The notes under the pieces are model-generated. The model saw only the letters and a program-made list of their open reading frames with translations. It was not told the DNA's origin and ran no database searches. Source: a virus. Taken from it: a DNA stretch of 64,000 nt. Below, piece by piece: positions 1 to 64,000 of this stretch (its first letter is position 1; the number at the start of each line of letters is the position of its first letter). Position numbers and translations under genes: made by a program. Where the stretch lies: the IMG/VR virus record IMGVR_UViG_3300015370_000011, positions 1 through 64,000 of that record. One strand, 5' to 3'.

Positions 1-231
1 CCAGCCAACAGGGCAATTCGTGCATCCCCCCGAAGTTCCTTGCCATGATTCGAAGTGACCTATATTCTGTAGCGTGTCGCCATAAGGTTCAGCATCTAAG
101 AAATCCCAGCAGGCGACCAGGCCATCTCTAGGGTAGTTCGAGCGCTGATCAAACCGTGCTGTCGCATACTCGTTTTGTGCGAAAGCTACAGCAGAAGAAG
201 CTAATATAATTATATAAATAAACTTTTTCAT
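1..231 (-). CDS. Exported protein with signal peptide, probably LamG-like (partial, runs off the left edge)
   Basis: My translation from the ATG at 231 (ATGA overlap with the stop of 228..989): MKKFIYIILASSAVAFA|QNEYATARFDQRSNYPRDGLVACWDF. AxA cleavage site; 'GLVACWDF' resembles the start of LamG domains. Confidence 0.6.
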   Translation of the reverse strand, partial: MKKFIYIIILASSAVAFAQNEYATARFDQRSNYPRDGLVACWDFLDAEPYGDTLQNIGHFESWQGTSGGCTNCPVGW

Positions 232-989
232 TTATCAGCACCCCTTCTCCAGTCAACTATTTCTTTGCACACGTTCAAAAACTCCTTATATGTTTTATCC
301 TTCTTCATATCATTTATTCTCCATAAAACCCATTTTAGGTTAGCTTTTTCATTACTTCCATTGCGTGATTTCGGGATTTTATGATCAACAGACGCAGTGA
401 CTCCCAACGTTAATTTTTCTCCGGTGTACGCACAAGTCTCTTTTTGATCATCCCAAAGGTCTTTCAACATTTGAGCATTTTTTGTCGAATTAGTTATATT
501 GCTTGCTGTGCGCGCAAAAAAATGGTATTCACACAATAAAGCTTTTCTATTTGGTAGGTTCCCTTTCACTGAATTAATTGGAGTAATAGCACGTTTCCCG
601 CAGTAGGCACATAACCCCTTGTTTGTTCTTTTGATACGCAGTTTTATGCCGCGTTGTCTTTTAATTTCCCCACATGCAGTACAAGTCAAATTTTCATTAT
701 CACGTATACCACCACAAGTAATGCAAACACCTAATTTTTTCTTTCTATTTATAGTGCGTTGTCCATCTAGTTTACTAACATGAGTTGCACACAATCCATT
801 TTTAATACTGCGCTCATTGCAGTTGTTCACAGAACATATTTCTTTTTCTTTTAATCTATTAATTTTGGATACTTTACCGTTGTAACGCCATTGTTTGTAA
901 TGAGTATAGCAATACCCTTTTCCGTAGTGTAAGTCACTACACCCAGGAAATTTACAGCGTTTAGCTTTTTTAGTGTTAACTAGTTGCAT
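228..989 (-). CDS. Zinc-finger-repeat HNH endonuclease (paralog 1)
   Basis: Cx4C..GxCxxH twice, CxxC pairs, C-terminal CAYTG...SVDHKIP...N..WV...N HNH motif. Confidence 0.85.
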   Translation of the reverse strand: MQLVNTKKAKRCKFPGCSDLHYGKGYCYTHYKQWRYNGKVSKINRLKEKEICSVNNCNERSIKNGLCATHVSKLDGQRTINRKKKLGVCITCGGIRDNENLTCTACGEIKRQRGIKLRIKRTNKGLCAYCGKRAITPINSVKGNLPNRKALLCEYHFFARTASNITNSTKNAQMLKDLWDDQKETCAYTGEKLTLGVTASVDHKIPKSRNGSNEKANLKWVLWRINDMKKDKTYKEFLNVCKEIVDWRRGADK

Positions 990-1704
990 AGTCTACTACC
1001 TTTGCACAAAAACATAGAAATTCATCATGTGTTAAATCACTCTTCATCCAATTTATTTCACTGTCTACCCAGTGAGTGTTTTCAATGTTGTTATTACCAC
1101 CGCGCTTCTGGGGTGTTTTATGATCCAGTTCAGCGTTGCTGCCTAATATTAGTTTTCTTCTGCTATATGCACACAAACCATCCTGTTTATCAAACAAATT
1201 CTTCAACTCATCTGCAAACTTTGTTGTATTAAATACACTACTTGATAAACTTTTAAAATAATGTACTGTGCATACATAATTTTTGTTCAACTTTATATTT
1301 CCATAGCTACCACAAAACTTACAAAGATGGTTAATTCTCCTGTGGTGTATAACATTACATTTGTCATCTCTTACTCTTATTATGCATGCAAAGCAAAACG
1401 TACCTTTTCTGTCTAGCACTTTCCCGCATTTAGTACATTGTTTATTTTCTTTGCGCTTCCTGCTAAAATCCATTGCTTTATGTACTCTACAAAACCCAGA
1501 TGACTTAGCATTCCGATTACACCCGCTATGTTTACAAACTTTTCCTTTATTACTTTTTAATGCTATTTCTTTATCTATAATTTTTCCATGTTTTTTCATT
1601 TGTCTATAATGCTTACTACAATAACCACGTGCATCATGTTTAGCAGTACAGCCAACAACACTGCATACTAAGTATTTAGTAATTGATTTCAATATTTTCG
1701 CCAT
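976..1704 (-). CDS. Zinc-finger-repeat HNH endonuclease (paralog 2)
   Basis: Same architecture, CAYSR...ELDHKTP...NNIENTHWV...N. Start moved to ATG 1704 (MAKILKS, compare MVKIILK of paralog 3); the track start is 1800. Confidence 0.8.
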   Translation of the reverse strand: MAKILKSITKYLVCSVVGCTAKHDARGYCSKHYRQMKKHGKIIDKEIALKSNKGKVCKHSGCNRNAKSSGFCRVHKAMDFSRKRKENKQCTKCGKVLDRKGTFCFACIIRVRDDKCNVIHHRRINHLCKFCGSYGNIKLNKNYVCTVHYFKSLSSSVFNTTKFADELKNLFDKQDGLCAYSRRKLILGSNAELDHKTPQKRGGNNNIENTHWVDSEINWMKSDLTHDEFLCFCAKVVDYATS

Positions 1705-1810
1705 AGACGTTTTGGGGAGATTGGGCATAAGCTTTACTGGCAAGCACCCCGATAATACTGAGTAAAGCCAGTAGGAAAAGTATTCCGTTTCTGAGTTCAC
1801 GTCTAGTCAT
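1676..1810 (-). pseudogene. Orphan signal-peptide minigene (44 aa), possibly a truncated exported protein
   Basis: MTRRELRNGILFLLALLSIIGVLASKAYA|QSPQNVYGENIEINY*, preceded by purine-rich GGGGAAGG; not in the ORF track. Confidence 0.5.
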
Positions 1811-2027
1811 CGCCTTCCCCTGTATTTTCTCGGATGTCCATCAGTCGATTTCCCCAGAATGCCGTCAACCACCCGTCATGAGTAACTACCAAGTCATCAG
1901 GGTTCCCAAATTTTGCAACCTGGCCTCTAAGAAGAAATGTAGCATAGGGACGAAGCATTACTTGCCCGTTGCTTCTTTCCTGTTTGCAGCATTCACGAAG
2001 ATGCTCTAATCTGGTTTCCAGGTTCAT
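1803..2027 (-). CDS. Hypothetical protein, 74 aa
   Basis: Fills the gap between HNH genes on the operon strand; no motif recognised. Confidence 0.5.
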   Translation of the reverse strand: MNLETRLEHLRECCKQERSNGQVMLRPYATFLLRGQVAKFGNPDDLVVTHDGWLTAFWGNRLMDIRENTGEGDD

Positions 2028-2045
2028 GTTAAAACTCTCGCTTGG

Positions 2046-2840
2046 TCATGATGCGAACTCCTCTTTATTGTATCTGATGAATTCTTTACATAACGCTAAG
2101 AATTCAGCGTCTGTTCGATTTCCTTTTGAAGAGTTAAAATCCCAATGAACCCACCGGAGATTATTCTTTGTGTCTCCTCCTTTATGGTCTCTAGGGATAA
2201 TATGATCAACAGATGCAGTTGAACCCAAGACTAGTCTCCGGCCTGTACAAGCACAAAGTCCTTTTTGCTCACACCACAATTCATCAAGAATCTTCCAATT
2301 CTTGACACCGCCATGCCTGCGTGCAACCCATTTAAGATAGTGCTCCTTACACAAAGAGCGTATGCGTTGTTTGCTCCATGATTTATTTTGGTGTCCGAGA
2401 GTAACAGTTGCTTTCTGCCCACAATCCACGCAAAGACCATCCTTCAACCGCCGATTTTTTATTCGTTCTCTTTTTTGCTTGTCGCGCTGTTTGCACTGAT
2501 CACACACCACTCCATATCTTGGTTTCCGTTTACCACACCGAACACATTTATTTGCGGAGCGCCTCTTTTCATAGGCACTAGTTCTATGGTCAATCCTGTA
2601 ATGTTTTTCGCAAAGGTTTTTCGCATAACACGGTTTGTTGCAATCCTCAATCTTACAAACCGCGTCGGCATACAGACGCCGATAATGTGGTTTATTACGA
2701 TTCCTTGTTCTTGTGTCAGTACGGGTTTCAGCACGCCCATTCCTTCGCCACTGACTATAATGCCGCATACAATACCCTTTAGCTTGATGTGGCTCAGAAC
2801 AATTTTTTACTTTACACGTCTTCAAAATAATCTTTACCAT
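2046..2840 (-). CDS. Zinc-finger-repeat HNH endonuclease (paralog 3)
   Basis: CKVKNC..GYCMRHY, CKIEDC..LCEKHY, CxxC pairs, CACTG...SVDHIIP...NNLRWV...N. Confidence 0.85.
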   Translation of the reverse strand: MVKIILKTCKVKNCSEPHQAKGYCMRHYSQWRRNGRAETRTDTRTRNRNKPHYRRLYADAVCKIEDCNKPCYAKNLCEKHYRIDHRTSAYEKRRSANKCVRCGKRKPRYGVVCDQCKQRDKQKRERIKNRRLKDGLCVDCGQKATVTLGHQNKSWSKQRIRSLCKEHYLKWVARRHGGVKNWKILDELWCEQKGLCACTGRRLVLGSTASVDHIIPRDHKGGDTKNNLRWVHWDFNSSKGNRTDAEFLALCKEFIRYNKEEFAS

Positions 2841-5731
2841 TCTTTCGGCTCGATACGGAGATTTCGGATGGAACAGTGACTAAATACAGATGCAGTTCTA
2901 TCAGACCCAAACCTAATCAAGTTGTTAGTTGTATTGAAAATTGCTGTTCCGGCATTTCCGGTATAAGTAATCCCAGCGGATGACCCATTTACAGCTAAGT
3001 ACATTCTGGACAAATCCGACAAATCTATAAACGTTTTTATCTTGAACCAGTTTGAATAATTAACTACATCTACCGCTGAGTAACCAAAATGAATTCCTCC
3101 AATACTGTCAGTAAAACTCGCATAGATTCTGCCACTCGTACTAACATATAATTGAAAATTATTATTAGCAGATGATACATCACCTATTCCAATCAAATAT
3201 CTAACTAAAGATCCAATATTCGCAACCCCACTAAACTGACACTTCGCCTCAAACTCAACCGTCAATTTTGACGCAGTACAAGTGCTACAGAAAGTAGTCG
3301 GCAGCACAATGTTAGCGTTGTTGGCACCATGAGGATCTATCGTGTAGCTATCAGCGGTTCGAGTGACTTGGGTAGCAACTGCACCTGCATTGTAGATATA
3401 GGAAACCGGAAAAGTGGTTTCAGTAAGATTAGCTCCCCAGAAATGGGCGATGCCTGTAGATACTGATCGTTCCCCTGGAGTGACTATTGCTGAAATGACC
3501 CCGGTACCACCTCCAGCAGCAGTTCCGGTTATATCTACTCTTTTCCATTCAGATCCTATCTGGATATCTAAATCCGCGCCTAGACCAGCAACCCCAGCCT
3601 CCCACATTCTAACTGTGACTATATGAGATATGTCTGCTCTCGCATAAACGGACAATGTAAATTTTCTCCCCGCAAGATTCCCTAAGTTGGCTGAACTTAC
3701 TTGTCGATTGTCTGTATTTACTCCACCAGTATTATCTAGCAGGTCAGCCGTCATTGTTCCGTCTGGTGCAATGGCTACGTTTGGAGTAACAGCGCAGGTA
3801 CCAATCTGCGTCCAACTATCAAACGCCTCAGTCAACCCATGGAGTTGGATATTCTGCCCCTCAATCAGCAATCCTCCACCTTTCCCAGACACACGAGGAA
3901 TATTGGCAGCTACTTCAGCCACGGTCCCATCCGAAAAATGACTATAGGCGGTACTGGTTCTAGTGAACGCACCAATGCCGGGATTGTATTCTTGGACTAC
4001 GATGTCGTCAAACTCGACCCATTCGGTTCCGGCAATTGACCCAGCAAACAAGCCGACCATTACAGAAGTTGCTGTATGGGTTACGTCAAAAGGCTGCCAC
4101 GAAGTTGAGGTTGTCCCCATCCACAACGCCGCGAGGCCGCCAGTGATATAAGGCACGCCGGACCCAACGCCATCGCTTCTGGCCCAACCTGTGATTCTAT
4201 ATGTGGTGCCAGCAACAGTAGCATTCTGGCGAACATATGGGACATTGACTCCATCCCGCTGGATTCGCAGATGCCTCAACCCGCCGTGTTGGCCTGACGA
4301 TTGCTTAGAAAGTAGTGCGTTATTGTACGCTGTCCAGGCCGCCGTGGTCGCTTCCTCCATATCCCCATCAACGATTTTATTGGTTCTTACCGTTTCGGTT
4401 ATGTTGTTGGCAATAGCCATTAGTTTATTTCTGTCACGGTTCAACTCGTCTGGGGATAGGGCTGCGTTGTCGAGACGGTAGTATGCTGTCGCTCCATCCT
4501 GTGGATTTGCTCCACCTGAACCAGAACCAAGAGAAAATGCAATTGCTCCACCTGTTCCATAAGTAGCACAGTTTACAGGTGTACCGCATGCTCCATTTAT
4601 ACAAACTTGGGTTATGCCAGATCTTCTTATTGTTTGAATTATGTAGTATTTATCATCACTCGTATCAGTAAGTGTATAATCAACATCACAAGTAGCACCA
4701 GCCTTATTTATTCTATACCTTATTCTATTGACACCATGATCCACAAACAAATATGATCCTGTAGCTTGAAACGCCCCCTTTGACCAAATCAGTAAAGTCC
4801 CCGCCGACGCTGAATCATTTCTAGTCACAATTGTAGATGTATGATCCCGGTCAAACACATCCAATGAATCATGATCGGCTTTTGAGTAATATTGGTTCAC
4901 CCCATCGAAACTTCTCCCCACCAATCTATTCCCATCATTACCCTGTAAACTGGTAACGGCTCTCCCAGGTGCGTTGGTAGGTGCCAAGTCATGAATCGGC
5001 TTGTTGACTGTTTCAGTCTTTACATAAATGCCAGGCGACGTATCCCACCTACCTCTGGATTCTTTTACTTGCGCACCCCAGAGGTAAAGACTGGTTGTGG
5101 ATAGACCGTCGAAGGTGGTGTCCCAATCCCCTTCTGCTACGAAAACTCGAAATGTTGGTGCGGCAGTTGCCACAGCCGTAAATGAGAACGATACTCTATA
5201 CCAGTTCCCTTTTACCTTAGTTATTCTTGGATTAAAAGCAGACCCAATAGCAGTTCCGATCGTTCCATTACCGACTAAATTAAAATAATACGCCGCATTC
5301 TCAGTTATGATGTGGGGATTGATCCATGTCCTCAATCCCGGTCTAGCATAAATAGACACGACATATGTAGTTCCAGATACCAACGACACGTTAGTTTGTT
5401 GAGTAAAATGGCTATTTGCCGCCGTCCCATCTTCCAATATAGCGTCAGCATCTTTCAACCCGTTAACAGGATTCTTCACTTGGTTAGTGGAAACGGTTAC
5501 CCGAGTAAGTACCCAAGTTGTTCCAAAATCCTCACTTTGGACCAGCAGGTTGTTGCCGCTGATGTCTCTGAGATTACCTGCCCCGTCAACAGCACCGCAA
5601 TATTCAGCCACTGTGGATGACTTGGTAAGGGTATTGTCACAGAGATTTGTTACGCCAGAGAAAGATTGGCTCAAGCCTCCAGCGAAACAAGGCAACGATA
5701 TAAACAGGAGAAGGAAAACTAGTTTTTTCAT
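2834..5731 (-). CDS. Multidomain spike/fibre-like protein (head-spike-like, LamG-like and CBM-like modules) with signal peptide
   Basis: MKKLVFLLLFISLPCFA| leader; NLLVQSEDF...LYLWGAQV module; FDGVNQY...ALSPDE LamG-like segment; IVDGDME...FDDIVVQE CBM-like segment; FTRTSTA...GLLIEGQ...TRTAD module. Confidence 0.65.
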   Translation of the reverse strand: MKKLVFLLLFISLPCFAGGLSQSFSGVTNLCDNTLTKSSTVAEYCGAVDGAGNLRDISGNNLLVQSEDFGTTWVLTRVTVSTNQVKNPVNGLKDADAILEDGTAANSHFTQQTNVSLVSGTTYVVSIYARPGLRTWINPHIITENAAYYFNLVGNGTIGTAIGSAFNPRITKVKGNWYRVSFSFTAVATAAPTFRVFVAEGDWDTTFDGLSTTSLYLWGAQVKESRGRWDTSPGIYVKTETVNKPIHDLAPTNAPGRAVTSLQGNDGNRLVGRSFDGVNQYYSKADHDSLDVFDRDHTSTIVTRNDSASAGTLLIWSKGAFQATGSYLFVDHGVNRIRYRINKAGATCDVDYTLTDTSDDKYYIIQTIRRSGITQVCINGACGTPVNCATYGTGGAIAFSLGSGSGGANPQDGATAYYRLDNAALSPDELNRDRNKLMAIANNITETVRTNKIVDGDMEEATTAAWTAYNNALLSKQSSGQHGGLRHLRIQRDGVNVPYVRQNATVAGTTYRITGWARSDGVGSGVPYITGGLAALWMGTTSTSWQPFDVTHTATSVMVGLFAGSIAGTEWVEFDDIVVQEYNPGIGAFTRTSTAYSHFSDGTVAEVAANIPRVSGKGGGLLIEGQNIQLHGLTEAFDSWTQIGTCAVTPNVAIAPDGTMTADLLDNTGGVNTDNRQVSSANLGNLAGRKFTLSVYARADISHIVTVRMWEAGVAGLGADLDIQIGSEWKRVDITGTAAGGGTGVISAIVTPGERSVSTGIAHFWGANLTETTFPVSYIYNAGAVATQVTRTADSYTIDPHGANNANIVLPTTFCSTCTASKLTVEFEAKCQFSGVANIGSLVRYLIGIGDVSSANNNFQLYVSTSGRIYASFTDSIGGIHFGYSAVDVVNYSNWFKIKTFIDLSDLSRMYLAVNGSSAGITYTGNAGTAIFNTTNNLIRFGSDRTASVFSHCSIRNLRIEPKEW

Positions 5732-6480
5732 GGCTGACCCTTATCCGCATACCCACCATCCGGAACCTCGCGCCTATCTTCTGGAACATCTCTCTTGGCC
5801 TTGACGAAGTTGATATCGTCTCGACCAGCCAAGCTCATAGGAAAGTAAATCTTCTCACCGTCAATAGCGCCTGGATTTCCAACCGGAACCACACACGGTT
5901 CACTATTGCAAATTCCAGCAGTCTGCAAAATTCTGGATTTCTTCCCAATTGGTAGGTTGAGAAGTTCACGCATCGTACTTCCCCAGTACCCAGGGTAGTC
6001 AGCAATCAAACGACAGTTTTCACCACGAAGGATGGTCCACCAAGCAACCATGTCACCAATCTTTGATCCAGGCACAACCAACGGAGTCATCACCCCGAGC
6101 CAAATATCATTCAGGTGTGCATGCTCAAGTGGAAATCTAGGTGTCTCTACTCTATCCACTATCCTCACCCTTGCTTCAAACACCACGTTACAAATATCTT
6201 CAGGCGTAGTTTCTTCCTCTATCACCACTCGTCCAAGCTCGGTATCTTGGACTCTTGTTCCCGTAGGATTGTTCTTGACAACGCGGATACGCTTACCCCC
6301 GGAAGACACAATAACACGATCAGCAACCTCGTGCTCATATACAGGAATCGGTTCAACGTTCTGGATAGTTCCACCATCTACATCTCCCACAACTTCGTCG
6401 CCAGTTAGTATTACCGTAGCCCCACCCGCAATCAACAACCCAGCAATCACTGAACCAGCTATTACATTTTTACCAGTCAT
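5728..6480 (-). CDS. Membrane-anchored or exported hypothetical protein
   Basis: Likely start ATG 6480 (MTGKNVIAGSVIAGLLIAGGATVILTG, hydrophobic N-terminus); the track start 6564 overlaps the upstream gene. Confidence 0.6.
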   Translation of the reverse strand: MTGKNVIAGSVIAGLLIAGGATVILTGDEVVGDVDGGTIQNVEPIPVYEHEVADRVIVSSGGKRIRVVKNNPTGTRVQDTELGRVVIEEETTPEDICNVVFEARVRIVDRVETPRFPLEHAHLNDIWLGVMTPLVVPGSKIGDMVAWWTILRGENCRLIADYPGYWGSTMRELLNLPIGKKSRILQTAGICNSEPCVVPVGNPGAIDGEKIYFPMSLAGRDDINFVKAKRDVPEDRREVPDGGYADKGQP

Positions 6481-6496
6481 GGTAATGCCCTTTACC

Positions 6497-7441
6497 TTAT
6501 CCAGCGTTGCCAGTAATCCACGCATCCACTGTAGTATCATTAGCGGGTGCAGCCGCAGTAGCATAGACCCTTACATATCTGTAAGCATTATTAGTCACGC
6601 ACTGGACACATCCCAAACCAGTAGTGATGGCATCGCAAACAGTAGAAACGATTGAAATCCACAATGTACCATCTGGACTCACCTGAATATTAGCATCAGT
6701 CAAGGGACCACCGCCCCCGCCACCAGCATTTTTCAGATAGATACAAAAGTTTGGGTAGCTCAATACTTCTGTCGAGGCCAACACAGGCACAGCGGCGGCG
6801 GCAACAGCAGTACCCATCGTGGCAGCGGGAGTATAAACAGCGATGCTTTGCTTTTTTATTTTTCTCCAATCTTCAGAGGCACTTTCGCCCGGCCTCGTTG
6901 CCACGTCGGTAACCTCAAGCGCACCCACCGCATCGACACGAAGCATATCCAAAGTAGCGCCATCGTAAGCCATCAAAACAGAATTTGTCCACGGTGCAAC
7001 AGGTAAAGATAAATTGTCAGCGGAAGTTATACCTTGCCATCTGCGGGAAACAGAACCATCATAAAATAAGTTCAACCCCAATGTATAAGGGGCCGTAGGG
7101 GCTGCAGGTAAAGCATCACCGTATACAGCACCTAACCATCTTCTACTGTTTGTACCGTTGTAAAATGTATTAAGTGAGATTATATACGGAGCAACAGGAG
7201 CAGCGGGTAGAGCATCACCAAGGGTAGTACCGGTCCAAGGAACTGACGCTGCTCCATTATAAAAATATGTAGTAGACAAGGTTATCAAGCCGTAAACAGT
7301 GTTAGCAATGGTCGCCGCCCATTGTTCTACATCGGCTTTGTTTTGGGTATTCCTATCTCGTATTTGCGTATTACCTTGTGCCCACAATATATTTGACATA
7401 AAAAGTATACTACATATAGCCACGAATTTTACAAATTTCAT
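6497..7441 (-). CDS. Exported protein with signal peptide and ~33-aa internal repeats
   Basis: AAGGAGG SD before ATG 7441; MKFVKFVAICSILFMSNILWA|Q; repeats FYNG...W.G...GDALPAAP.APY. Confidence 0.65.
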   Translation of the reverse strand: MKFVKFVAICSILFMSNILWAQGNTQIRDRNTQNKADVEQWAATIANTVYGLITLSTTYFYNGAASVPWTGTTLGDALPAAPVAPYIISLNTFYNGTNSRRWLGAVYGDALPAAPTAPYTLGLNLFYDGSVSRRWQGITSADNLSLPVAPWTNSVLMAYDGATLDMLRVDAVGALEVTDVATRPGESASEDWRKIKKQSIAVYTPAATMGTAVAAAAVPVLASTEVLSYPNFCIYLKNAGGGGGGPLTDANIQVSPDGTLWISIVSTVCDAITTGLGCVQCVTNNAYRYVRVYATAAAPANDTTVDAWITGNAG

Positions 7442-7525
7442 CGCTCGTCCTCCTTGCAAAACTAACATCGTGTGTTCGCTTTCAACCATTCATCCGATCC
7501 GTTCCGTTCCTCAAAATCTACTCAT

Positions 7526-8227
7526 CTAGCCCAACGGTTTTATAGCTCTGCCTAAACTAGTTACAAATTGCCCACCTTCTGAGGTAGTCATGCCGTAATC
7601 AATTTCTTCCCCGGGAAACTCCTCTTTCAGTCTGTTTACCATACCTGTAGCTATACCTTGTCGTTTATATTCATCAACTACTTCAATAAACTGTATTCTT
7701 ACAGGAAAATTGTCTGCGTGTTCCCAATAAGAAAAATTCAGCTTTCCTATGACAACATCATCTGCTGTTGCATACACCACACCGAACAACTCTCCGCTGT
7801 GATAATCCAGTACAGTAAGCATGTACTCCACGTCCTGTTTTTGTGCCAATATTTTCACAGCTTCATGTTTCTCTACGAGTTCCCAGTACGGAAACAGCCG
7901 TTCCAAATTCCCTGAAGCTAATTTTAACTCATAGCCTAACATATCTATTAATTCACGTACTGCATGGTCTTTATCTGTAATTGCTTGGTGACTGAAGAAT
8001 CCGTCCTTATCATACCAACTTACTCGATAAGGGTATTGAGTAGTTGACATTTCTTCTAAGAATACACCAAAAATAGTATCTTGCGAGTTTGAGTATTCAG
8101 TACCCACTTGTAAAGTATTCTGTATTAGTTGTACAGCTTGTTCCTTTCTCCTGTGTAGATCTTGTAAAAGGGGGTTTGTAGAGTATTTTATTTTATACCC
8201 CAAAAGTTTTATAGCTTTTTCTAACAT
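7526..8227 (-). CDS. Leader-containing protein with C-terminal GNAT acetyltransferase domain
   Basis: IEVVDEYKRQGIATGM is a GNAT acetyl-CoA motif A; N-terminal MLEKAIKLLG and internal EAVKILAQ. Confidence 0.65.
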   Translation of the reverse strand: MLEKAIKLLGYKIKYSTNPLLQDLHRRKEQAVQLIQNTLQVGTEYSNSQDTIFGVFLEEMSTTQYPYRVSWYDKDGFFSHQAITDKDHAVRELIDMLGYELKLASGNLERLFPYWELVEKHEAVKILAQKQDVEYMLTVLDYHSGELFGVVYATADDVVIGKLNFSYWEHADNFPVRIQFIEVVDEYKRQGIATGMVNRLKEEFPGEEIDYGMTTSEGGQFVTSLGRAIKPLG

Positions 8228-8479
8228 CTATTCCAAAAATCCTATACCTTTGAATTTTTCAGCCATACGCATCAATGCCCACCAACCGTATCGAGCATCA
8301 AAAAATGTTTCTCCTGAGTAGTCTGGTGGTGGATTTATCAATTCCGCAGTCCATTGCATCAGGTTATCATACTTGCTTATGGCAGAAGGATATACTAAAA
8401 TCTGTGTTCCAGATGTTTGTGTATACTGTGCTAATAGTTTGATTGCAGTATTCAAATGCATTGATGGAGTAATGTACAT
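8228..8479 (-). CDS. Hypothetical protein with TAIKLLAQ leader
   Basis: AGGAG SD; TAG-ATG junction with the downstream gene. Confidence 0.55.
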   Translation of the reverse strand: MYITPSMHLNTAIKLLAQYTQTSGTQILVYPSAISKYDNLMQWTAELINPPPDYSGETFFDARYGWWALMRMAEKFKGIGFLE

Positions 8480-8497
8480 TGCGCTATGCTCTCCTGA

Positions 8498-8677
8498 TTA
8501 ATCTAATGGCCCATATTCTTCTTCTAAGGCACCTATTAATTTATCACACAAATGTTTAGTCTCAGAAGCAGCATACCATACTGTATCTTCTCCTGCCATA
8601 TCCGGTCCTTCTTGTATGACACCTTGCAAATGAATCAAAACGTCCTTTAACTCGTTTATTGTATCATGAATATTCAT
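8498..8677 (-). CDS. Small acidic hypothetical protein, 59 aa
   Basis: My translation MNIHDTINELKDVLIHLQG...EEEYGPLD*; AGGAG upstream; fills the operon gap. Confidence 0.55.
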   Translation of the reverse strand: MNIHDTINELKDVLIHLQGVIQEGPDMAGEDTVWYAASETKHLCDKLIGALEEEYGPLD

Positions 8678-8689
8678 TTCCTATTTCTC

Positions 8690-9028
8690 CTATGCGTCCT
8701 GCAGTGCGGCTACAACTTCATAATCGGTACCGGCAGCGTTGCCCAGTAGAAGTATAGAAGTAGTTATCAATTCTTCTTTCAGGCTTCCACCGGAGGGAAT
8801 TGTAACATAACTTCCACCACCATCAAAACTTACTTCTAGATCATGCTCCGCATCTTGATTTAATACGTCTACCCATTTAGTGGGGCGTGTAAATGTGACA
8901 GTAGCACCTACATTTGTGACTACCCCGCTAAATTGTTCTGGTGGTCCGAAGAGTGCATCTGCTGGAGCTGTCCCACCACCACCTCCACCTACTTTGTTAC
9001 CCCATTCGTAGTATTGAACTGGACTCAT
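8690..9028 (-). CDS. Small beta-rich protein, possibly a virion decoration protein
   Basis: AAGGAGG SD; Gly-rich N-terminus then a beta-rich domain (VSFDGG). Confidence 0.5.
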   Translation of the reverse strand: MSPVQYYEWGNKVGGGGGGTAPADALFGPPEQFSGVVTNVGATVTFTRPTKWVDVLNQDAEHDLEVSFDGGGSYVTIPSGGSLKEELITTSILLLGNAAGTDYEVVAALQDA

Positions 9029-9057
9029 TTCGGCCTCCTTACAGCGATTACCATTCT

Positions 9058-9696
9058 TTACCTAAAAAAGTGGTTTATCACAGAAATTAGATGTTTGCAT
9101 AGTCCTCTTTGTAGCATTGGATCTCTAATCTGCGGATATCGCATCTCTGGAATTCCTGGATGTAAATACCTCGGTAGGGACTCCTCACCAGAATCATACA
9201 AATCCATAATATAAGCAGATCCCCAATATAAAAACGCGGGACAGTTACAAGTGACTTTCATATCTAGGTTTACTACCTCTGGCATCATAGATTTTAGATC
9301 ATCAAAGGTCATATCTCCAATATCTTTCATACTAAGCGGTTCACCTCTTTCTGTTTCATCCACAACGTATTCTAGTATATCTTCTTCCTTTATTTCTTCT
9401 ATCTCTTCTTTCTGCAGCAGGTCATACACATCATTTTGTCCAAGTATTAAATGACTGAATTTTTCTATGATATCTTCATCATAGATAATATGCTTTTCTA
9501 GAAGTTTTCCCCAGTCTTTGAATCTTATCCTCTGCATCCAAGTGTTTCTGGATGACGCACAATGGGTATTAAATTGCAATGTTCCGTTGTTAATATTAAA
9601 CGCCTGTAGGACAGAGGCGCACTCACCCGATCTGTAATTACTTCCCTGATCGATCATAGACAAAAGCTGCGGGGCAGTCAGAGCGTTTATGATCAA
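9058..9696 (-). CDS. SWIM-type zinc-finger protein
   Basis: VTCNCPAFLYWG...GLCKHL (CxC...CxH). Confidence 0.65.
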   Translation of the reverse strand: MIINALTAPQLLSMIDQGSNYRSGECASVLQAFNINNGTLQFNTHCASSRNTWMQRIRFKDWGKLLEKHIIYDEDIIEKFSHLILGQNDVYDLLQKEEIEEIKEEDILEYVVDETERGEPLSMKDIGDMTFDDLKSMMPEVVNLDMKVTCNCPAFLYWGSAYIMDLYDSGEESLPRYLHPGIPEMRYPQIRDPMLQRGLCKHLISVINHFFR

Positions 9697-10559
9697 ATAA
9701 TTTTCTCCATCTCATTTAGGGCTGTCATTGCTTCCGCCAGTTGTGTTCTTTTTATACCAAGCATTCTATCTCTGTAATCTAAAGCTGCTTTTCTGAATAA
9801 TCTTTGGAAGATTTTATCAGATACGTTAGCCATAGCGCTAGAATCTTTTAACTCCTCTTGAATAGCATACTGAATTTCTCCACAAGTATTAGTTAGAATA
9901 ACACTGGTTTCTCCGATTACGTTATTAATGAAGGCCTCTAATATCTGAGCTACCATAACTTTTGGAGCCCTAAGAGAACTTACGTCTTTAACTTGATCTC
10001 TTGCTTCCTTGTTTAGTTTAGCGAGCCGTTCCAACAGCTCGATAGCGCTTAATCCCTTTATTTCCGTTTTTATATCTTTTTCTCTTATGATTTCATCTAT
10101 AATATTGGTTAATCTTTCTAAATTTTTGGTAAACATAGTCGTCATTTGGACCAGTTTACCGTATGCTTTTTCTATATCTTGGTTTGTTTTGACTGCTAAT
10201 TCTTGTTCCATCGGGTGTAAAATTTCTATAATTTCTGGATATTTTTCGGTGGTCTCTAATGCAACTACCTTACCTCCAACCATATCTCCTACATGCTTTT
10301 TGAAATGTTTTGTCAATTCAGTAAAATCTGGAGATATCTCGTATTTCTCTTTCATATATTCCCGCATCTTGCGGTATGTCATTCCTTGTTCAAATCTTAG
10401 TACGTTTAGTAATTTTAGGTCTGGAGGCGGAAGCTGACATAACCTACACGTCTTTTGTCCGTAGGGGGCGATCTCTATCTGTTCAGGGGACAACTCTGGC
10501 CAGCGTTTACGGTGTTTATTTGATTGCGCAGGGGTACTTATATCTTGTTCTTCATTCAT
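9693..10559 (-). CDS. Zn-binding/HTH plus coiled-coil protein (candidate small terminase-like)
   Basis: CRLC...HFKKH, 'GMTYRKMRE' helix, long helical C-terminus; function is inference only. Confidence 0.35.
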   Translation of the reverse strand: MNEEQDISTPAQSNKHRKRWPELSPEQIEIAPYGQKTCRLCQLPPPDLKLLNVLRFEQGMTYRKMREYMKEKYEISPDFTELTKHFKKHVGDMVGGKVVALETTEKYPEIIEILHPMEQELAVKTNQDIEKAYGKLVQMTTMFTKNLERLTNIIDEIIREKDIKTEIKGLSAIELLERLAKLNKEARDQVKDVSSLRAPKVMVAQILEAFINNVIGETSVILTNTCGEIQYAIQEELKDSSAMANVSDKIFQRLFRKAALDYRDRMLGIKRTQLAEAMTALNEMEKII

Positions 10560-10567
10560 ATTGCACT

Positions 10568-11110
10568 CTAAACATACCGTTCTAAAATCAAATCACTCCA
10601 ACCAGAAGGATCTCTTGGCGCAGAAAACAGGGGGCGATCGATATTTTCAACGTGGTTCATTCTGGGGTTAGGCATTAGCGGATTTTCTATCACAGGCTTA
10701 TTACCAGCGAAACTTTCTAATATTGCCTCTATAAAAGCATGGGATAGAATATGTTTCTTTTGGTTGTAGATGACTATGGAAGGCACATAAAATTTTCCCA
10801 TCTTTATAGGAATTGGAAGTTCCAATCGGATTGTATGCCCATTCAATGCCGTAAACGAGGCAGTAACAGTTATATAGCCCGCAGTATTTTCTACAGGTGT
10901 GTTTATATCTTCAAAACCTTTTATTGATGCGTATCTGACTTGTGGAGTAGACGGTAATTCATACGCTAATAGAACATCATTAGCGAAGTCTACCGCGTTT
11001 TCTCTTATCTCTGCTAATTTATTTAGGCGAGTTATTCCACCAGCCTGTGGGTCAACGACACGCAGGCGGTAGGCTGTTTTTTCAATATGATCTTCAACTT
11101 TTATTCTCAT
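10568..11110 (-). CDS. Hypothetical protein
   Basis: Intact ORF on the operon strand. Confidence 0.55.
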   Translation of the reverse strand: MRIKVEDHIEKTAYRLRVVDPQAGGITRLNKLAEIRENAVDFANDVLLAYELPSTPQVRYASIKGFEDINTPVENTAGYITVTASFTALNGHTIRLELPIPIKMGKFYVPSIVIYNQKKHILSHAFIEAILESFAGNKPVIENPLMPNPRMNHVENIDRPLFSAPRDPSGWSDLILERYV

Positions 11111-11153
11111 TGAAAATACACTAAAAAGATTGTTATGTTAGAGGGTTATAATA

Positions 11154-11711
11154 CTACTCCTCAACATCTACTTTATCTAATAGACCGTCTTTTTCAAATA
11201 CGCGATATGCAATCTGCGGCGACATAGAAAATACAGCCCCGTTGAACGCTTCAGTCATAATATCCATCCAATCATCCCCCCATTCTTTTTGCAACTCCTC
11301 AATGTATTCTTTATCTTCCAAGTATTTATTTTCCATCCTTTCGTATGCTATTTCTAGTGCTGTTTGTGGACCTTCATCAGAGATCCCAACCATAGACATG
11401 GGGGTATACCCCCTAGAATCATGAACTACAGCTATTTGTGCCATATCTTCGTGCATCCACAATGTCCCGCCTACCTCGGACACATACGTTCCTTTCAAAT
11501 ATCTGTATAATCCCAGCGCATCGGATTTCTGTATTTTAGATATTTCATCCCGTATACTGGGATGCCATACTTCATCTACTTCATCCTTTTCACCAAACCA
11601 CTCTGACCAAACCCAATCCCTAAATTTTTTTTCCTCTTCTGTATCTAATTGTCTGAAAAAGGAATCGGGAAGGCCGGTTTGGGCAAATTGTTTAAGTGCT
11701 TGTTTCAACAC
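11154..11711 (-). CDS. Acidic hypothetical protein with MLKQALKQFAQ leader
   Basis: AAGGAGG SD before GTG at 11711 supports this start over the track start 11777. Confidence 0.6.
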   Translation of the reverse strand: MLKQALKQFAQTGLPDSFFRQLDTEEEKKFRDWVWSEWFGEKDEVDEVWHPSIRDEISKIQKSDALGLYRYLKGTYVSEVGGTLWMHEDMAQIAVVHDSRGYTPMSMVGISDEGPQTALEIAYERMENKYLEDKEYIEELQKEWGDDWMDIMTEAFNGAVFSMSPQIAYRVFEKDGLLDKVDVEE

Positions 11712-11724
11712 AGGTATACCCTCC

Positions 11725-12303
11725 TTATAGGGCTTGTTCCACACTGAACCCGTATACGGACACAATACCATCTTCATCTGCTAGTGCTGAATCATCTGGG
11801 ATCATATCAAAAACGTCCCATCCGCCAGAGAAGCCATCTTCAATTGCTACACCTGTAAAACTTGGGTATGATAGGCCATGTCCGGGTGGGCTGGAGTGCT
11901 TTTCAATTCTTAACCCATCTCCTGCTTTCCAAAATACTTTGTCACCTTCCCACGGATTCTCATCGGAAAAATGTAAATCACCTAGATCCATGGGATTGGC
12001 ACACATCTTTGTAGAAAGGTGTTTTTTAGTACTCTGATTTCCCATTGAGTTAATAAGGGACATCAGATCTTCTACTGGTGTAAAAGATTCTGCAAATAAG
12101 CGTAAAGCATCAGAGGAGACGGATATACGCATTGGATCTTCTCGATATTTTGTACTCGCCTCATTTCCAAGATCCGTTAAAAATGTTTCTAATTTTTTGC
12201 ATTCTTTATTTATTTTCTCTATATATGCAGCCATACCCTCGCCAAGGGTATGCGGCTCAGATACATTTTGCGCTTTTAGTACATTTAGTGCTTTTTTTAG
12301 CAT
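11725..12303 (-). CDS. Hypothetical protein with MLKKALNVLKAQ leader
   Basis: GAGGAG upstream; leader shared with neighbours. Confidence 0.6.
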   Translation of the reverse strand: MLKKALNVLKAQNVSEPHTLGEGMAAYIEKINKECKKLETFLTDLGNEASTKYREDPMRISVSSDALRLFAESFTPVEDLMSLINSMGNQSTKKHLSTKMCANPMDLGDLHFSDENPWEGDKVFWKAGDGLRIEKHSSPPGHGLSYPSFTGVAIEDGFSGGWDVFDMIPDDSALADEDGIVSVYGFSVEQAL

Positions 12304-12309
12304 TTTGAT

Positions 12310-12999
12310 CTACTCCTCAACATCCAGCATTACCGCCCTAGCTGTTGCGGCCCAATCAATGCTGTCAATATCATTCTGATCAAAACGGGCATTTGATAAC
12401 ATAGGTTCAGTGGTGAATGTATCCTCTAGCCATTCTGCTATTTCAAACTCTGTCCCCCCTCCGGATACGATAGAGCGGGCAGTTGTGTATAATCCTTCGT
12501 CATTTAGTACCCAGCGCTCTACCTCTTCCTGAGCCCAATTATCTTGTTCAAATTGAGCTACCTTCGTAATATCGCCCTTTGAATATGTTTTCATCTGAAA
12601 CGGATTCAGAACAACCAGATATTCTTTAGTATCTGGAATATAATCTATAACTGTTCCATACTTGCCAGACTTATTACATCTGACACTATCTCCGATATCA
12701 AATGGAATATTTCCAGCAGCATGCAGCATACGAACATCTTCTACATGGTCCTGGTAAGTTGTTGCGCCCTTCCTAATGCGATTTAGTTTACCACCCTTAT
12801 GTAGAGACAGAAGATTCTTAAGCCATTGCGTGGATTTTTTATCCCCAGAATATTGACAAATCTTTATATATTCATTTATATCTGCAATGGTTAAGAATCC
12901 AGATTGATCTTTTTCCAAACGTTTGACAGCAATCGTCTTTAGCCTTGCACTTTGATTTGCTGTCAAACTATTGAATTCAACGTTGGATAGAACACTCAT
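12310..12999 (-). CDS. Hypothetical protein (SH3/KOW-like segment plus acidic module after KVAQ)
   Basis: FDIGDSVRC...GKYGTVI is KOW/SH3-like; the C-terminal module WVLNDEGLY...IDW follows TKVAQ. Confidence 0.55.
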   Translation of the reverse strand: MSVLSNVEFNSLTANQSARLKTIAVKRLEKDQSGFLTIADINEYIKICQYSGDKKSTQWLKNLLSLHKGGKLNRIRKGATTYQDHVEDVRMLHAAGNIPFDIGDSVRCNKSGKYGTVIDYIPDTKEYLVVLNPFQMKTYSKGDITKVAQFEQDNWAQEEVERWVLNDEGLYTTARSIVSGGGTEFEIAEWLEDTFTTEPMLSNARFDQNDIDSIDWAATARAVMLDVEE

Positions 13000-14178
13000 C
13001 TACGCCTCCTGCCCAGACCAGTCCTTGAATTCTATATCTTCTAAATCGTCTAGTGTGTACATCTGTAACACTTCCGCATCGGTCTGTGCAAAATCCATTT
13101 GTTCTTCTGTATAATTTTCAAAATATTCAGCATCCGTATCTCCTGGACGCAGTGTCAAAAACCCGAGTAGAGATTTTACTGTTTCATCTGCATCGTCTGC
13201 GTGCATAGGGGATCCTGCAAAATCTTCTCCACTAAATAGTGTATTTCCGGCTCTATCATAGAACTCGTAGCCTATATAGGATTGTCCTCTTTTATCAGTT
13301 CTTCCTGTATCCCACATTACCAGTCTAAAGCCATCGATATCCACATCTCGTAGAATATCCATCTCCTGAGCGCGTACCCGCAACCCGGGACTAGCAGAAA
13401 CCCTTAAGCTTGCTGTTGGGGGCGCAGGTGCGGCCGTAGTCATATCAGGCGGGACCATTGGACCTGTAACCGGCATTTGAGGAGCTGATTCCAGTTCACT
13501 ACCGCCCAAAAGCGTATCTAAAAGATCCTCTTTATGTTCATCAATAACTTGCTTTACTCCGGATCGTATGGAATCAGCCAGGGTTTTCGTAACCTCTTCT
13601 GCCGCCTTTTCTATAAAAGCATTTGCTTGTTCCGGTGTTGCAGGGATACCAAGGTTTGATGCCCTTCGGGCAGTTTCGATTTGAATCCATTTCTTTGCAT
13701 CATTACTTAGGAGGTTTGGAAAAGTTTCAGCTATTTTTTCTACTTCTGAAACCAGAATCCTAGAAGCAGCCTTTCCAGTAAGAACTACCATATCCTCGTC
13801 TATTGCGGTAGTCATTGCAGCATTTACTATATCTTGTGGTATTTTGTTAGCTTCAGCTTCTTCTAATATTTCTTGTACCGTTCCAGACATTCGATACTTC
13901 TCTTCTGGGCCTCTAACAAATACAGAGAGATTCATGTCCGGTTCAGCTCGATTAACGTAAGCGACCGCTCTAAAACCTTTCTTTTCTTTTTTCACTTCTT
14001 CTTGTTTCTTTGAGGGGGACATTTTATTATACCAAATGTCACCGACTGTTGCGCGCGCCTGTTCTTCCGTGTATTTAGGATTTCCCTCTTTTACTTCTTT
14101 ATACATTTTATCCCACCACTCTTTAGAAGGACGCCCCGGAGCAGCCTTTTCAAATGATGCCTTTAGAGATCTTGGCAT
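13000..14178 (-). CDS. Modular hypothetical protein, possibly an internal head protein
   Basis: AAGGAG SD; Pro-rich linker, then LRVRAQ, then an acidic domain. Confidence 0.55.
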   Translation of the reverse strand: MPRSLKASFEKAAPGRPSKEWWDKMYKEVKEGNPKYTEEQARATVGDIWYNKMSPSKKQEEVKKEKKGFRAVAYVNRAEPDMNLSVFVRGPEEKYRMSGTVQEILEEAEANKIPQDIVNAAMTTAIDEDMVVLTGKAASRILVSEVEKIAETFPNLLSNDAKKWIQIETARRASNLGIPATPEQANAFIEKAAEEVTKTLADSIRSGVKQVIDEHKEDLLDTLLGGSELESAPQMPVTGPMVPPDMTTAAPAPPTASLRVSASPGLRVRAQEMDILRDVDIDGFRLVMWDTGRTDKRGQSYIGYEFYDRAGNTLFSGEDFAGSPMHADDADETVKSLLGFLTLRPGDTDAEYFENYTEEQMDFAQTDAEVLQMYTLDDLEDIEFKDWSGQEA

Positions 14179-14269
14179 TGAACTTCTCCTTTATCCAGTA
14201 GCTAACATACAATTTTTTATATTCTTAGAACGTAAATAATGCATTCTACATAAATTTTTGGCTACACTT

Positions 14270-15043
14270 TTACTGGTCACGCTTTTTCTTGCCTCGCGTA
14301 GTGTAGTCTTGTAGAAGAGCGCGCGCTAGATCTTTGTCACCATACGCTTGCGCGAAGTATTCCTCTAACATCTTCTTTTCTTTATTAACATTGTATGGAA
14401 TTAGATCGCCAGCGGCTACCAATTTCTTTTGGTTACCTATGGTGACAATCGCATTACCAACTTCGTCAAACCGCTGGATTCTTCCAGGACCGTAGGGGGT
14501 ATTTACAATATCGCCAGCTCTGAACTGATTTTCATCATCAGCGGTAACCTCTAGATCGTCCATATTACGATACAACATCAATCCTTCTTGCCCCTTGGAT
14601 AGCGTCCAAATCTCATGAACAGATCCAGATGAATCAGCAGCTCTCTTATACAGACCGGATCCAATCGGCTTGAACTCTGGAGGTATCTTATCCAGGCTCG
14701 CTACTGGAATCACTTCTCTGGACGGTTCAAGTTGAAGTAGTACAATTCCCATATCTGTGTCTACATCAGCCAAATCCCAGTTAATCTCATGGTCCGGGTA
14801 ATACTGCGCTACCACAGCCATTAGATCTTGTTCCTCCGGGTATCCTAGAACAGGATCAAACTTTATAGAAGCCGAAAAACTTCCCTGTGTGCATTTGGCT
14901 TTTGTAGATATAGCCAGATCTGCACGATGCCCACGACTAGCCAAAAAAGTACGAATTCCACTTAGCACATGTTGTGCAGCCTCATTCTGATCGCGGTTTA
15001 CTCTGTGGCTAATCATTTGGAGTCTCTTTAGCAACTTACTCAT
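14270..15043 (-). CDS. Hypothetical protein (C-terminal KOW/SH3-like motif)
   Basis: GAGGAG SD before ATG 15043 (MSKLLKRL); FRAGDIVNTPYGPGRI. Confidence 0.55.
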   Translation of the reverse strand: MSKLLKRLQMISHRVNRDQNEAAQHVLSGIRTFLASRGHRADLAISTKAKCTQGSFSASIKFDPVLGYPEEQDLMAVVAQYYPDHEINWDLADVDTDMGIVLLQLEPSREVIPVASLDKIPPEFKPIGSGLYKRAADSSGSVHEIWTLSKGQEGLMLYRNMDDLEVTADDENQFRAGDIVNTPYGPGRIQRFDEVGNAIVTIGNQKKLVAAGDLIPYNVNKEKKMLEEYFAQAYGDKDLARALLQDYTTRGKKKRDQ

Positions 15044-15053
15044 TTCTATCTCC

Positions 15054-15554
15054 TCACAGTTTTTGGGACCATTCAGAAAACTGTATTTCGTCTTCGAATG
15101 TGTTCTCTCTTGGAAAGTGTTCATCTATGCCTAGCGGGTCTATTATGCTGAAGTTGAAAGCTACCAAATGATCTGTCAACGGTATGAAGTCTTGCCCTTC
15201 CATATCTGTATACTGACTAATCTTATTCATTACTTCTTTGATCTCTGTTTTTGGTATTTTGAAAATGTAAGAATTATCTTCAAGTATGTACTCTTCTGGT
15301 TGAGATAATTCTACCCCAAATAGTTCTTCAAACAGTTCTTTAGCGAACGCACGCTCTTCGACTTCAGATTCATCAGTAGGATGCACCGCTAAAGGATCTA
15401 TGCCCTCGTCATAATCTAAAGTAAAAGATACAATATAAGGATTATCTATAGTTTCTTCTGCTTCTTCTGTATCTTCGAACTTATACCAATTTTCTTCTTC
15501 TGTTTTTATTTCGTCTTCGAGTATCTGTGCTATCCGCATGCCATATTCCTTCAT
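15054..15554 (-). CDS. Very acidic hypothetical protein (MRIAQ leader)
   Basis: ATGA overlap with the upstream gene; Glu/Asp-rich. Confidence 0.55.
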   Translation of the reverse strand: MKEYGMRIAQILEDEIKTEEENWYKFEDTEEAEETIDNPYIVSFTLDYDEGIDPLAVHPTDESEVEERAFAKELFEELFGVELSQPEEYILEDNSYIFKIPKTEIKEVMNKISQYTDMEGQDFIPLTDHLVAFNFSIIDPLGIDEHFPRENTFEDEIQFSEWSQKL

Positions 15555-16000
15555 TTTCTTTTTTTAATCTTATTTGAATATGTTTCCTTACGTTTACCTG
15601 TTGTATACCTAGCCATAAATTCCAAATGTCCTGGGCCACAGTACTTATCAATTATCGTGTAGAAATATGGAATTGATACTCCTAATGCTTCACATTGCGC
15701 CTTTATATTGCCATACCTTCTCGTTGTTTCCTTCAGTATGTCAACTATATCTAACCCGAATTCAAATTCTAGACTTATAATCTTCCTTGGTTTTTTTCTA
15801 AAACACTCGCGACAGTCCCAAAGATACGGGCGCGTTTTCCTCTGGATGCTCACATTCTCTATCGGTTTTCCGCATACCACGCATTTAGGTATGTCTCGCC
15901 CTTCTTTTATCCAACCGCTTAAAAGAATGTTCTCATTCTGCAGTCTTTGTATTTCAGTCTGTACGTGGTTCTCAACAAGATCATTATCCTTACATACCAT
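15551..16000 (-). CDS. Zinc-ribbon plus HTH putative transcriptional regulator
   Basis: CVVCG...CRECF, then QCEALGVSIPYFY (HTH-like); GGAGG SD. Confidence 0.6.
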   Translation of the reverse strand: MVCKDNDLVENHVQTEIQRLQNENILLSGWIKEGRDIPKCVVCGKPIENVSIQRKTRPYLWDCRECFRKKPRKIISLEFEFGLDIVDILKETTRRYGNIKAQCEALGVSIPYFYTIIDKYCGPGHLEFMARYTTGKRKETYSNKIKKRK

Positions 16001-16017
16001 AGATCTGCCTCCGAAAG

Positions 16018-16064
16018 TTTAACTCTCGGTTTGATTATACTACAAAATAAAACCGAGAGTTAAA
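16018..16064. promoter_or_regulatory. 15-bp perfect inverted repeat enclosing a minus-strand -10 element
   Basis: TTTAACTCTCGGTTT (16018-16032) / AAACCGAGAGTTAAA (16050-16064); the 17-nt loop reads TATTTTGTAGTATAATC on the minus strand. Confidence 0.7.
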
Positions 16065-16344
16065 TTTCTTCTTGGAGTTCGTTTGTGAGAAGCGTGCGGG
16101 AGGTTTTTCTGGCTTTGATGATTGCTTGTTGTTCTATTTCTATTGCATCTTGAAGAGATATGCCTTCTAGCTTAGCTATCTCCTCAAAAGAGAAAGACAA
16201 CCCTGGGCGCGTAGCAAGAAAGTCCGATAAGATCCAGAAACAATTATTATAGTTTTGATCACGGACAAACCAATCACAAGCCGAGCAATCACATGGAATT
16301 GTCGGGGGTTTCTGATTTCTTAATGCACAATTGGTTATAAACAC
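16060..16344 (-). CDS. Small Cys-rich protein with sigma-70 region 4-like HTH
   Basis: C...CDCSAC...NC, then FSFEEIAKLEGISLQDAIEIEQQAIIK. Confidence 0.55.
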   Translation of the reverse strand: MFITNCALRNQKPPTIPCDCSACDWFVRDQNYNNCFWILSDFLATRPGLSFSFEEIAKLEGISLQDAIEIEQQAIIKARKTSRTLLTNELQEEI

Positions 16345-19300
16345 CTAACCACACTGACTATACCCACAAGAGATGCAAACGGGGCATGTATCACTGGTAT
16401 ACACGACTTCTCCGCATTCTGGGCATAGATCTCCAGTTTGTTTTTTTACATTTCCCTGTTGTGTATAAATACTCTGAACTTCTGGATTATTTTCTAGGTA
16501 CTGACTAAACCCTTCTAAATTATTTTTAAATTCTTGCATAACCTTTGCTACAGCATCGGGTACGGACTTTACCAGATTTCCATTATCAAAGATTGGATTG
16601 GATTTGTGATCAATTAGGTGATCAATGATAGTATTTACTGGCATACGATATTTCAATGAATTGGATATCAATCTTCCTTCCGCTTCGATGTGTGTTTGAA
16701 TTTCGGATCCCGCTTTACTTATGTGAATGAATACTTCTCTAATCCCATCTCGATCTTCATTTACGGTAATGTACGCTTTTCCACCCGGAGTGTTTATTCG
16801 GTACGTTGCACCATAGAGAATCCTTGGACGATCTCTCTTTTTTTTGTCTTCTAATATTATCGGTTCTTCTTTTTTACTCAAAACCTCTGTTTTTCTACTT
16901 CCTGATCTATAAACAGTAATGGATTTACACATACTATCATACGCTAGTCTATAAATTTTGTCAATATCGTGTTCTGTCGCATGATTCGGCACGTTACACG
17001 TTTTAGAGATCGAGCTATCTATATGCCGCTGTACAGTACCCTGTACTTTTACGTGCTCTTCCGGTAATATTTCCATAGCAGTTTTGGCAAAATTGGGCAA
17101 TTTATCCTTGTATAAATCCAGCATAAAATGTCGCATAGTAGCTTTTCCATAACTATCATTTCTCTCATATTCCCATTCGAAATTGGGTTCAATTCCAGAA
17201 GAGCAGCCACAGAAAAGAGAAACGGTTCCAGTCGGTTGTACAGTCAGGAGCCCTGAGTTTCTTTTCATTATTCCAATTTGTGCTAATTCAGGAGGGATGC
17301 CCCGTATTTTTGCTAGATCCTTTGAGGCTTCTTCCGCATACGCACGCATTTTACCATACAGCATATCTATGATCTCGATACTTTCTGCATCACCATACGA
17401 TATTCCCAGTTTTAATAATAGGTCGTGTAACCCCATAGATCCTAAACCAATTTTTCTACCTCTTAGGGATGCGTGCTCAATCTCCGGTAAAGGAAACGTA
17501 TTTACATCTATCGCGTTATCCAAGAATCGCACACCGAGGGTTACTAACCTCTTTAGCTTTTCAAAATCTATCTTATGATCTTTTACTAGGTTACTCAGGT
17601 TGATTGCGCCAAGAATACAAGACTCATATGATAATAATGGTAATTCCCCGCAATTGGATAGAATTACCCCCTGACATAGATTATAGTGCGGCGGCTGATG
17701 CATTTGATAATCCCAAACTTCCTGCTCTCCTAGGGATTCTTGCTTTATTATTGTGAGTTTTGTAGTGTATTCACGCCCGGTATCTCGTATATTGTCCATT
17801 TTATGCTTATGTAAAAACCCGCCTATATTATCTCTGAAGAATTTCATATTGCTACCAGCAATCTGCAAATTATAACTTTGTTTACTAGTATACGTTCCGT
17901 TTTTCCATATGGTTTTATTTTTTTTGTTGGGGCAGATCCAAGCGGGAACGCCGAAGGAAGAAAGTAATATTTGTACTATTTTTATAGTTTCAATGTTTGT
18001 ACTTTTTAAACTACCCATTCCTATCTTGCTGCAAGATCCATTTGCTGACCAAAGGCCGACTAAAAAGGATGCAACTACATTGGTATTCCCAAATATGATC
18101 TGGTTTGGTATGTTACGCGAGTATACGGGATGATCTAAAAACTCTAAATTAAAATCCAAGTCAAGTTCCAGATTCATCCTATTTCTATAAAACCCCCCAG
18201 ATTTTTGTTTTTTAAATCCAAACTCTCTCAATAATTTTGCTACTTCTTGTTCTTTATTTTCATTGATTTTTACACCTACTCCATGACCACATCCACACCT
18301 AAACCCATCCCCAAATAGGAATCCGAGTAGTATATGTTTTCTATCCAACAGCGCATATTTTCTATTTCCTAATCCCCACTTTATATTTTTTCCTATGCTA
18401 TCTTTGATTGGAACCAGTTTTTCATTTTCCAACATAATTTTGTGGTCTTGTGTGCATCTAATTTCTAATCCGTTGGTACAGGTATACTTAAATACTTCTT
18501 TTATACCCGTCCTCCACGATTTCCATGTTTTCCCCGCTTCGTGTATTTCTCGCAGCCTATTATCATCTAATAAAATAGCATCTTTTGGTTGACATGGATT
18601 TACTCCCAACCGCCCAAATTTTCCCTTGAATATATCCCCATTCTGAATATGATCATCAAATAGTATTCCTGGTTCTCCGTTTGACCACGCATGATTAATA
18701 ATTAGTTTCCAGATTTCTTTTGCTGTATAATACATCTCGTTCGATATTTTGTCATACACTTTTCCAGATTTTCCTACTTCTATCGGTTCTCCAGTTTCTT
18801 TAGCTATATAATATATTTTATCTTTCCATGTACATTCCCACGCAGCCGTGCTATCTAATGCTCCCAGTGATCGCATAAAAGTGTTAGATAGGAGCACAGA
18901 TATATTAAAATTGGATAGTTTTCCCTCTACGGATTTGCATTGTATAAATTTTACAATATCCGGATGGTCCACGCGCAGTGCCGCCAATAGGGCAGATCTG
19001 CGAAAACCACCCTGTACTACGGTATTTCCTGTTTCATTAAATACATTTAAAAAGCTAATTGGGCCACTACTCTTACCGTTTGTACTTCTTACCGGTGTTC
19101 CCTGTGGTCTGAGATTGGACATGTCTAACCCAACACCGCCGCCGAGCTTTGATATCCAAGCTACATCTTTTACCCTTGAAAAGATATCTAATAAGGAATC
19201 CTCTACCTGCAAAAAGAAACAACTAGCCAGCATTCCCATATGTCCCGGCTTTCCAGCGTTCATCAGTAGAGGTGTTGCTGGCATAAAATCTAGATCTGAT

Positions 19301-19644
19301 ATTGCAGTATAATATGTTTCTATGTACTTATCCCACATGGCGTGTATCGTAGAAATCTTATCTACTGTATCACGAATTAATAGTGGTTTGTCCGTTTTTC
19401 GTGCCCAAGTACGTTCGAATATTTCTGCATGCTCTTTAAAAAGCTCTTCAGGGGGATGTATCAACACGTCGCCTGGTGAAAGTGGTTCTAGATCAGCTAT
19501 TATATAATCTATAACATCCGGTATAGACAATACCGTAGCCACACGATAAAAAACATCCTCTGGTGTTTTTTCATTTGGCATATAGTATTTTTGCTTCATT
19601 ATGTGCTGCCCACGCGGCGGCACTTTTGTTTCTGATCTAATCAC
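16345..19644 (-). CDS. nrdJ: Class II (adenosylcobalamin-dependent) ribonucleotide reductase with intein
   Basis: PATPLLMNAG, LASCF, GGGVG, NP|CGE active site, QPTGT, SSGIEP, DSSISKT, TVYRSGSR; C-terminal TSCPD-like domain and Zn ribbon; no small subunit nearby. Confidence 0.9.
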   Translation of the reverse strand: MIRSETKVPPRGQHIMKQKYYMPNEKTPEDVFYRVATVLSIPDVIDYIIADLEPLSPGDVLIHPPEELFKEHAEIFERTWARKTDKPLLIRDTVDKISTIHAMWDKYIETYYTAISDLDFMPATPLLMNAGKPGHMGMLASCFFLQVEDSLLDIFSRVKDVAWISKLGGGVGLDMSNLRPQGTPVRSTNGKSSGPISFLNVFNETGNTVVQGGFRRSALLAALRVDHPDIVKFIQCKSVEGKLSNFNISVLLSNTFMRSLGALDSTAAWECTWKDKIYYIAKETGEPIEVGKSGKVYDKISNEMYYTAKEIWKLIINHAWSNGEPGILFDDHIQNGDIFKGKFGRLGVNPCQPKDAILLDDNRLREIHEAGKTWKSWRTGIKEVFKYTCTNGLEIRCTQDHKIMLENEKLVPIKDSIGKNIKWGLGNRKYALLDRKHILLGFLFGDGFRCGCGHGVGVKINENKEQEVAKLLREFGFKKQKSGGFYRNRMNLELDLDFNLEFLDHPVYSRNIPNQIIFGNTNVVASFLVGLWSANGSCSKIGMGSLKSTNIETIKIVQILLSSFGVPAWICPNKKNKTIWKNGTYTSKQSYNLQIAGSNMKFFRDNIGGFLHKHKMDNIRDTGREYTTKLTIIKQESLGEQEVWDYQMHQPPHYNLCQGVILSNCGELPLLSYESCILGAINLSNLVKDHKIDFEKLKRLVTLGVRFLDNAIDVNTFPLPEIEHASLRGRKIGLGSMGLHDLLLKLGISYGDAESIEIIDMLYGKMRAYAEEASKDLAKIRGIPPELAQIGIMKRNSGLLTVQPTGTVSLFCGCSSGIEPNFEWEYERNDSYGKATMRHFMLDLYKDKLPNFAKTAMEILPEEHVKVQGTVQRHIDSSISKTCNVPNHATEHDIDKIYRLAYDSMCKSITVYRSGSRKTEVLSKKEEPIILEDKKKRDRPRILYGATYRINTPGGKAYITVNEDRDGIREVFIHISKAGSEIQTHIEAEGRLISNSLKYRMPVNTIIDHLIDHKSNPIFDNGNLVKSVPDAVAKVMQEFKNNLEGFSQYLENNPEVQSIYTQQGNVKKQTGDLCPECGEVVYTSDTCPVCISCGYSQCG
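17653..18594 (-). mobile_element. Intein (314 aa) with LAGLIDADG homing endonuclease in RNR
   Basis: GVNP|CQPKDA...CTQDH...GVILSN|CGELP; LLGFLFGDG and FLVGLWSANG motifs. Confidence 0.9.
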
Positions 19645-19656
19645 GCTGATACCTTT

Positions 19657-20472
19657 CTAAGCATTTGTAACTTTAATGAACAAACCCAATCTAGCTATCG
19701 CCAAATCATAGTATTCCTTACTTACTTCGCTACCTATGTAATTTCTATCGGTTACCATTGCCATCTTTGCGGTTGTTCCGCTTCCCATAAGAGGATCGTA
19801 TACAATATCTTTTGGATTGCTCCAGGAAAGAATACAATCCTTTGCAAGTGCTTCTGGAAACCGTGCTGGGTGTTTTAAGGCTATCTTATCTTTGGTATCT
19901 TTCCCTTTTCCTACATGGTACTTCCACACGTTGTGCCGCATTGTATACTTTTTAGTTGTATAGCTTCCGGTATTTTTTGTATTGCCATTTTTCTGTCTTG
20001 CAGTATTTCCGGAGTTAAGTATATTTTCGCCGCTTTTAGTTAGCTTATCCTTTATTGGATTAAATGTTGTTGGTTTTCCTTTGCTAAATACAAACATATA
20101 TTCAAACCATGGACTATACCGTTTCATATTTGGATAGGGGGAAGGCCCACCAATTTTTTCGTATATCATAGTATCCAATAAATTAAACCCACAATTTTCT
20201 ACAAAAAATATTGCCTGTTTAAAGGATGATAAACTTTCGCAAAAATTACGAGTTTCATCACCGACTACCCACACAATAATTCCACCTTGTTTTGTTATTC
20301 TAAATAATTCATAAGCAACATCCGTAAATGTTGCCCATGTCCAATAACATTCAGATGTATAATCTCTCAATTTGTCATACGGCGGTGAGGTTATAGTTAA
20401 ATCTATACTAGAATCTTGAATCCTCTTCATAGTTTCTCTACAATCTTCATTGTATATTATATTAGTTTCCAT
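19657..20472 (-). CDS. Orphan beta-class amino-methyltransferase (SPPY, probably N4-cytosine)
   Basis: TSPPY motif IV precedes HPARFP and DPLMGSGTT motif I. Confidence 0.85.
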   Translation of the reverse strand: METNIIYNEDCRETMKRIQDSSIDLTITSPPYDKLRDYTSECYWTWATFTDVAYELFRITKQGGIIVWVVGDETRNFCESLSSFKQAIFFVENCGFNLLDTMIYEKIGGPSPYPNMKRYSPWFEYMFVFSKGKPTTFNPIKDKLTKSGENILNSGNTARQKNGNTKNTGSYTTKKYTMRHNVWKYHVGKGKDTKDKIALKHPARFPEALAKDCILSWSNPKDIVYDPLMGSGTTAKMAMVTDRNYIGSEVSKEYYDLAIARLGLFIKVTNA

Positions 20473-22399
20473 TTATATCTATCCTAGAAATGCCGTTGAT
20501 CCTAGAAACGTTCCAGATTTCATCAAAGATACTCGTGTCTATATCCGTATGAGAAATTACTTTGACGGACGATGCGCCCATTTCTCTAGCAATTGACACA
20601 ACAGAATCGAATACCAGATTTATTATATTCTTATCCAACGGCCCGAAGACCTCATCTAACCATAAATTGGATACACCCTTATTAGACAGTTCAGCAACGC
20701 TCTTCCATGTGCTAAGTAAAACAGCTAAACCAACTTCTGTAATCTGCCCGCCAGATCTGAGTTCAATTGGAAGGGAGGTAAAATTATCATGCACTATAAT
20801 GTTCACCTTATCAAATGTTTTATTTCCAGAAGCTGCCTTCTTTTGCGTTGTGAATTCAGCTTTATACTCTCCGGAGGATATATCCTTTAGAATGGTATTC
20901 ATATTCTTGTTTAACAATTCGAGTACCAAATCTATTTTATATATTTTTGCTAATTTGAATATCCTACTCGCCTCAGATAAATATTGCAAATAGTCTTGTT
21001 CTGTTGCATGCGTAAGCTTAATCTGTTCAATCGCATCCTCTTTCTGTTCCAATGTTTTATTGATTTTGTCGCGCAGTATAGCTTGTTCTTTTGCTGCTGC
21101 CCTAAGTCCGATAATTTTGTCTCTCTTTTTATTTATTCCAATAATATATTCTCGTCCCTTATTCAAACTCTCTCTACATTTTTCAAGGTTTTCATTTTCG
21201 ACAGCAATATCAGGAACGGCCTCCAAAACCAGGGAATCTATACTTGCTTGTTCTACTGTTATTTCGTGCGTCAAACGGGTATGCTCTTTAGCCTGCGTTA
21301 TTTTACCTTTTAATTTTCCTATATTTGGATCTAGTGTGCCTATTTTATCTGTAAGAATTGTTATTTGATTTTTACATCTAGAAACAATTGTGTCTTTGTG
21401 CTTTACAGGAATTTTTACTGGGCATTCTTCTCTAGTGACCGGACACGTATTATCTAATTTATCTGCTTTATGCATATCCGCCTTAGAAGATGAAAGCATA
21501 TACGCTGCTTGCGTATGCTCTTTACTCAAATCTTCCAAATCGTGTTCCATATCCTTGATATCTTTTGCGGGACTTCCCATCTGAGATATCTTCTGTTTTT
21601 TTGAGATTAATTTAGCGTGGAGTTCTTTGGCACGGTCATGCTGTCTTTTTATAGTATCCGCATTATTAAGCACAGAAACTAAGTCTTCTATAAGGTTTCT
21701 TATTTTTTCTATTTTATCTTGCCCCTTCTCAAGTTTTAGGTTTAGATCTTCTAGTTCTTCTGCGCTGTATTCGATACTATCTATAACTAATTCTTCCTGA
21801 AGGCGTTCAAACTCACTCTCAGTTGACGTGAGTAGGTTTTGCAATGTTTCTATCTCTCTTTTTTTCTCTTTTACTTTTTGATCTGTTTCAATGATAATAT
21901 CATCATATTTATTCAATGAAAATAGGTTGACTAATACCTTTGCGCGCTCAGAAGGTGTGCCCTCTACCAAGAGTTGTGTTTGTCTCTGCCCTAAAAAAGC
22001 AATAGCTTTAAAGTCATCAGCAGACATTCCTAGGAAATCTATGATAGCCTTTCTAGTATCTACATCCGTTTTTGCCCTTTTATCCTTGTCTGAAACTATA
22101 AAGTATAACCCGCTGTCTTTTCTATCACGAACTTCTCGGATGCTTGCTGGAATTCCATCTACGGATATATTAATAGATATATCATATCCAGTATCGAGTA
22201 CCTGATTAATTAAATTATTAACACTATCCTTGGATCTAATTGTTTTTCCAAAGAGCAAGTAATAAATAGCTTCGGAGATAGCAGATTTTCCAGCTCCGAT
22301 TTCACCGTTAATGTAGCAGATACCGGGATGATCCAGGGGTATTTGCTCTGTCTGATAGCTCATCCAGCCATCCAAATATAGTGTATGCAGATCAATCAC
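20462..22399 (-). CDS. sbcC: SbcC/Rad50/gp46-like SMC ATPase
   Basis: GEIGAGKS Walker A, coiled coils, CPV..C hook region, RSGGQ signature, LWLDE Walker B, ISH. Confidence 0.9.
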   Translation of the reverse strand: MIDLHTLYLDGWMSYQTEQIPLDHPGICYINGEIGAGKSAISEAIYYLLFGKTIRSKDSVNNLINQVLDTGYDISINISVDGIPASIREVRDRKDSGLYFIVSDKDKRAKTDVDTRKAIIDFLGMSADDFKAIAFLGQRQTQLLVEGTPSERAKVLVNLFSLNKYDDIIIETDQKVKEKKREIETLQNLLTSTESEFERLQEELVIDSIEYSAEELEDLNLKLEKGQDKIEKIRNLIEDLVSVLNNADTIKRQHDRAKELHAKLISKKQKISQMGSPAKDIKDMEHDLEDLSKEHTQAAYMLSSSKADMHKADKLDNTCPVTREECPVKIPVKHKDTIVSRCKNQITILTDKIGTLDPNIGKLKGKITQAKEHTRLTHEITVEQASIDSLVLEAVPDIAVENENLEKCRESLNKGREYIIGINKKRDKIIGLRAAAKEQAILRDKINKTLEQKEDAIEQIKLTHATEQDYLQYLSEASRIFKLAKIYKIDLVLELLNKNMNTILKDISSGEYKAEFTTQKKAASGNKTFDKVNIIVHDNFTSLPIELRSGGQITEVGLAVLLSTWKSVAELSNKGVSNLWLDEVFGPLDKNIINLVFDSVVSIAREMGASSVKVISHTDIDTSIFDEIWNVSRINGISRIDINGN

Positions 22400-23471
22400 G
22401 AACGATCTCCTGGCAAATACTTGTCAGCTTCTTCTTGTCTAGTTTTGTATCCGATTCCTCTATCAATATGTGTATCTCTTCCATCAGCGATTTGGCCTGT
22501 GATACTCTTTGTATACCTTTTCTAAGCACCGATTCAGAAACAGGATCGTTGTCCAGGATGACTTCTAGATAGTTATCCTTCAATTCGTTTTTTATATAGT
22601 CTTTTCCTAATGCCGCCCACGCTGTAATGGGGAGATTAAACACTAGTTTTATAAGATTACCTGTTGGAACAGTATCTGCAACTTTACGCACTATTTCTTC
22701 TTCTGTTGTCTCTCCTGGAGTATATCCAACGTCTAGTGCTATCTTTTGTGGTATTCCAAGTTGAATGCTTCTAGGCGCTTGGGTATCTGATACAATAACT
22801 ATCCCAGCTTCATCCGAGTATGTCTTTTGATATAACGTGCCTGAATAATAACAGTTATCCGATATTTTCAACCGTTTATGGATATCCCCTAACGCCACGT
22901 AATCAAAAGCATCTGTTACCGCTACCTTTTTATGTTTCATCGTCTTTATATTAAGATCTGGAAGCATCCCGTGCCATGCACCTATACTAAACCCATTCTT
23001 TGGTGTAGCTTTGCACAGTGCTTCCCATGCATCAAATGCGTAGACGCTTACTTCGTCTGATACATATTTTTCTCCTGATGTTAACACCGTAACATTACCA
23101 AGTTTTTCCTTGTCCGCAAGAATTCTAAGATATTCTAAAGAATTGTATGTCTTGGCCTTAGTTGTATAATCGTGATTTCCTATAGTGAAAATGAATTCTA
23201 TATCTTGGTTATTCAACAGGAAAGATAACAGCCTGTCTTTTGTTTCCTGATCTGGCTTGGGACGATCAAAAATATCCCCGACTGCTAATATGTAACCGCA
23301 CTTTTCTTCTCGCGCTTTAGAAACTAATGTATCTAAGGCGGTTGAAAAAATTGGGTGCGCACGAGGCGCACCCAAATGCCAATCAGCTGTGTGAATTAGC
23401 CTCAATCGTCCTGCCCCCAGATGTGCAGATTGCTTTGGCGCCTCGTTTCTTGATTGATCCACCACCTCCAA
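22392..23471 (-). CDS. sbcD: SbcD/Mre11/gp47-like metallophosphoesterase nuclease
   Basis: HTADWH, GDIFD, GNHD, ALGDIH. Confidence 0.9.
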   Translation of the reverse strand: MEVVDQSRNEAPKQSAHLGAGRLRLIHTADWHLGAPRAHPIFSTALDTLVSKAREEKCGYILAVGDIFDRPKPDQETKDRLLSFLLNNQDIEFIFTIGNHDYTTKAKTYNSLEYLRILADKEKLGNVTVLTSGEKYVSDEVSVYAFDAWEALCKATPKNGFSIGAWHGMLPDLNIKTMKHKKVAVTDAFDYVALGDIHKRLKISDNCYYSGTLYQKTYSDEAGIVIVSDTQAPRSIQLGIPQKIALDVGYTPGETTEEEIVRKVADTVPTGNLIKLVFNLPITAWAALGKDYIKNELKDNYLEVILDNDPVSESVLRKGIQRVSQAKSLMEEIHILIEESDTKLDKKKLTSICQEIVRD

Positions 23472-23519
23472 TCGATGTCAAGAACTTTTCCAGGATTCTC
23501 CAATTTATTTGGAAGCAGC

Positions 23520-24242
23520 TTAATCCTCGTCTGTAGAATCTTCATCGAAATTAAACAAGTCGTCGTCATCATCCAGCACCTTCTTCTTTTTCGGAGGATC
23601 CGCTTCTACTGGCTTCTTTTTCTTAGGTGGCGGATCTTCATCGTCATCTGCATCCTCTACCACTTTCCTTTTTCTGGGCGGTGGATCCTCATCATCATCA
23701 TCCTCTACCACTTTCCTCTTTTTCTTCGGTGGGGGATCATCATCCTCTACCGGCTTCTTTTTTCTAGGCGGGGGATCATCATCGTCATCCTCCACAACCC
23801 GCTTCTTTTTCTTTGGCGTATCTGTAGCATCTTCTACTGGATCTCCCCTTCCCTTCTTTCGCTTGGCACGCATAACAGTTTTAACTCTGCTAAATACTTC
23901 ACCATCAGTGGATTCATTATCCTCTACCAGGATACGTACTACAGAACCAATGGCATCTTCCAGATCTACTTCTTCTGAATCATCGTCATCTACCGGAAGA
24001 CCCGCAGCTTTTGCCCACTTGAACAGCTTGCTTTTTGGGGTGAGGGTATCAGACGTAATACCTGATACCTTTACGTCCTCATCGATCTGTTCATCATCGT
24101 CTGTAGCACCCGATACGGAAAAGAACCACAGATAATATGGACCGTGGTTTCCTTTTCCCTCACGAATTGAGTCCACAACTGCGGTGTACTCTCCTTCGTC
24201 GATGTGCCGTGCTCCAGGGCTTTTTCGTACTTTCAACGCCAT
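23520..24242 (-). CDS. Putative single-stranded DNA-binding protein with repetitive charged tail
   Basis: GAGGAG SD before ATG 24242; OB-fold-like N-terminus (EGEYTAVV...FSRV); acidic/aromatic end DLFNFDED; located among recombination genes. Confidence 0.6.
   Translation of the reverse strand: MALKVRKSPGARHIDEGEYTAVVDSIREGKGNHGPYYLWFFSVSGATDDDEQIDEDVKVSGITSDTLTPKSKLFKWAKAAGLPVDDDDSEEVDLEDAIGSVVRILVEDNESTDGEVFSRVKTVMRAKRKKGRGDPVEDATDTPKKKKRVVEDDDDDPPPRKKKPVEDDDPPPKKKRKVVEDDDDEDPPPRKRKVVEDADDDEDPPPKKKKPVEADPPKKKKVLDDDDDLFNFDEDSTDED
23560..23830 (-). repeat. Imperfect tandem coding repeats (DDDPPP[RK]K[KR]K[PV]VE)
   Basis: About six alternating acidic and basic blocks, visible in protein and DNA; coordinates approximate. 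Confidence 0.85.
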
Positions 24243-24253
24243 TTTTATTCTCC

Positions 24254-24844
24254 TCATCTGTTCAAGTGTTGCTCGACAGATAGTGCCTTTACTTGTTTGC
24301 CGAGCGTGGTTAACACCAAGTTCAAATCCTTCTTTTTAACATCTGTGATTCTACGAAACGAATCCGCGTCACCTTTTTGTGCTTCGATCTGTCTGAGGGC
24401 TTTGTATTCTTTCTTCAACTTTGTTCTGACCATAGCAGCCTGTTGTTTTTGGTTACTCAGTTCTCGTACTTCCTCCGATATTAGTAACTCGCTCTCCTTA
24501 TCCTCTATTATACTTTCCATTAGATTGTACAATCGCTGCCATCTAGCAAGATTATCCAAAGCGATAATTTCTATGGCTGTTACTCGTGAAAAGTAGCTTT
24601 GAGCATGTGCATACAACTCATTTATTTTTGATAAGTCTTGGATATCTATACTCTCTGGCAAGGCTACTAAATATCCTTCTATTTCTTTTTTCAATCTATC
24701 ATAATCAGGAACAATATTCATTGCCATATTATATTCTTCTGATAACACGTTTTTCTTACCTTTCGTGGTTAACTCATCTAATGTACCAGTGAGTCTATGA
24801 TCTAGCCGGTTATACGCAGGTAACGTTACCTTTTTAACTTTCAT
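24254..24844 (-). CDS. UvsY-like coiled-coil recombination mediator
   Basis: All-helical, between recA and the SSB-like gene; context-based call. Confidence 0.45.
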   Translation of the reverse strand: MKVKKVTLPAYNRLDHRLTGTLDELTTKGKKNVLSEEYNMAMNIVPDYDRLKKEIEGYLVALPESIDIQDLSKINELYAHAQSYFSRVTAIEIIALDNLARWQRLYNLMESIIEDKESELLISEEVRELSNQKQQAAMVRTKLKKEYKALRQIEAQKGDADSFRRITDVKKKDLNLVLTTLGKQVKALSVEQHLNR

Positions 24845-25179
24845 TCATAATCGCCTAATGATGCTTTAGCTTTCTTTACCTTTTCTTCTTTTTTATCCAT
24901 TACCTTCTTTGCGGTATTTACTCGCTCTTCTAACACTAGTTGATTTTCAATATTTTCAACTATAGATTTTATCAGTGGGGTACTGTTACAGGCATTTTTA
25001 ATATCTCTTTCCGTACTTTCTTTAGCGCGATTAAACAGAACGTCCTCATCTGAAGTATCCTCGTCTAGATGCGTACCAAAGCTCATGGATACAAACGATC
25101 CATCTGGAAACTTCTTAGAAAACGAAGTATCAAACTTCTTCATCATCGTCTTGCTCCACAGGGTCACTATCTTTTGCAT
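24841..25179 (-). CDS. Hypothetical protein
   Basis: Coupled to the end of recA; true start possibly MMKKF. Confidence 0.5.
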
Positions 25180-28100
25180 TTATTTCTGCTAATATTTTAC
25201 TCATTATCTCTGGATCCTCTTGTAATGTTTTAACCGCAGCTGCAAACCCTGTTCCTAAGATAGCTTCACGGTAGGCATACTGAGCACCGTTCCGCTCTAT
25301 AATGTCTCTTTCTATTCCCAAAGCTATTACTTCTCTCTCTTTTACAAACCCTTTTCCAAAGATCAGATCAGTTTCTATTGATTTATACGGTGGAGCAAGT
25401 TTATTCTTTACCACCTTTACCTTTACTCTATTCCCGATTATACTACCTTTAACCTTGATAGCTGAAACTTTTCTTATATCCAAACGCACCGATGAATAAA
25501 ATTTTAGAGCATTGCCGCCAGACGTAGTTTCTGGATTTCCAAACACCACCCCTATTTTTTGCCTGAGCTGGTTGATAAAAATTACTAGCGTATTTGAACT
25601 GTGTATAATTCCTGTTAATTTTCGCAGAGCTTGTCCCATAAGTCGTGCCTGGAGGCCCATATGTGAATTATGGCATATAATATTTCCTATAGCAGTTACA
25701 AATGTTCCAGATTCTGTAGAAAAATCAAATAGAAATTCTGGGGGGGGTAACTGATAAAATTGAACTATTTCATTTTCTTTTTTAGTTATTCTACCTAGAT
25801 TTTCAGATAACGTTAGTTGTTCCGGGCGTTGTGTATGAACAACAGTATTTGTGCGTATTCCTAAACATGTATTTAAATATTGCGTTCCAGCAATAACAGC
25901 CAATGAATTATTGTGATAAAATCTGCTTGATTTAGTCTTACCCTTGCATGATCCGTCTCCAATCCAAAACCCATCTAAAAATGCCTGTTTAATTTCTTTT
26001 TTTGCATTTAATATTTCTTTTGGTAATTTCTTCAATCTAGTTTTTCTAAACACACATTCACGCATTAAATTTCCAAGCAGGATATTAGAAGAACATATTA
26101 ATACGTACAAATCTTTTCTTCTTGATTCATCGTTCCCACTATTGGAAACTTTTTGAATTTTAATTTTTGTTTCACATGTAAAGTTGTCATCAATAATTTG
26201 TTTACATTTATATATTAAATCCGGATCTGTGTTGCATACTTCAAATCTATTACACATATGCGTCCTCGGCGTACTACCCTCTGCGACAAAAAATCCCAAA
26301 AGCCATGCAATATCCGTATTATATATTTTTTTATCATTTTTACATTCTATATTTGAATATATGTCTAACCTATCGAATTTTTCTAATTCTTTCGGACTTT
26401 TTTCTTGAGCATTTACAAATAAAGAATGATCTTCTGTTACTTGTATATATCCAGTGGAAGTACGCACACACGTAATTGGTTTTTTATTTGTATTTAATTT
26501 CTTGACTACTCCGAGAAGAAGTTCCCAACCAGTATGTGTTAAAATTTCAACGGATTTAAATTTTTTATACCAACGTATTTTAAATCTATCGTTTACAATA
26601 CCGCCCCTATATAATTCTCCTGGTATCAAAATATCAATATAATTATCAATAGAATTTCTTACATAAACTGGAGTATCAAATGTAATGCTATCGCCGATTT
26701 CCCCATCGATTTCGGCTTTTGGGGTCAATGCAGAAACGGAATCGATTACAACAACAACAAATTTATTTGTCTTGATAATTTCAGAAGCAAGCTCTAACGC
26801 CTGTTCTCCATAGTCTGGTTGACTTACTAATAGCAGATCTGGGTTAACCCCGACCTTTTTTGCTAAATCCATATCCAAGGAATGCTCTGCATCAATAAAC
26901 GCAGCGTTTCCACCAGCTTTATTCGCAGCGGCAATTGCATGGAGAGCCACAGTAGTATTGTGTGTAACTATATAATTATCAGTAATGTAGAGCTGATCTG
27001 GATGCGCGATTAATATGCATTTAGCTGGTTTAATACCAATGTACTTTATTTCTTGTATCCATCTATTTCTATGATCATATATTCTCTGTTTACAAGTTCT
27101 ATTTTTTTTGCGTGTAAGACGAAACGGAGTTATACTTTCAGGTAATAAAATTGATAATCTATATGCTAATTTTCCAGAAACCCTATCTCCATTTTTTGTA
27201 TAATGCGTATTCCTTGTCATTGTATGCACTAATCCACCCAATCCGTATGCTAGATCAGTCATATCTTTTGCTAGTTGCTCACTCGTTGTTACATATTCAA
27301 TTGCGTGTTGTTGTTCAGAAATATATCCGTCAGAATCTAATAATCCTTGTAATAGGGCTTCTCTATTGGAAATATTAGAATTTAAATACTCTTTTGGAAT
27401 AAATTTTTCGCTAGATTTTAAACCAAATAATTTTAATTTACATAAACTATTGGTGATACATGATTTCGCATGCCCCTTGCGCATTTTTGAGATCGAATAG
27501 TCATATTTACTTATTTTTTTGATTTTTAATGCATTTTTATTCGCAAATGCTTTCATTTCTTGTACTATTTCACTGTCGGCGGTTGAAAATTTAATTGTAG
27601 ACCCTTGGCAGAAACTACCATCGCCCAAAAGGACACCTAAGATATAGGGATCTACATCTAATTCTTTTTTTTCAAATTGTATAGGATCGATCACTGGGAT
27701 CATATATTTATATCTGTCCTTTAACCTATAATCTTTTTGTAATTCTTTTAGTGGCAATGTTCTCCATATATTATTTTGTTTATCATCCCACGTTCGAACT
27801 GTCCATAAATGATCAGTACAACACTCTGTTTTGCGCCCATCTGAAAATGTAACTTCAAATATTTCTTTTTCACCTTGTAAAAATTCTGCAATAACTGTTG
27901 TTATTGTACCATCTTTAGCAATTAATAAATCGCCTGGGTGCGTATCACCCATAGTTTTCCATCCAAGTGGAGATAATATCTTAGCATCAAGGGGTTGTGC
28001 TTTACCCGTTGCTTCTGGCCCGTAGATTTCTACGATTCTACCCCTAGGAAGCCCACCAACTCCCAATGCGCCATCTACTAAAATAGATCCAGTTGAGATT

Positions 28101-28246
28101 ACATCAACGTTATCTGCGGCGGAAGAATCTCCCAACAATCGAATAGATGTTTTTCCAAATTTCTTTTGTAGGAGTAACAGCGCATCATCTATTGTTTCCA
28201 CCTGTATGTTAGAACCCTTTGTCTTTTTTGTTGTCTTTTTCGCCAC
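25130..28246 (-). CDS. recA: RecA recombinase with two inteins (349-aa extein)
   Basis: [19 protein letters not shown]|TT, FIDAEH, VIDSV, GD|[35 protein letters not shown]. Confidence 0.95.
25667..26689 (-). mobile_element. Ser-initiated intein (341 aa) with LAGLIDADG endonuclease
   Basis: EIGD|SITFDTPV...VTEDHSL...IICHN|SHMG; LLGFFVAEG and [10 protein letters not shown]. Confidence 0.9.
26957..28000 (-). mobile_element. Class 3 (Ala-initiated, WCT) intein (348 aa) with LAGLIDADG endonuclease in the RecA P-loop
   Basis: ATGK|AQPLDA...DHLW...AKCIL...IVTHN|TT; LGVLLGDG and LQGLLDSDG. Confidence 0.9.
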
Positions 28247-28255
28247 GGCATTCTC

Positions 28256-31200
28256 CTATGCTATTTTTTCTAAAGTTCCCAACGTTTTACCTACCTCTAT
28301 ATCTAATTTCATTCTACATCTAAACTCCGGAAACTCAGCATCCACAACGGATTTCATTACTTTTATCATATCTTGAACATGTATATCTTTTACCAGAAAA
28401 ATTTGAGCATCATGTTGCGTTACAGATGGATAGCATTGTATATTCTGTTTTCTAGCTTGTTTCAAACTGGTTACCATATAATGGTCGTTCATATTTGATA
28501 CTTGCCCTTGAATCGGGCTATTGCGAGCTTGTCTTTCCGCTTCTGCCCTTACCCCATCATTGTCACTATCAATTTCTGGCAATCTTCGAAACCGGCCCAT
28601 ACCGGTTTTTACGTATTTAAATTCATGTGCAAAAGCGATTTGTTTTTCTAACCATCTAGCTGCTTTTGGATACCGTTCGAAAAAGAGATCGCGTACCTCT
28701 TCTGCCTGTGCCCTAGTTATCCCATATTGTTCAGCTATCGCCTTTGCGCCACGCCCAAACATCAAACCAAAAACACAATCTGCAGTATAGAATCCATTAG
28801 CTACCATAACTTTATCACCAGTAGTGATAAAATCGTGTACGGTATCTTTATCAAGTTTAGTAATCGTGTTTATTATTACTGAATATATGCTATTATTAAC
28901 CAACGTGTCTATCGTTTTATTTATTCCTAAACAATATTTTTTTATAAATGCATGCGTGATATGCTTCCGCCTTTTTACACCGTATCTTACATCAATATCT
29001 GGATGGTTTTCCTGATAGTATTTATTTACATTGTGCAAAAATTTCCTTTTATTATTCTTCTTTGGGGTACAGGATAAAATATAATCACCAGCGGATAATG
29101 CGCTAAGCGGCTTTGTAATTAAATCCGCGTTCTGATCAATTATATAGAAAGGGTGATCTAACGTGCATTTTAAGCTTCCACATTCTGTTTCCAATAAATA
29201 TAGGGTATCCTCTTTTGTTATGATTTCTAAAACCTTTTGTTTTCTATTTAGATGATCTAAAACAATATCCCCCTCTTTTATATCCCGTATGTGTTTAAAG
29301 CCTGAATCCGTTGGTATCCAAGTATCTCCTGCGACACAATTCTTCGCTGCAGTGCGTTGTTCATCAGTAACATCATCCTCTGAAACCCCAAAGACCCCTG
29401 CTGCGGTGTGTCTATGAATATCCAAACCGGATTCAATATCAGAAATCATATCTGCATCATTTGCATAGTGTGCCCAACATCTAAATTCCGCTTGTGCTAA
29501 ATCTCCTTTTACGAAAGTATATCCAGGATCCGCGACAAAGCACTCTTTGAAATTATACGCATCTCTTTGTATATTTTGCATATTTGGAGCGTGACAAGCT
29601 AATCTTCCTGTAACTGCTTGATGTTGCAGGTAACTTGCGTGTACCCTTCCATCATATGCTGATTTTTCATAGGTACTTACTAAATAAGTTGATATAAATT
29701 TTGCTATCTTTCTATGGTTCATAATGGACTGTGCTATCTTTATTTTTTTCCTATCCGCTAAATCTGTCAGTACTTCTACATCTGTTGATGGTTCTTTCGT
29801 TTTTGCAGAGAACTTTGTAGGTGTCAGTCTCAAAATGTCTTTGAAAAGAATCTCTTGTAATTGCTTTGGGGATTGTTCGTTGAATTGCCAGTCTTTATCT
29901 TTCAAGGATTTTTTGATATAATCTTCTACATTCGGGAATCTACTTTTTAGCGTTTTAGCCTTTTCCCATTTTGCTACTATCTTTTTGGACACCTTGAACA
30001 TTCTAAATTTTTCATACTTTTTGACTACTGGATCAGCGTGTACGTCTTTTCTAGCCTCTTCTCTTTTTTGTTCGTACTCCTTGATTAGTTCTGCTAATTT
30101 TTCTCGATCTACCAGAATACCCCTGAATTCCATCTCAGATAATAACTGCATCGTCGGAATTGAATACATGTCCATAAACGTTTGCAAATTTTGATCTGCT
30201 AATTGTTTCTTGAATATGTTGTATAATCTATAGGTAGCGTCTGCATCACACTGCGCATACTTGCAAAGAACAGGGTACTCAAACATATCATAAGTCACTT
30301 CATCTTTTTTTATACCCTTTTCTTTTGCTATCGCTACCTTTGCTGCTTCTAATGGTGCCCAGTATTCTCCAAGATCTAAATACCGTAATGTGCAGGCGTC
30401 CAATGCTTTCTCTCGCATATTTTCATCTAACAGCGATACTGCTAGCAGCGTATCAAAGAATGGACCTTTGACTTTTATTTCGTTGGCTAGGAACACTTGA
30501 AGATCGTATTTTATATTATGGTTTATTTTAGTTTTATCTGATAACAATATTTTTTTGAACTTGGCTAGTTGTGCAGTAGAAAGACTATCCCATTTGATAG
30601 TAACTCCAAGCCCGTCTTTCCAGGATAACGCGATGCATAAAATTTTAGCTTCAAGGTAATTCAATGAAGAAGTTTCTAAGTCACATACAAACCCGGGGAC
30701 GTTCTCTAGCTTATTTAGCACCTCATCGATATCTTCCGGTGTGGCCGCATCGATATGTTTAATTTTTTCTTTCTTTTCTAATACTGCCTTAGCTTTTGAT
30801 TCTAGTTTAATTAACTCGATCCCCTGCATAAACGTGTCAGCTACTCCAGGATTTCTAAGTACATACGCTGGATGTACTACCGGAATAACTTTTGCGTTAA
30901 ATTCTTCACTAAAGAATATATTATTCTGAAGTTTAGTAATTCCCCTCCTCTTTAGAACTGCCTCTAGTGCAACACCCCCAAGTACACCAATCACATTTGG
31001 TTGTATAATCGCTATTTCTTTTTCCAAGAAACATCTACAAGATTTTATTTCCTTGTTTCCTGGTTTAACGTTTTCATCCGGTGTTGCACATTTGACTGCA
31101 TTTGTAATATACACTTCTTTTCTATTGATTCCTACTTCCAAGAGTGCATCTGTTAAAAGCTGTCCAGAAGTACCAATAAAGGGTTTTCCATCGCGATCCT

Positions 31201-31333
31201 CATTTTGACCGGGAGCTTCACCGACTAATAGAATCTTAGCGGTTTTTGGTCCACGTCCTACCAGTAGCGGACTGTGAATCGCTACAGCCTTACGTGGACA
31301 GGTATCAGGGCATCTGGAGCGTTTATCTGGCAT
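28256..31333 (-). CDS. polA: Family A DNA polymerase fused to an N-terminal family-4 uracil-DNA glycosylase, with mini-intein
   Basis: GEAPG...AVKC...HPAYVLR (UDG-4); DLETSSL, HNIKYD, YAQCDA (3'-5' exonuclease); TGRLA..PNMQN, DLAQAE, RTAAKN|CVFG, NSPIQG, HD. Confidence 0.92.
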   Translation of the reverse strand: MPDKRSRCPDTCPRKAVAIHSPLLVGRGPKTAKILLVGEAPGQNEDRDGKPFIGTSGQLLTDALLEVGINRKEVYITNAVKCATPDENVKPGNKEIKSCRCFLEKEIAIIQPNVIGVLGGVALEAVLKRRGITKLQNNIFFSEEFNAKVIPVVHPAYVLRNPGVADTFMQGIELIKLESKAKAVLEKKEKIKHIDAATPEDIDEVLNKLENVPGFVCDLETSSLNYLEAKILCIALSWKDGLGVTIKWDSLSTAQLAKFKKILLSDKTKINHNIKYDLQVFLANEIKVKGPFFDTLLAVSLLDENMREKALDACTLRYLDLGEYWAPLEAAKVAIAKEKGIKKDEVTYDMFEYPVLCKYAQCDADATYRLYNIFKKQLADQNLQTFMDMYSIPTMQLLSEMEFRGILVDREKLAELIKEYEQKREEARKDVHADPVVKKYEKFRMFKVSKKIVAKWEKAKTLKSRFPNVEDYIKKSLKDKDWQFNEQSPKQLQEILFKDILRLTPTKFSAKTKEPSTDVEVLTDLADRKKIKIAQSIMNHRKIAKFISTYLVSTYEKSAYDGRVHASYLQHQAVTGRLACHAPNMQNIQRDAYNFKECFVADPGYTFVKGDLAQAEFRCWAHYANDADMISDIESGLDIHRHTAAGVFGVSEDDVTDEQRTAAKNCVAGDTWIPTDSGFKHIRDIKEGDIVLDHLNRKQKVLEIITKEDTLYLLETECGSLKCTLDHPFYIIDQNADLITKPLSALSAGDYILSCTPKKNNKRKFLHNVNKYYQENHPDIDVRYGVKRRKHITHAFIKKYCLGINKTIDTLVNNSIYSVIINTITKLDKDTVHDFITTGDKVMVANGFYTADCVFGLMFGRGAKAIAEQYGITRAQAEEVRDLFFERYPKAARWLEKQIAFAHEFKYVKTGMGRFRRLPEIDSDNDGVRAEAERQARNSPIQGQVSNMNDHYMVTSLKQARKQNIQCYPSVTQHDAQIFLVKDIHVQDMIKVMKSVVDAEFPEFRCRMKLDIEVGKTLGTLEKIA
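28778..29338 (-). mobile_element. Mini-intein (187 aa) ending in Ala-Asp, in polymerase motif B
   Basis: AAKN|CVAGDTWI...CTLDHPF...VHDF...ANGFYTAD|CVFG; no LAGLIDADG motifs. Confidence 0.85.
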
Positions 31334-32655
31334 TAGTCAACAATCTGGTACGTCCCACGCTTTATCTTTTTGAAGCCTGTATGTGCCTTGGCAATTTTTG
31401 TAAGCATTACGGACACATAGTTCTTTATTTTTTCTAGGCTTTTTTCTGTGAGATTGTTATCTATAATAGCCTGTGCTAGCTCTTCTCTGGTTTTCGGACC
31501 AGTCTTTAGCAGGGCAACAACCAACGCTACTTGAGAATTATCACTCATCCTTTTTCCTCTTTTCTTCTTCTTACTATCTTTGGGTTTTTCAACTGGAGTT
31601 TCGTTTACGGATGCGTGATCCTCCACAGGCTCTTCCTCTGTTTCTGGTTCTTCCTCTGTTTCTGGTTCTTCCTCTGTTTCCGATTCTTCCTCTGTTTCCG
31701 ATTCCGATTCTTCTTTTTCAACCGGTTGTTCTTCATCTTCTTGGATATCTTCAGCCTCTTGAATATAGGGTAGTACCATATAGGTTGGATCTACGTCTAT
31801 CTCCTTATCCGTAGCAATAATTAAAATCCGTACCTTATACAACATAGTTTCTACACCATCCCTAACTTCTACTTTTGTCATTATCTTCTTTGTAATTTCT
31901 ATCCGCTTTTTGTATGGCGTTATGAACTGATCCCCGACTTCTCCTGTTCCAATCTCAACTAAACCAGCCATTTTATTCTCCTTTTCTAGTTCCGTTTCAT
32001 AGGTATCATTGTCGCAATGAACACGCAATTTAAATTTCTCTGGTTCTGGATCATAGCGTGTCCGTAAAAGCGAAATGAACTTATCCCGTTCTGCCTTTGG
32101 TAGCCGTGTAACTAACTCTTGTAACTGTTGAATAGTTATCTTTTGTGGCACACCGTCCTCCTTATGTAGACACATAGATCGTAATTCATTATACTGATCT
32201 TTACCTAACCCCTCTAAAATTAAACACAGGTCTATTGGATCGCACGCGGGGATAGCCGTTCTACCACGCAATTTACCTTCAGAATCTTCGTATACTAAAT
32301 CCTCGTAAGATAAGGCGCAATAGTTTAGCTTATGCTTATACGTGTTTCTTTGTTTATGACGATCAGTAAGAACGTTATTGACCTTTGTTTTTAATAAATT
32401 ATAAAACGGTTTTCCCTGATAATACGGACCATACCTGTGCAATGCAAACCATACCTTTGATATTATTTCAGACGCCGTATCCTCCGGATCCCATTTGTCA
32501 GATATCAACGCCGCTTTCCAGACGTACCCTTTTATCAGATGTATTAGGTTTGCGGCTTTGGTCTGGTCCAGTTCCCAGGTGCCGTCTTTTCGTTTTCCAA
32601 GAACAATTTCGTCTACGCATTTCTGTAATTTTATTGTGTCCAATGGGCTCCTCAC
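31333..32655 (-). CDS. Composite protein: sigma-region-2-like N-terminus, acidic repeat linker, C-terminal winged-helix-like domain
   Basis: DPEDTASEIISKVW...LKTKVNNVLTD resembles sigma region 2; EEPETE repeats; GPKTREELAQAI...KRGTYQI; two internal SD-plus-start sites. Confidence 0.5.
   Translation of the reverse strand: MRSPLDTIKLQKCVDEIVLGKRKDGTWELDQTKAANLIHLIKGYVWKAALISDKWDPEDTASEIISKVWFALHRYGPYYQGKPFYNLLKTKVNNVLTDRHKQRNTYKHKLNYCALSYEDLVYEDSEGKLRGRTAIPACDPIDLCLILEGLGKDQYNELRSMCLHKEDGVPQKITIQQLQELVTRLPKAERDKFISLLRTRYDPEPEKFKLRVHCDNDTYETELEKENKMAGLVEIGTGEVGDQFITPYKKRIEITKKIMTKVEVRDGVETMLYKVRILIIATDKEIDVDPTYMVLPYIQEAEDIQEDEEQPVEKEESESETEEESETEEEPETEEEPETEEEPVEDHASVNETPVEKPKDSKKKKRGKRMSDNSQVALVVALLKTGPKTREELAQAIIDNNLTEKSLEKIKNYVSVMLTKIAKAHTGFKKIKRGTYQIVD
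31625..31712 (-). repeat. 18-bp tandem repeat encoding EEPETE/EESETE
   Basis: TTCTTCCTCTGTTTC(TGG/CGA) repeated about four times on the plus strand. Confidence 0.85.
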
Positions 32656-32691
32656 CGGAATATTGATAGTATTACCAAAGCTAGATTAAAG

Positions 32692-33144
32692 TCAAGAAGA
32701 ATTTTGAATATAATTGATAATTTTTTTATAGCCTATATTTAGTTGGTAAGCAATTGATAATGATTCAATACTTACGTCTGCACTCTTACTTTGCATAGTA
32801 AGCAGCAGCGTATCAAAGGCATCATACGCTTTACATTTTTTATGAAACGGTGTCTCTTCCAATGCTGCTTTAAGTTTTCCCTCAAATTTCCTGTATAGTT
32901 TATACAAGATGGTATTTTCGTTTGGGTAATCTAGAGAAGGAAATAATACATTATTTTTATTGATTTTTTTAAGTACGTCTTCAAAGCTCCCATGACTCTG
33001 ACAACCAAAACAATGGTAACTACCATCTTCGTATACTACAAATGACGGCTTAGTTTCTGCATGGAATGGACAACACGCTCTCCAACGCGCCCCTATAGAG
33101 TCTAACTCGATACCAAATACTCTGTACGCATCAGGAATTTCCAT
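32692..33144 (-). CDS. Stand-alone DnaG-type CHC2 zinc-finger protein (no TOPRIM domain)
   Basis: CPFHAETKPSF...YHCFGC; only 150 aa. Confidence 0.8.
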   Translation of the reverse strand: MEIPDAYRVFGIELDSIGARWRACCPFHAETKPSFVVYEDGSYHCFGCQSHGSFEDVLKKINKNNVLFPSLDYPNENTILYKLYRKFEGKLKAALEETPFHKKCKAYDAFDTLLLTMQSKSADVSIESLSIAYQLNIGYKKIINYIQNSS

Positions 33145-34522
33145 CCGGTTCCCTTCTTTTTATTATCGTATGTGTATCTGTGCGATCACCAACATACGTT
33201 AGTTTCCAATCCGCAAATAATGCTATCTTTCTGCCTGGATTCCCATATCTACTTTTATCGATGAGTACCCATAATCTATTCTGTAACCGATCATACGCAT
33301 CTTGTTTTAGCCTTGCGATTGATTCACAATGTGGAGCCATATAATTGGATAAACCAATGTTATGGATACCCTCAGTATCGCTATCCTTTTCTTTTTTCTT
33401 CTTTTTTTCTATATCCGTCTTTGAGGCGTCCCGACTTTCTTGTGTGGCTGTCAAAATTGCCACATTTTCAAATTTTGCAATTTCGTGGTATTCTTGAAAA
33501 AGGTTATCATATTTTTCGGATCTGCCTGAGTACCGCTTATCCGGCTCCATAATATTTGCGTAATCTATAACGATTAGATCTGGGCTTATTCCTCGTGTTG
33601 CCTTGTATAGTTCTATCTCTTCTAATATTAAAGAACTTTTGGCTCCCATGGACACATCAACAATCCATATATTTAGTTTTTCTTTCGCTTGTTTAATTAG
33701 TGCGTGTCTAAATTTTCTTCTATCTTTTCTATCTAATTTTCCGAAAATAATCTCCTTACTATCTACCCGGGCTATCCTACTATCAAAACAATTGGCAAGC
33801 AGATCAAATGCCATTTCTAATGAAAAGTACATTACATTGTAGCCTGCTCTTGCTGCATTATATGCAATATTTATAGATGTTCTTGTCTTTCCCCCGGCTG
33901 ATTTAGAATAAAGCAATGTTACAAATGTTTTTCGCATCCCCCCGAATGCCTCGTCAAGCTCAGACATACCAAACGGTATAACATTATCTGCGGCACCGCT
34001 TTCTATATTCTTATAACTATCCCAGCGCTCTTGGACAGCTTCCGAAAGTAACCCTCTGCGGATTGTGGCTTGTGTGTCAGATCCAGCAAGCAGTAAATCT
34101 GATATAATCTCTTTCTTTAACTTATTAAAATCTATTTCTTCGTGCGCATCGAATTTATCTTTTACAGCATTAGCCACGTCGTATATTGATCTTCCTAGTG
34201 CGTAGTTTTCTAATTTACTGAAATAGTAGTTTGCTTCTTCGGGCTTAGTTTTGGGTATGTTTTTTAACATATCTAACGCATCAACATACTCTTCTATTTT
34301 ATGCTCTGATGTTGCAAATTGATTTGCAAAGCTAATCAGCACTCGTTTTGTAGGTGGCGCTCTGTGTATTCCTACATACTTTTTTATCAGTGATACTAAT
34401 GCCTTAGTTTGCGAACTAGCAAACATTTCTGGATCTATTTTTAATGCCCGTATATGCGTAGGCGCACGCATCAATAACGAAATAACATGTTGCTCTACCG
34501 TTTTTGAACTTAACCTTGCCAC
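33131..34522 (-). CDS. dnaB: DnaB-like replicative helicase
   Basis: SKSAGGKT Walker A, YFSLEM, IVIDY, ATQESR, KSRYG. Confidence 0.85.
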   Translation of the reverse strand: MARLSSKTVEQHVISLLMRAPTHIRALKIDPEMFASSQTKALVSLIKKYVGIHRAPPTKRVLISFANQFATSEHKIEEYVDALDMLKNIPKTKPEEANYYFSKLENYALGRSIYDVANAVKDKFDAHEEIDFNKLKKEIISDLLLAGSDTQATIRRGLLSEAVQERWDSYKNIESGAADNVIPFGMSELDEAFGGMRKTFVTLLYSKSAGGKTRTSINIAYNAARAGYNVMYFSLEMAFDLLANCFDSRIARVDSKEIIFGKLDRKDRRKFRHALIKQAKEKLNIWIVDVSMGAKSSLILEEIELYKATRGISPDLIVIDYANIMEPDKRYSGRSEKYDNLFQEYHEIAKFENVAILTATQESRDASKTDIEKKKKKEKDSDTEGIHNIGLSNYMAPHCESIARLKQDAYDRLQNRLWVLIDKSRYGNPGRKIALFADWKLTYVGDRTDTHTIIKRREPDGNS

Positions 34523-34524
34523 GA

Positions 34525-35250
34525 TTAATCTTCTTCCAAACCTAGACGCCCAGAGGATCCAAGCAACGGAACGGTTACTAATGTAGCTAATCGATCATGC
34601 ATAAATGATGGGAAATCTTTTAATACTTTCTCAGGGTGCTCGTTTGAGCTTAACAGGAGTGAGATATTCGCGTCATGCACATCAGATAAGAACTCGAAGA
34701 AAATTTGACTTTGAAAGCTGTTCTCAGATGCTAAATACACTTTATCAATTTCTTCCAAGGCTAATATTTTTACATTATTTATTATTTTAGATATTTGATC
34801 CCGAGCATCTGGGTCTTTCAAAGCTTCGAACTTTAAACTCATCATATGACTTGATCTCGCCCAGAATGCTGAATAATTATTCTTTATCGCCTCTAGGAGG
34901 ATATAGCATATGATTGAACTCTTAGCAGTCCCAGGTGGTCCAGCAAACCAGAGCCCTTTTCCATGCGAAATCTTATTTGGTAGATACGCAATAAAATTTC
35001 TTAATAGTTCCATAGATTGTTTATTTTCTTCTTTGAATACGCGCTTAAGTTTTCTAAGATCAAAATCCTTATATTGCTTTGGTATATTTGCTTCTGCAAT
35101 TATTATTGCTCTACTTATCTTCTCTATGCAGCGGCAATCCTCGTATCTAATCCCTTTTGTGGTTTCTACTAGTTTATACCCGGTACCAACGCAGTACTTG
35201 CAGTTATCTCGTATTTTTTGTAGCTCTTCGACATCCGCTTTGATATTCAT
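34525..35250 (-). CDS. DnaC/IstB-like helicase loader ATPase
   Basis: CKYC...CRC, ANIPKQY, GPPGTAKS (variant Walker A), LALEEI, LLSSN, DRL. Confidence 0.75.
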   Translation of the reverse strand: MNIKADVEELQKIRDNCKYCVGTGYKLVETTKGIRYEDCRCIEKISRAIIIAEANIPKQYKDFDLRKLKRVFKEENKQSMELLRNFIAYLPNKISHGKGLWFAGPPGTAKSSIICYILLEAIKNNYSAFWARSSHMMSLKFEALKDPDARDQISKIINNVKILALEEIDKVYLASENSFQSQIFFEFLSDVHDANISLLLSSNEHPEKVLKDFPSFMHDRLATLVTVPLLGSSGRLGLEED

Positions 35251-35759
35251 GAATTTTCCCGCATGTATTTATCAAACTCTTGCATTTCTCTAGCTATTTT
35301 CTGATCCAGAGAATAAAAATCCTGCGTGGTTGTCAATTTAGCGTACTTGTCGGTCATGTATCTAAACAAACTCGGACTGCATATGTTCGCTACTTTTGGT
35401 CTGTTGACATTAGTAAAATACATTTTAAACGCTTTATCTATAAATTCTTTGTATGCCTTATTCCCTATACCATTACCATTTATAAATGCTTCGATTCTTT
35501 GGTACGCCCGGACAATATTTCCGTTTTGGTTATATTCTGTTCTATACTTTTCTTGATACAAATTGCAAAAGTACTGAAAGAAGTCATAGGGTTTCCATTC
35601 TTCTACCTTTTTCAATGCAGCCCAATCCCCACTTTGTTTTAAATGCTTAAGTAAACGCATATTTTTATACCTAAGCTTTTGAAGCTGTTGCATAATATGC
35701 CATTCTACAGGATCGTCTGTGGCGAGTGCCCCGTTAATTAGAGTTTCATCTAAACCCAT
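35247..35759 (-). CDS. Hypothetical replication-associated protein
   Basis: GGAGG SD before ATG 35759; directly upstream of the DnaC-like loader. Confidence 0.45.
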   Translation of the reverse strand: MGLDETLINGALATDDPVEWHIMQQLQKLRYKNMRLLKHLKQSGDWAALKKVEEWKPYDFFQYFCNLYQEKYRTEYNQNGNIVRAYQRIEAFINGNGIGNKAYKEFIDKAFKMYFTNVNRPKVANICSPSLFRYMTDKYAKLTTTQDFYSLDQKIAREMQEFDKYMRENS

Positions 35760-37189
35760 CTGGTGGCCTCCATGTAAAAATAATCGTGACATATGTTTTT
35801 ATTCTTCACTATAAAACCCTTCATTTCCATGTATTGCTTTTGTCTACGCAAGCTGTGCTTCCTAAGATATTTACCCTTATCCATAAAGTCTATAATTATG
35901 CCGATGGATTTCCCGTCTGTAGCTGTAAGAGATCTCATCTTTTGTGTTACAGATACAGAGGATTTGTACCCTTCCGCATTTATTACCGCATCAAGCGTTG
36001 GTATATTTAATCCCTCTTTTCCTACAGATCCAATTATGCACGTTATCTTTTTATTCTGTAAGGATGCATATAAGCTTTTTCTACGCTCGCTATCTATCGT
36101 CCCGTGCACAAAAACACTTCCTGGGATTAGCGCACGAAGGATTGGTCCGTGGTCTAATCGTCGAATCATAACAAATGCTGTCTTTTTCTCTTTTCTGAGC
36201 TTAGCGACGAGTTGTGCAATGAATTTATTTCTAAACTCGTTTTCAACTACGTTACTCTCATAAATATCATTAAATTCTGTAAGCCGCTTGGAAAACCAGG
36301 CATATGGTAAATCATAAAGATACACATGCGGAGTAGCCAGTCGCCCACTTTCGATTAGCTTTTTGTAGTGTACTTTATAGATAACACATCCGATTGTTTC
36401 TTCGAGTTGTATTGGATGCATCTTATCTGGTTTTGGCGTGCCCGATAAGCCTATCCGATAGCCAACGTTGATAAATCGTTTTATACACTTGCTGTTCTTA
36501 GGTGCAAATGCATGATGACATTCATCCAGTAGTAAGACTTTAGTAGAGACAATCGCTTTTTCTATCTCGTCATTTCTGTATCTCATCTTATCAGAAACGT
36601 TTTCTCTAAAAATGCTAGAGAGTGCCTGATAGCTAGAAACAACAATGTCTTCACATTGATATTGCCCCTCAGAAAAGCTTCCTATTTTTTTACCCAGATG
36701 TCGTTCTAGATCTGCTTTTGTTTGTAGCACTAGGTCTTTTCCATTCGTGATAACCCATATTGGATAATGATTTATCTTATTTATTACAGAGGCGATGACA
36801 GCAGTTTTACCGGCTCGAACTGGAGCGTGTATAATGCCATACCTGTACTGTATGGCTCGATTAACTGCTTCTACTTGAAAATCGGCTAAAGTCAAGTCTA
36901 GGACTTCAGATTTTCCAGATGGTTCGAAATTATTTTCAAAAACGATTTCAACTGCGTGCCCAATACCCGTTAAAAATGAAAAAATCCTGTAAATACATCC
37001 TGATGGTGCTGTACTATCTTTTTTTAGTAGGCAACGCTTACCATCCCAACCATATAACCTATGCGCGGTAGTGTACTCAAATCCAGGAACTATATAGGTT
37101 AGTCTTTTCTTTAATTCTTTTAGGTCCACTACTGATAAGTTTGGTTCAATACGTAAAGTGACAGCGCCCACTATAATTCGTAGATCCAC
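35750..37189 (-). CDS. SF2 DEAH-type helicase (UvsW/XPB-like)
   Basis: FQVEAV Q-motif, APVRAGKT, LLDECHH, GLSGTP, EGLNIP. Confidence 0.85.
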   Translation of the reverse strand: MDLRIIVGAVTLRIEPNLSVVDLKELKKRLTYIVPGFEYTTAHRLYGWDGKRCLLKKDSTAPSGCIYRIFSFLTGIGHAVEIVFENNFEPSGKSEVLDLTLADFQVEAVNRAIQYRYGIIHAPVRAGKTAVIASVINKINHYPIWVITNGKDLVLQTKADLERHLGKKIGSFSEGQYQCEDIVVSSYQALSSIFRENVSDKMRYRNDEIEKAIVSTKVLLLDECHHAFAPKNSKCIKRFINVGYRIGLSGTPKPDKMHPIQLEETIGCVIYKVHYKKLIESGRLATPHVYLYDLPYAWFSKRLTEFNDIYESNVVENEFRNKFIAQLVAKLRKEKKTAFVMIRRLDHGPILRALIPGSVFVHGTIDSERRKSLYASLQNKKITCIIGSVGKEGLNIPTLDAVINAEGYKSSVSVTQKMRSLTATDGKSIGIIIDFMDKGKYLRKHSLRRQKQYMEMKGFIVKNKNICHDYFYMEATRWV

Positions 37190-37195
37190 GCTAGA

Positions 37196-37999
37196 TTATA
37201 CTGTGGTATTTTTGGATTGGGCCAACTCTTTTTCTGTTCTCCTAAGAATCTTTAGATTATGCCGCCTTAGCGAATCAACACCTAATCGCAAATCAGAAAA
37301 TGTGGTTCTGTGGTGATGAAAAACAAACGTACCAAGACTAAGTAATTGTTTATACCCATGATGTCGTAAGCGCATACAAAATTCGTCGTCCTCTCCCAGG
37401 CCAATATTAAATTGTTCATTTAGCAAACCTACTTCATCAAACACTTTTCGTCTGAAGGCGGTACAGAAAAAGGCTAGATTATTTTTTTTGATGTCTAAGT
37501 ACTCTCCATCGTACTTAGCAAGCATCTGCGCGTATGCTGCTTGATTTGGGACGTATCGTGGTAGTGCTGTGCCGAACCGCATGTTTAGGTTGCCTGCTTC
37601 TTGCCACGAAATTTTACTTTGTGTTACTGGCCCAACAGCCCCGATTTCTGGGTTATGCATTAGTGGTTTTATCAGCTTGGTCGCCCATTTCCAATAGACC
37701 TCTGTATCGTTATTCAGCATTATTATATATTCACCAACAGCTTCTTTAATTCCTTGGTTTGTGGCCTTTACGAATCCCATATTATAGGCATTCTTGACCA
37801 CTTTACATCTAACTCGCGGACGTGTAGCCTGTTGTCTAATTATACTAAAAGCGTCAGCGTTAGATCCATTATCAATCCATATGATTTCGTGGGGTAGTTT
37901 TGTATTGGCCCGTATAGATTGTAAACATTTAATTGTCTTTTCTGGTTGGTTTAGAACTGGAATTATAATACTAACCACAGGCTTTGGTTGATCAGACAT
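37196..37999 (-). CDS. Glycosyltransferase family 2
   Basis: SIIIPV, IDNGS, NMGF..ATNQG, LNNDT, GEDDE. Confidence 0.9.
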   Translation of the reverse strand: MSDQPKPVVSIIIPVLNQPEKTIKCLQSIRANTKLPHEIIWIDNGSNADAFSIIRQQATRPRVRCKVVKNAYNMGFVKATNQGIKEAVGEYIIMLNNDTEVYWKWATKLIKPLMHNPEIGAVGPVTQSKISWQEAGNLNMRFGTALPRYVPNQAAYAQMLAKYDGEYLDIKKNNLAFFCTAFRRKVFDEVGLLNEQFNIGLGEDDEFCMRLRHHGYKQLLSLGTFVFHHHRTTFSDLRLGVDSLRRHNLKILRRTEKELAQSKNTTV

Positions 38000-38732
38000 G
38001 CAATGGGCTCCCTACTCGTTGTAGTTCTCTATCTTTGAAAGATCTATATGTATGGCTATCAGAGATCCCCATATGTGTCACTAACGTTTTTGTATTCAAA
38101 TATCCTATCCAATAGCCTGCCTCTCCCGCAGCTTTACTGATTAACCTATCTGATCCATAAATAACACCTTTTGGATGCCCGCCCGCTTTTAGAAACTGTT
38201 CTCTCGGGGATAGACGGCAAACTCCGTTGACCATCCAAAAGTCTGGTTTGTAGCATATGTACATAGTTTTATTATGATCTATTCTGTGGGTTGTTCCTAA
38301 TGGATTCTTATACAGTTTCTTTCCAGATCTAAGTGCGAAAGATTCAGTATTTCCCCAATGCATATCATATCCAAGATACAATAGTTTGTCATGATTAAAT
38401 TGTACGTAGGCATCTACAAGATCCTGTGCAAAATTTTTAGGCACTATAATGTCATCATCTACTTTCAGTATAAAATCGGATTTTGCTTCTTCTGCTAAGA
38501 AGTTTATCGCTTCCAATCCATAATTTTTTTCTCCCGCAAATATTTTTGTTATTCTACAATCCGCCTTTGCGTATTCGTATAACCAGTCATAGGATCCATC
38601 TTCTGAGTGGTTGTCCCAGATTAGAACCTCATATTTTACATCTCCCATTTTACTAATTATATCTGGTATATACGTACTAGATAATTTCAATCTATTATAC
38701 GTCAAAATTAAAATAGAAACTGAAGAGGTCAT
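37992..38732 (-). CDS. Glycosyltransferase family 2
   Basis: ILTYNR, DNHSEDGS, KVDDD. Confidence 0.85.
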   Translation of the reverse strand: MTSSVSILILTYNRLKLSSTYIPDIISKMGDVKYEVLIWDNHSEDGSYDWLYEYAKADCRITKIFAGEKNYGLEAINFLAEEAKSDFILKVDDDIIVPKNFAQDLVDAYVQFNHDKLLYLGYDMHWGNTESFALRSGKKLYKNPLGTTHRIDHNKTMYICYKPDFWMVNGVCRLSPREQFLKAGGHPKGVIYGSDRLISKAAGEAGYWIGYLNTKTLVTHMGISDSHTYRSFKDRELQRVGSPLHV

Positions 38733-38738
38733 GTATAC

Positions 38739-39317
38739 CTACACCCGTATAGGAGATTTCGTAGCTTCTATATTTAAACTAATTAGTATACCGTTTTCTT
38801 TGTCCATATGTGGAATGTATGCCTGTGAATAATCATCAAACCCAGCCAAATCGCCTATAAATACTTTTTTCCAGTCCCAATTCGCTACGTTGTAAAAACC
38901 AGCATCTTTTAATGTCCTTGCCAACAATTTGTAGTCGTATAGCCTTTTGTGGCCAATAGTACAATCTTCAGTCGAGTTCCATATTCCAAAAATTGGCCCC
39001 TGTATTAATTCTACATTCATGTACATGGAATAAACTGAAAATAGGGATACAGCATCCGGTACCGCTACCCGCAAAATACCACCAGGCATCAGTTTAGAAT
39101 TCCAATGTTTCAGCACATTAACTACTTCATCTTTGTCAAAATACTCTATAACATGCGATGCGTATATTAACTGTACACTGCTATCCTCAACCATGCTCAA
39201 ATTTCTAATATCGGCCACATAGTCTATGTGATCATAATCAGACAAATCAACATGTACGTAACCCGGTAAGTAACGCTTTCCACAACCCAAATGTAGCTTT
39301 GTGTCAGCAACCCTCAT
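38739..39317 (-). CDS. Class I SAM-dependent methyltransferase
   Basis: KLHLGCG, ASHVIEY, LMPGGILRVAVPD. Confidence 0.85.
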   Translation of the reverse strand: MRVADTKLHLGCGKRYLPGYVHVDLSDYDHIDYVADIRNLSMVEDSSVQLIYASHVIEYFDKDEVVNVLKHWNSKLMPGGILRVAVPDAVSLFSVYSMYMNVELIQGPIFGIWNSTEDCTIGHKRLYDYKLLARTLKDAGFYNVANWDWKKVFIGDLAGFDDYSQAYIPHMDKENGILISLNIEATKSPIRV

Positions 39318-40411
39318 GTATTGCTCCTTTGCAATTCCTTCAGTACAACTTCACATGTTTTTTGAATATCTGACAGTGGCAGCGTTAGTGAAGACGGCAA
39401 CCACAAAGTACTGTTTATCAAATTACAAATAGGCTCATACACACTTACATTTAGAAATTCGCATCCTTCCCACGGTATTTGTGTATGCAGCGGCGGGTAT
39501 GCATACCTAGAACCTATTTTGTTTCTTGCAAGCTCTGCACATACGCTGTGCCTACTTCCTGCAACTACCAGATCCATTGCCCATGGTGTGTAACAATCAT
39601 TGTTAGGATCATGCACAAAATGCTCATTGCCGAGCAGTTCTTTATACGTACTATACACTTTTCTTTTCATGTTAAGTCTGTTGTGCAAATACCTAAGCTG
39701 TGATCTACCAACCACAGCCTGTAAATCAGTAAATTTGAAGTTGTACCCAATACTGGTATGTATATCCGAACCGGGCTTGTCTCGGCAAAAATCCTTCATC
39801 CCTTCTATTTTATTGTAATATTCTTCGTTGTTTGTCACAATTAGCCCGCCCTGGCCAGTAGTAATTATCTTGTGCGGCGATAACGAGTATACACCAATGT
39901 CGCCAAGTGTGCCCAAATATGTGCCACAAAATTGTGCCCCGAATGATTGACAGGCATCCTCAATTAATATGATCCCGTGTTCTTTACAAAACTCAACCAC
40001 TTTTTGTATGTTGCCACCACGACCATTTATAGAAACAAATATCAACGCCTTATAGTCTTTAGTGTTTTTTATATTATTCAAAACATTAATATTCATACAC
40101 AAGCAGTCGTCTACACCAACCAGTACTGGTTCTGCTCCAGCCAAATACACCGCATTAGCAGTAGCAGCCATAGTATAGTCAGGAACCAATACTCTATCAC
40201 CCGGTTTGATGCCGCATGCCTTCAAAGCCAAAAATAAGCCAATTGTGCCACTTGTTACAGCCGAACAAAATTTGACATGTACTGTATCAGACACTTCCTG
40301 TTCAAATTTTTGAGTTTCCTCAAACTCTGTTAACCACCCCCCGTTTCGCATGTAGTGCTCTACTGATCGTATGTCTTCCTCTGTTATGTGCGGTTCTATT
40401 TGCAATATCAT
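39314..40411 (-). CDS. DegT/DnrJ/EryC1/StrS aminotransferase (perosamine synthase-like)
   Basis: TSGT, EDACQSFG, SLSPHKIITTGQGG (PLP lysine), GYNFK, LWLPS. Confidence 0.9.
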   Translation of the reverse strand: MILQIEPHITEEDIRSVEHYMRNGGWLTEFEETQKFEQEVSDTVHVKFCSAVTSGTIGLFLALKACGIKPGDRVLVPDYTMAATANAVYLAGAEPVLVGVDDCLCMNINVLNNIKNTKDYKALIFVSINGRGGNIQKVVEFCKEHGIILIEDACQSFGAQFCGTYLGTLGDIGVYSLSPHKIITTGQGGLIVTNNEEYYNKIEGMKDFCRDKPGSDIHTSIGYNFKFTDLQAVVGRSQLRYLHNRLNMKRKVYSTYKELLGNEHFVHDPNNDCYTPWAMDLVVAGSRHSVCAELARNKIGSRYAYPPLHTQIPWEGCEFLNVSVYEPICNLINSTLWLPSSLTLPLSDIQKTCEVVLKELQRSNT

Positions 40412-40815
40412 ATTAGTACCCTGTCTTCATCATCATAGGTTACAAGATAGTGTCCAGGTTTTATTTCTAGCATTTTCGTCCCATTTTTCAGTACTTTGTA
40501 ACCAACTCCACCATTGAACAGTACGTATGTATCACCAGATTCAAGGATTCTAACATCTATCACCTTATCGTCTTCACCGAGCGTAGTAACTTCAACTCGC
40601 CCACTTAAGACTACCAAAGCTTCTTGCGTCTTTTGTATAGTTCTATGCCTTTCAATATGTTTATGTGCTCTCATGTTATGATCTGCTCTGTAATTAAAAG
40701 TAAGAACCTGAATGCAGTCCTCCTTATTGGTCAAAATATCCAAACCATCTTTGTAATCAGATAGCCTAATTATTTTAGCCAGCAATCTCTCGTTCTGCCA
40801 TAGTTCCGTATGCAT
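40408..40815 (-). CDS. Cupin-fold sugar-nucleotide protein
   Basis: AHKH...TQEAL...GD...EIKPG; between gmd and the aminotransferase. Confidence 0.7.
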   Translation of the reverse strand: MHTELWQNERLLAKIIRLSDYKDGLDILTNKEDCIQVLTFNYRADHNMRAHKHIERHRTIQKTQEALVVLSGRVEVTTLGEDDKVIDVRILESGDTYVLFNGGVGYKVLKNGTKMLEIKPGHYLVTYDDEDRVLI

Positions 40816-41779
40816 GTGTTTCCTCCTCCATTACGGAATCGATCATTTCTTGTATCAACTGATCTAAGTTTACTGTAGGTTCCCAACCTAGTACGTTTTT
40901 TATTTTTTCCGGATTTCCTCTCAAATCTGGCACTTCTGATGGGCGAGTATATTTTATGTCAAATTTTACGTATCTATTGACATCCAAGTCTAATTTTTCA
41001 AATACTTTATCTAAAAATTCCTTGATTGCATAATGTTCACCAGTTGCTACTACAAAATCATCCGGGTATGCGTGTTCTATAATTTTTATTATGGCAGACA
41101 TGTAATCGCGGCTGTGTCCCCAATCCCTACGTGCTAACAAGTTACCAAGAACAAGATTATGCTGCTTGCCAAGCTTTATGCGCACAGCACCACGAACTAT
41201 TTTCTTAGTTACAAATGTTTCACCGCGCCTCTTTGACTCGTGGTTCATCAATATGCCATTGCATGCAAATAATCCATAGGATTTTCTGTACAGCCTAGTC
41301 ATGTGATACGCAGCCAATTTTGCTATCCCATACGGACTTTGTGGATTCATTTTACTGTTTTCATCTTGCAATGGTGGTGTGTCACCAAACATCTCAGAAG
41401 AGCTGGCTTGGTAAAAACGAGTTGTTTTTTGCAGCCCCATTCTTCTAATGGATTCCAATATGCGTGTAGGTCCGATTGCATTAACATCAACCGTATATAC
41501 TGGAATATCAAATGATACACGAACATGAGACATACTTGCAAGATTGTAAATATAGTCGGGTTTTAATTCGTAAATAATACTGTCCAATCCATTACCCAAG
41601 TCACCATACACCAGATTTATTTTTTCTTCCGGGAAAAGCAAATGATCAATCCTAGATGTAGTAATAGTACTCGACCTTCTAACAACACCATATACTTGAT
41701 GTCCCCTTTCAAGCAGAAGCTCTGCCAAATAACTACCGTCTTGACCAGTTATCCCTGTTACCAAAGAAATAGTTGACAT
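40775..41779 (-). CDS. gmd: GDP-mannose 4,6-dehydratase
   Basis: TGITGQDGSYL, SHVRVSF, YQASSSE, SPYGIAK, NHES.RRGETFVTKKI, RDWGH. Confidence 0.95.
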   Translation of the reverse strand: MSTISLVTGITGQDGSYLAELLLERGHQVYGVVRRSSTITTSRIDHLLFPEEKINLVYGDLGNGLDSIIYELKPDYIYNLASMSHVRVSFDIPVYTVDVNAIGPTRILESIRRMGLQKTTRFYQASSSEMFGDTPPLQDENSKMNPQSPYGIAKLAAYHMTRLYRKSYGLFACNGILMNHESKRRGETFVTKKIVRGAVRIKLGKQHNLVLGNLLARRDWGHSRDYMSAIIKIIEHAYPDDFVVATGEHYAIKEFLDKVFEKLDLDVNRYVKFDIKYTRPSEVPDLRGNPEKIKNVLGWEPTVNLDQLIQEMIDSVMEEETHAYGTMAEREIAG

Positions 41780-42439
41780 CTATCCCTCCCGTTTTTCTAA
41801 TACGAGTACTGGGTTTTCCACATTGCGCTTATCGCTAAGTATTTTGTATTTCTTTATATCTATATTAGAAATCTGAAAAGAATTAAACTGCACTCTTCTA
41901 TTCCAAATTTTACTGCTACTGTACGCATTTCTCAATTCACTCCTAATACCAAACATGAGTATGGCTTTTTTGGTTAAAAAGCTGCGTATCGAATCTAAGT
42001 ATGACTGTATCGGCCAATGAAATCCTATCGCTTTAAAGCTATAACATAAATCAATAGTATCCAACGGTGGAAGTTGGCCCATTTGCGCATTTAGTATCTT
42101 CATTTTATCGTGCCTAATACCATTGGTTAGACAGAAATCCTTAGTCGCTTTCAGCGAGTTATAATAATCCGTACCCAATACATAATGAATACCTGCTACT
42201 TGCTTATCCCCAGAATCCCCGTCCAATAAGTAAAAGGTAGAGTCCCATAAGTATTTTTTATACAAGTATACAGTAACTCTACCTATACCGCACCCTATCT
42301 CTAAACACGCTTTTGGTTTTATTTTGTCTAAAAACGTATTAGCTTCTTGTGTATCTCGGCATTCGGTATAGTCATCCAAATTATTGTTGCACTGAAGATT
42401 GGCGTATTTTTTTGCCGTGTTTGGTATACATATTTCCAT
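41780..42439 (-). CDS. Class I SAM-dependent methyltransferase
   Basis: LEIGCGIGR, DLCYS...GFHWP. Confidence 0.75.
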   Translation of the reverse strand: MEICIPNTAKKYANLQCNNNLDDYTECRDTQEANTFLDKIKPKACLEIGCGIGRVTVYLYKKYLWDSTFYLLDGDSGDKQVAGIHYVLGTDYYNSLKATKDFCLTNGIRHDKMKILNAQMGQLPPLDTIDLCYSFKAIGFHWPIQSYLDSIRSFLTKKAILMFGIRSELRNAYSSSKIWNRRVQFNSFQISNIDIKKYKILSDKRNVENPVLVLEKREG

Positions 42440-43455
42440 CAGTGTACACCATTCTCATTGATAATTTTAAGAAGTTGCTGCGCTCTATTGGTGTAGGTAT
42501 GCTCAGTTAGAATTTTCTTTTGCCCATTTAAAGCTATACTTTTCCTAACCCCTACGTGCTTCAAATAGTAGTTAAATCTATGTTTGAAAGTGGGCCAATC
42601 TTCATAAAACGACAATTCCTTATTATGTGCAAACACCTGTTCAATACCCGGGTTATGATCTACCATTAAAAAGCCGCCAGTACCCATAACTAAAAACACC
42701 CGATCATTTAAATACATACGCGCTAAATTTACATGATTTGAAATATTAATTCTGGCTTTACTAAAGAGATTTGGTAAAGAGCGCCAATCGGTATGCATAC
42801 CTTTGTAGTACGGTTTTAGTTTTTCATCTCCTTGTATAAAAATAGTCCCATCAGATTTTTTTACTTGGTTATTACTAATCCATGTATTACTTCCGTATAT
42901 TTCCAAAGATAAACCTTGTTTTGCAATCCAAAGTAATATATCTTTTCTTGGTATGGCGGTGCATGCATATGGCGTGCCCACGAATATAACATCTATTTTA
43001 TCTTTTTCATTAATATTACATTCTTGCCTTACTTCGCTATCCCATGCAGGCCAGAACAAATAAGGCTTAATACCAGCTTTTATATACACATTAAATTTTT
43101 CTGTAGAGCAACTTAGTGCAATATCATATCCTCTATACATACCCAGAGAAATAAACTTAGGAATAAAAAAAGGATCATCTTGCGACCAGTAAATATTTAA
43201 CTTAGTTATTTTACGAATAGCTATATTAGTCTCCGGGCATATAAATCTACCCCATTTAAATCCTTTTGAACAGATATATACATCAGGCTTATGCTCTTTT
43301 ATTTGGTTTAGCAACACGTTGCTATATGTTTTCCAATCGGAATCAGATTGTATATACTGTACCCACGGAGCGGCACCCTGAACTACCTGATGTCCGGCTA
43401 TTCGTAGTGTATTTACCAACTGATGGTATCCGCCACCATTAAAGAATATTTTCAT
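42439..43455 (-). CDS. CgeB-like GT-B glycosyltransferase
   Basis: DDP, DVIFVG, KARINIS, NDRVF..MGTGGF, EHTYTNRA. Confidence 0.8.
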   Translation of the reverse strand: MKIFFNGGGYHQLVNTLRIAGHQVVQGAAPWVQYIQSDSDWKTYSNVLLNQIKEHKPDVYICSKGFKWGRFICPETNIAIRKITKLNIYWSQDDPFFIPKFISLGMYRGYDIALSCSTEKFNVYIKAGIKPYLFWPAWDSEVRQECNINEKDKIDVIFVGTPYACTAIPRKDILLWIAKQGLSLEIYGSNTWISNNQVKKSDGTIFIQGDEKLKPYYKGMHTDWRSLPNLFSKARINISNHVNLARMYLNDRVFLVMGTGGFLMVDHNPGIEQVFAHNKELSFYEDWPTFKHRFNYYLKHVGVRKSIALNGQKKILTEHTYTNRAQQLLKIINENGVH

Positions 43456-44163
43456 CTATATTCCTTTTGACTCAAATAGCTGTTTATTTTTACGTATAAG
43501 TGCGTGATTAAAATAGTTTTTATTCCTATCGTGCGGTAAATGAATCATAGATGTCAAGGTATCTACCCAAACAATTGATAATCCTAACGCCCTAGCCCGC
43601 AGCTCCAGATCTTTATCCTCATATCCCCACCCGTCGTATCGTTCATCGTGTCCACCAATCTGTCTAAGTTTATCGGTAGAGAAACACTGACAGCATCCCT
43701 CACCATGCGGCTCTCTTTGCGGATTCTTTTTTACCCAATTTAAATACATGTGGTATTTCATATTATTTATCTGATGTGGAGGAAAACTCGGCGGCTTTTT
43801 AGCAAAATAGGTTTTGCATTTAACAAATACGTTTTTATTGCTAGCATTAGATAAAATATTGAAAAAATTTGGTTGAAAGATCTGATCTATATCAGTCAGA
43901 CACGTAAATTCAGTTTTTACTGCATCTATACCTAAGTTTAATGCTTTAGCTTTATTAAACTTGGGGGCTACATCAACCCTAACAACACGCAACCATTTAT
44001 ATTCATTTTCAAGCTCTTTCATATTGATTGTACTGCCATAATCAATTAGTATGCATGGTACCGTTGGCGTACAGGCATTTATCGAGGATAAGCAATATGC
44101 AGAATTTAAGCGTCTATCCTTACAAGCAATTACAGCAGTGATTTTATTAGTTTTATTCTCCAT
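43456..44163 (-). CDS. GT-A glycosyltransferase (GT2 with GT7-like C-terminus)
   Basis: DYGS, FNKAKALN, DID, GGHDERYDGWGYED. Confidence 0.85.
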   Translation of the reverse strand: MENKTNKITAVIACKDRRLNSAYCLSSINACTPTVPCILIDYGSTINMKELENEYKWLRVVRVDVAPKFNKAKALNLGIDAVKTEFTCLTDIDQIFQPNFFNILSNASNKNVFVKCKTYFAKKPPSFPPHQINNMKYHMYLNWVKKNPQREPHGEGCCQCFSTDKLRQIGGHDERYDGWGYEDKDLELRARALGLSIVWVDTLTSMIHLPHDRNKNYFNHALIRKNKQLFESKGI

Positions 44164-44166
44164 TTA

Positions 44167-44778
44167 TTAGTACCTATATTTAAACTCTTCTATATCCTCA
44201 GCAAACATTTTCTTTACTAAATTTTTTGAATGCGAATTGTAATAAGCATTATAATGACGATGCGAAGTAATATTCTTTTTTACTAACACGCACGGAACGT
44301 TTATTATTTTACATATCTCTTCAAAATCTTTATTAAATTCTTCTACTCTTCCAATTTTATTGACTATTATATTACCAACGGTATCGATTATATAGTTTTT
44401 TTGTCCACCACGTATAGGAAATTCATATGTGTCCCATTTCAACATCCAAATAACAAAGGTATTAAAATTCATAGATTGGATTTTTTTATGTCTCGGATCT
44501 CTTCTGTCTCTTTTTATATAAAAATAGATAGATACAACCCAGTCCCATGGATTCCTAACAAATGCAAATGTAAAATATTCGTTCCATTTATTAACATATT
44601 TTATAGCGGTTCTAGCAAAAACGTGCTTTTGTAATTCCTTATTGCGTTGCTGTATTGAAAATGGATGTGCCCATACGCCTACTGTGGCATACGCACCTAA
44701 AACATGTCGCACACTCATACCAGCAGTCTTAGGAATATGTATAAACACAAATTTTTTTGTATCAGATATTATCATCAA
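44167..44778 (-). CDS. Sulfotransferase (Sulfotransfer_2-like)
   Basis: FIHIPKTAGMS (5'-PSB), FVRNPWDWVVS (3'-PB), EDIEEFKY. Confidence 0.85.
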   Translation of the reverse strand: MMIISDTKKFVFIHIPKTAGMSVRHVLGAYATVGVWAHPFSIQQRNKELQKHVFARTAIKYVNKWNEYFTFAFVRNPWDWVVSIYFYIKRDRRDPRHKKIQSMNFNTFVIWMLKWDTYEFPIRGGQKNYIIDTVGNIIVNKIGRVEEFNKDFEEICKIINVPCVLVKKNITSHRHYNAYYNSHSKNLVKKMFAEDIEEFKYRY

Positions 44779-44832
44779 TTCTCCTAAGTGATGTATTTAT
44801 ATTAGTATCAGATAGGAAGCAGACAAATATGC

Positions 44833-45564
44833 TTATGCTATATTCGCCCTATTGCATAATTCATAGTACAAATTCATTGTCCTTTCAGATAAAGTATACG
44901 CTTCCGGTGTGCGCGCACTAGATCTATTTAATTTTACATCTGGAAAAACGCGATCTACGGGCGCGTCTAAAAAGCAAGATAATCTATTTATGCCTTCCTT
45001 ACATAGCATATATTCATAGGATACGTATAGCCACTCACCTTTTTTAGAGTGTATATTCAATACCCACTCATACATGGAACACCACACAGTTTCTGCCGTC
45101 ACATTATTAAACTCCAGTGTGCGCAAATATCTTGCTGTTTTCTTCTCTTTAATCATGCTTTTTATAGTACTGTGCGGGTGTCTAAATACGCACACAAATC
45201 TAGTATTAATTAGATAAGGATTCCATAGATGAAGCGTATAGCAGAACCGGGGGTCTTTGTAACAATAGTACTTTCTAGATGTCATTTTTCTAATTTTTCG
45301 ACGGATTTCTACATCACTAGTTATTAAACTAGACGTTGGTACCGCCGTAAGCCACCAATGCCCCCGTTCAACATCTGGATTTAATCGTCTTAAACTTGCT
45401 TCATTTATATCTAAATTTATAAACGCGCTCTCAAAAAACCCTTTTGGATTTGCCGGGCTCGGCGGTATCAAATCGGTTCCCATAAAATACTTGCCGTTGT
45501 TGAGGATACCCGCTACTAAACTAGTTCCACTTCTACCAGAACCAAGGATCATGCAATTATACAT
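44833..45564 (-). CDS. Sulfotransferase family protein
   Basis: ILGSGRSGTS, NPKGFFE, KDPR, FRHP..S. Confidence 0.85.
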   Translation of the reverse strand: MYNCMILGSGRSGTSLVAGILNNGKYFMGTDLIPPSPANPKGFFESAFINLDINEASLRRLNPDVERGHWWLTAVPTSSLITSDVEIRRKIRKMTSRKYYCYKDPRFCYTLHLWNPYLINTRFVCVFRHPHSTIKSMIKEKKTARYLRTLEFNNVTAETVWCSMYEWVLNIHSKKGEWLYVSYEYMLCKEGINRLSCFLDAPVDRVFPDVKLNRSSARTPEAYTLSERTMNLYYELCNRANIA

Positions 45565-46455
45565 TTATACTCCAAAGATTATAGACAATCTTTGTAAGAA
45601 TTTATTTGAATCGACATATTTATTTATTGTGTTATTATGATACCATGGGCAGGAAAGCATGTGCATATATTCAGAATCATTTTTATCTATTGTTTCTATT
45701 CTTTCTATTAAATACCTAAACATATCGTTGGTCGATTTATGTGTTCTATCGTAGGTACTTATAAAACTATCCGTATTAAAGTCTAAATGGATTAATGGAT
45801 TACCCCAGTAGATAGGTATACAACCAGCTTTCATAGCGTGGTAAATTTTTTCAGACACATAACCTGGATATGATGAATTCTCAAACGCTATCACAAATTT
45901 GTACTCACTTAAATACTCCAACTTTTCATCATAAAAATTACCCAGACCGTACCTTGACTCATACGGGGTTTTATATTCACCTATTGGCTTACTATTATTA
46001 CAGCACATACCCGGCGCATCTACTTTTCTATATTTAGACAAAGCAACAAAAAATTCATCTCTAATAGGAACACAATGACTGTATATAAAAGCGCAAAATT
46101 TTCTCTTTTTAGTAATCATAAGTTTTGAATAATCGTCATTTTTAATCAAATCGACGCCAGCTCCATTCCTGACATAGCTAGGATGTCTCATATACCTAGC
46201 GTGGTTTACTTCCTCCTCATAATCTGTTCCAAAAGACCATTCACACCTGGTGTCTGGCCTCACATTTTCATAGTTGTAGTAAATCCTAGTATATCTACCT
46301 CTAGGAATTCGCAAACCGCAGAACATGAAATCTGGGTTATTAGAGTCCACCAAATTAAACCTATTAAAAACATGTGGCATTTTTTTAAAAAATTTTTTAA
46401 CATTCATGTCGTTGCTATAAACTTTTCTAAAACCGATTTTTATTGTATTAGGCAT
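45565..46455 (-). CDS. GT10 alpha-1,3-fucosyltransferase-like
   Basis: YKFVIAFENSSYPGYVSEKI..A...CIPIYWG. Confidence 0.9.
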   Translation of the reverse strand: MPNTIKIGFRKVYSNDMNVKKFFKKMPHVFNRFNLVDSNNPDFMFCGLRIPRGRYTRIYYNYENVRPDTRCEWSFGTDYEEEVNHARYMRHPSYVRNGAGVDLIKNDDYSKLMITKKRKFCAFIYSHCVPIRDEFFVALSKYRKVDAPGMCCNNSKPIGEYKTPYESRYGLGNFYDEKLEYLSEYKFVIAFENSSYPGYVSEKIYHAMKAGCIPIYWGNPLIHLDFNTDSFISTYDRTHKSTNDMFRYLIERIETIDKNDSEYMHMLSCPWYHNNTINKYVDSNKFLQRLSIIFGV

Positions 46456-47110
46456 TTGATTTTTCTATGAATTCCAACTTTTCATGTATATTTAAGCTTT
46501 CATTTTTATACAGCTCAATCAAACCCCAACCAACTAACGGATGGTATTTGGAAGTATGTTCCGTATACTTCGGATAATATAGCCTATATTTTGTTTTGGC
46601 GTTTATACTATTACGAACATACACATATGAACAAACGTGTTCGGCATATGTATCAAATTGAAACTGCTTTTTACCGGGTATCTGAAAATCATCTATAAGC
46701 ACAAATGCGTTGTTACATCGCGAAGTTATAAATGATATTTCAAAAAGGAGTGGCCACTCAAATCTTCCTCCATGTGCATCTAACCAGAACAACGTTGGGC
46801 TCTCGAACGAGAAATCTTTGTGCTTCAATAACGAATTAAAAAAAGTCCTGGAATCTGTGTTAAATACTCTAGCATTTTTCATCTTTTTTATATTATCGCA
46901 CGCTCGTTGATACTTTTCTTTGTCCGGTTCACAACTATAGCATTTTATGCGTTTATATGTGCTCGCAAAATAGCGTAAAGTGGCTGCGATATTAGTGCCA
47001 GTTTCAATGAATACAGCAACTTTATCAGCCAAAAAATCTACTAGTTCGAGTAGATACCTATCGCCATGAAATCCAATTGGTGGGTATACTGGTGGATATA
47101 TTGGGCGCAT
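46448..47110 (-). CDS. Methyltransferase-like protein
   Basis: FIETGT, SCE, DS, LFWLDAH, LIDD. Confidence 0.7.
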   Translation of the reverse strand: MRPIYPPVYPPIGFHGDRYLLELVDFLADKVAVFIETGTNIAATLRYFASTYKRIKCYSCEPDKEKYQRACDNIKKMKNARVFNTDSRTFFNSLLKHKDFSFESPTLFWLDAHGGRFEWPLLFEISFITSRCNNAFVLIDDFQIPGKKQFQFDTYAEHVCSYVYVRNSINAKTKYRLYYPKYTEHTSKYHPLVGWGLIELYKNESLNIHEKLEFIEKSNA

Positions 47111-47130
47111 ACTTCCTCTAGTGCTTAATG

Positions 47131-47253
47131 TTATTGTTGAAGTACGGTATAATTGGGGTTTATTATATTACTCGTATTAGCCATATAAAAAAACTTGTCT
47201 CTATTTGCTATACAAGTACCTTGTCCTGGAGAAGCTGGGGATATTTTACTCAT
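47131..47253 (-). pseudogene. 40-aa ORF, possible gene remnant
   Basis: ATGA-coupled to the FkbM gene; MSKISPASPGQGTCIANRDKFFY...QQ*. Confidence 0.3.
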
Positions 47254-47960
47254 TTTATATATCCAGATTTGATTGGGTGTTCAGTATGAATTAATTGCTT
47301 ATGTGGGATTATTTGTGCGTTTTTAACAACATCAACATCTTCCTTTTTACAATAAAATACATTGTTTCCAGTTTTTCTGGCAAATAAATACGCGGCAGAT
47401 GCTAGATACTTTTGCAATTTTATTTCCCTATTTTTATCAATTGCTTCTAAAACAAGAATGCGTGGTTTATATTTGCATAGAGTAAATCCCCGCAGTACAT
47501 CCAATTCAGTTCCTTCGACATCAATAGATACCACATCAACTTTATGTATTCCTACTTCTTCTAGAATGGAATCTACAGTACGCATTGGTACGGGTATTTT
47601 TTTATACCCATAAAATGCTTTTGGATAGGCGCTTTTAAAATAGCTTTCCATAGAACCATCTAAAGTAGACAATGTGCCCAACTTATTAGCAAATAAGATA
47701 GCGAAATCTCTGTCTTGAAGAGAAACAGCAGCGTGTATCACAGTAGCAGTGGGTCTATTCTTTCTAAGAATGCTAATATAATCCGGATGTGCCTCGGCAC
47801 AAACACCACTCCACCCAGCTAATTCAAAGCTATATGAGTTACTAAATCTTTTTCCATCTAATGCACCAACATCTAAATACGTACCGATATATGAATTATC
47901 AAATATAGACCACAGTATACAATCTTCCCCGTTTTGCCCGTAGAATTTGTCTGTTTTCAT
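47250..47960 (-). CDS. FkbM-family methyltransferase
   Basis: YGQNGED, LDVGALDG...SNS, SIDVEGTE. Confidence 0.9.
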   Translation of the reverse strand: MKTDKFYGQNGEDCILWSIFDNSYIGTYLDVGALDGKRFSNSYSFELAGWSGVCAEAHPDYISILRKNRPTATVIHAAVSLQDRDFAILFANKLGTLSTLDGSMESYFKSAYPKAFYGYKKIPVPMRTVDSILEEVGIHKVDVVSIDVEGTELDVLRGFTLCKYKPRILVLEAIDKNREIKLQKYLASAAYLFARKTGNNVFYCKKEDVDVVKNAQIIPHKQLIHTEHPIKSGYIK

Positions 47961-48793
47961 TTGTTCGTCCTCTTTTTTATGTGTTCTTTCTTAGAATCCA
48001 CCCGTATATCTCGTATATCTATGTAAGTTTGTTTATTCGGATTTCCTTTTTTAATTGCTAACAATCTATTATTGACTTTCATCGGGTTTTTATATGTGGT
48101 GAGCCACACATCTCTGCGTTCCCATAGCATATACTTTGAATATCCTTTTGGATGCCACATATGATATAAATTATGCTTAAATTTAAATTCTCTGCCAAGG
48201 ATCTTTAATGCTCTCCATGCTATATCATTATCATTTCCTCCCCATCCTAAATAGTTCTCATTATATTCACCAAGTTTGTTATAAAAAAAATTTTTTGTTA
48301 TACAAACGGCAAAACCAGCGTAATCTAATGTACCTGAACAGTATACTTCAGCATTCGATATGTACTCATTTTCTATGTCTTTATTGGTATGGACTTTATC
48401 TGAATTTTCTGGTGTTAAACAGTACATATTATTCCAAGCAATGAAGTATGGAGCATCGAAATTGTATACAGATTGTAGATAATTATCGGTGCACACTATA
48501 TCAATATCATAAAACAAAAATTTGTCTCCATCGGAAATGCGTGCGCCTACGTTTGCCATCCATGGTTGATTAAAATGGTTTTCTCCAGGATCTCTAATTT
48601 TTAAATATTTGTCTATACCGGGTACATTTTCGTAGAGCGGGCCACCAGTCCTGCTTCCACCGAGCATTGCGTCTATCTGTTCAATTAAAACAATTTCAAA
48701 ATCTTTCCAAGATTGCTTACGCAAAAAGGTAATACATGTTTCTACATGTTTTTTTCTATTTTCACCAGTTATAGGGATTATTACAGAAAGCAT
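47957..48793 (-). CDS. GT-A glycosyltransferase (GT2/GT7-like)
   Basis: SVIIP, FNQPW..NVG, YDID, NENYLGWGGND, HMWH. Confidence 0.8.
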   Translation of the reverse strand: MLSVIIPITGENRKKHVETCITFLRKQSWKDFEIVLIEQIDAMLGGSRTGGPLYENVPGIDKYLKIRDPGENHFNQPWMANVGARISDGDKFLFYDIDIVCTDNYLQSVYNFDAPYFIAWNNMYCLTPENSDKVHTNKDIENEYISNAEVYCSGTLDYAGFAVCITKNFFYNKLGEYNENYLGWGGNDNDIAWRALKILGREFKFKHNLYHMWHPKGYSKYMLWERRDVWLTTYKNPMKVNNRLLAIKKGNPNKQTYIDIRDIRVDSKKEHIKKRTNK

Positions 48794-49324
48794 TCAACGT
48801 ACTTTTTCTAACACGAAGTGTCTGCTATCTTTTATAGGAACTTGTCTGACTAGAACATTACTACTTATAAACTTATTCACAGCCTTTTTAACTTCCCAAT
48901 AATTGTAATCGTCCCCGACTAAGCATCCACCGGTTTTTACCTTGGTGACAAACATATTTAAATCATTCAAAACAAAAGCGTAAGAGTGATTACCATCAAT
49001 GTACACCCAATCAATGTATTCATCTTCAAACATATTTACTGCATTATGACTCATTTTTCTTATAATCGTTACATTACTACACAGATTAAATCGATTAATC
49101 ACGCTTCTGAAAACGGTATCCATATCCTCTTGATTTTTTGCTATTAATCCACCATAATATCTATCCGTGTACACGGGCATATACTCCCATGGGTCTATTA
49201 AAAACAATCGTTTTGGTTCCATTTCGTTCAATATTTGCTGGGAGAAACAACCATCCCATACCCCTATTTCGACGCATATAGGGTTTCTGACGTGATGTTT
49301 TAATATACCTTTCCTACAATCCAT
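48794..49324 (-). CDS. Class I methyltransferase (Methyltransf_24-like)
   Basis: VEIGVWDG, IDPW, YIDGNHSY, GDDY. Confidence 0.85.
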   Translation of the reverse strand: MDCRKGILKHHVRNPICVEIGVWDGCFSQQILNEMEPKRLFLIDPWEYMPVYTDRYYGGLIAKNQEDMDTVFRSVINRFNLCSNVTIIRKMSHNAVNMFEDEYIDWVYIDGNHSYAFVLNDLNMFVTKVKTGGCLVGDDYNYWEVKKAVNKFISSNVLVRQVPIKDSRHFVLEKVR

Positions 49325-49326
49325 TT

Positions 49327-50229
49327 CTACTCACCAAAAATTTGGACGAATCTATTTAAAATTCTGTTTTTGTCAGTATACCGAGTAGGTTTATTGTCTG
49401 TATACCAGGGTTGCGACAAACATTTTATATATAAATCTGGATCCGTATCTAATTGAACAACTCTATCAATAACGGCATCTATAGATCCATAATCGTAGTA
49501 ATTAACAAAACTCGTGGGATTAAAATCTTCATTAACCGCAGGATTTCCCCAATAGATAGATATACAATTAGCCAAAAAGTCGTGATATATACGCTCTGAA
49601 GTATATCCCAATGATTCTTCATTTTCAAACGAAATAACGAACTTATACTTGCTTAGAAAATCAATTTTTAAATCATATTTGCTATAGAAATCATTTCTCA
49701 AATGCTGATCTAATTCGGTAAGTGTCTTGACTCCCCCAATCATTGGTACATTGTTAAACACTCTTCCTGGGGCGTCCACCTGCTTATATCTAGACAGCCT
49801 CTTGAAAAATTTATTTCGAAACGTAACTGAACCATTGCTGCATATAAATGCGCAAAACTTTGTTTTGCTAGCTAGTATGCTAGCTGCATTATAGCTATTA
49901 GACTTAATTAGGTTTTCACCAGCACCCAAACGCACATAGTTTGGCATTCGCATATATCGATCATTATTCGTTTCTTCTTCTAAGGCAAAACTAAAAGCCC
50001 AGTCACATTCAGGCATTATTGGTTTTATATTCTCTGTTCCAAAAAAGATACTAGTATGCACATTTTTTATCATATGTCTTTGTTTATGCTTAGAATACAG
50101 AATATACTTCGGCTTTTCTTTTATAAATGTATATTTATCCATAATGTATTTCATGTTTTGAAAAAAAATATTACTATCAACTTTTGGATGCCATACCCAC
50201 GTAGCCATATCTATCGTTTTTCTATGCAT
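49327..50229 (-). CDS. GT10 alpha-1,3-fucosyltransferase-like (second paralog)
   Basis: YKFVISFEN...GYTSERI...IYWG; clearly similar to 45565..46455. Confidence 0.85.
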   Translation of the reverse strand: MHRKTIDMATWVWHPKVDSNIFFQNMKYIMDKYTFIKEKPKYILYSKHKQRHMIKNVHTSIFFGTENIKPIMPECDWAFSFALEEETNNDRYMRMPNYVRLGAGENLIKSNSYNAASILASKTKFCAFICSNGSVTFRNKFFKRLSRYKQVDAPGRVFNNVPMIGGVKTLTELDQHLRNDFYSKYDLKIDFLSKYKFVISFENEESLGYTSERIYHDFLANCISIYWGNPAVNEDFNPTSFVNYYDYGSIDAVIDRVVQLDTDPDLYIKCLSQPWYTDNKPTRYTDKNRILNRFVQIFGE

Positions 50230-50917
50230 AATGATATAGCTTCCAGTGAGAAAACTTGGATCTAGAATTAAGTAAATAAGGTTTCCTACCGCGAAGCCAT
50301 AAAAAGAATATGAAAGATCTATAGATTATTCTGTCGAAATCTATCAGTTTTTTAGATGGATGCTTAGTAGGATCATACCAAAGCTGCTTATCAGGTGCCT
50401 CTACAGGTAACAAGTCCTTTGATTTTGAGTTGGATATAAATGGTACCTCCACTAGCATATCAAATTCTTTTACATTAAATTCTCTAAAAATTTTTATTAG
50501 TTGGTTGGTAGCCAATCGGGTTTTATGACCACATCCATCATACCAAAAAAATTTTAATTTTTTACTTAGCAGATAAGCATCAAAATCAAAGGATGGTCCT
50601 TCAATAAACACAAAATCAGTAGCTGTATTTAAAGCAGATTTTATAGAATCTTTAATTCCTTGCAAACTATCCAAGTGCTCCAAAAAATGACTCATAGTAA
50701 CGAATCTGACTGATTTTCTGGGTAGCACAACTCTAGTAACGTCCCCACAAATGCATTGTATTCCGGAATCAGATAACCTTTTCGATAAATCCTTATTTAT
50801 TTCAATAGCAAGCCCATTCTTGCCGCCTAATTTTTTGCGCGCAAAATTTATACATCCCCCTCGACCGGACCCGAAGTCAATGAAATCACACCCTTTTAGT
50901 ATCTTTTGTATATTCAT
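50222..50917 (-). CDS. Class I SAM-dependent methyltransferase
   Basis: IDFGSGRGG, HFLEHL. Confidence 0.75.
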   Translation of the reverse strand: MNIQKILKGCDFIDFGSGRGGCINFARKKLGGKNGLAIEINKDLSKRLSDSGIQCICGDVTRVVLPRKSVRFVTMSHFLEHLDSLQGIKDSIKSALNTATDFVFIEGPSFDFDAYLLSKKLKFFWYDGCGHKTRLATNQLIKIFREFNVKEFDMLVEVPFISNSKSKDLLPVEAPDKQLWYDPTKHPSKKLIDFDRIIYRSFIFFLWLRGRKPYLLNSRSKFSHWKLYHYA

Positions 50918-51016
50918 GTGATATCACCACTAGAATCACCCAGTTAAATATGTTATAAGTACCTTTTTCATGCTAAAAAGTACCACGATTCATTCGCTAT
51001 ATATTAACGATTGTTT

Positions 51017-51931
51017 CTAATACGCAAGTAACACCGCCACTAATTGTCGGGTTGCGCTGTCCCAATTATATCTTTCTTGGCTTGCTGTTTTTAGCCCCTC
51101 TTTTATTAAATTTCTTCGTAATATTTTATCTCCAAGGACCCGTTTTATTCCAGCAGCGATTCCAGATACGGATCTTGGAACCCTAATTGCATTTATTTCA
51201 GGAACAATAAAATCCCTACTCCCCCCATCGTCAGTGCTAACAACAGTACAGCCGCACGCCATAGCTTCTAACGGGGGCATACTAAAACCCTCAACCTGCC
51301 CTGCGGAAACATAACAAGTGCATTTACTGTATAATCTGTACATTTGTTCCTGCGGGGTATTCAACCCTTCCATTTTCAATACTTTTACGCCTGGAAGTGA
51401 TTTGATAGCTTGTTCTATTAACATCGTTCCTTTCCACGGTCTACTCGATCCATAATAGAGCACATCATATTCTTTTACCACCATTGGTGCATACTTAAAA
51501 TGCTCCGGGTTGATACCGCCGGGAATAATGGGTATATCCCCATATTTAGGTAGAAACTTTTTTATGTAGGTAACTGTAAACGTAGAATTGGCAAGTAATG
51601 TAAATCCGGCCTTCAATGCTTTTACTGGTATTGTTGGCTCTTTGTACAGAGCTTCTGGAGCGAGTACCCAGAAGAATTTTTTAGTTGCGTTAGCTTTTGA
51701 AGCCCACATATACTGATCAGCTAAATTAAATATAACTGCATCATAGGATGTTTGTACGAGCTTAGACAATTTCTTTACTGGTGCTGTACAAGATAACCAT
51801 TTACACGGTGCTCCAGTCGGCGTGTAAATCGTAACCTGATGTCCGAATAAAATCAATCTATTGGCTGATTCAATAATTCGGCGGATTCCTCCACAGAGAT
51901 GCAGCCCTGGTTCTATAAATGCTATATTCAT
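51017..51931 (-). CDS. Glycosyltransferase family 4
   Basis: GG, KG, EGFSMPPLEAMACG. Confidence 0.9.
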   Translation of the reverse strand: MNIAFIEPGLHLCGGIRRIIESANRLILFGHQVTIYTPTGAPCKWLSCTAPVKKLSKLVQTSYDAVIFNLADQYMWASKANATKKFFWVLAPEALYKEPTIPVKALKAGFTLLANSTFTVTYIKKFLPKYGDIPIIPGGINPEHFKYAPMVVKEYDVLYYGSSRPWKGTMLIEQAIKSLPGVKVLKMEGLNTPQEQMYRLYSKCTCYVSAGQVEGFSMPPLEAMACGCTVVSTDDGGSRDFIVPEINAIRVPRSVSGIAAGIKRVLGDKILRRNLIKEGLKTASQERYNWDSATRQLVAVLLAY

Positions 51932-52929
51932 TGAATCGCCAGTTTTAGTACGCCTTCAAACTTAGAAATCGTATCATCCCATGTAAATCTTTTAGCTAAA
52001 TCAAATCCGTTTTCCGATAATTTACTATATAATTTTTTATCATTCAATAGCGTCTTGATTGTTTCCGCCGCTTGAACCTTGTTAGATATTATCATACAAT
52101 TTTTTTCGTGTATCAAATATTCTTCTAATCCTCTACTTGGATACCAGATAACAGGAACACCACAAGCCATTGCTTCTAGTATAGGCAGGCCAAAACCTTC
52201 ATTTATAGATGTAGAAATCCAAAGGTGGCATGCATTGTAAATTAGTGGTAACATCGCTTGTGGTGGGTTTGATATTATCGAATAAGGTAGACATAGCGTA
52301 TCAAACATAGGAACGTTTTCTACGCTAGAACCGCCGAAGAGTATGCAATATGGCCTGATCTTTTTCTTCGTGACCAATTTTGAGATCGTATTTATAAATA
52401 GATTAATATTTTTTTCGGGGGCTGGGTGATACAATGTACCAATTGTTACTACTGGGCTCTTACTCACAGGTTGCACACGAAACGCAGAATCAATCCCAGG
52501 AGGGATTGTAAACACTTTTGTATGTCCCAGTTTTGAAGCAATATCAGATAGCCATTTAGAAGTAGCAATCACGGCTGTATAGTTTTTTGCAATCGTATCC
52601 ATTTCAGTAACAATACGCTGAGATCCAAACCCTTGTAAGAATAAGATATGTCTACTCGCTTCTGGAATACCAATATGCTTTTCATCCGCATAATGAATAA
52701 GGATATCCACTGGATCATACTTTTCATCCGGAGTAGTTAAATCATATAGTTTGAAGTGTGGATCTGATCTAAACCACGGAATTAGCTTTTCTTGGTATTT
52801 ATGTAGAAAAACGGATACGGAATACCCACGCTGACCTAGCATGTCAGCGATGGTGAATATTACCTTGGTCCCTCCGCTTATGCGCGCATGTGGGCAAAGA
52901 AAACCGATTCTCATTTCCTGGTACTCCAA
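51928..52929 (-). CDS. Glycosyltransferase family 4
   Basis: SGG, EKN, EGFGLPILEAMACG; true start possibly MRIGFL. Confidence 0.9.
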   Translation of the reverse strand: MEYQEMRIGFLCPHARISGGTKVIFTIADMLGQRGYSVSVFLHKYQEKLIPWFRSDPHFKLYDLTTPDEKYDPVDILIHYADEKHIGIPEASRHILFLQGFGSQRIVTEMDTIAKNYTAVIATSKWLSDIASKLGHTKVFTIPPGIDSAFRVQPVSKSPVVTIGTLYHPAPEKNINLFINTISKLVTKKKIRPYCILFGGSSVENVPMFDTLCLPYSIISNPPQAMLPLIYNACHLWISTSINEGFGLPILEAMACGVPVIWYPSRGLEEYLIHEKNCMIISNKVQAAETIKTLLNDKKLYSKLSENGFDLAKRFTWDDTISKFEGVLKLAIQ

Positions 52930-53540
52930 TACAATTTTTTAGCACACTCTCGTTCTTTTTCTATATCTATTTTGGAGGCTTTTACACTCGCTTCTCCATG
53001 ATGGAATACAAATGCGTCCTGCCTCCAATAAGAGTAAAAACCGTGCGTGGTTGCCCGATCAATTAAATCACTTTCTTGCCCATACAATGTATACCTTTCG
53101 TCGAATCCGTTAAGTAAATCCCATATGGATTTTTTGAATAGGATGCAAAATCCGCTTATTGGGTTTTTCATTTTTATTACTTTACCACGATGTTTTTCAG
53201 ATTCCTGATAGGTAGAAACCCCTCGCTGGGGGCTGTGGCACATATTCGTGGATGGCCCTATGAATCCACAATCTTGTATAGAAATGCTTGATTCGTACAT
53301 TCTCTCTAGCCAATGGGGATAAGCTTCCGTATCATTATTCAATAGGCATATAAAAGTACAGGGACTAGCCTTGATAAGCCCGTTCCAAGCTTGCGTAAGA
53401 GTCAATCCACTATTGTAATTATCAAAAAAGGTAAGTAGGTATGGATGAACAGTATTCTTTCTAACCGCCTTTAGACAGGCTATTTCCTTGTCTGGAAGAG
53501 CGTATCCGATAACTATGATGTTAACGGTTGCTGGATGCAC
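52911..53540 (-). CDS. Glycosyltransferase family 2
   Basis: AWN, LLNNDT, GFDE...YGQESD, HHG. Confidence 0.85.
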   Translation of the reverse strand: MHPATVNIIVIGYALPDKEIACLKAVRKNTVHPYLLTFFDNYNSGLTLTQAWNGLIKASPCTFICLLNNDTEAYPHWLERMYESSISIQDCGFIGPSTNMCHSPQRGVSTYQESEKHRGKVIKMKNPISGFCILFKKSIWDLLNGFDERYTLYGQESDLIDRATTHGFYSYWRQDAFVFHHGEASVKASKIDIEKERECAKKLYWSTRK

Positions 53541-54034
53541 GGGCCAATTCCTTTTATCGCTTCTTTCTCATATTTAGTCAGGGTTGTCTGATCAATAGTA
53601 GCTAAGGCTAACCTAGCCAGACCATATGCGTCAACCTGATTATCATCTTTAAGTGTTTCGGATCCAATTCCCCATTTTCTAAATACCTGTTCTAATACTA
53701 CATTTTTGTTCGCATTTCCTTTTCCAGTCACGAACTTCTTTAGCACTGTTGGCGGAACGTCATAATAGGGGATCCCGGATAGATATAGTTGGCGTCTAAT
53801 AATGCCACCTAATTCACCTAAACTAAATACTGCTCTGCCGCGAGCACCGAACCCATAACCTTCGATACATACTACATCTATGTCTTTGAGTAGTGCCTGA
53901 ATAGCTGTTTCTATCTCAAGTAGTCTAGGAATACCCTTTGTTTTAGAGGAAATTGTAGAAACGTACATAAGGGTAGTGCTGGACAGAATACATACCCCTG
54001 TTCCAGTTAGGCTTGGATCGATTCCTAGTAGCAT
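53513..54034 (-). CDS. ruvC: RuvC-like Holliday junction resolvase
   Basis: LGIDPS..GTG, CIEG, P..LKKFVTGKGNANK, DNQVDA. Confidence 0.9.
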   Translation of the reverse strand: MLLGIDPSLTGTGVCILSSTTLMYVSTISSKTKGIPRLLEIETAIQALLKDIDVVCIEGYGFGARGRAVFSLGELGGIIRRQLYLSGIPYYDVPPTVLKKFVTGKGNANKNVVLEQVFRKWGIGSETLKDDNQVDAYGLARLALATIDQTTLTKYEKEAIKGIGPCIQQPLTS

Positions 54035-54040
54035 TGTGGT

Positions 54041-54607
54041 TTACTCTTTTATTCCAAAAACTGGAATATATTGAGGATCCGTACTACATGGAGGTAGGCT
54101 TAGCACGTCTAGAATATCAGCGAATTCTTGCGGATAGTCATACGTATACACATCTGAAGTGATCAAGAACTTAAGAAACGAAAATAGCCTTTCAGGTGTA
54201 ATCGATCCATTCGATGTCGTATTGTCACAGAACGAATACGAACTAACTTCCTCTTTTCCCAAATTCAAATCTGCTATAGAAAAGTCTATTCTTGCTGATT
54301 TAAACGGGTAAAATATTTTATGGATCTCAGGTAGTTTAACTTCTTTTACTGGAGATACCAGACGATAGCAAACACTCTGTTGAGCTAGCGTAGATGTAGT
54401 TACCACCAACCTTAGCGCGGTAGATCCGCTTTTTGATATGAGCAATGCCCCGCGTTGCTCCTGCTCAGATGATCCTTCACTTAAGATCGGTAGTTCATTA
54501 TATTGATCTATCCCGTCCCAAAGAACAGTATTCGCGAATAGCAAAGAATTCAAGAATTCTATTATATACCGCTTCGTTACTATCAGCATATGTTTTTTGG
54601 CGTCCAT
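54041..54607 (-). CDS. Hypothetical protein
   Basis: GGAGG SD; intact ORF in the operon. Confidence 0.55.
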   Translation of the reverse strand: MDAKKHMLIVTKRYIIEFLNSLLFANTVLWDGIDQYNELPILSEGSSEQEQRGALLISKSGSTALRLVVTTSTLAQQSVCYRLVSPVKEVKLPEIHKIFYPFKSARIDFSIADLNLGKEEVSSYSFCDNTTSNGSITPERLFSFLKFLITSDVYTYDYPQEFADILDVLSLPPCSTDPQYIPVFGIKE

Positions 54608-54610
54608 TGA

Positions 54611-54925
54611 CTATACCTCCATGCAAGCAACTTGTACAGGATCTTTGTCGTATAGTTCTACTATATCATGCATTTTTTTAATTATGGTAGTTACTTTTGA
54701 ATCTAGATCTGCAAGGATATCCAATATAGAATTATCTTTTTTAGTAAGTTTAGCTTTTTCTATCAGGATTTGTCTAAAGTATCCACGCATGACTGCTCCG
54801 ATATCCGCATAATAGTATTTATTTATCCAATTGTTTGCTTCTTTTATTTCCAGTACAAAACAAGTCGCAGATACAGAAATCCTATATTTGGCATCTAGCT
54901 CAACCAATGGGATATACTTTAGCAT
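54611..54925 (-). CDS. Hypothetical protein
   Basis: Intact ORF in the operon. Confidence 0.55.
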   Translation of the reverse strand: MLKYIPLVELDAKYRISVSATCFVLEIKEANNWINKYYYADIGAVMRGYFRQILIEKAKLTKKDNSILDILADLDSKVTTIIKKMHDIVELYDKDPVQVACMEV

Positions 54926-54945
54926 GTTTTTTACTACTTTGACAA

Positions 54946-55365
54946 TTATCTTCTCGGAAATGGAATAGTTCTATTTATATTTTCCAAATCGCCTGTGGTA
55001 GCAATTGAAATATTGGCTCTTGCAGCCTTCCACTTCTCTACAGCACCATAATACGATTGGTATAGGCGGTTATTTTCAGCACAGGTCTCCATCCCATTTA
55101 CACATTCTATCTCACCCACAGGCTCAACAGCGGTTACTGCATCCATGTACAGATTTTTTTGTGGCGTGTCTCCAGGGTACACGGGTCCTAAGACAGCAAC
55201 TTGCATTCCAGGGGTGTCAGGATGCTCCATCGACATTAGACTTCGAGCATCAATAAGCTTTAGCTTTCCACCCTTTTCCCAGGATTCAAAATCTTCTTTT
55301 GTTGTTTTTCCTAACCAAAGGATTCCAAAAGTAGTTGTTACAACAACGAACAGTACTGATTCCAT
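54946..55365 (-). CDS. Hypothetical protein
   Basis: AGGAGGT SD; TGATG overlap with the GT gene. Confidence 0.55.
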   Translation of the reverse strand: MESVLFVVVTTTFGILWLGKTTKEDFESWEKGGKLKLIDARSLMSMEHPDTPGMQVAVLGPVYPGDTPQKNLYMDAVTAVEPVGEIECVNGMETCAENNRLYQSYYGAVEKWKAARANISIATTGDLENINRTIPFPRR

Positions 55366-56375
55366 CAGACACCTCCTACGATTTCATCAATCGCGGTTTT
55401 CCACAGTTTGTAATTCTTTCGCATGTCAAAGTGCTCTTTTACAAATGCTTGTGCATTTTTTAGTAGTGTATTTTTATACGCCTTGTCCTCTATTACGGAC
55501 ATTACCGCAGCGTACCAATCCCGGTTATCCGAAATAAGTATACCTGTTTCATTGTTTATAATTGTATCTTTGTATGGTCCGAAATCAGACGCGACGGTGA
55601 CCATCCCTTGCATTGTATACTCTAAAAATTTTAAATTTGATTTGCTTCGGTTGAACGGAACCGTCGTCAGGGGCGCTAATCCCACATCACCATCCATCTG
55701 AGAAAACATTTGATAAAACGATTCGAACGTAACTAATGGTATCGTGTACGCTCCGGGAATATCAAATATCGGTTTATTGTTTTTGTCGAAGCCGCACCAC
55801 ATCTTTAACATAATGTCCTTATTTTTACCTAGCTTATAGAAGCAATCCTGCATTATTTTTAGATCATTTGAATGCGTTAGGGATCCCTGCCAACATACGA
55901 CAGGTTTAGCTGAATTTCTGGGGGATGGGGTAAAGAAATCTAAATCAAGTGAATTCGGTAGAACGTAAACCTTTTTACAGTATTTGCGATATACAGCAGC
56001 TAACGCTTCTGTAGTTACAAAGACAGCATCAACTAATTCTAGAAAAGCTCTTATACCCCTTTGCACACCCGCAGCACTAAGCGTAGTGTGTGCGGTATTC
56101 CATTCGGGGATATGAAACAAATCATCATCCACCTCATAAATCAGCTTTGATCCGGCTTCCTTCATTTTTACAACAGGACCAAAGACATCTGGTTTATATT
56201 GTCTTTGTAAGATTACCACATCATATTTTCCTATCTGCGTCGTGTCAAGTCTACCAGAAATAGTTACGTGGTATTCATCTTGGTGTTGCATAGCTAAATG
56301 CCCAAACGGACAATGCAGGCGATAATACCAGCATGCCGCACGGTCCCCACGATATGCAATTACATTAATCGGCAT
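55365..56375 (-). CDS. GT-B glycosyltransferase (GT4-like), first gene of the leftward unit
   Basis: YYRL..P, LQR, YEVDDD, PNS, GS.TH..D, APL...FNRSKSNLKFLEY. Confidence 0.85.
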   Translation of the reverse strand: MPINVIAYRGDRAACWYYRLHCPFGHLAMQHQDEYHVTISGRLDTTQIGKYDVVILQRQYKPDVFGPVVKMKEAGSKLIYEVDDDLFHIPEWNTAHTTLSAAGVQRGIRAFLELVDAVFVTTEALAAVYRKYCKKVYVLPNSLDLDFFTPSPRNSAKPVVCWQGSLTHSNDLKIMQDCFYKLGKNKDIMLKMWCGFDKNNKPIFDIPGAYTIPLVTFESFYQMFSQMDGDVGLAPLTTVPFNRSKSNLKFLEYTMQGMVTVASDFGPYKDTIINNETGILISDNRDWYAAVMSVIEDKAYKNTLLKNAQAFVKEHFDMRKNYKLWKTAIDEIVGGV

Positions 56376-56401
56376 GCGTTCTCCCTGTAGGTTCTGGGCA
56401 T

Positions 56402-56414
56402 ATTATACTACAAA
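56402..56414 (-). promoter_or_regulatory. Leftward -10 promoter motif TTTGTAGTATAAT
   Basis: Identical 13-mer at 16034-16046; lies just upstream of the GGGAG SD of 55365..56375. Confidence 0.6.
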
Positions 56415-56499
56415 TAGAATCTACACAAAAAGTAAAAATGGAACCTACACAAAGAGTAATGTCGTAACACGATTATACATATTCGTGGCAATGTCTGCG

Positions 56500-56950
56500 A
56501 TCAGACACAGACACAGAAGCAGACACAGAAGCAGATGCAGCATCAGACACAGACTCATTAAAAGGAGTCATTAAAGGAGTCATTAAGAGGATCCTTTTAA
56601 TGAGTCATTATAAGTATTCTTATTGTATGATAAAAAGATCTTAATTAAAAAGAATAAGAAATACTCATAAGGACTTCGTATATAAATGCAGCTAAGTATC
56701 TGATTTATATGATAAATTCGTGTTCATTAGTCAAAGTGAATTTTTTAAAATCGACAATTTTTTGGTATCGTTTTTTCGTGTTTCCTTATTTTTCAACCAC
56801 TTATGATACCATTTTCGGAGCATTTTTCAGAAAAGATAAGCTTCTCAGATAATGCTTTGATTACATTAGGAAATTCGTCTTACAGAAACCAAACTGATTT
56901 TTCCTTAGCGTTTTTTACTAAGGTTAACAAGATAACTGCATGATTAATAA
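56500..56950. other. Putative replication origin/control region (hexamer repeats, iteron-like repeats, 15-bp palindrome, IHF-like sites, AT-rich)
   Basis: CAGACA/CAGAAG run at 56502-56555; three (A/G)TCATTAA..GG repeats; inverted repeat 56552-56566 / 56592-56606; strand switch of gene orientation. Confidence 0.55.
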
Positions 56951-57055
56951 CGCTTTCTTAAATATAGAAAAAGTTAAACTTGTGTTGGTTTATTTTTTAC
57001 ACAGCGTATGTGAATTCTATGTATGTCGTATAATAGAAGGTTAGGAGGTGTTACA

Positions 57056-57646
57056 ATGGCAAAGTCCAAGAAAGATAAACAAGTGAAGGCTGTTCCTACG
57101 CAGTATGATAAAGCAAAACTAGTTGAAAAGGTAGCGAAAAAGTTGATTCCCAGGTATCATCCACATCTGATCAACTCGAAGATAGCGTACTTGTACAAGA
57201 ATAAAGAGATTACGAGGAATGGAAAAAAGACATTAGCAACAGCTGAGAAGTGTTCCCCAAAGGTAAAAGCCCTTACAGATTATGATTTCATCATCACTGT
57301 TGCTTATCCAGACTATAGAGATCTTACGGATCGTCAAAGAGTAGCTGTAATCGATCATGAGCTTGAACATTGTTTTGTAGAAGATGGAGAAGATGGAGAA
57401 ACAAAGATAAAGATGCTACCGCATGATTTTGAGGAATTTGGAGATATCATACGCAGACATGGTTTATGGCAACCAGATCTTCAGGAACTTGGAAGGGTGG
57501 TTGAAACGACTAAGGATGTGGATCCAGTTGAGGTAGCTTTGATGGAAGATAACGAATCAGAGGATGCTGAGGATGATACTGTTGAAGAAGAGGATGTGGA
57601 AGATGCTGCGGAACAAGACGAAGAATTTTTGAGTGTCGATGAATAG
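57056..57646 (+). CDS. Putative phage metallopeptidase with acidic tail
   Basis: AGGAGGTG SD before ATG 57056; IDHELEH, PHDFEEF..IIRRHGLW; TATAAT at 57029-57034. Confidence 0.75.
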   Translation: MAKSKKDKQVKAVPTQYDKAKLVEKVAKKLIPRYHPHLINSKIAYLYKNKEITRNGKKTLATAEKCSPKVKALTDYDFIITVAYPDYRDLTDRQRVAVIDHELEHCFVEDGEDGETKIKMLPHDFEEFGDIIRRHGLWQPDLQELGRVVETTKDVDPVEVALMEDNESEDAEDDTVEEEDVEDAAEQDEEFLSVDE

Positions 57647-57658
57647 CATTACCATGTC

Positions 57659-58519
57659 ATGATATATGAATGGGATACAATGAGCATCAATAACTCTATT
57701 ATATTTGGGGACAACCTTACCATACTAAAAACATTTCCAGATGCTTGTATCGATCTTATTTACATAGATCCCCCCTTCAATACGGGGAAACCCAGAAAGA
57801 AAGTAACACTAAAAACAGATAAGGATATGGCTGGAACGAGGATTGGGTTTGGAGACAACAGATATAGATCTCAAGAAATTAAAGAATACAGTTTTGATGA
57901 TCGGTATTCCTCATATCCAGACTTTCTAAATCCAAGGTTAGTTGAAGCTTATCGTATTCTAAAGGATACTGGATCTATCCTGGTACATTTAGATTATAGG
58001 GAAGTGCATTATTGTAAAGTATTTCTTGATTCTCTGTTTGGGAGAGCGTGCTTTCAAAATGAAATCATTTGGGCGTATGACTTCGGAGCTAGATCGAAAA
58101 AGTGTTGGCCTGCCAAGCATGACAATATTCTGTGGTATTCTAAGGACCCCAAGCGGTATACTTTTAATTACGATGAGATAGATAGGGTTCCATACCTGGC
58201 TCCCTCCTTAGTTGGCAAAGTCAAGGCAGCCCGTGGAAAGACAATAACGGACGTGCATTGGCATACGATTGTTCCTACAAATGGTAAGGAGAAAACAGGC
58301 TATCCAACACAAAAGCCCCTTGGCCTGCTTCGTAGATTCGTGCGCGTGCATTCTAATCCAGGTGAAATACTAATGGATTTCTTTTGCGGATCTGGTACCC
58401 TTGGAGAGGCTGCGGGAGAGGCAGGAAGGTCTTTTGTTCTAGTTGACAATAATCTTGAAGCTGTAGGGATTACCAGCAAGCGACTGTCTAAGTACGCTCC
58501 AACATTGATTAATTTTTAA
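57659..58519 (+). CDS. Orphan beta-class N6-adenine DNA methyltransferase
   Basis: YIDPPFNT, YPTQKP, DFFCGSGT. Confidence 0.9.
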   Translation: MIYEWDTMSINNSIIFGDNLTILKTFPDACIDLIYIDPPFNTGKPRKKVTLKTDKDMAGTRIGFGDNRYRSQEIKEYSFDDRYSSYPDFLNPRLVEAYRILKDTGSILVHLDYREVHYCKVFLDSLFGRACFQNEIIWAYDFGARSKKCWPAKHDNILWYSKDPKRYTFNYDEIDRVPYLAPSLVGKVKAARGKTITDVHWHTIVPTNGKEKTGYPTQKPLGLLRRFVRVHSNPGEILMDFFCGSGTLGEAAGEAGRSFVLVDNNLEAVGITSKRLSKYAPTLINF

Positions 58520-58587
58520 TCTACTTTATTTCGGCAAGTTACAAATTTGTTGATAAAAATCAAGCGCATACACAAGCATCTTTTTTC

Positions 58588-58615
58588 TTGACTTCTGCTT
58601 CGCATCTCGTATAAT
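58588..58615 (+). promoter_or_regulatory. Sigma-70-type promoter for the sigma factor gene
   Basis: TTGACT-N16-TATAAT. Confidence 0.7.
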
Positions 58616-58646
58616 CAGGGGTACCAACAATACTCGTGAGGGTGAA

Positions 58647-59165
58647 ATGGCCTATTCTAGGGATTTAGCGATCCAGGAGAACAAGGGCTTAGTTTACAAA
58701 ATTGCAAAAAAATTCTACCGCCCAGGGATCGAGTTCATCGATCTTATTCAAGAGGGGAATATGGGTTTGCTGATCGCAGCAGACAAATATGATGACTCTT
58801 TCGGGGCGACCTTTTTTACGTATGCCTACCATTGGGTGTACAATAGTATAAGAAAATTTGTGGAAAAGAATTGTAGGATTGTGCACGTCAAGAAGAAGCA
58901 AGAAGAAGTTTGTATGAATACCCAGTACAAACTAACAATTGAAGATATTCCTGCTAATTGTTTCGACGGGTTTATACGAGTAGAATTCGCAGAAGTAGTA
59001 ACGTCAATGAGTAATTTATCTGCTAGAGATCAAGCCATACTGGTTTCTACTTGTGTGCAGGGGCACACATTGGAAGAAAATGCAAAAGATTTTGGAGTAA
59101 CTAAAGAACGGGTTAGACAGATCAAGTTAGAAACAATAGCAAAGTTGTGTAGTTCCCTCCGCTAG
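58647..59165 (+). CDS. Phage-encoded sigma-70 family RNA polymerase sigma factor
   Basis: LVYKIAKK, DLIQEGNMGL..AADKYD, F.TYAYHWV (region 2); TLEE...GVTKERVRQI (region 4). Confidence 0.9.
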   Translation: MAYSRDLAIQENKGLVYKIAKKFYRPGIEFIDLIQEGNMGLLIAADKYDDSFGATFFTYAYHWVYNSIRKFVEKNCRIVHVKKKQEEVCMNTQYKLTIEDIPANCFDGFIRVEFAEVVTSMSNLSARDQAILVSTCVQGHTLEENAKDFGVTKERVRQIKLETIAKLCSSLR

Positions 59166-59241
59166 TCCCTGCCTGATTTTCAGACAAGCCTTTATTTATT
59201 AGCAAATATCCCTAGTACGCTGTATACTAAGGGGTGCTGCT

Positions 59242-59421
59242 ATGCGAGATACGATCTACGTAGTATTATGCCCCAACTGCAAAACGGTAAGAAAAGCTGG
59301 GGAGATTTGTCCCCTTTGCAAGTGCCCAGTCCCTAAAAGGAGTGATGATGAGAATTCTTGCCCAAGCTCTCCCGACGACTCAACCAACACAGGAAGTGGT
59401 AGAGACAGACGAGATAAGTAG
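59242..59421 (+). CDS. Small zinc-ribbon protein, 59 aa
   Basis: My translation MRDTIYVVLCPNC...ICPLCKC...; AAGGGG upstream; overlaps the next gene. Confidence 0.45.
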   Translation: MRDTIYVVLCPNCKTVRKAGEICPLCKCPVPKRSDDENSCPSSPDDSTNTGSGRDRRDK

Positions 59422-59845
59422 GGTTCCGATATATCCTTCCAGTCCTGAGTTTAACAAGCTGGAACGTATGTACCATAGTTATCTGTATCAATCATCGAGC
59501 GGTGAAGAAGCTACGCTTGGATACGGAGATAAACTCAGGATAATAGATAATTTGGGAAATCTGAAAGATGTGATGATGATGCCTGATGGGAATATTGGAA
59601 TCCAAGATTTGAATCTAAAAGTAGAGTATGGAGCAATGCACACGTATCCAACCTGGGATGATGCATCTGCATCTTTGCCTTCTCAGGATTTTGATCCGAT
59701 GGGGCATACCGCATCTTTGTCTCGAATGTCTGCATGCATTACTAATCTTGCAAAATCTTTACTGACTAAACTACACGTATTGATAAAGATGGCGTTCGAA
59801 AACGATGAGGGCACGAATCCCTATACGAGGAATCCATGGCGGTAA
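59342..59845 (+). CDS. Hypothetical protein with MRILAQ leader
   Basis: AAGGAG SD; leader like those of the 7.5-15.5 kb cluster. Confidence 0.55.
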   Translation: MMMRILAQALPTTQPTQEVVETDEISRVPIYPSSPEFNKLERMYHSYLYQSSSGEEATLGYGDKLRIIDNLGNLKDVMMMPDGNIGIQDLNLKVEYGAMHTYPTWDDASASLPSQDFDPMGHTASLSRMSACITNLAKSLLTKLHVLIKMAFENDEGTNPYTRNPWR

Positions 59846-60180
59846 TCAAAAAAATTTGGAAATGGCTTGTAAGTAACATAAAACTTGTCATGGTGATTGC
59901 CTGTCTTGTAATGATTATAATTGTTGGAATTATGATAGGCAGCAAGAACAAACTTATTAGAAGTCTTGAACAAAAACTTTCTATATTGCAAGCAAAAATA
60001 AAAATAGAAAAACTGCAAATACAGTATGATATGACTATGGACGAGATAAACAAGAAAAAAGAAGAGGATGTTGTACTAAGAAAAGAAATTGAAAATATTG
60101 AAGAACAGCTATCCAAACGATTAGAGGGCGAGTTGTCTGCGGAAGAAATCGCCAACAAGTTCAGGGAGATTGGGCTGTGA
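59836..60180 (+). CDS. N-terminal TM plus coiled-coil protein (i-spanin-like)
   Basis: LVMVIACLVMIIIVGIMIG followed by heptad repeats. Confidence 0.55.
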   Translation: MAVIKKIWKWLVSNIKLVMVIACLVMIIIVGIMIGSKNKLIRSLEQKLSILQAKIKIEKLQIQYDMTMDEINKKKEEDVVLRKEIENIEEQLSKRLEGELSAEEIANKFREIGL

Positions 60181-60575
60181 AATATTTGTGTATATTGTTC
60201 CTTCTTGCGTTTTCACAAAGCGCCGTAGCGGATGCAGATATTAGGCCGATAGAGATTGACGGAAAACCATTCGTAGCATTTGATCGTGAATCCGCACAAA
60301 AGTTACTCCAGATGCGAATAGACTTCCCATTACAAGAACTTAAACTTCAAAAGCTAGCAGAGTTAGTGACTAATTATTCGCAAGAACTCGTGTTATCCGA
60401 TAGGGCACTTTCTATTGCGAATGAGCAAAATACAACGCTATTAGAATCGAATTCAAATTTACAGGATAGAATAAATTCTTTAGATTCGTGGTGGCGCAGC
60501 CCCTGGTTGTGGGTATGCGTCGGTATTGTCGTTGGAACGGCAACAACCATAGCAGTAACGTATGCGGTGAATTGA
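60177..60575 (+). CDS. Signal peptide, coiled coil and C-terminal TM protein (spanin-like partner)
   Basis: MKYLCILFLLAFSQSAVA|D; WWRSPWLWVCVGIVVGTATTIAV; GTGA overlap. Confidence 0.5.
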   Translation: MKYLCILFLLAFSQSAVADADIRPIEIDGKPFVAFDRESAQKLLQMRIDFPLQELKLQKLAELVTNYSQELVLSDRALSIANEQNTTLLESNSNLQDRINSLDSWWRSPWLWVCVGIVVGTATTIAVTYAVN

Positions 60576-60576
60576 T

Positions 60577-61314
60577 ATGCGTGGAGTGATTTTAGCGGGT
60601 GGTACTGGCAGCAGGCTAGCGCCCCTAAATTACATAAATAAGCATCTGTTACCCATTGGTCGAAAGCCGATGATTCAATACGCTGTAGAAAAATTGACGG
60701 CATCTGGTATTGATCATATTCTGGTAGTTACTGGTAAGGAGCATGCAGGCACAATAATCAACTATTTGGGATCTGGGGACGCATTTGGTTGCACATTTAC
60801 ATATCGCGTACAGGACGCAGCCGGAGGTATTGCCCAGGCCCTTGGTCTTGCTAAAGACTTTTGCTCTAATGATTTGTTCTGTGTTGTTCTTGGAGATAAC
60901 ATATTCACAGAATCATTAGAGAAACACGTAAAAGCGTTTGAATTGCAGGGATCTGGGGCAAAGATTGTATTAAAGGACGACGCAGAATTGCAGCGTTTCG
61001 GTGTTGCTGCGCTGGATCGTTTTGGAAATCTTGTTAATCTTTTAGAAAAACCTACTCGATCAGAGTTGGATAATATACAGGCCAACTTCGAGGGCCACAG
61101 GTTCTATATAATTACAGGAATTTATTTTTACGACCCATCCGTTTTCGAGGTTATTCCCACATTAGAACCATCTACCCGAGGCGAGCTAGAGATCACTGAT
61201 GTAAATAGGGCGTACCTATTACAGGGCAATCTAACCTACTCTTTTATGCGTGGAGGTTGGACGGATGCCGGAACACATGAGAGCATGGAAAGAGCACAAG
61301 AGATGGTGCGCTGA
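60577..61314 (+). CDS. rmlA: Glucose-1-phosphate thymidylyltransferase-like nucleotidyltransferase
   Basis: ILAGGTGSRL.P....KHLLP, Q....GIAQA, LGDNIF, EKP, RGELEITD, WTDAGT. Confidence 0.85.
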   Translation: MRGVILAGGTGSRLAPLNYINKHLLPIGRKPMIQYAVEKLTASGIDHILVVTGKEHAGTIINYLGSGDAFGCTFTYRVQDAAGGIAQALGLAKDFCSNDLFCVVLGDNIFTESLEKHVKAFELQGSGAKIVLKDDAELQRFGVAALDRFGNLVNLLEKPTRSELDNIQANFEGHRFYIITGIYFYDPSVFEVIPTLEPSTRGELEITDVNRAYLLQGNLTYSFMRGGWTDAGTHESMERAQEMVR

Positions 61315-61886
61315 TGTACGTTTATAGAAAAAGATCCGATAAGAAGGTATCTTTAGCTAGAAACAAAGTTAGGGAATATAAAGAAGAGCGGATATGTCCC
61401 GGATGCAGGGGAACGCTGGAGTTATCTGAGACAGGGAAAGACCGGGCAACGTATGTGTGTAGTAAGTGTAACGCGATTTGTACGTTTACTTCATATCCAG
61501 AAAAACAAAATAAAGATACTAAACTTGGTCTGATTACACTCCGCGATAAAAGTCCCACACTGGAGAAATCGAATTCTGTAGGGAATAATAATTCTGTACA
61601 GAATATTGAGGAAGAACTAGAAATTATAAGAAAGGCTATGAAGGATTTGCGGTTATTAATGTTCGATTACCTGGATCGAGTTAAACGGAAGAGTACCAGG
61701 ACCATAGAACCGTATAAGCTTACCGTGGACGGAAGTGGAAACCCAATACTGTTTGGATATTGTTCCGAAGCAGAATCAATTAGAATGTTTAAAATTCGTA
61801 GAATGGCAAATATTTCTATTCAAGAGTTTTCATTTATTCCTAGATGGGAAATCCTGGATAAAATTGATGGCAAAAAGAAAGATTAG
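61314..61886 (+). CDS. Zinc-ribbon plus WYL-domain protein
   Basis: CPGC...CSKC; FDY......TRTIEPYKL...LFGYC......RMFKIRRM. Confidence 0.75.
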   Translation: MYVYRKRSDKKVSLARNKVREYKEERICPGCRGTLELSETGKDRATYVCSKCNAICTFTSYPEKQNKDTKLGLITLRDKSPTLEKSNSVGNNNSVQNIEEELEIIRKAMKDLRLLMFDYLDRVKRKSTRTIEPYKLTVDGSGNPILFGYCSEAESIRMFKIRRMANISIQEFSFIPRWEILDKIDGKKKD

Positions 61887-63822
61887 AACGAATGTGCCCA
61901 TTGGGTCTACCATGGATGAGGCACAAGAGATAAAACTTTTTGGTGGATTACAGGAATTATTAGAAGGCAAACCAAAAATAAAACCAAGAAGTACGGGACG
62001 GGTACAATTAGAAAAAGCCCCTAACGCGATTATCTTTATAGAATCAGATAAGTTTTTGGCGGGACCAACGCTGCACGATCCACAGTATGAAGTTGTTCGT
62101 GATTTTTTTGAGCTACTGTGTCCGGTGTGTAATGATATTGATAGTATACGCAAATATCATAATGTTCCCAGAGAAGATCAAATTTTATTTGAATATGATA
62201 TGTGCCCTAAATGCGGATCTGCCAAAGAAGCTTTTGCATCTGAATTAAATCATCCTAACGAATTAATCGGTGTAGTCGGGATGCGCGGAGGTAAATCCGT
62301 TGTTGTCGCGTGTATGTCTGCGTACATGATTCATGAACTCGTATGCACAGATAATCTACAGGAACGCCTTGGCCTGGTTAGAACACAGGAAATAGATGGC
62401 GCATTTGTGGCTGCATCCGGGGAACAGGCAACTGAAACTATCTATGGTCATTTTCGTGGTTTTTATGATAGCTCGCCATGGTTTCAAGATTATAAAAAGA
62501 AGCTAATGGATTTAGAAATATTGGATCCAGAACTAAGAAGAGGGGATTTATATCGAGATTCCGATTTGATTATTCATTTTAGGGATAAACACATTCGTAT
62601 TCGATCCATGACATCAAACTCTGGATCCATCGCGGGTCGCACACGAATATTTGCTGTTATAGATGAGCTTAGCCGCCTGGATGCAGGGGAAAGCAAACGA
62701 AGCGCTATTGAAGTCTATCGCGTTCTTAAGCGGTCGCTGATTACTATAAAATCGGCTGTAGATACGCTAAGATCACAAGGAGATTTTTCTATTCCTGATG
62801 CACGGATCTTTTGTATTTCATCACCGATGTTTCAGGATGATCTGTCGATGCAACTGCTAAAAGAAGCGAAAGACAATGATAAAAGATTTGCATTTCATCG
62901 CACAACCTGGGAGTTTAATCCATCCATCAAACGCGAACATTTAGCAGAAGAATTCGAAACCGATCCAGTTGGGGCAGAGCGTGACTATGCGGCCAATCCT
63001 CCCGGAGCCGAAAACCCGTTTGTCAAAAACCCGAATATTATAGAAACATGTATTGACAGAGAACGCAATTCAATTTTTACTACTAGAGAAGTCTTCTTCG
63101 AACAAGAAATAAATGATATAAAATTTTACTATCTAAAGAGCGCCCTTGAACATGTACGCTATGCAAACTTGATTGATTATGTTATACACTGTGATCCTGG
63201 ACAGAGCGGGGATAGCTTTTGTTTAGCTATAGGACACATCAATGATGATGTAGTAATAATAGACGGGGCGATTGAAGTCAGACCGATTAGAAAGAATAAC
63301 ATAGAAAAAATGCAGCCGAGGGATGTGTATTTTCCTGCAATGAAAGATTTGATCATAGAATTAAGCAAGAAAATATCTGTTAGATATATTTCATATGATC
63401 GATGGAACTCCACGGAACAAATACAAGAATTGAGAAACAATCGAATATTAGCGTTTCAGAAAAACATAACTAGGGATGATCATATCCGATTTTTGAATAC
63501 TATGATGGCACGACAAGTTAGTTTTCCTATGCGGGAAGATAACATGGTAGATCCAACTAGGTATAGGAATATGCCTTGCGCCAAAGCGCTGCATGAGCTA
63601 CAGCGACTAAATGACAATGGAGTAAAGGTGGACCATCCTCCCAATGGATCTAACGATGTTATTCAATGCTACGTGGGGGTACATCGGTTGTTACTGCACC
63701 CAGAAGAGGTTATCTCCCTACATGATTTAAAGAAGAATACTAGAGCAGCAAATATCTTCCGTAAGCAGGGCAGAAAAATAGGAAGAGTGATAAAACTTTC
63801 ACCACGCGGTGCACCACGGTAA
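61867..63822 (+). CDS. terL: Terminase large subunit
   Basis: QYE adenine-binding motif, GMRGGKS Walker A, AVIDE Walker B, CISSP, HCDPG and YDRWNS nuclease motifs, VDHP..GSND; likely start ATG 61867. Confidence 0.85.
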   Translation: MAKRKIRTNVPIGSTMDEAQEIKLFGGLQELLEGKPKIKPRSTGRVQLEKAPNAIIFIESDKFLAGPTLHDPQYEVVRDFFELLCPVCNDIDSIRKYHNVPREDQILFEYDMCPKCGSAKEAFASELNHPNELIGVVGMRGGKSVVVACMSAYMIHELVCTDNLQERLGLVRTQEIDGAFVAASGEQATETIYGHFRGFYDSSPWFQDYKKKLMDLEILDPELRRGDLYRDSDLIIHFRDKHIRIRSMTSNSGSIAGRTRIFAVIDELSRLDAGESKRSAIEVYRVLKRSLITIKSAVDTLRSQGDFSIPDARIFCISSPMFQDDLSMQLLKEAKDNDKRFAFHRTTWEFNPSIKREHLAEEFETDPVGAERDYAANPPGAENPFVKNPNIIETCIDRERNSIFTTREVFFEQEINDIKFYYLKSALEHVRYANLIDYVIHCDPGQSGDSFCLAIGHINDDVVIIDGAIEVRPIRKNNIEKMQPRDVYFPAMKDLIIELSKKISVRYISYDRWNSTEQIQELRNNRILAFQKNITRDDHIRFLNTMMARQVSFPMREDNMVDPTRYRNMPCAKALHELQRLNDNGVKVDHPPNGSNDVIQCYVGVHRLLLHPEEVISLHDLKKNTRAANIFRKQGRKIGRVIKLSPRGAPR

Positions 63823-63906
63823 TACACTACGAGAGTTAAATGCATAAATACTTCTACATGTATAGTAGGCGAAGATGCGGGAAAGTATACGCAAAGGAGA
63901 CTAAGA

Positions 63907-64000
63907 ATGTTTAAGATTCAAAACATCGCACCGGGAAACGTACCTTTAATGCTAGAAAATAAAGGTAGTATTGTTCTAATGAGCGGACAGTATCTCGATC
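63907..64000 (+). CDS. Hypothetical protein (partial, runs off the right edge)
   Basis: AAGGAG SD; MFKIQNIAPGNVPLMLE... Confidence 0.5.
   Translation, partial: MFKIQNIAPGNVPLMLENKGSIVLMSGQYLD

Follow-up and report, generated by a model that had tools for sequence, protein, structure and literature searches.

A conserved glycan gene toolkit, predicted to be cytoplasmic, in an uncultured groundwater myovirus lineage

We interpret an island of 21 genes as the bulk of a glycan toolkit that is conserved, self-contained and probably cytoplasmic in an uncultured groundwater myovirus lineage. Large sugar clusters in lytic phages (P-SSM2, S-SKS1, jumbo and huge phages) are already published; what is new here is the conservation of the glycan gene set within a lineage. 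Since related phages keep the glycan genes, the sugar product presumably matters to the virus. Our analysis points to the phage's own particle proteins as the most likely acceptor, although we put this at somewhat short of an even chance.

Results

The window analyzed is a 64-kb stretch of a linear contig record of 121,016 bp, rated about 66% complete by CheckV. The ORF list of the window contained 21 minus-strand ORFs at 37196-53540, all co-oriented and tightly packed: 17 of the 20 internal junctions overlapped or had gaps of no more than 6 nt, and the remaining gaps were 54, 139 and 99 nt. The ORF list, Pfam and, for one methyltransferase, a fold match agreed with the class counts of the original prediction, namely, ten glycosyltransferases (nine firm and one weak), six methyltransferases (three firm, two sub-threshold and one by fold only), two sulfotransferases, a GDP-mannose 4,6-dehydratase (Gmd), a cupin and a DegT aminotransferase. 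The flanks were also as predicted, with a helicase (35750-37189) on one side, RuvC (53513-54034) on the other, and a glycosyltransferase (55365-56375) and an RmlA-like gene (60577-61314) outside the island. The glycan genes made up about one-eighth of the known genome of this phage.

The island is genuine phage DNA and no assembly chimera. Contigs from run X1 covered 35000-47587 and 47574-54999 with zero differences, X3 contigs (36459-37374 and 52005-54742) bridged both island borders, and the X2 read depth was continuous, at 266-320 in the flanks and 145-305 inside the island; the bridging contigs came from other groundwater samples. The expectation that the DNA would be viral on both sides therefore held when coverage was checked. 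The GC content of the island (36.4%, versus 40.8% for the rest of the contig; 30-38% in p7-p18, and 30-36% in all of these except p11) could speak for host DNA fused to phage DNA through misassembly. However, strand and GC skew ran on unbroken from the flanks into the island, and the same genes adjoin phage core genes in L007 and G001/G002, which are from other data sets. The bridging contigs and the L007 and G001 orthologs rule out a chimera, and we regard the chance of such an artifact as practically negligible.

We then consider the sugar-nucleotide genes. The p6 protein (40775-41779) matched the Gmd model TIGR01472 at 381 bits, narrowly missing the 415-bit equivalog cutoff, and PF16363 at 386 bits; the RmlB model reached 100 bits. 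It was 64% identical in G001 and up to 73% identical to Gmd of L007, and its predicted product is GDP-4-keto-6-deoxymannose. The p4 protein (39314-40411) is a putative DegT/DnrJ/EryC1 sugar aminotransferase (PF01041, 245 bits; LegC/PseC models below cutoff) whose best solved relative was the Kdo8N transaminase 5k8b (4e-45), with perosamine synthetase (6.5e-37) and QdtB (1e-36) further down. The small cupin p5 (40408-40815) had weak Cupin_2 and WbuC matches and 990 representatives at E ≤1e-3, including homologs fused to a sugar C-methyltransferase and to GT2. Its AF2 model (pLDDT 96.4) matched only generic cupin folds (TMq ≤0.66), and p5 is probably an NDP-keto-sugar isomerase or epimerase. The order Gmd-cupin-DegT was common to the window phage, L007 and G001. 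GDP-perosamine, which the original prediction had brought up, is not established: a conserved cupin lies between Gmd and DegT, and the DegT protein is nearer to the Kdo8N transaminase (4e-45) than to perosamine synthetase or QdtB (both about 1e-36). The RmlA-like sugar-1-phosphate nucleotidyltransferase at 60577-61314, on the plus strand, matched PF00483 at 168 bits and TIGR01207 at 191 bits, the latter below cutoff. Its G001 ortholog (48%) lies beside RmlC and RmlB-like genes just upstream of p8-Gmd, and the full RmlA/B/C/D set of G001 would yield dTDP-rhamnose.

From sequence matches, we predict 10 to 11 glycosyltransferases that are soluble and represent at least four families. The GT2 proteins p1 (37196-37999; PF00535, E 7e-24) and p2 (37992-38732; PF00535, E 7e-14) had counterparts in L007 (58%, adjoining the helicase, and 53%, respectively) and in G001 (55% and 44%). 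Two GT-A enzymes, p9 (43456-44163) and p15 (47957-48793), matched both Pfam GT2 and Glyco_transf_7C; p9 was 50% identical in G001/L016 and p15 was 56% identical in G001. The CgeB-like GT-B enzyme p8 (42439-43455; PF13524 [Glyco_trans_1_2], E 7e-22) had no sequence match among solved structures, and its G001 ortholog (56%) lies directly upstream of Gmd. Both p12 (45565-46455; PF00852, E 1e-17) and p17 (49327-50229; PF00852 plus the FucT N-terminal domain PF18025 [FucT_N]) belong to GT10, the fucosyltransferase family, with G001 orthologs at 45% and 44%; p17 matched 3 of 50,697 phage records, from S-SKS1 and LR756508 only. The GT4 proteins p19 (51017-51931; PF00534, E 1e-18; 52% in G001) and p20 (51928-52929; PF00534, E 2e-20) fall in Pfam class GT4/GT1. 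The best NCBIfam model for p20, SdgA (54 bits), was far under its cutoff, and its best solved relatives, 7ec1/7ec7 (2e-10), covered the C-terminal half only. The weak member is p21 (52911-53540), a short GT2-like protein with sub-threshold GT2/7C matches (E 0.007-0.009), a 54% identical ortholog in G001, and a match to the p1-like GT2 of L007. The extra GT-B enzyme at 55365-56375 (minus strand; phrog_7162, E 2.5e-47) had a G001 ortholog (47%) that closes cluster A, and further homologs in phages of Streptomyces and Arthrobacter and in phapecoctaviruses.

Among the methyltransferases, Pfam cutoffs were passed by p14, p16 and p18 and missed by p3 and p7. The p14 protein (47250-47960) is of the FkbM family (PF05050, E 5e-21, and TIGR01444) and also occurs in L007 and G001. 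The Methyltransf_24/TylF-like O-methyltransferase p16 (48794-49324; PF13578, E 2e-16, and PF05711) had relatives in other viral loci and no match in G001, and the class I enzyme p18 (50222-50917; Methyltransf_11, 24.7 bits against a cutoff of 21.2) had a 36% ortholog there. The class I SAM methyltransferase p3 (38739-39317) and the methyltransferase-like p7 (41780-42439) had Methyltransf_23, 11 and 25 matches below cutoff; p3 has two copies in L007 (44-55%) and a 54% counterpart in G001, in which p7 had no match. The p13 protein (46448-47110) had no Pfam match and is assigned by fold only as CmcI/rhamnosyl-O-methyltransferase-like, with an Atlas structure at TM 0.83 to a PF04989 cluster; its homologs were 31% (LR756508) and 48% (G001) identical.

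The two sulfotransferases, p10 (44167-44778; Sulfotransfer_2, PF03567, 36.9 bits, cutoff 22) and p11 (44833-45564; Sulfotransfer_3, PF13469, 31.2 bits, cutoff 27), contain sequence motifs that we take to be PAPS-loop-like. The p10 protein carries an IPKTAGMS loop and had homologs in 5 of 50,697 phage records and at 45% identity in G001. The p11 protein had 1092 homologs, and its AF2 model (pLDDT 95) has a sulfotransferase fold nearest, in Foldseek, to the polyketide-pathway sulfotransferase CurM (TMq 0.62) and to tyrosylprotein sulfotransferases (0.44-0.53). The two sulfotransferases of the original prediction stood, but the modeled fold of p11 suggests that its acceptor could be protein tyrosine or a small molecule and not a sugar.

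That p11 might sulfate tyrosine or a metabolite bears on an alternative in which the island acts on a phage protein that is secreted or exported, on a small molecule or on a free oligosaccharide. The contig encodes two signal-peptide proteins (2834-5731, with a CBM_4_9 match, and 6497-7489), and methylated deoxy-amino sugars are commonly found in natural-product glycosides. The jumbo-phage review PMC7824862 proposes secondary-metabolite clusters in cyanophages. However, the contig has no PKS, NRPS or terpene aglycone genes, and ten transferases imply an oligosaccharide unusually large for a metabolite. Moreover, the glycan genes are conserved, while 2834-5731 matched G001 over 12% of its length and 6497-7489 had no match. 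We consider this alternative improbable.

The related phage contig G001 (136 kb, about 74% complete) matched 81 of the 135 window-genome ORFs and keeps 19 of the 21 island genes at 35-64% identity in two blocks, with gene order rearranged between blocks and kept inside them. The 19 G001 ORFs with an island best match had a mean identity of 46.9%, which takes in one RmlB-like paralog at 26%, and the 46 others had 40.0%; the glycan genes are at least as conserved as other shared genes. L007 keeps the order methyltransferase-FkbM-Gmd-cupin-DegT-methyltransferase-GT2-GT2-helicase at 42-58% identity. A 188-amino-acid protein with no family match (54041-54607, minus strand) travels with the glycan genes; its G001 ortholog (36%) lies between those of p21 and the 55365-56375 glycosyltransferase. 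This conservation, with the internal order kept, points to selection for one defined product and not to the fast turnover described for cyanophage clusters in PMC7824862. The conservation would also fit a conserved host-directed function.

The position of the island in the replication module, between helicase and RuvC, would suit transferases that glycosylate modified bases, as in T-even phages and 5hmC-glycan systems. Phages are known to have DNA glycosyltransferases with either a GT-A or a GT-B fold, along with secondary transferases (bioRxiv 10.1101/2023.12.21.572611). However, the G001 glycan genes are not one block beside replication genes. The thymidylate-synthase-like hydroxymethylase family PF00303 gave 0 matches, both DNA methyltransferases are of the N6/N4 type and not C5, and Pfam scans of the contig ORFs gave no TET/JBP-type dioxygenase. 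To our knowledge, neither sulfation nor multiple O-methylation has been reported for DNA glycans. DNA, one of the acceptors first proposed, lost ground with these prerequisite genes not found; DNA glycosylation is unlikely, and base hypermodification by this island is a long shot.

As predicted, the island proteins lacked transmembrane segments: 0 of 21 reached a Kyte-Doolittle 19-residue mean of 1.6. No ORF with at least four hydrophobic segments was seen on the window contig or G001. Wzx, Wzy_C, Bac_transf, WecA-type, ABC2_membrane and ABC_tran gave 0 matches each in a six-frame search of the whole 121,016-bp contig, and none of Wzx, Bac_transf, ABC2_membrane and Wzy_C was found in G001-G004, four viral records that are either related or similar; the completeness rating of G003 is 100%. 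The predicted absence of membrane assembly genes thus holds for the sequenced DNA; since the contig and G001 are about 66% and 74% complete, such genes could lie in unseen DNA. The step from no transmembrane segments to a soluble acceptor did not stand, because the transferases that lengthen a lipid-linked intermediate are, as a rule, soluble or peripheral themselves, and the host could provide the initiating transferase and exporter.

Discussion

We favor, tentatively, glycosylation of particle proteins over remodelling of the host envelope, which is doubtful but a serious contender. In the latter, soluble enzymes would act at the inner membrane face on host lipid-linked intermediates of O-antigen, capsule, S-layer or exopolysaccharide units, using the host initiating transferase and exporter, and the altered surface would, for example, block superinfection or stop progeny from sticking to infected cells. 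Lipid-linked O-antigen and capsule pathways, whose extending transferases have no membrane segments either, typically also use GT2, GT4, GT10 and CgeB-like enzymes. The island heads a leftward unit with replication genes, which would fit early expression, and the contig has a weak GT9 (heptosyltransferase) signal at 112518-113504. A hypothesis of this kind has been published for the closest known clusters, those of P-SSM2 (PMC1079782), S-SSM7/S-SM2 (PMC3037559) and jumbo phages (PMC7824862); PMC1079782 and PMC7824862 read such clusters as modifying host LPS or capsule. Against host-envelope remodelling, the serotype conversion known from phages takes one to three genes, whereas here about 24 are retained between phages with only about 40% identity in their shared proteins, and the rapid turnover that an arms race over a surface trait should bring is not apparent. 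Carrier-lipid, flippase, polymerase and exporter genes were absent from the five records searched, the contig showed neither an integrase nor lysogeny genes, and an LPS target cannot be taken for granted.

Glycosylation of particle proteins draws on the viral origin of the island, its conservation in the lineage and the all-soluble enzymes without membrane genes. In this route, the cupin and DegT would turn the product of Gmd into an amino-6-deoxyhexose. One defined oligosaccharide would be assembled by the transferases and tailored by the methyl- and sulfotransferases. The acceptors would be capsid, decoration or tail proteins, glycosylated in the cytoplasm either ahead of particle assembly or in its course, a route that would resemble mycobacteriophage, chlorovirus and mimivirus glycosylation. 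The co-orientation of the window-phage island with replication genes and not with late structural genes counts against it, and structural proteins among the contig ORFs had no Ser/Thr-rich tails or tracts (1 of 135 ORFs had a 20-residue window with at least 50% Ser plus Thr). Further support for particle proteins as acceptor comes from G001, in which the transferase/methyltransferase/sulfotransferase block abuts TerL and is co-oriented with TerL and the structural module, from the capsid C-terminus, and from recurrence in LR756508. The major capsid proteins of the window phage and G001 are 59% identical overall, yet their final 10 residues, ending in KTS, are the same in both. Mycobacteriophages carry glycans at the C-termini of capsid and tail-tube proteins (quoted in PMC12619734), and the conserved C-terminus is a candidate glycan site that may simply be structural.

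The likeness to giant-virus glycosylation that had been proposed agrees with the parts list. The claim that the island goes far beyond tailed-phage systems gives way to published clusters: "24 LPS genes" in P-SSM2 (PMC1079782), the S-SSM7/S-SM2 sugar clusters (PMC3037559) and the jumbo-phage polysaccharide systems reviewed in PMC7824862. The annotated P-SSM2 cluster has the plan of the island, with Gmd, epimerases, six glycosyltransferase families and no membrane genes annotated. The unrelated 484-kb phage LR756508 shares the mix of Gmd, GT10, two sulfotransferases and a p13-like methyltransferase, and its island is larger than that of the window phage.

Composition of the glycan island

The 21 open reading frames (ORFs) of the original prediction were all found, on the minus strand between positions 37196 and 53540, and are numbered here from p1, beside the helicase, to p21, beside RuvC. 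Overlaps or gaps of at most 6 nt occur at 17 of the 20 junctions, and the island occupies 16,345 bp, or 13.5% of the known contig. Nine of the ten proposed glycosyltransferases scored above the Pfam cut-off (p1, p2, p8, p9, p12, p15, p17, p19 and p20), while the tenth, p21, is GT2-like by a weak match only. Among the six proposed methyltransferases, p14, p16 and p18 scored above the cut-off, p3 and p7 fell below it, and p13 had no Pfam match; the Atlas model of p13 resembles the rhamnosyl-O-methyltransferase/CmcI cluster (TM 0.83). The assignment of p6 as Gmd was upheld by 381 bits on TIGR01472 (cut-off, 415) versus 100 bits on the RmlB model.

Both proposed sulfotransferases scored above their family cut-offs (p10, 36.9 bits on PF03567; p11, 31.2 bits on PF13469). 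Motifs resembling phosphosulfate-binding loops are visible in the two sequences, and the predicted fold of p11 is that of a sulfotransferase (pLDDT 95). By family score, loop and, for p11, modeled fold, p10 and p11 are thus predicted to be PAPS-dependent sulfotransferases. Sequence searches against solved structures returned nothing for p8 or p10 and weak matches for p11 (CurM, E 0.059), p5 (E 0.026) and p9 (E 0.007). A likeness of p20 to SdgA/SdgB/GtfA was confined to the donor-binding half, far below the cut-off, and was set aside as an acceptor clue.

The island in the phage genome

The 121,016-bp contig is a single viral piece that is myovirus-type along its entire length. The window is its first 64 kb. 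The contig, a linear record without a terminal repeat, has an estimated completeness of 66% (CheckV). A minus-strand arm (0.2-56.4 kb) carries HNH endonucleases, a tail protein, ribonucleotide reductase, two N6/N4 DNA methyltransferases, SbcCD, RecA, a family-A polymerase, DnaB, primase, a UvsW-like helicase, the island, RuvC, three small unassigned ORFs and an additional glycosyltransferase. A plus-strand arm, from 57 kb, encodes a metallopeptidase, a DNA methyltransferase, a sigma factor, an RmlA-like enzyme, a WYL protein, terminase, portal, protease, capsid, sheath, tube, baseplate and fibres and, at the contig end, an RNA ligase and an NAD-dependent ligase.

The nearest isolated phages are remote (terminase, ~31% identity; polymerase, ~32%), and the island had no megablast match among 50,697 phage records. 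The helicase alone had zero matches in IMG/VR; a helicase alignment found one related contig there, L007, as its sole match, and found zero in the JGI metagenomes. The closest GTDB loci for Gmd were in Actinomycetota metagenome-assembled genomes (MAGs; ~50%), the top named match for LigA was a single Chloroflexi MAG (53%), and the named relatives of p11 were in Planctomycetota, Chloroflexota, Verrucomicrobiota and Aminicenantes. Streptomyces and Arthrobacter phages encode homologs of the additional glycosyltransferase (55365-56375). No tRNA genes were found, and none of 19 proteins matched a PADLOC defence family. Counts of promoter-like sites (73 observed versus 79.7 +/- 9.0 expected) and terminator-like sites (12 versus 11.8 +/- 3.1) were uninformative. 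At the start of the contig are three paralogous HNH/endonuclease VII-like genes in tandem (228-989, 976-1800 and 2046-2840).

The original prediction had asked whether the island might be a chimeric assembly of host DNA. Island sequence was present in groundwater metagenomes from five studies. In the metagenome run X1, contigs covered 35000-47587 and 47574-54999 with zero differences, and in X3, separate contigs ran across each border, helicase/p1 on one side and p20-p21/RuvC on the other. In X2, read depth was 266-320 over the flanks and 145-305 inside the island. X1 and X2 are possibly source samples, and X3 belongs to the same study as X2. L007, from another data set, carries the order MT-FkbM-Gmd-cupin-DegT-MT-GT2-GT2 directly adjoining the orthologous helicase, DnaB and primase. 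By coverage, bridging contigs and this independent relative, the island is viral on both sides and is not a chimera; we regard a mis-assembled island as extremely improbable.

Apparent joints in these runs, such as 41218 to 52148, were dismissed, as they rest on 22-26 matching letters. The GC content of the island is 36.4%, versus 40.8% for the remainder of the contig. The dip lies mainly in p7 to p18 (41780-50917; 30-38%, and 30-36% for all except p11), with p1 to p6 and p19 to p21 at 36-41%, so the central part may have had a different history. The depth in X2 falls to 146-259 over 45.7-50.3 kb, with variant contigs, which may reflect strain variation.

Conservation of the island in related phages

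An alignment of p11 relatives searched against IMG/VR gave 44 loci. Two of these, L016 and L017, are records of one phage with p19-p18-p17-p15-p14-p13-p12-p11-p10-p9 in unchanged order, adjoining a terminase 47% identical to that of the window phage. Among the other loci, two had five island-type genes, one had seven matching places, and the remainder had four or fewer. The full record behind L017, G001 (136,432 bp; CheckV, 74%), matches 81 of the 135 ORFs of the window genome (capsid, 59% identity; sheath, 54%) and 19 of the 21 island ORFs, the exceptions being p7 and p16. The mean identity of the 19 G001 ORFs best matching island proteins is 46.9%, versus 40.0% for the 46 other shared ORFs. 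From this retention and these identities, the glycan genes behave like core genes of the lineage.

The island genes of G001 are split into two blocks with internal order kept. Block A (51.2-69.4 kb) comprises p9 to p21 plus orthologs of the ORF at 54041-54607 and the glycosyltransferase at 55365-56375; it abuts the terminase in the same orientation as the structural module. Block B (103.7-112.9 kb) comprises RmlC, an RmlB-like dehydratase, two small membrane ORFs, RmlA, a WYL protein, p8, Gmd, cupin, DegT, p3, p2 and p1. The p1-p6 block is also kept in L007. We conclude that the glycosyltransferase at 55365-56375, RmlA (60577-61314) and the ORF at 54041-54607 belong to the same system as the island.

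G001 encodes RmlC, an RmlB-like enzyme and RmlD besides RmlA (L072:3673-5187, L069:9838-10800; RmlD at 49.8-50.8 kb of G001), a full dTDP-rhamnose route. RmlA is present and RmlB, RmlC and RmlD are absent in the window contig. The missing genes may lie in its absent third, the contig being probably truncated, or they were lost. Immediately upstream of RmlA, at 59836-60575, are two small membrane ORFs whose position is kept in G001, one of 114 amino acids with one strong hydrophobic segment and one of 132 with a signal-like N terminus and a C-terminal anchor; they may be lysis proteins or members of the sugar system.

Chemistry predicted from the enzymes

The product of Gmd is GDP-4-keto-6-deoxymannose, and the order Gmd-cupin-DegT is identical in all three phages (window, L007 and G001). 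It had been proposed that Gmd and the aminotransferase together yield GDP-perosamine. Gmd is indeed present; the solved relatives of DegT (p4), among them Kdo8N transaminase (4e-45, the best), perosamine synthetase (6.5e-37) and QdtB (1e-36), do not single out perosamine synthase, so GDP-perosamine is only a possible product.

The family of the p5 cupin is large (990 representatives at E<=1e-3), and its Atlas clusters are viral for about half. Fusions of some of its proteins to an NDP-sugar C-methyltransferase or a GT2 place the family in nucleotide-sugar tailoring. The HxH of p5 may resemble that of FdtA. Foldseek with the confident p5 model returned generic cupins, with no FdtA/QdtA-type ketoisomerase among the listed matches, and the cupin profile matched only generic cupins among solved structures (E 0.014 or worse).

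No Fcl/GMER gene was found on the contig, so the two GT10 enzymes would use host GDP-fucose or a phage-made GDP-sugar. Pfam scans of the contig ORFs showed no PAPS-synthesis gene. The closest folds to p11 were CurM (TMq 0.62) and tyrosylprotein sulfotransferases (0.44-0.53), so a sugar acceptor for p11 is assumed here. Sulfotransferases are rare among sequenced phages: relatives of p10 were found in 5 and relatives of p11 in 0 of the 50,697 records.

Search for membrane-assembly and DNA-modification genes

The original prediction reported neither membrane segments in the island proteins nor genes for membrane assembly. None of the 21 proteins has a 19-residue hydrophobic window of >=1.6, and ORFs with four or more hydrophobic segments were found neither in the contig, where no protein exceeds three, nor in G001. 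Six-frame searches of the whole contig were made for Wzx, Wzy_C, Bac_transf, WecA-type, ABC2_membrane and ABC_tran, with control genomes giving positives. In the 66%-complete contig there were 0 matches for an initiating phosphoglycosyl transferase (PF02397, PF00953) or for a flippase, polymerase or ABC exporter (PF01943, PF04932, PF01061, PF00005). Wzx, Bac_transf, ABC2_membrane and Wzy_C were each found in none of four related or similar viral records (G001-G004), of which G003 is rated 100% complete, yet is a different phage. The reported absence was thus borne out for this contig and these four records. Bacterial Wzx/Wzy- or ABC-dependent O-antigen and capsule loci have the same families of sugar-nucleotide, extension and tailoring enzymes as the island; however, they also have an initiating transferase and a flippase/polymerase or ABC exporter, none of which was found in the island phage sequence or G001-G004.

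DNA was among the acceptors originally proposed. DNA glycan systems require a source of hydroxymethyl bases (bioRxiv 10.1101/2023.12.21.572611). A ThyA-like hydroxymethylase (PF00303) had 0 matches in the contig. The phage DNA methyltransferases are of the N6_N4 type, so no C5-methyltransferase plus 5mYOX/TET route is seen on the contig, and Pfam scans of the contig ORFs reported no dioxygenase. With a hydroxymethyl-pyrimidine source absent from the contig, we consider DNA a very improbable acceptor.

Acceptor of the glycan

The lack of membrane segments does not discriminate between the acceptor readings. We tentatively favor the virion, or the phage's own proteins, as the acceptor, while rating this below an even chance. 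Several observations point to phage proteins: about two dozen genes are retained with internal order kept between relatives whose shared proteins are ~40% identical; carrier and export genes were found in none of the records; block A of G001 lies beside the structural module; and the capsid protein ends in an invariant decapeptide. The window phage and G001 have exactly the same last ten residues in this protein (contig 75291-76424), with KTS at the end, while the residues right before them differ and the whole proteins are 59% identical. No Ser/Thr-rich tails were found in the search for acceptor clues.

Remodelling of the host envelope is a serious competitor, though we doubt it somewhat more. 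It is the literature's standing hypothesis, the enzyme families are compatible with it, the window-phage island is co-oriented with replication genes, and the genomes are incomplete. The missing carrier and export genes and the position of block A are what we count toward phage proteins instead. Some other soluble or exported product is unlikely. The original interpretation of a glycan made in the cytoplasm on a soluble acceptor is therefore supported in part, with the acceptor inferred.

In mycobacteriophages Che8 and Corndog, the C termini of capsid and tail-tube proteins are modified by phage-encoded transferases (Freeman et al. 2023, as quoted in PMC12619734). Like the island, these systems consist of soluble phage-encoded glycosyltransferases and methyltransferases that work in the cytoplasm, and the island fits this type by its soluble phage-encoded glycosyltransferases with or without methyltransferases. 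The mycobacteriophage systems, in contrast, have few genes and are not known to include any for sugar-nucleotide synthesis or sulfotransferases; they are the sole experimentally shown model for the reading favored here. Chloroviruses and mimivirus encode enzymes for sugar nucleotides (Gmd or others) along with methyltransferases and cytosolic transferases, and with these they build glycans of methylated 6-deoxy and amino sugars on capsid or fibril proteins, using no membrane pathway. Unlike the island phage, they have eukaryotic hosts and belong to an unrelated virus lineage; the likeness is one of parts list only. We know of no sulfation in their glycosylation.

A more specific form of the phage-protein reading is that phages of this lineage cover their particle proteins with a large, defined oligosaccharide containing rhamnose and a GDP-derived amino-6-deoxyhexose, sulfated and multiply methylated, and that some two dozen phage enzymes assemble it wholly in the cytoplasm. 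This is possible, and we hold it a little less firmly than the phage-protein acceptor as such. If true, bacterial viruses would have an equivalent of the glycosylation known from chloroviruses and mimivirus, and a sulfated virion glycan would be shown for the first time in a phage. A virion target would extend complex glycan coats beyond giant viruses and mycobacteriophages to environmental myoviruses, with a bearing on particle stability, adsorption, grazing and recognition. A host-envelope target would mean that a lytic phage spends an eighth of its genome re-dressing the cell. With either target, the cupin family with its 990 representatives, the GT10 enzymes without an Fcl on the contig and the compact sulfotransferases are candidates for new sugar chemistry.

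Two phage proteins in the window (2834-5731 and 6497-7489) have signal-peptide-like hydrophobic N termini. The first, of 965 amino acids, hits a tail-protein PHROG, gives a weak match to a carbohydrate-binding module, and is covered by G001 over only 12% of its length; the second, of 330 amino acids, has no G001 match. A 328-amino-acid ORF at contig 112518-113504 (L003:11518-12504) shows weak GT9 heptosyltransferase signals at both ends (TIGR02201, E 4.5e-5; PF01075, E 0.066) and nothing relevant among solved structures by sequence. Its 49% identical G001 ortholog (PF01075, E 0.023) directly adjoins a tail-fibre gene. This ORF could be a further transferase, perhaps acting on the fibre.

Comparison with other phage sugar clusters

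Reports of large sugar clusters in lytic phages go back to 2005, and we know of none for which a glycosylated target has been demonstrated. The clusters of P-SSM2, S-SSM7, S-SM2 and S-SKS1, like the island, are large blocks in lytic tailed phages with Gmd or other dehydratases/epimerases and many glycosyltransferase families. The proposed role of the P-SSM2 lipopolysaccharide genes is alteration of the host surface (PMC1079782), and the similar clusters in S-SSM7 and S-SM2 are "not known" to be functional (PMC3037559). In a survey of jumbo phages, clusters of up to 15 genes combine dehydratases, cupin isomerases and nucleotidyltransferases with transferases from at least eight families; their presence, sporadic and polymorphic, is taken there as a sign that outer polysaccharides diversify (PMC7824862). 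The S-SKS1 island and the annotated P-SSM2 cluster are consistent with this picture. Cyanomyovirus and jumbo-phage clusters sometimes include a cupin, as the island does, and lipid-carrier and export genes are not annotated in them either.

In having several glycosyltransferase families and dehydratase/epimerase genes in a lytic tailed phage, the island matches the clusters of the P-SSM2 type. Its Gmd shares 47% identity with the P-SSM2 enzyme, and a GT10 shares 28% with that of S-SKS1; beyond these two, no sequence similarity to P-SSM2/S-SKS1-type clusters was detected. Unlike those clusters, the island has two sulfotransferases and six methyltransferases and is not sporadic, being kept in deeply diverged relatives (19 of 21 genes in G001; p1-p6 in L007). 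Its phage is not a cyanophage but a groundwater myovirus of at least 121 kb, with 13.5% of the known genome given to the island. The island is therefore set apart from known clusters by core-like conservation, heavy methylation and two sulfotransferases. The lineage is an unusually clean case, with a self-contained, all-soluble set that is part of the conserved genome in deeply diverged relatives and includes rare sulfotransferases.

The island had been described as much more elaborate than the few-glycosyltransferase systems known from tailed phages. Precedents exist in P-SSM2, S-SKS1, the jumbo phages and a larger island in LR756508, a 484-kb uncultured, unrelated phage. Within ~10 kb, LR756508 combines a Gmd and a GT10 with two to three Sulfotransfer_2 genes, some in tandem, a Methyltransf_24 gene and a p13-like methyltransferase. 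The island has this rare enzyme combination too, with identities of 22-45% between the proteins of the two. Unlike the island, LR756508 also has six GT29 sialyltransferase-like genes, NeuB, a cytidylyltransferase, GT25 and a GMER-like epimerase, with a thymidylate synthase nearby. The LR756508 island (L008, LR756508.1:299870-328198), of ~25 kb and larger than that of the window, includes two GT25 genes and a GT4 gene, and no published description of it was found in the literature on phage fucosyltransferases and sulfotransferases or on huge phages and sialic acid.

Putative inteins in core and sugar genes

Intein or homing-endonuclease insertions occur in many core genes (window 16345-19644, 25130-28246 and 28256-31333; contig 67257-69764 and 80148-81542). 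LAGLIDADG/Hom_end domains sit amid the RecA pieces of RecA, the portal gene contains an Intein_splicing domain, and the family matches of ribonucleotide reductase and of the polymerase are each split into two separated pieces. A LAGLIDADG ORF of 464 amino acids is also present. In L007, the Gmd ortholog (1262-3406, plus strand) is a single open frame of 715 amino acids with an in-frame insert of ~381 amino acids directly after the conserved FYQAS motif, where the window Gmd is uninterrupted. The insert looks like an intein that interrupts an auxiliary sugar gene in its active-site region.
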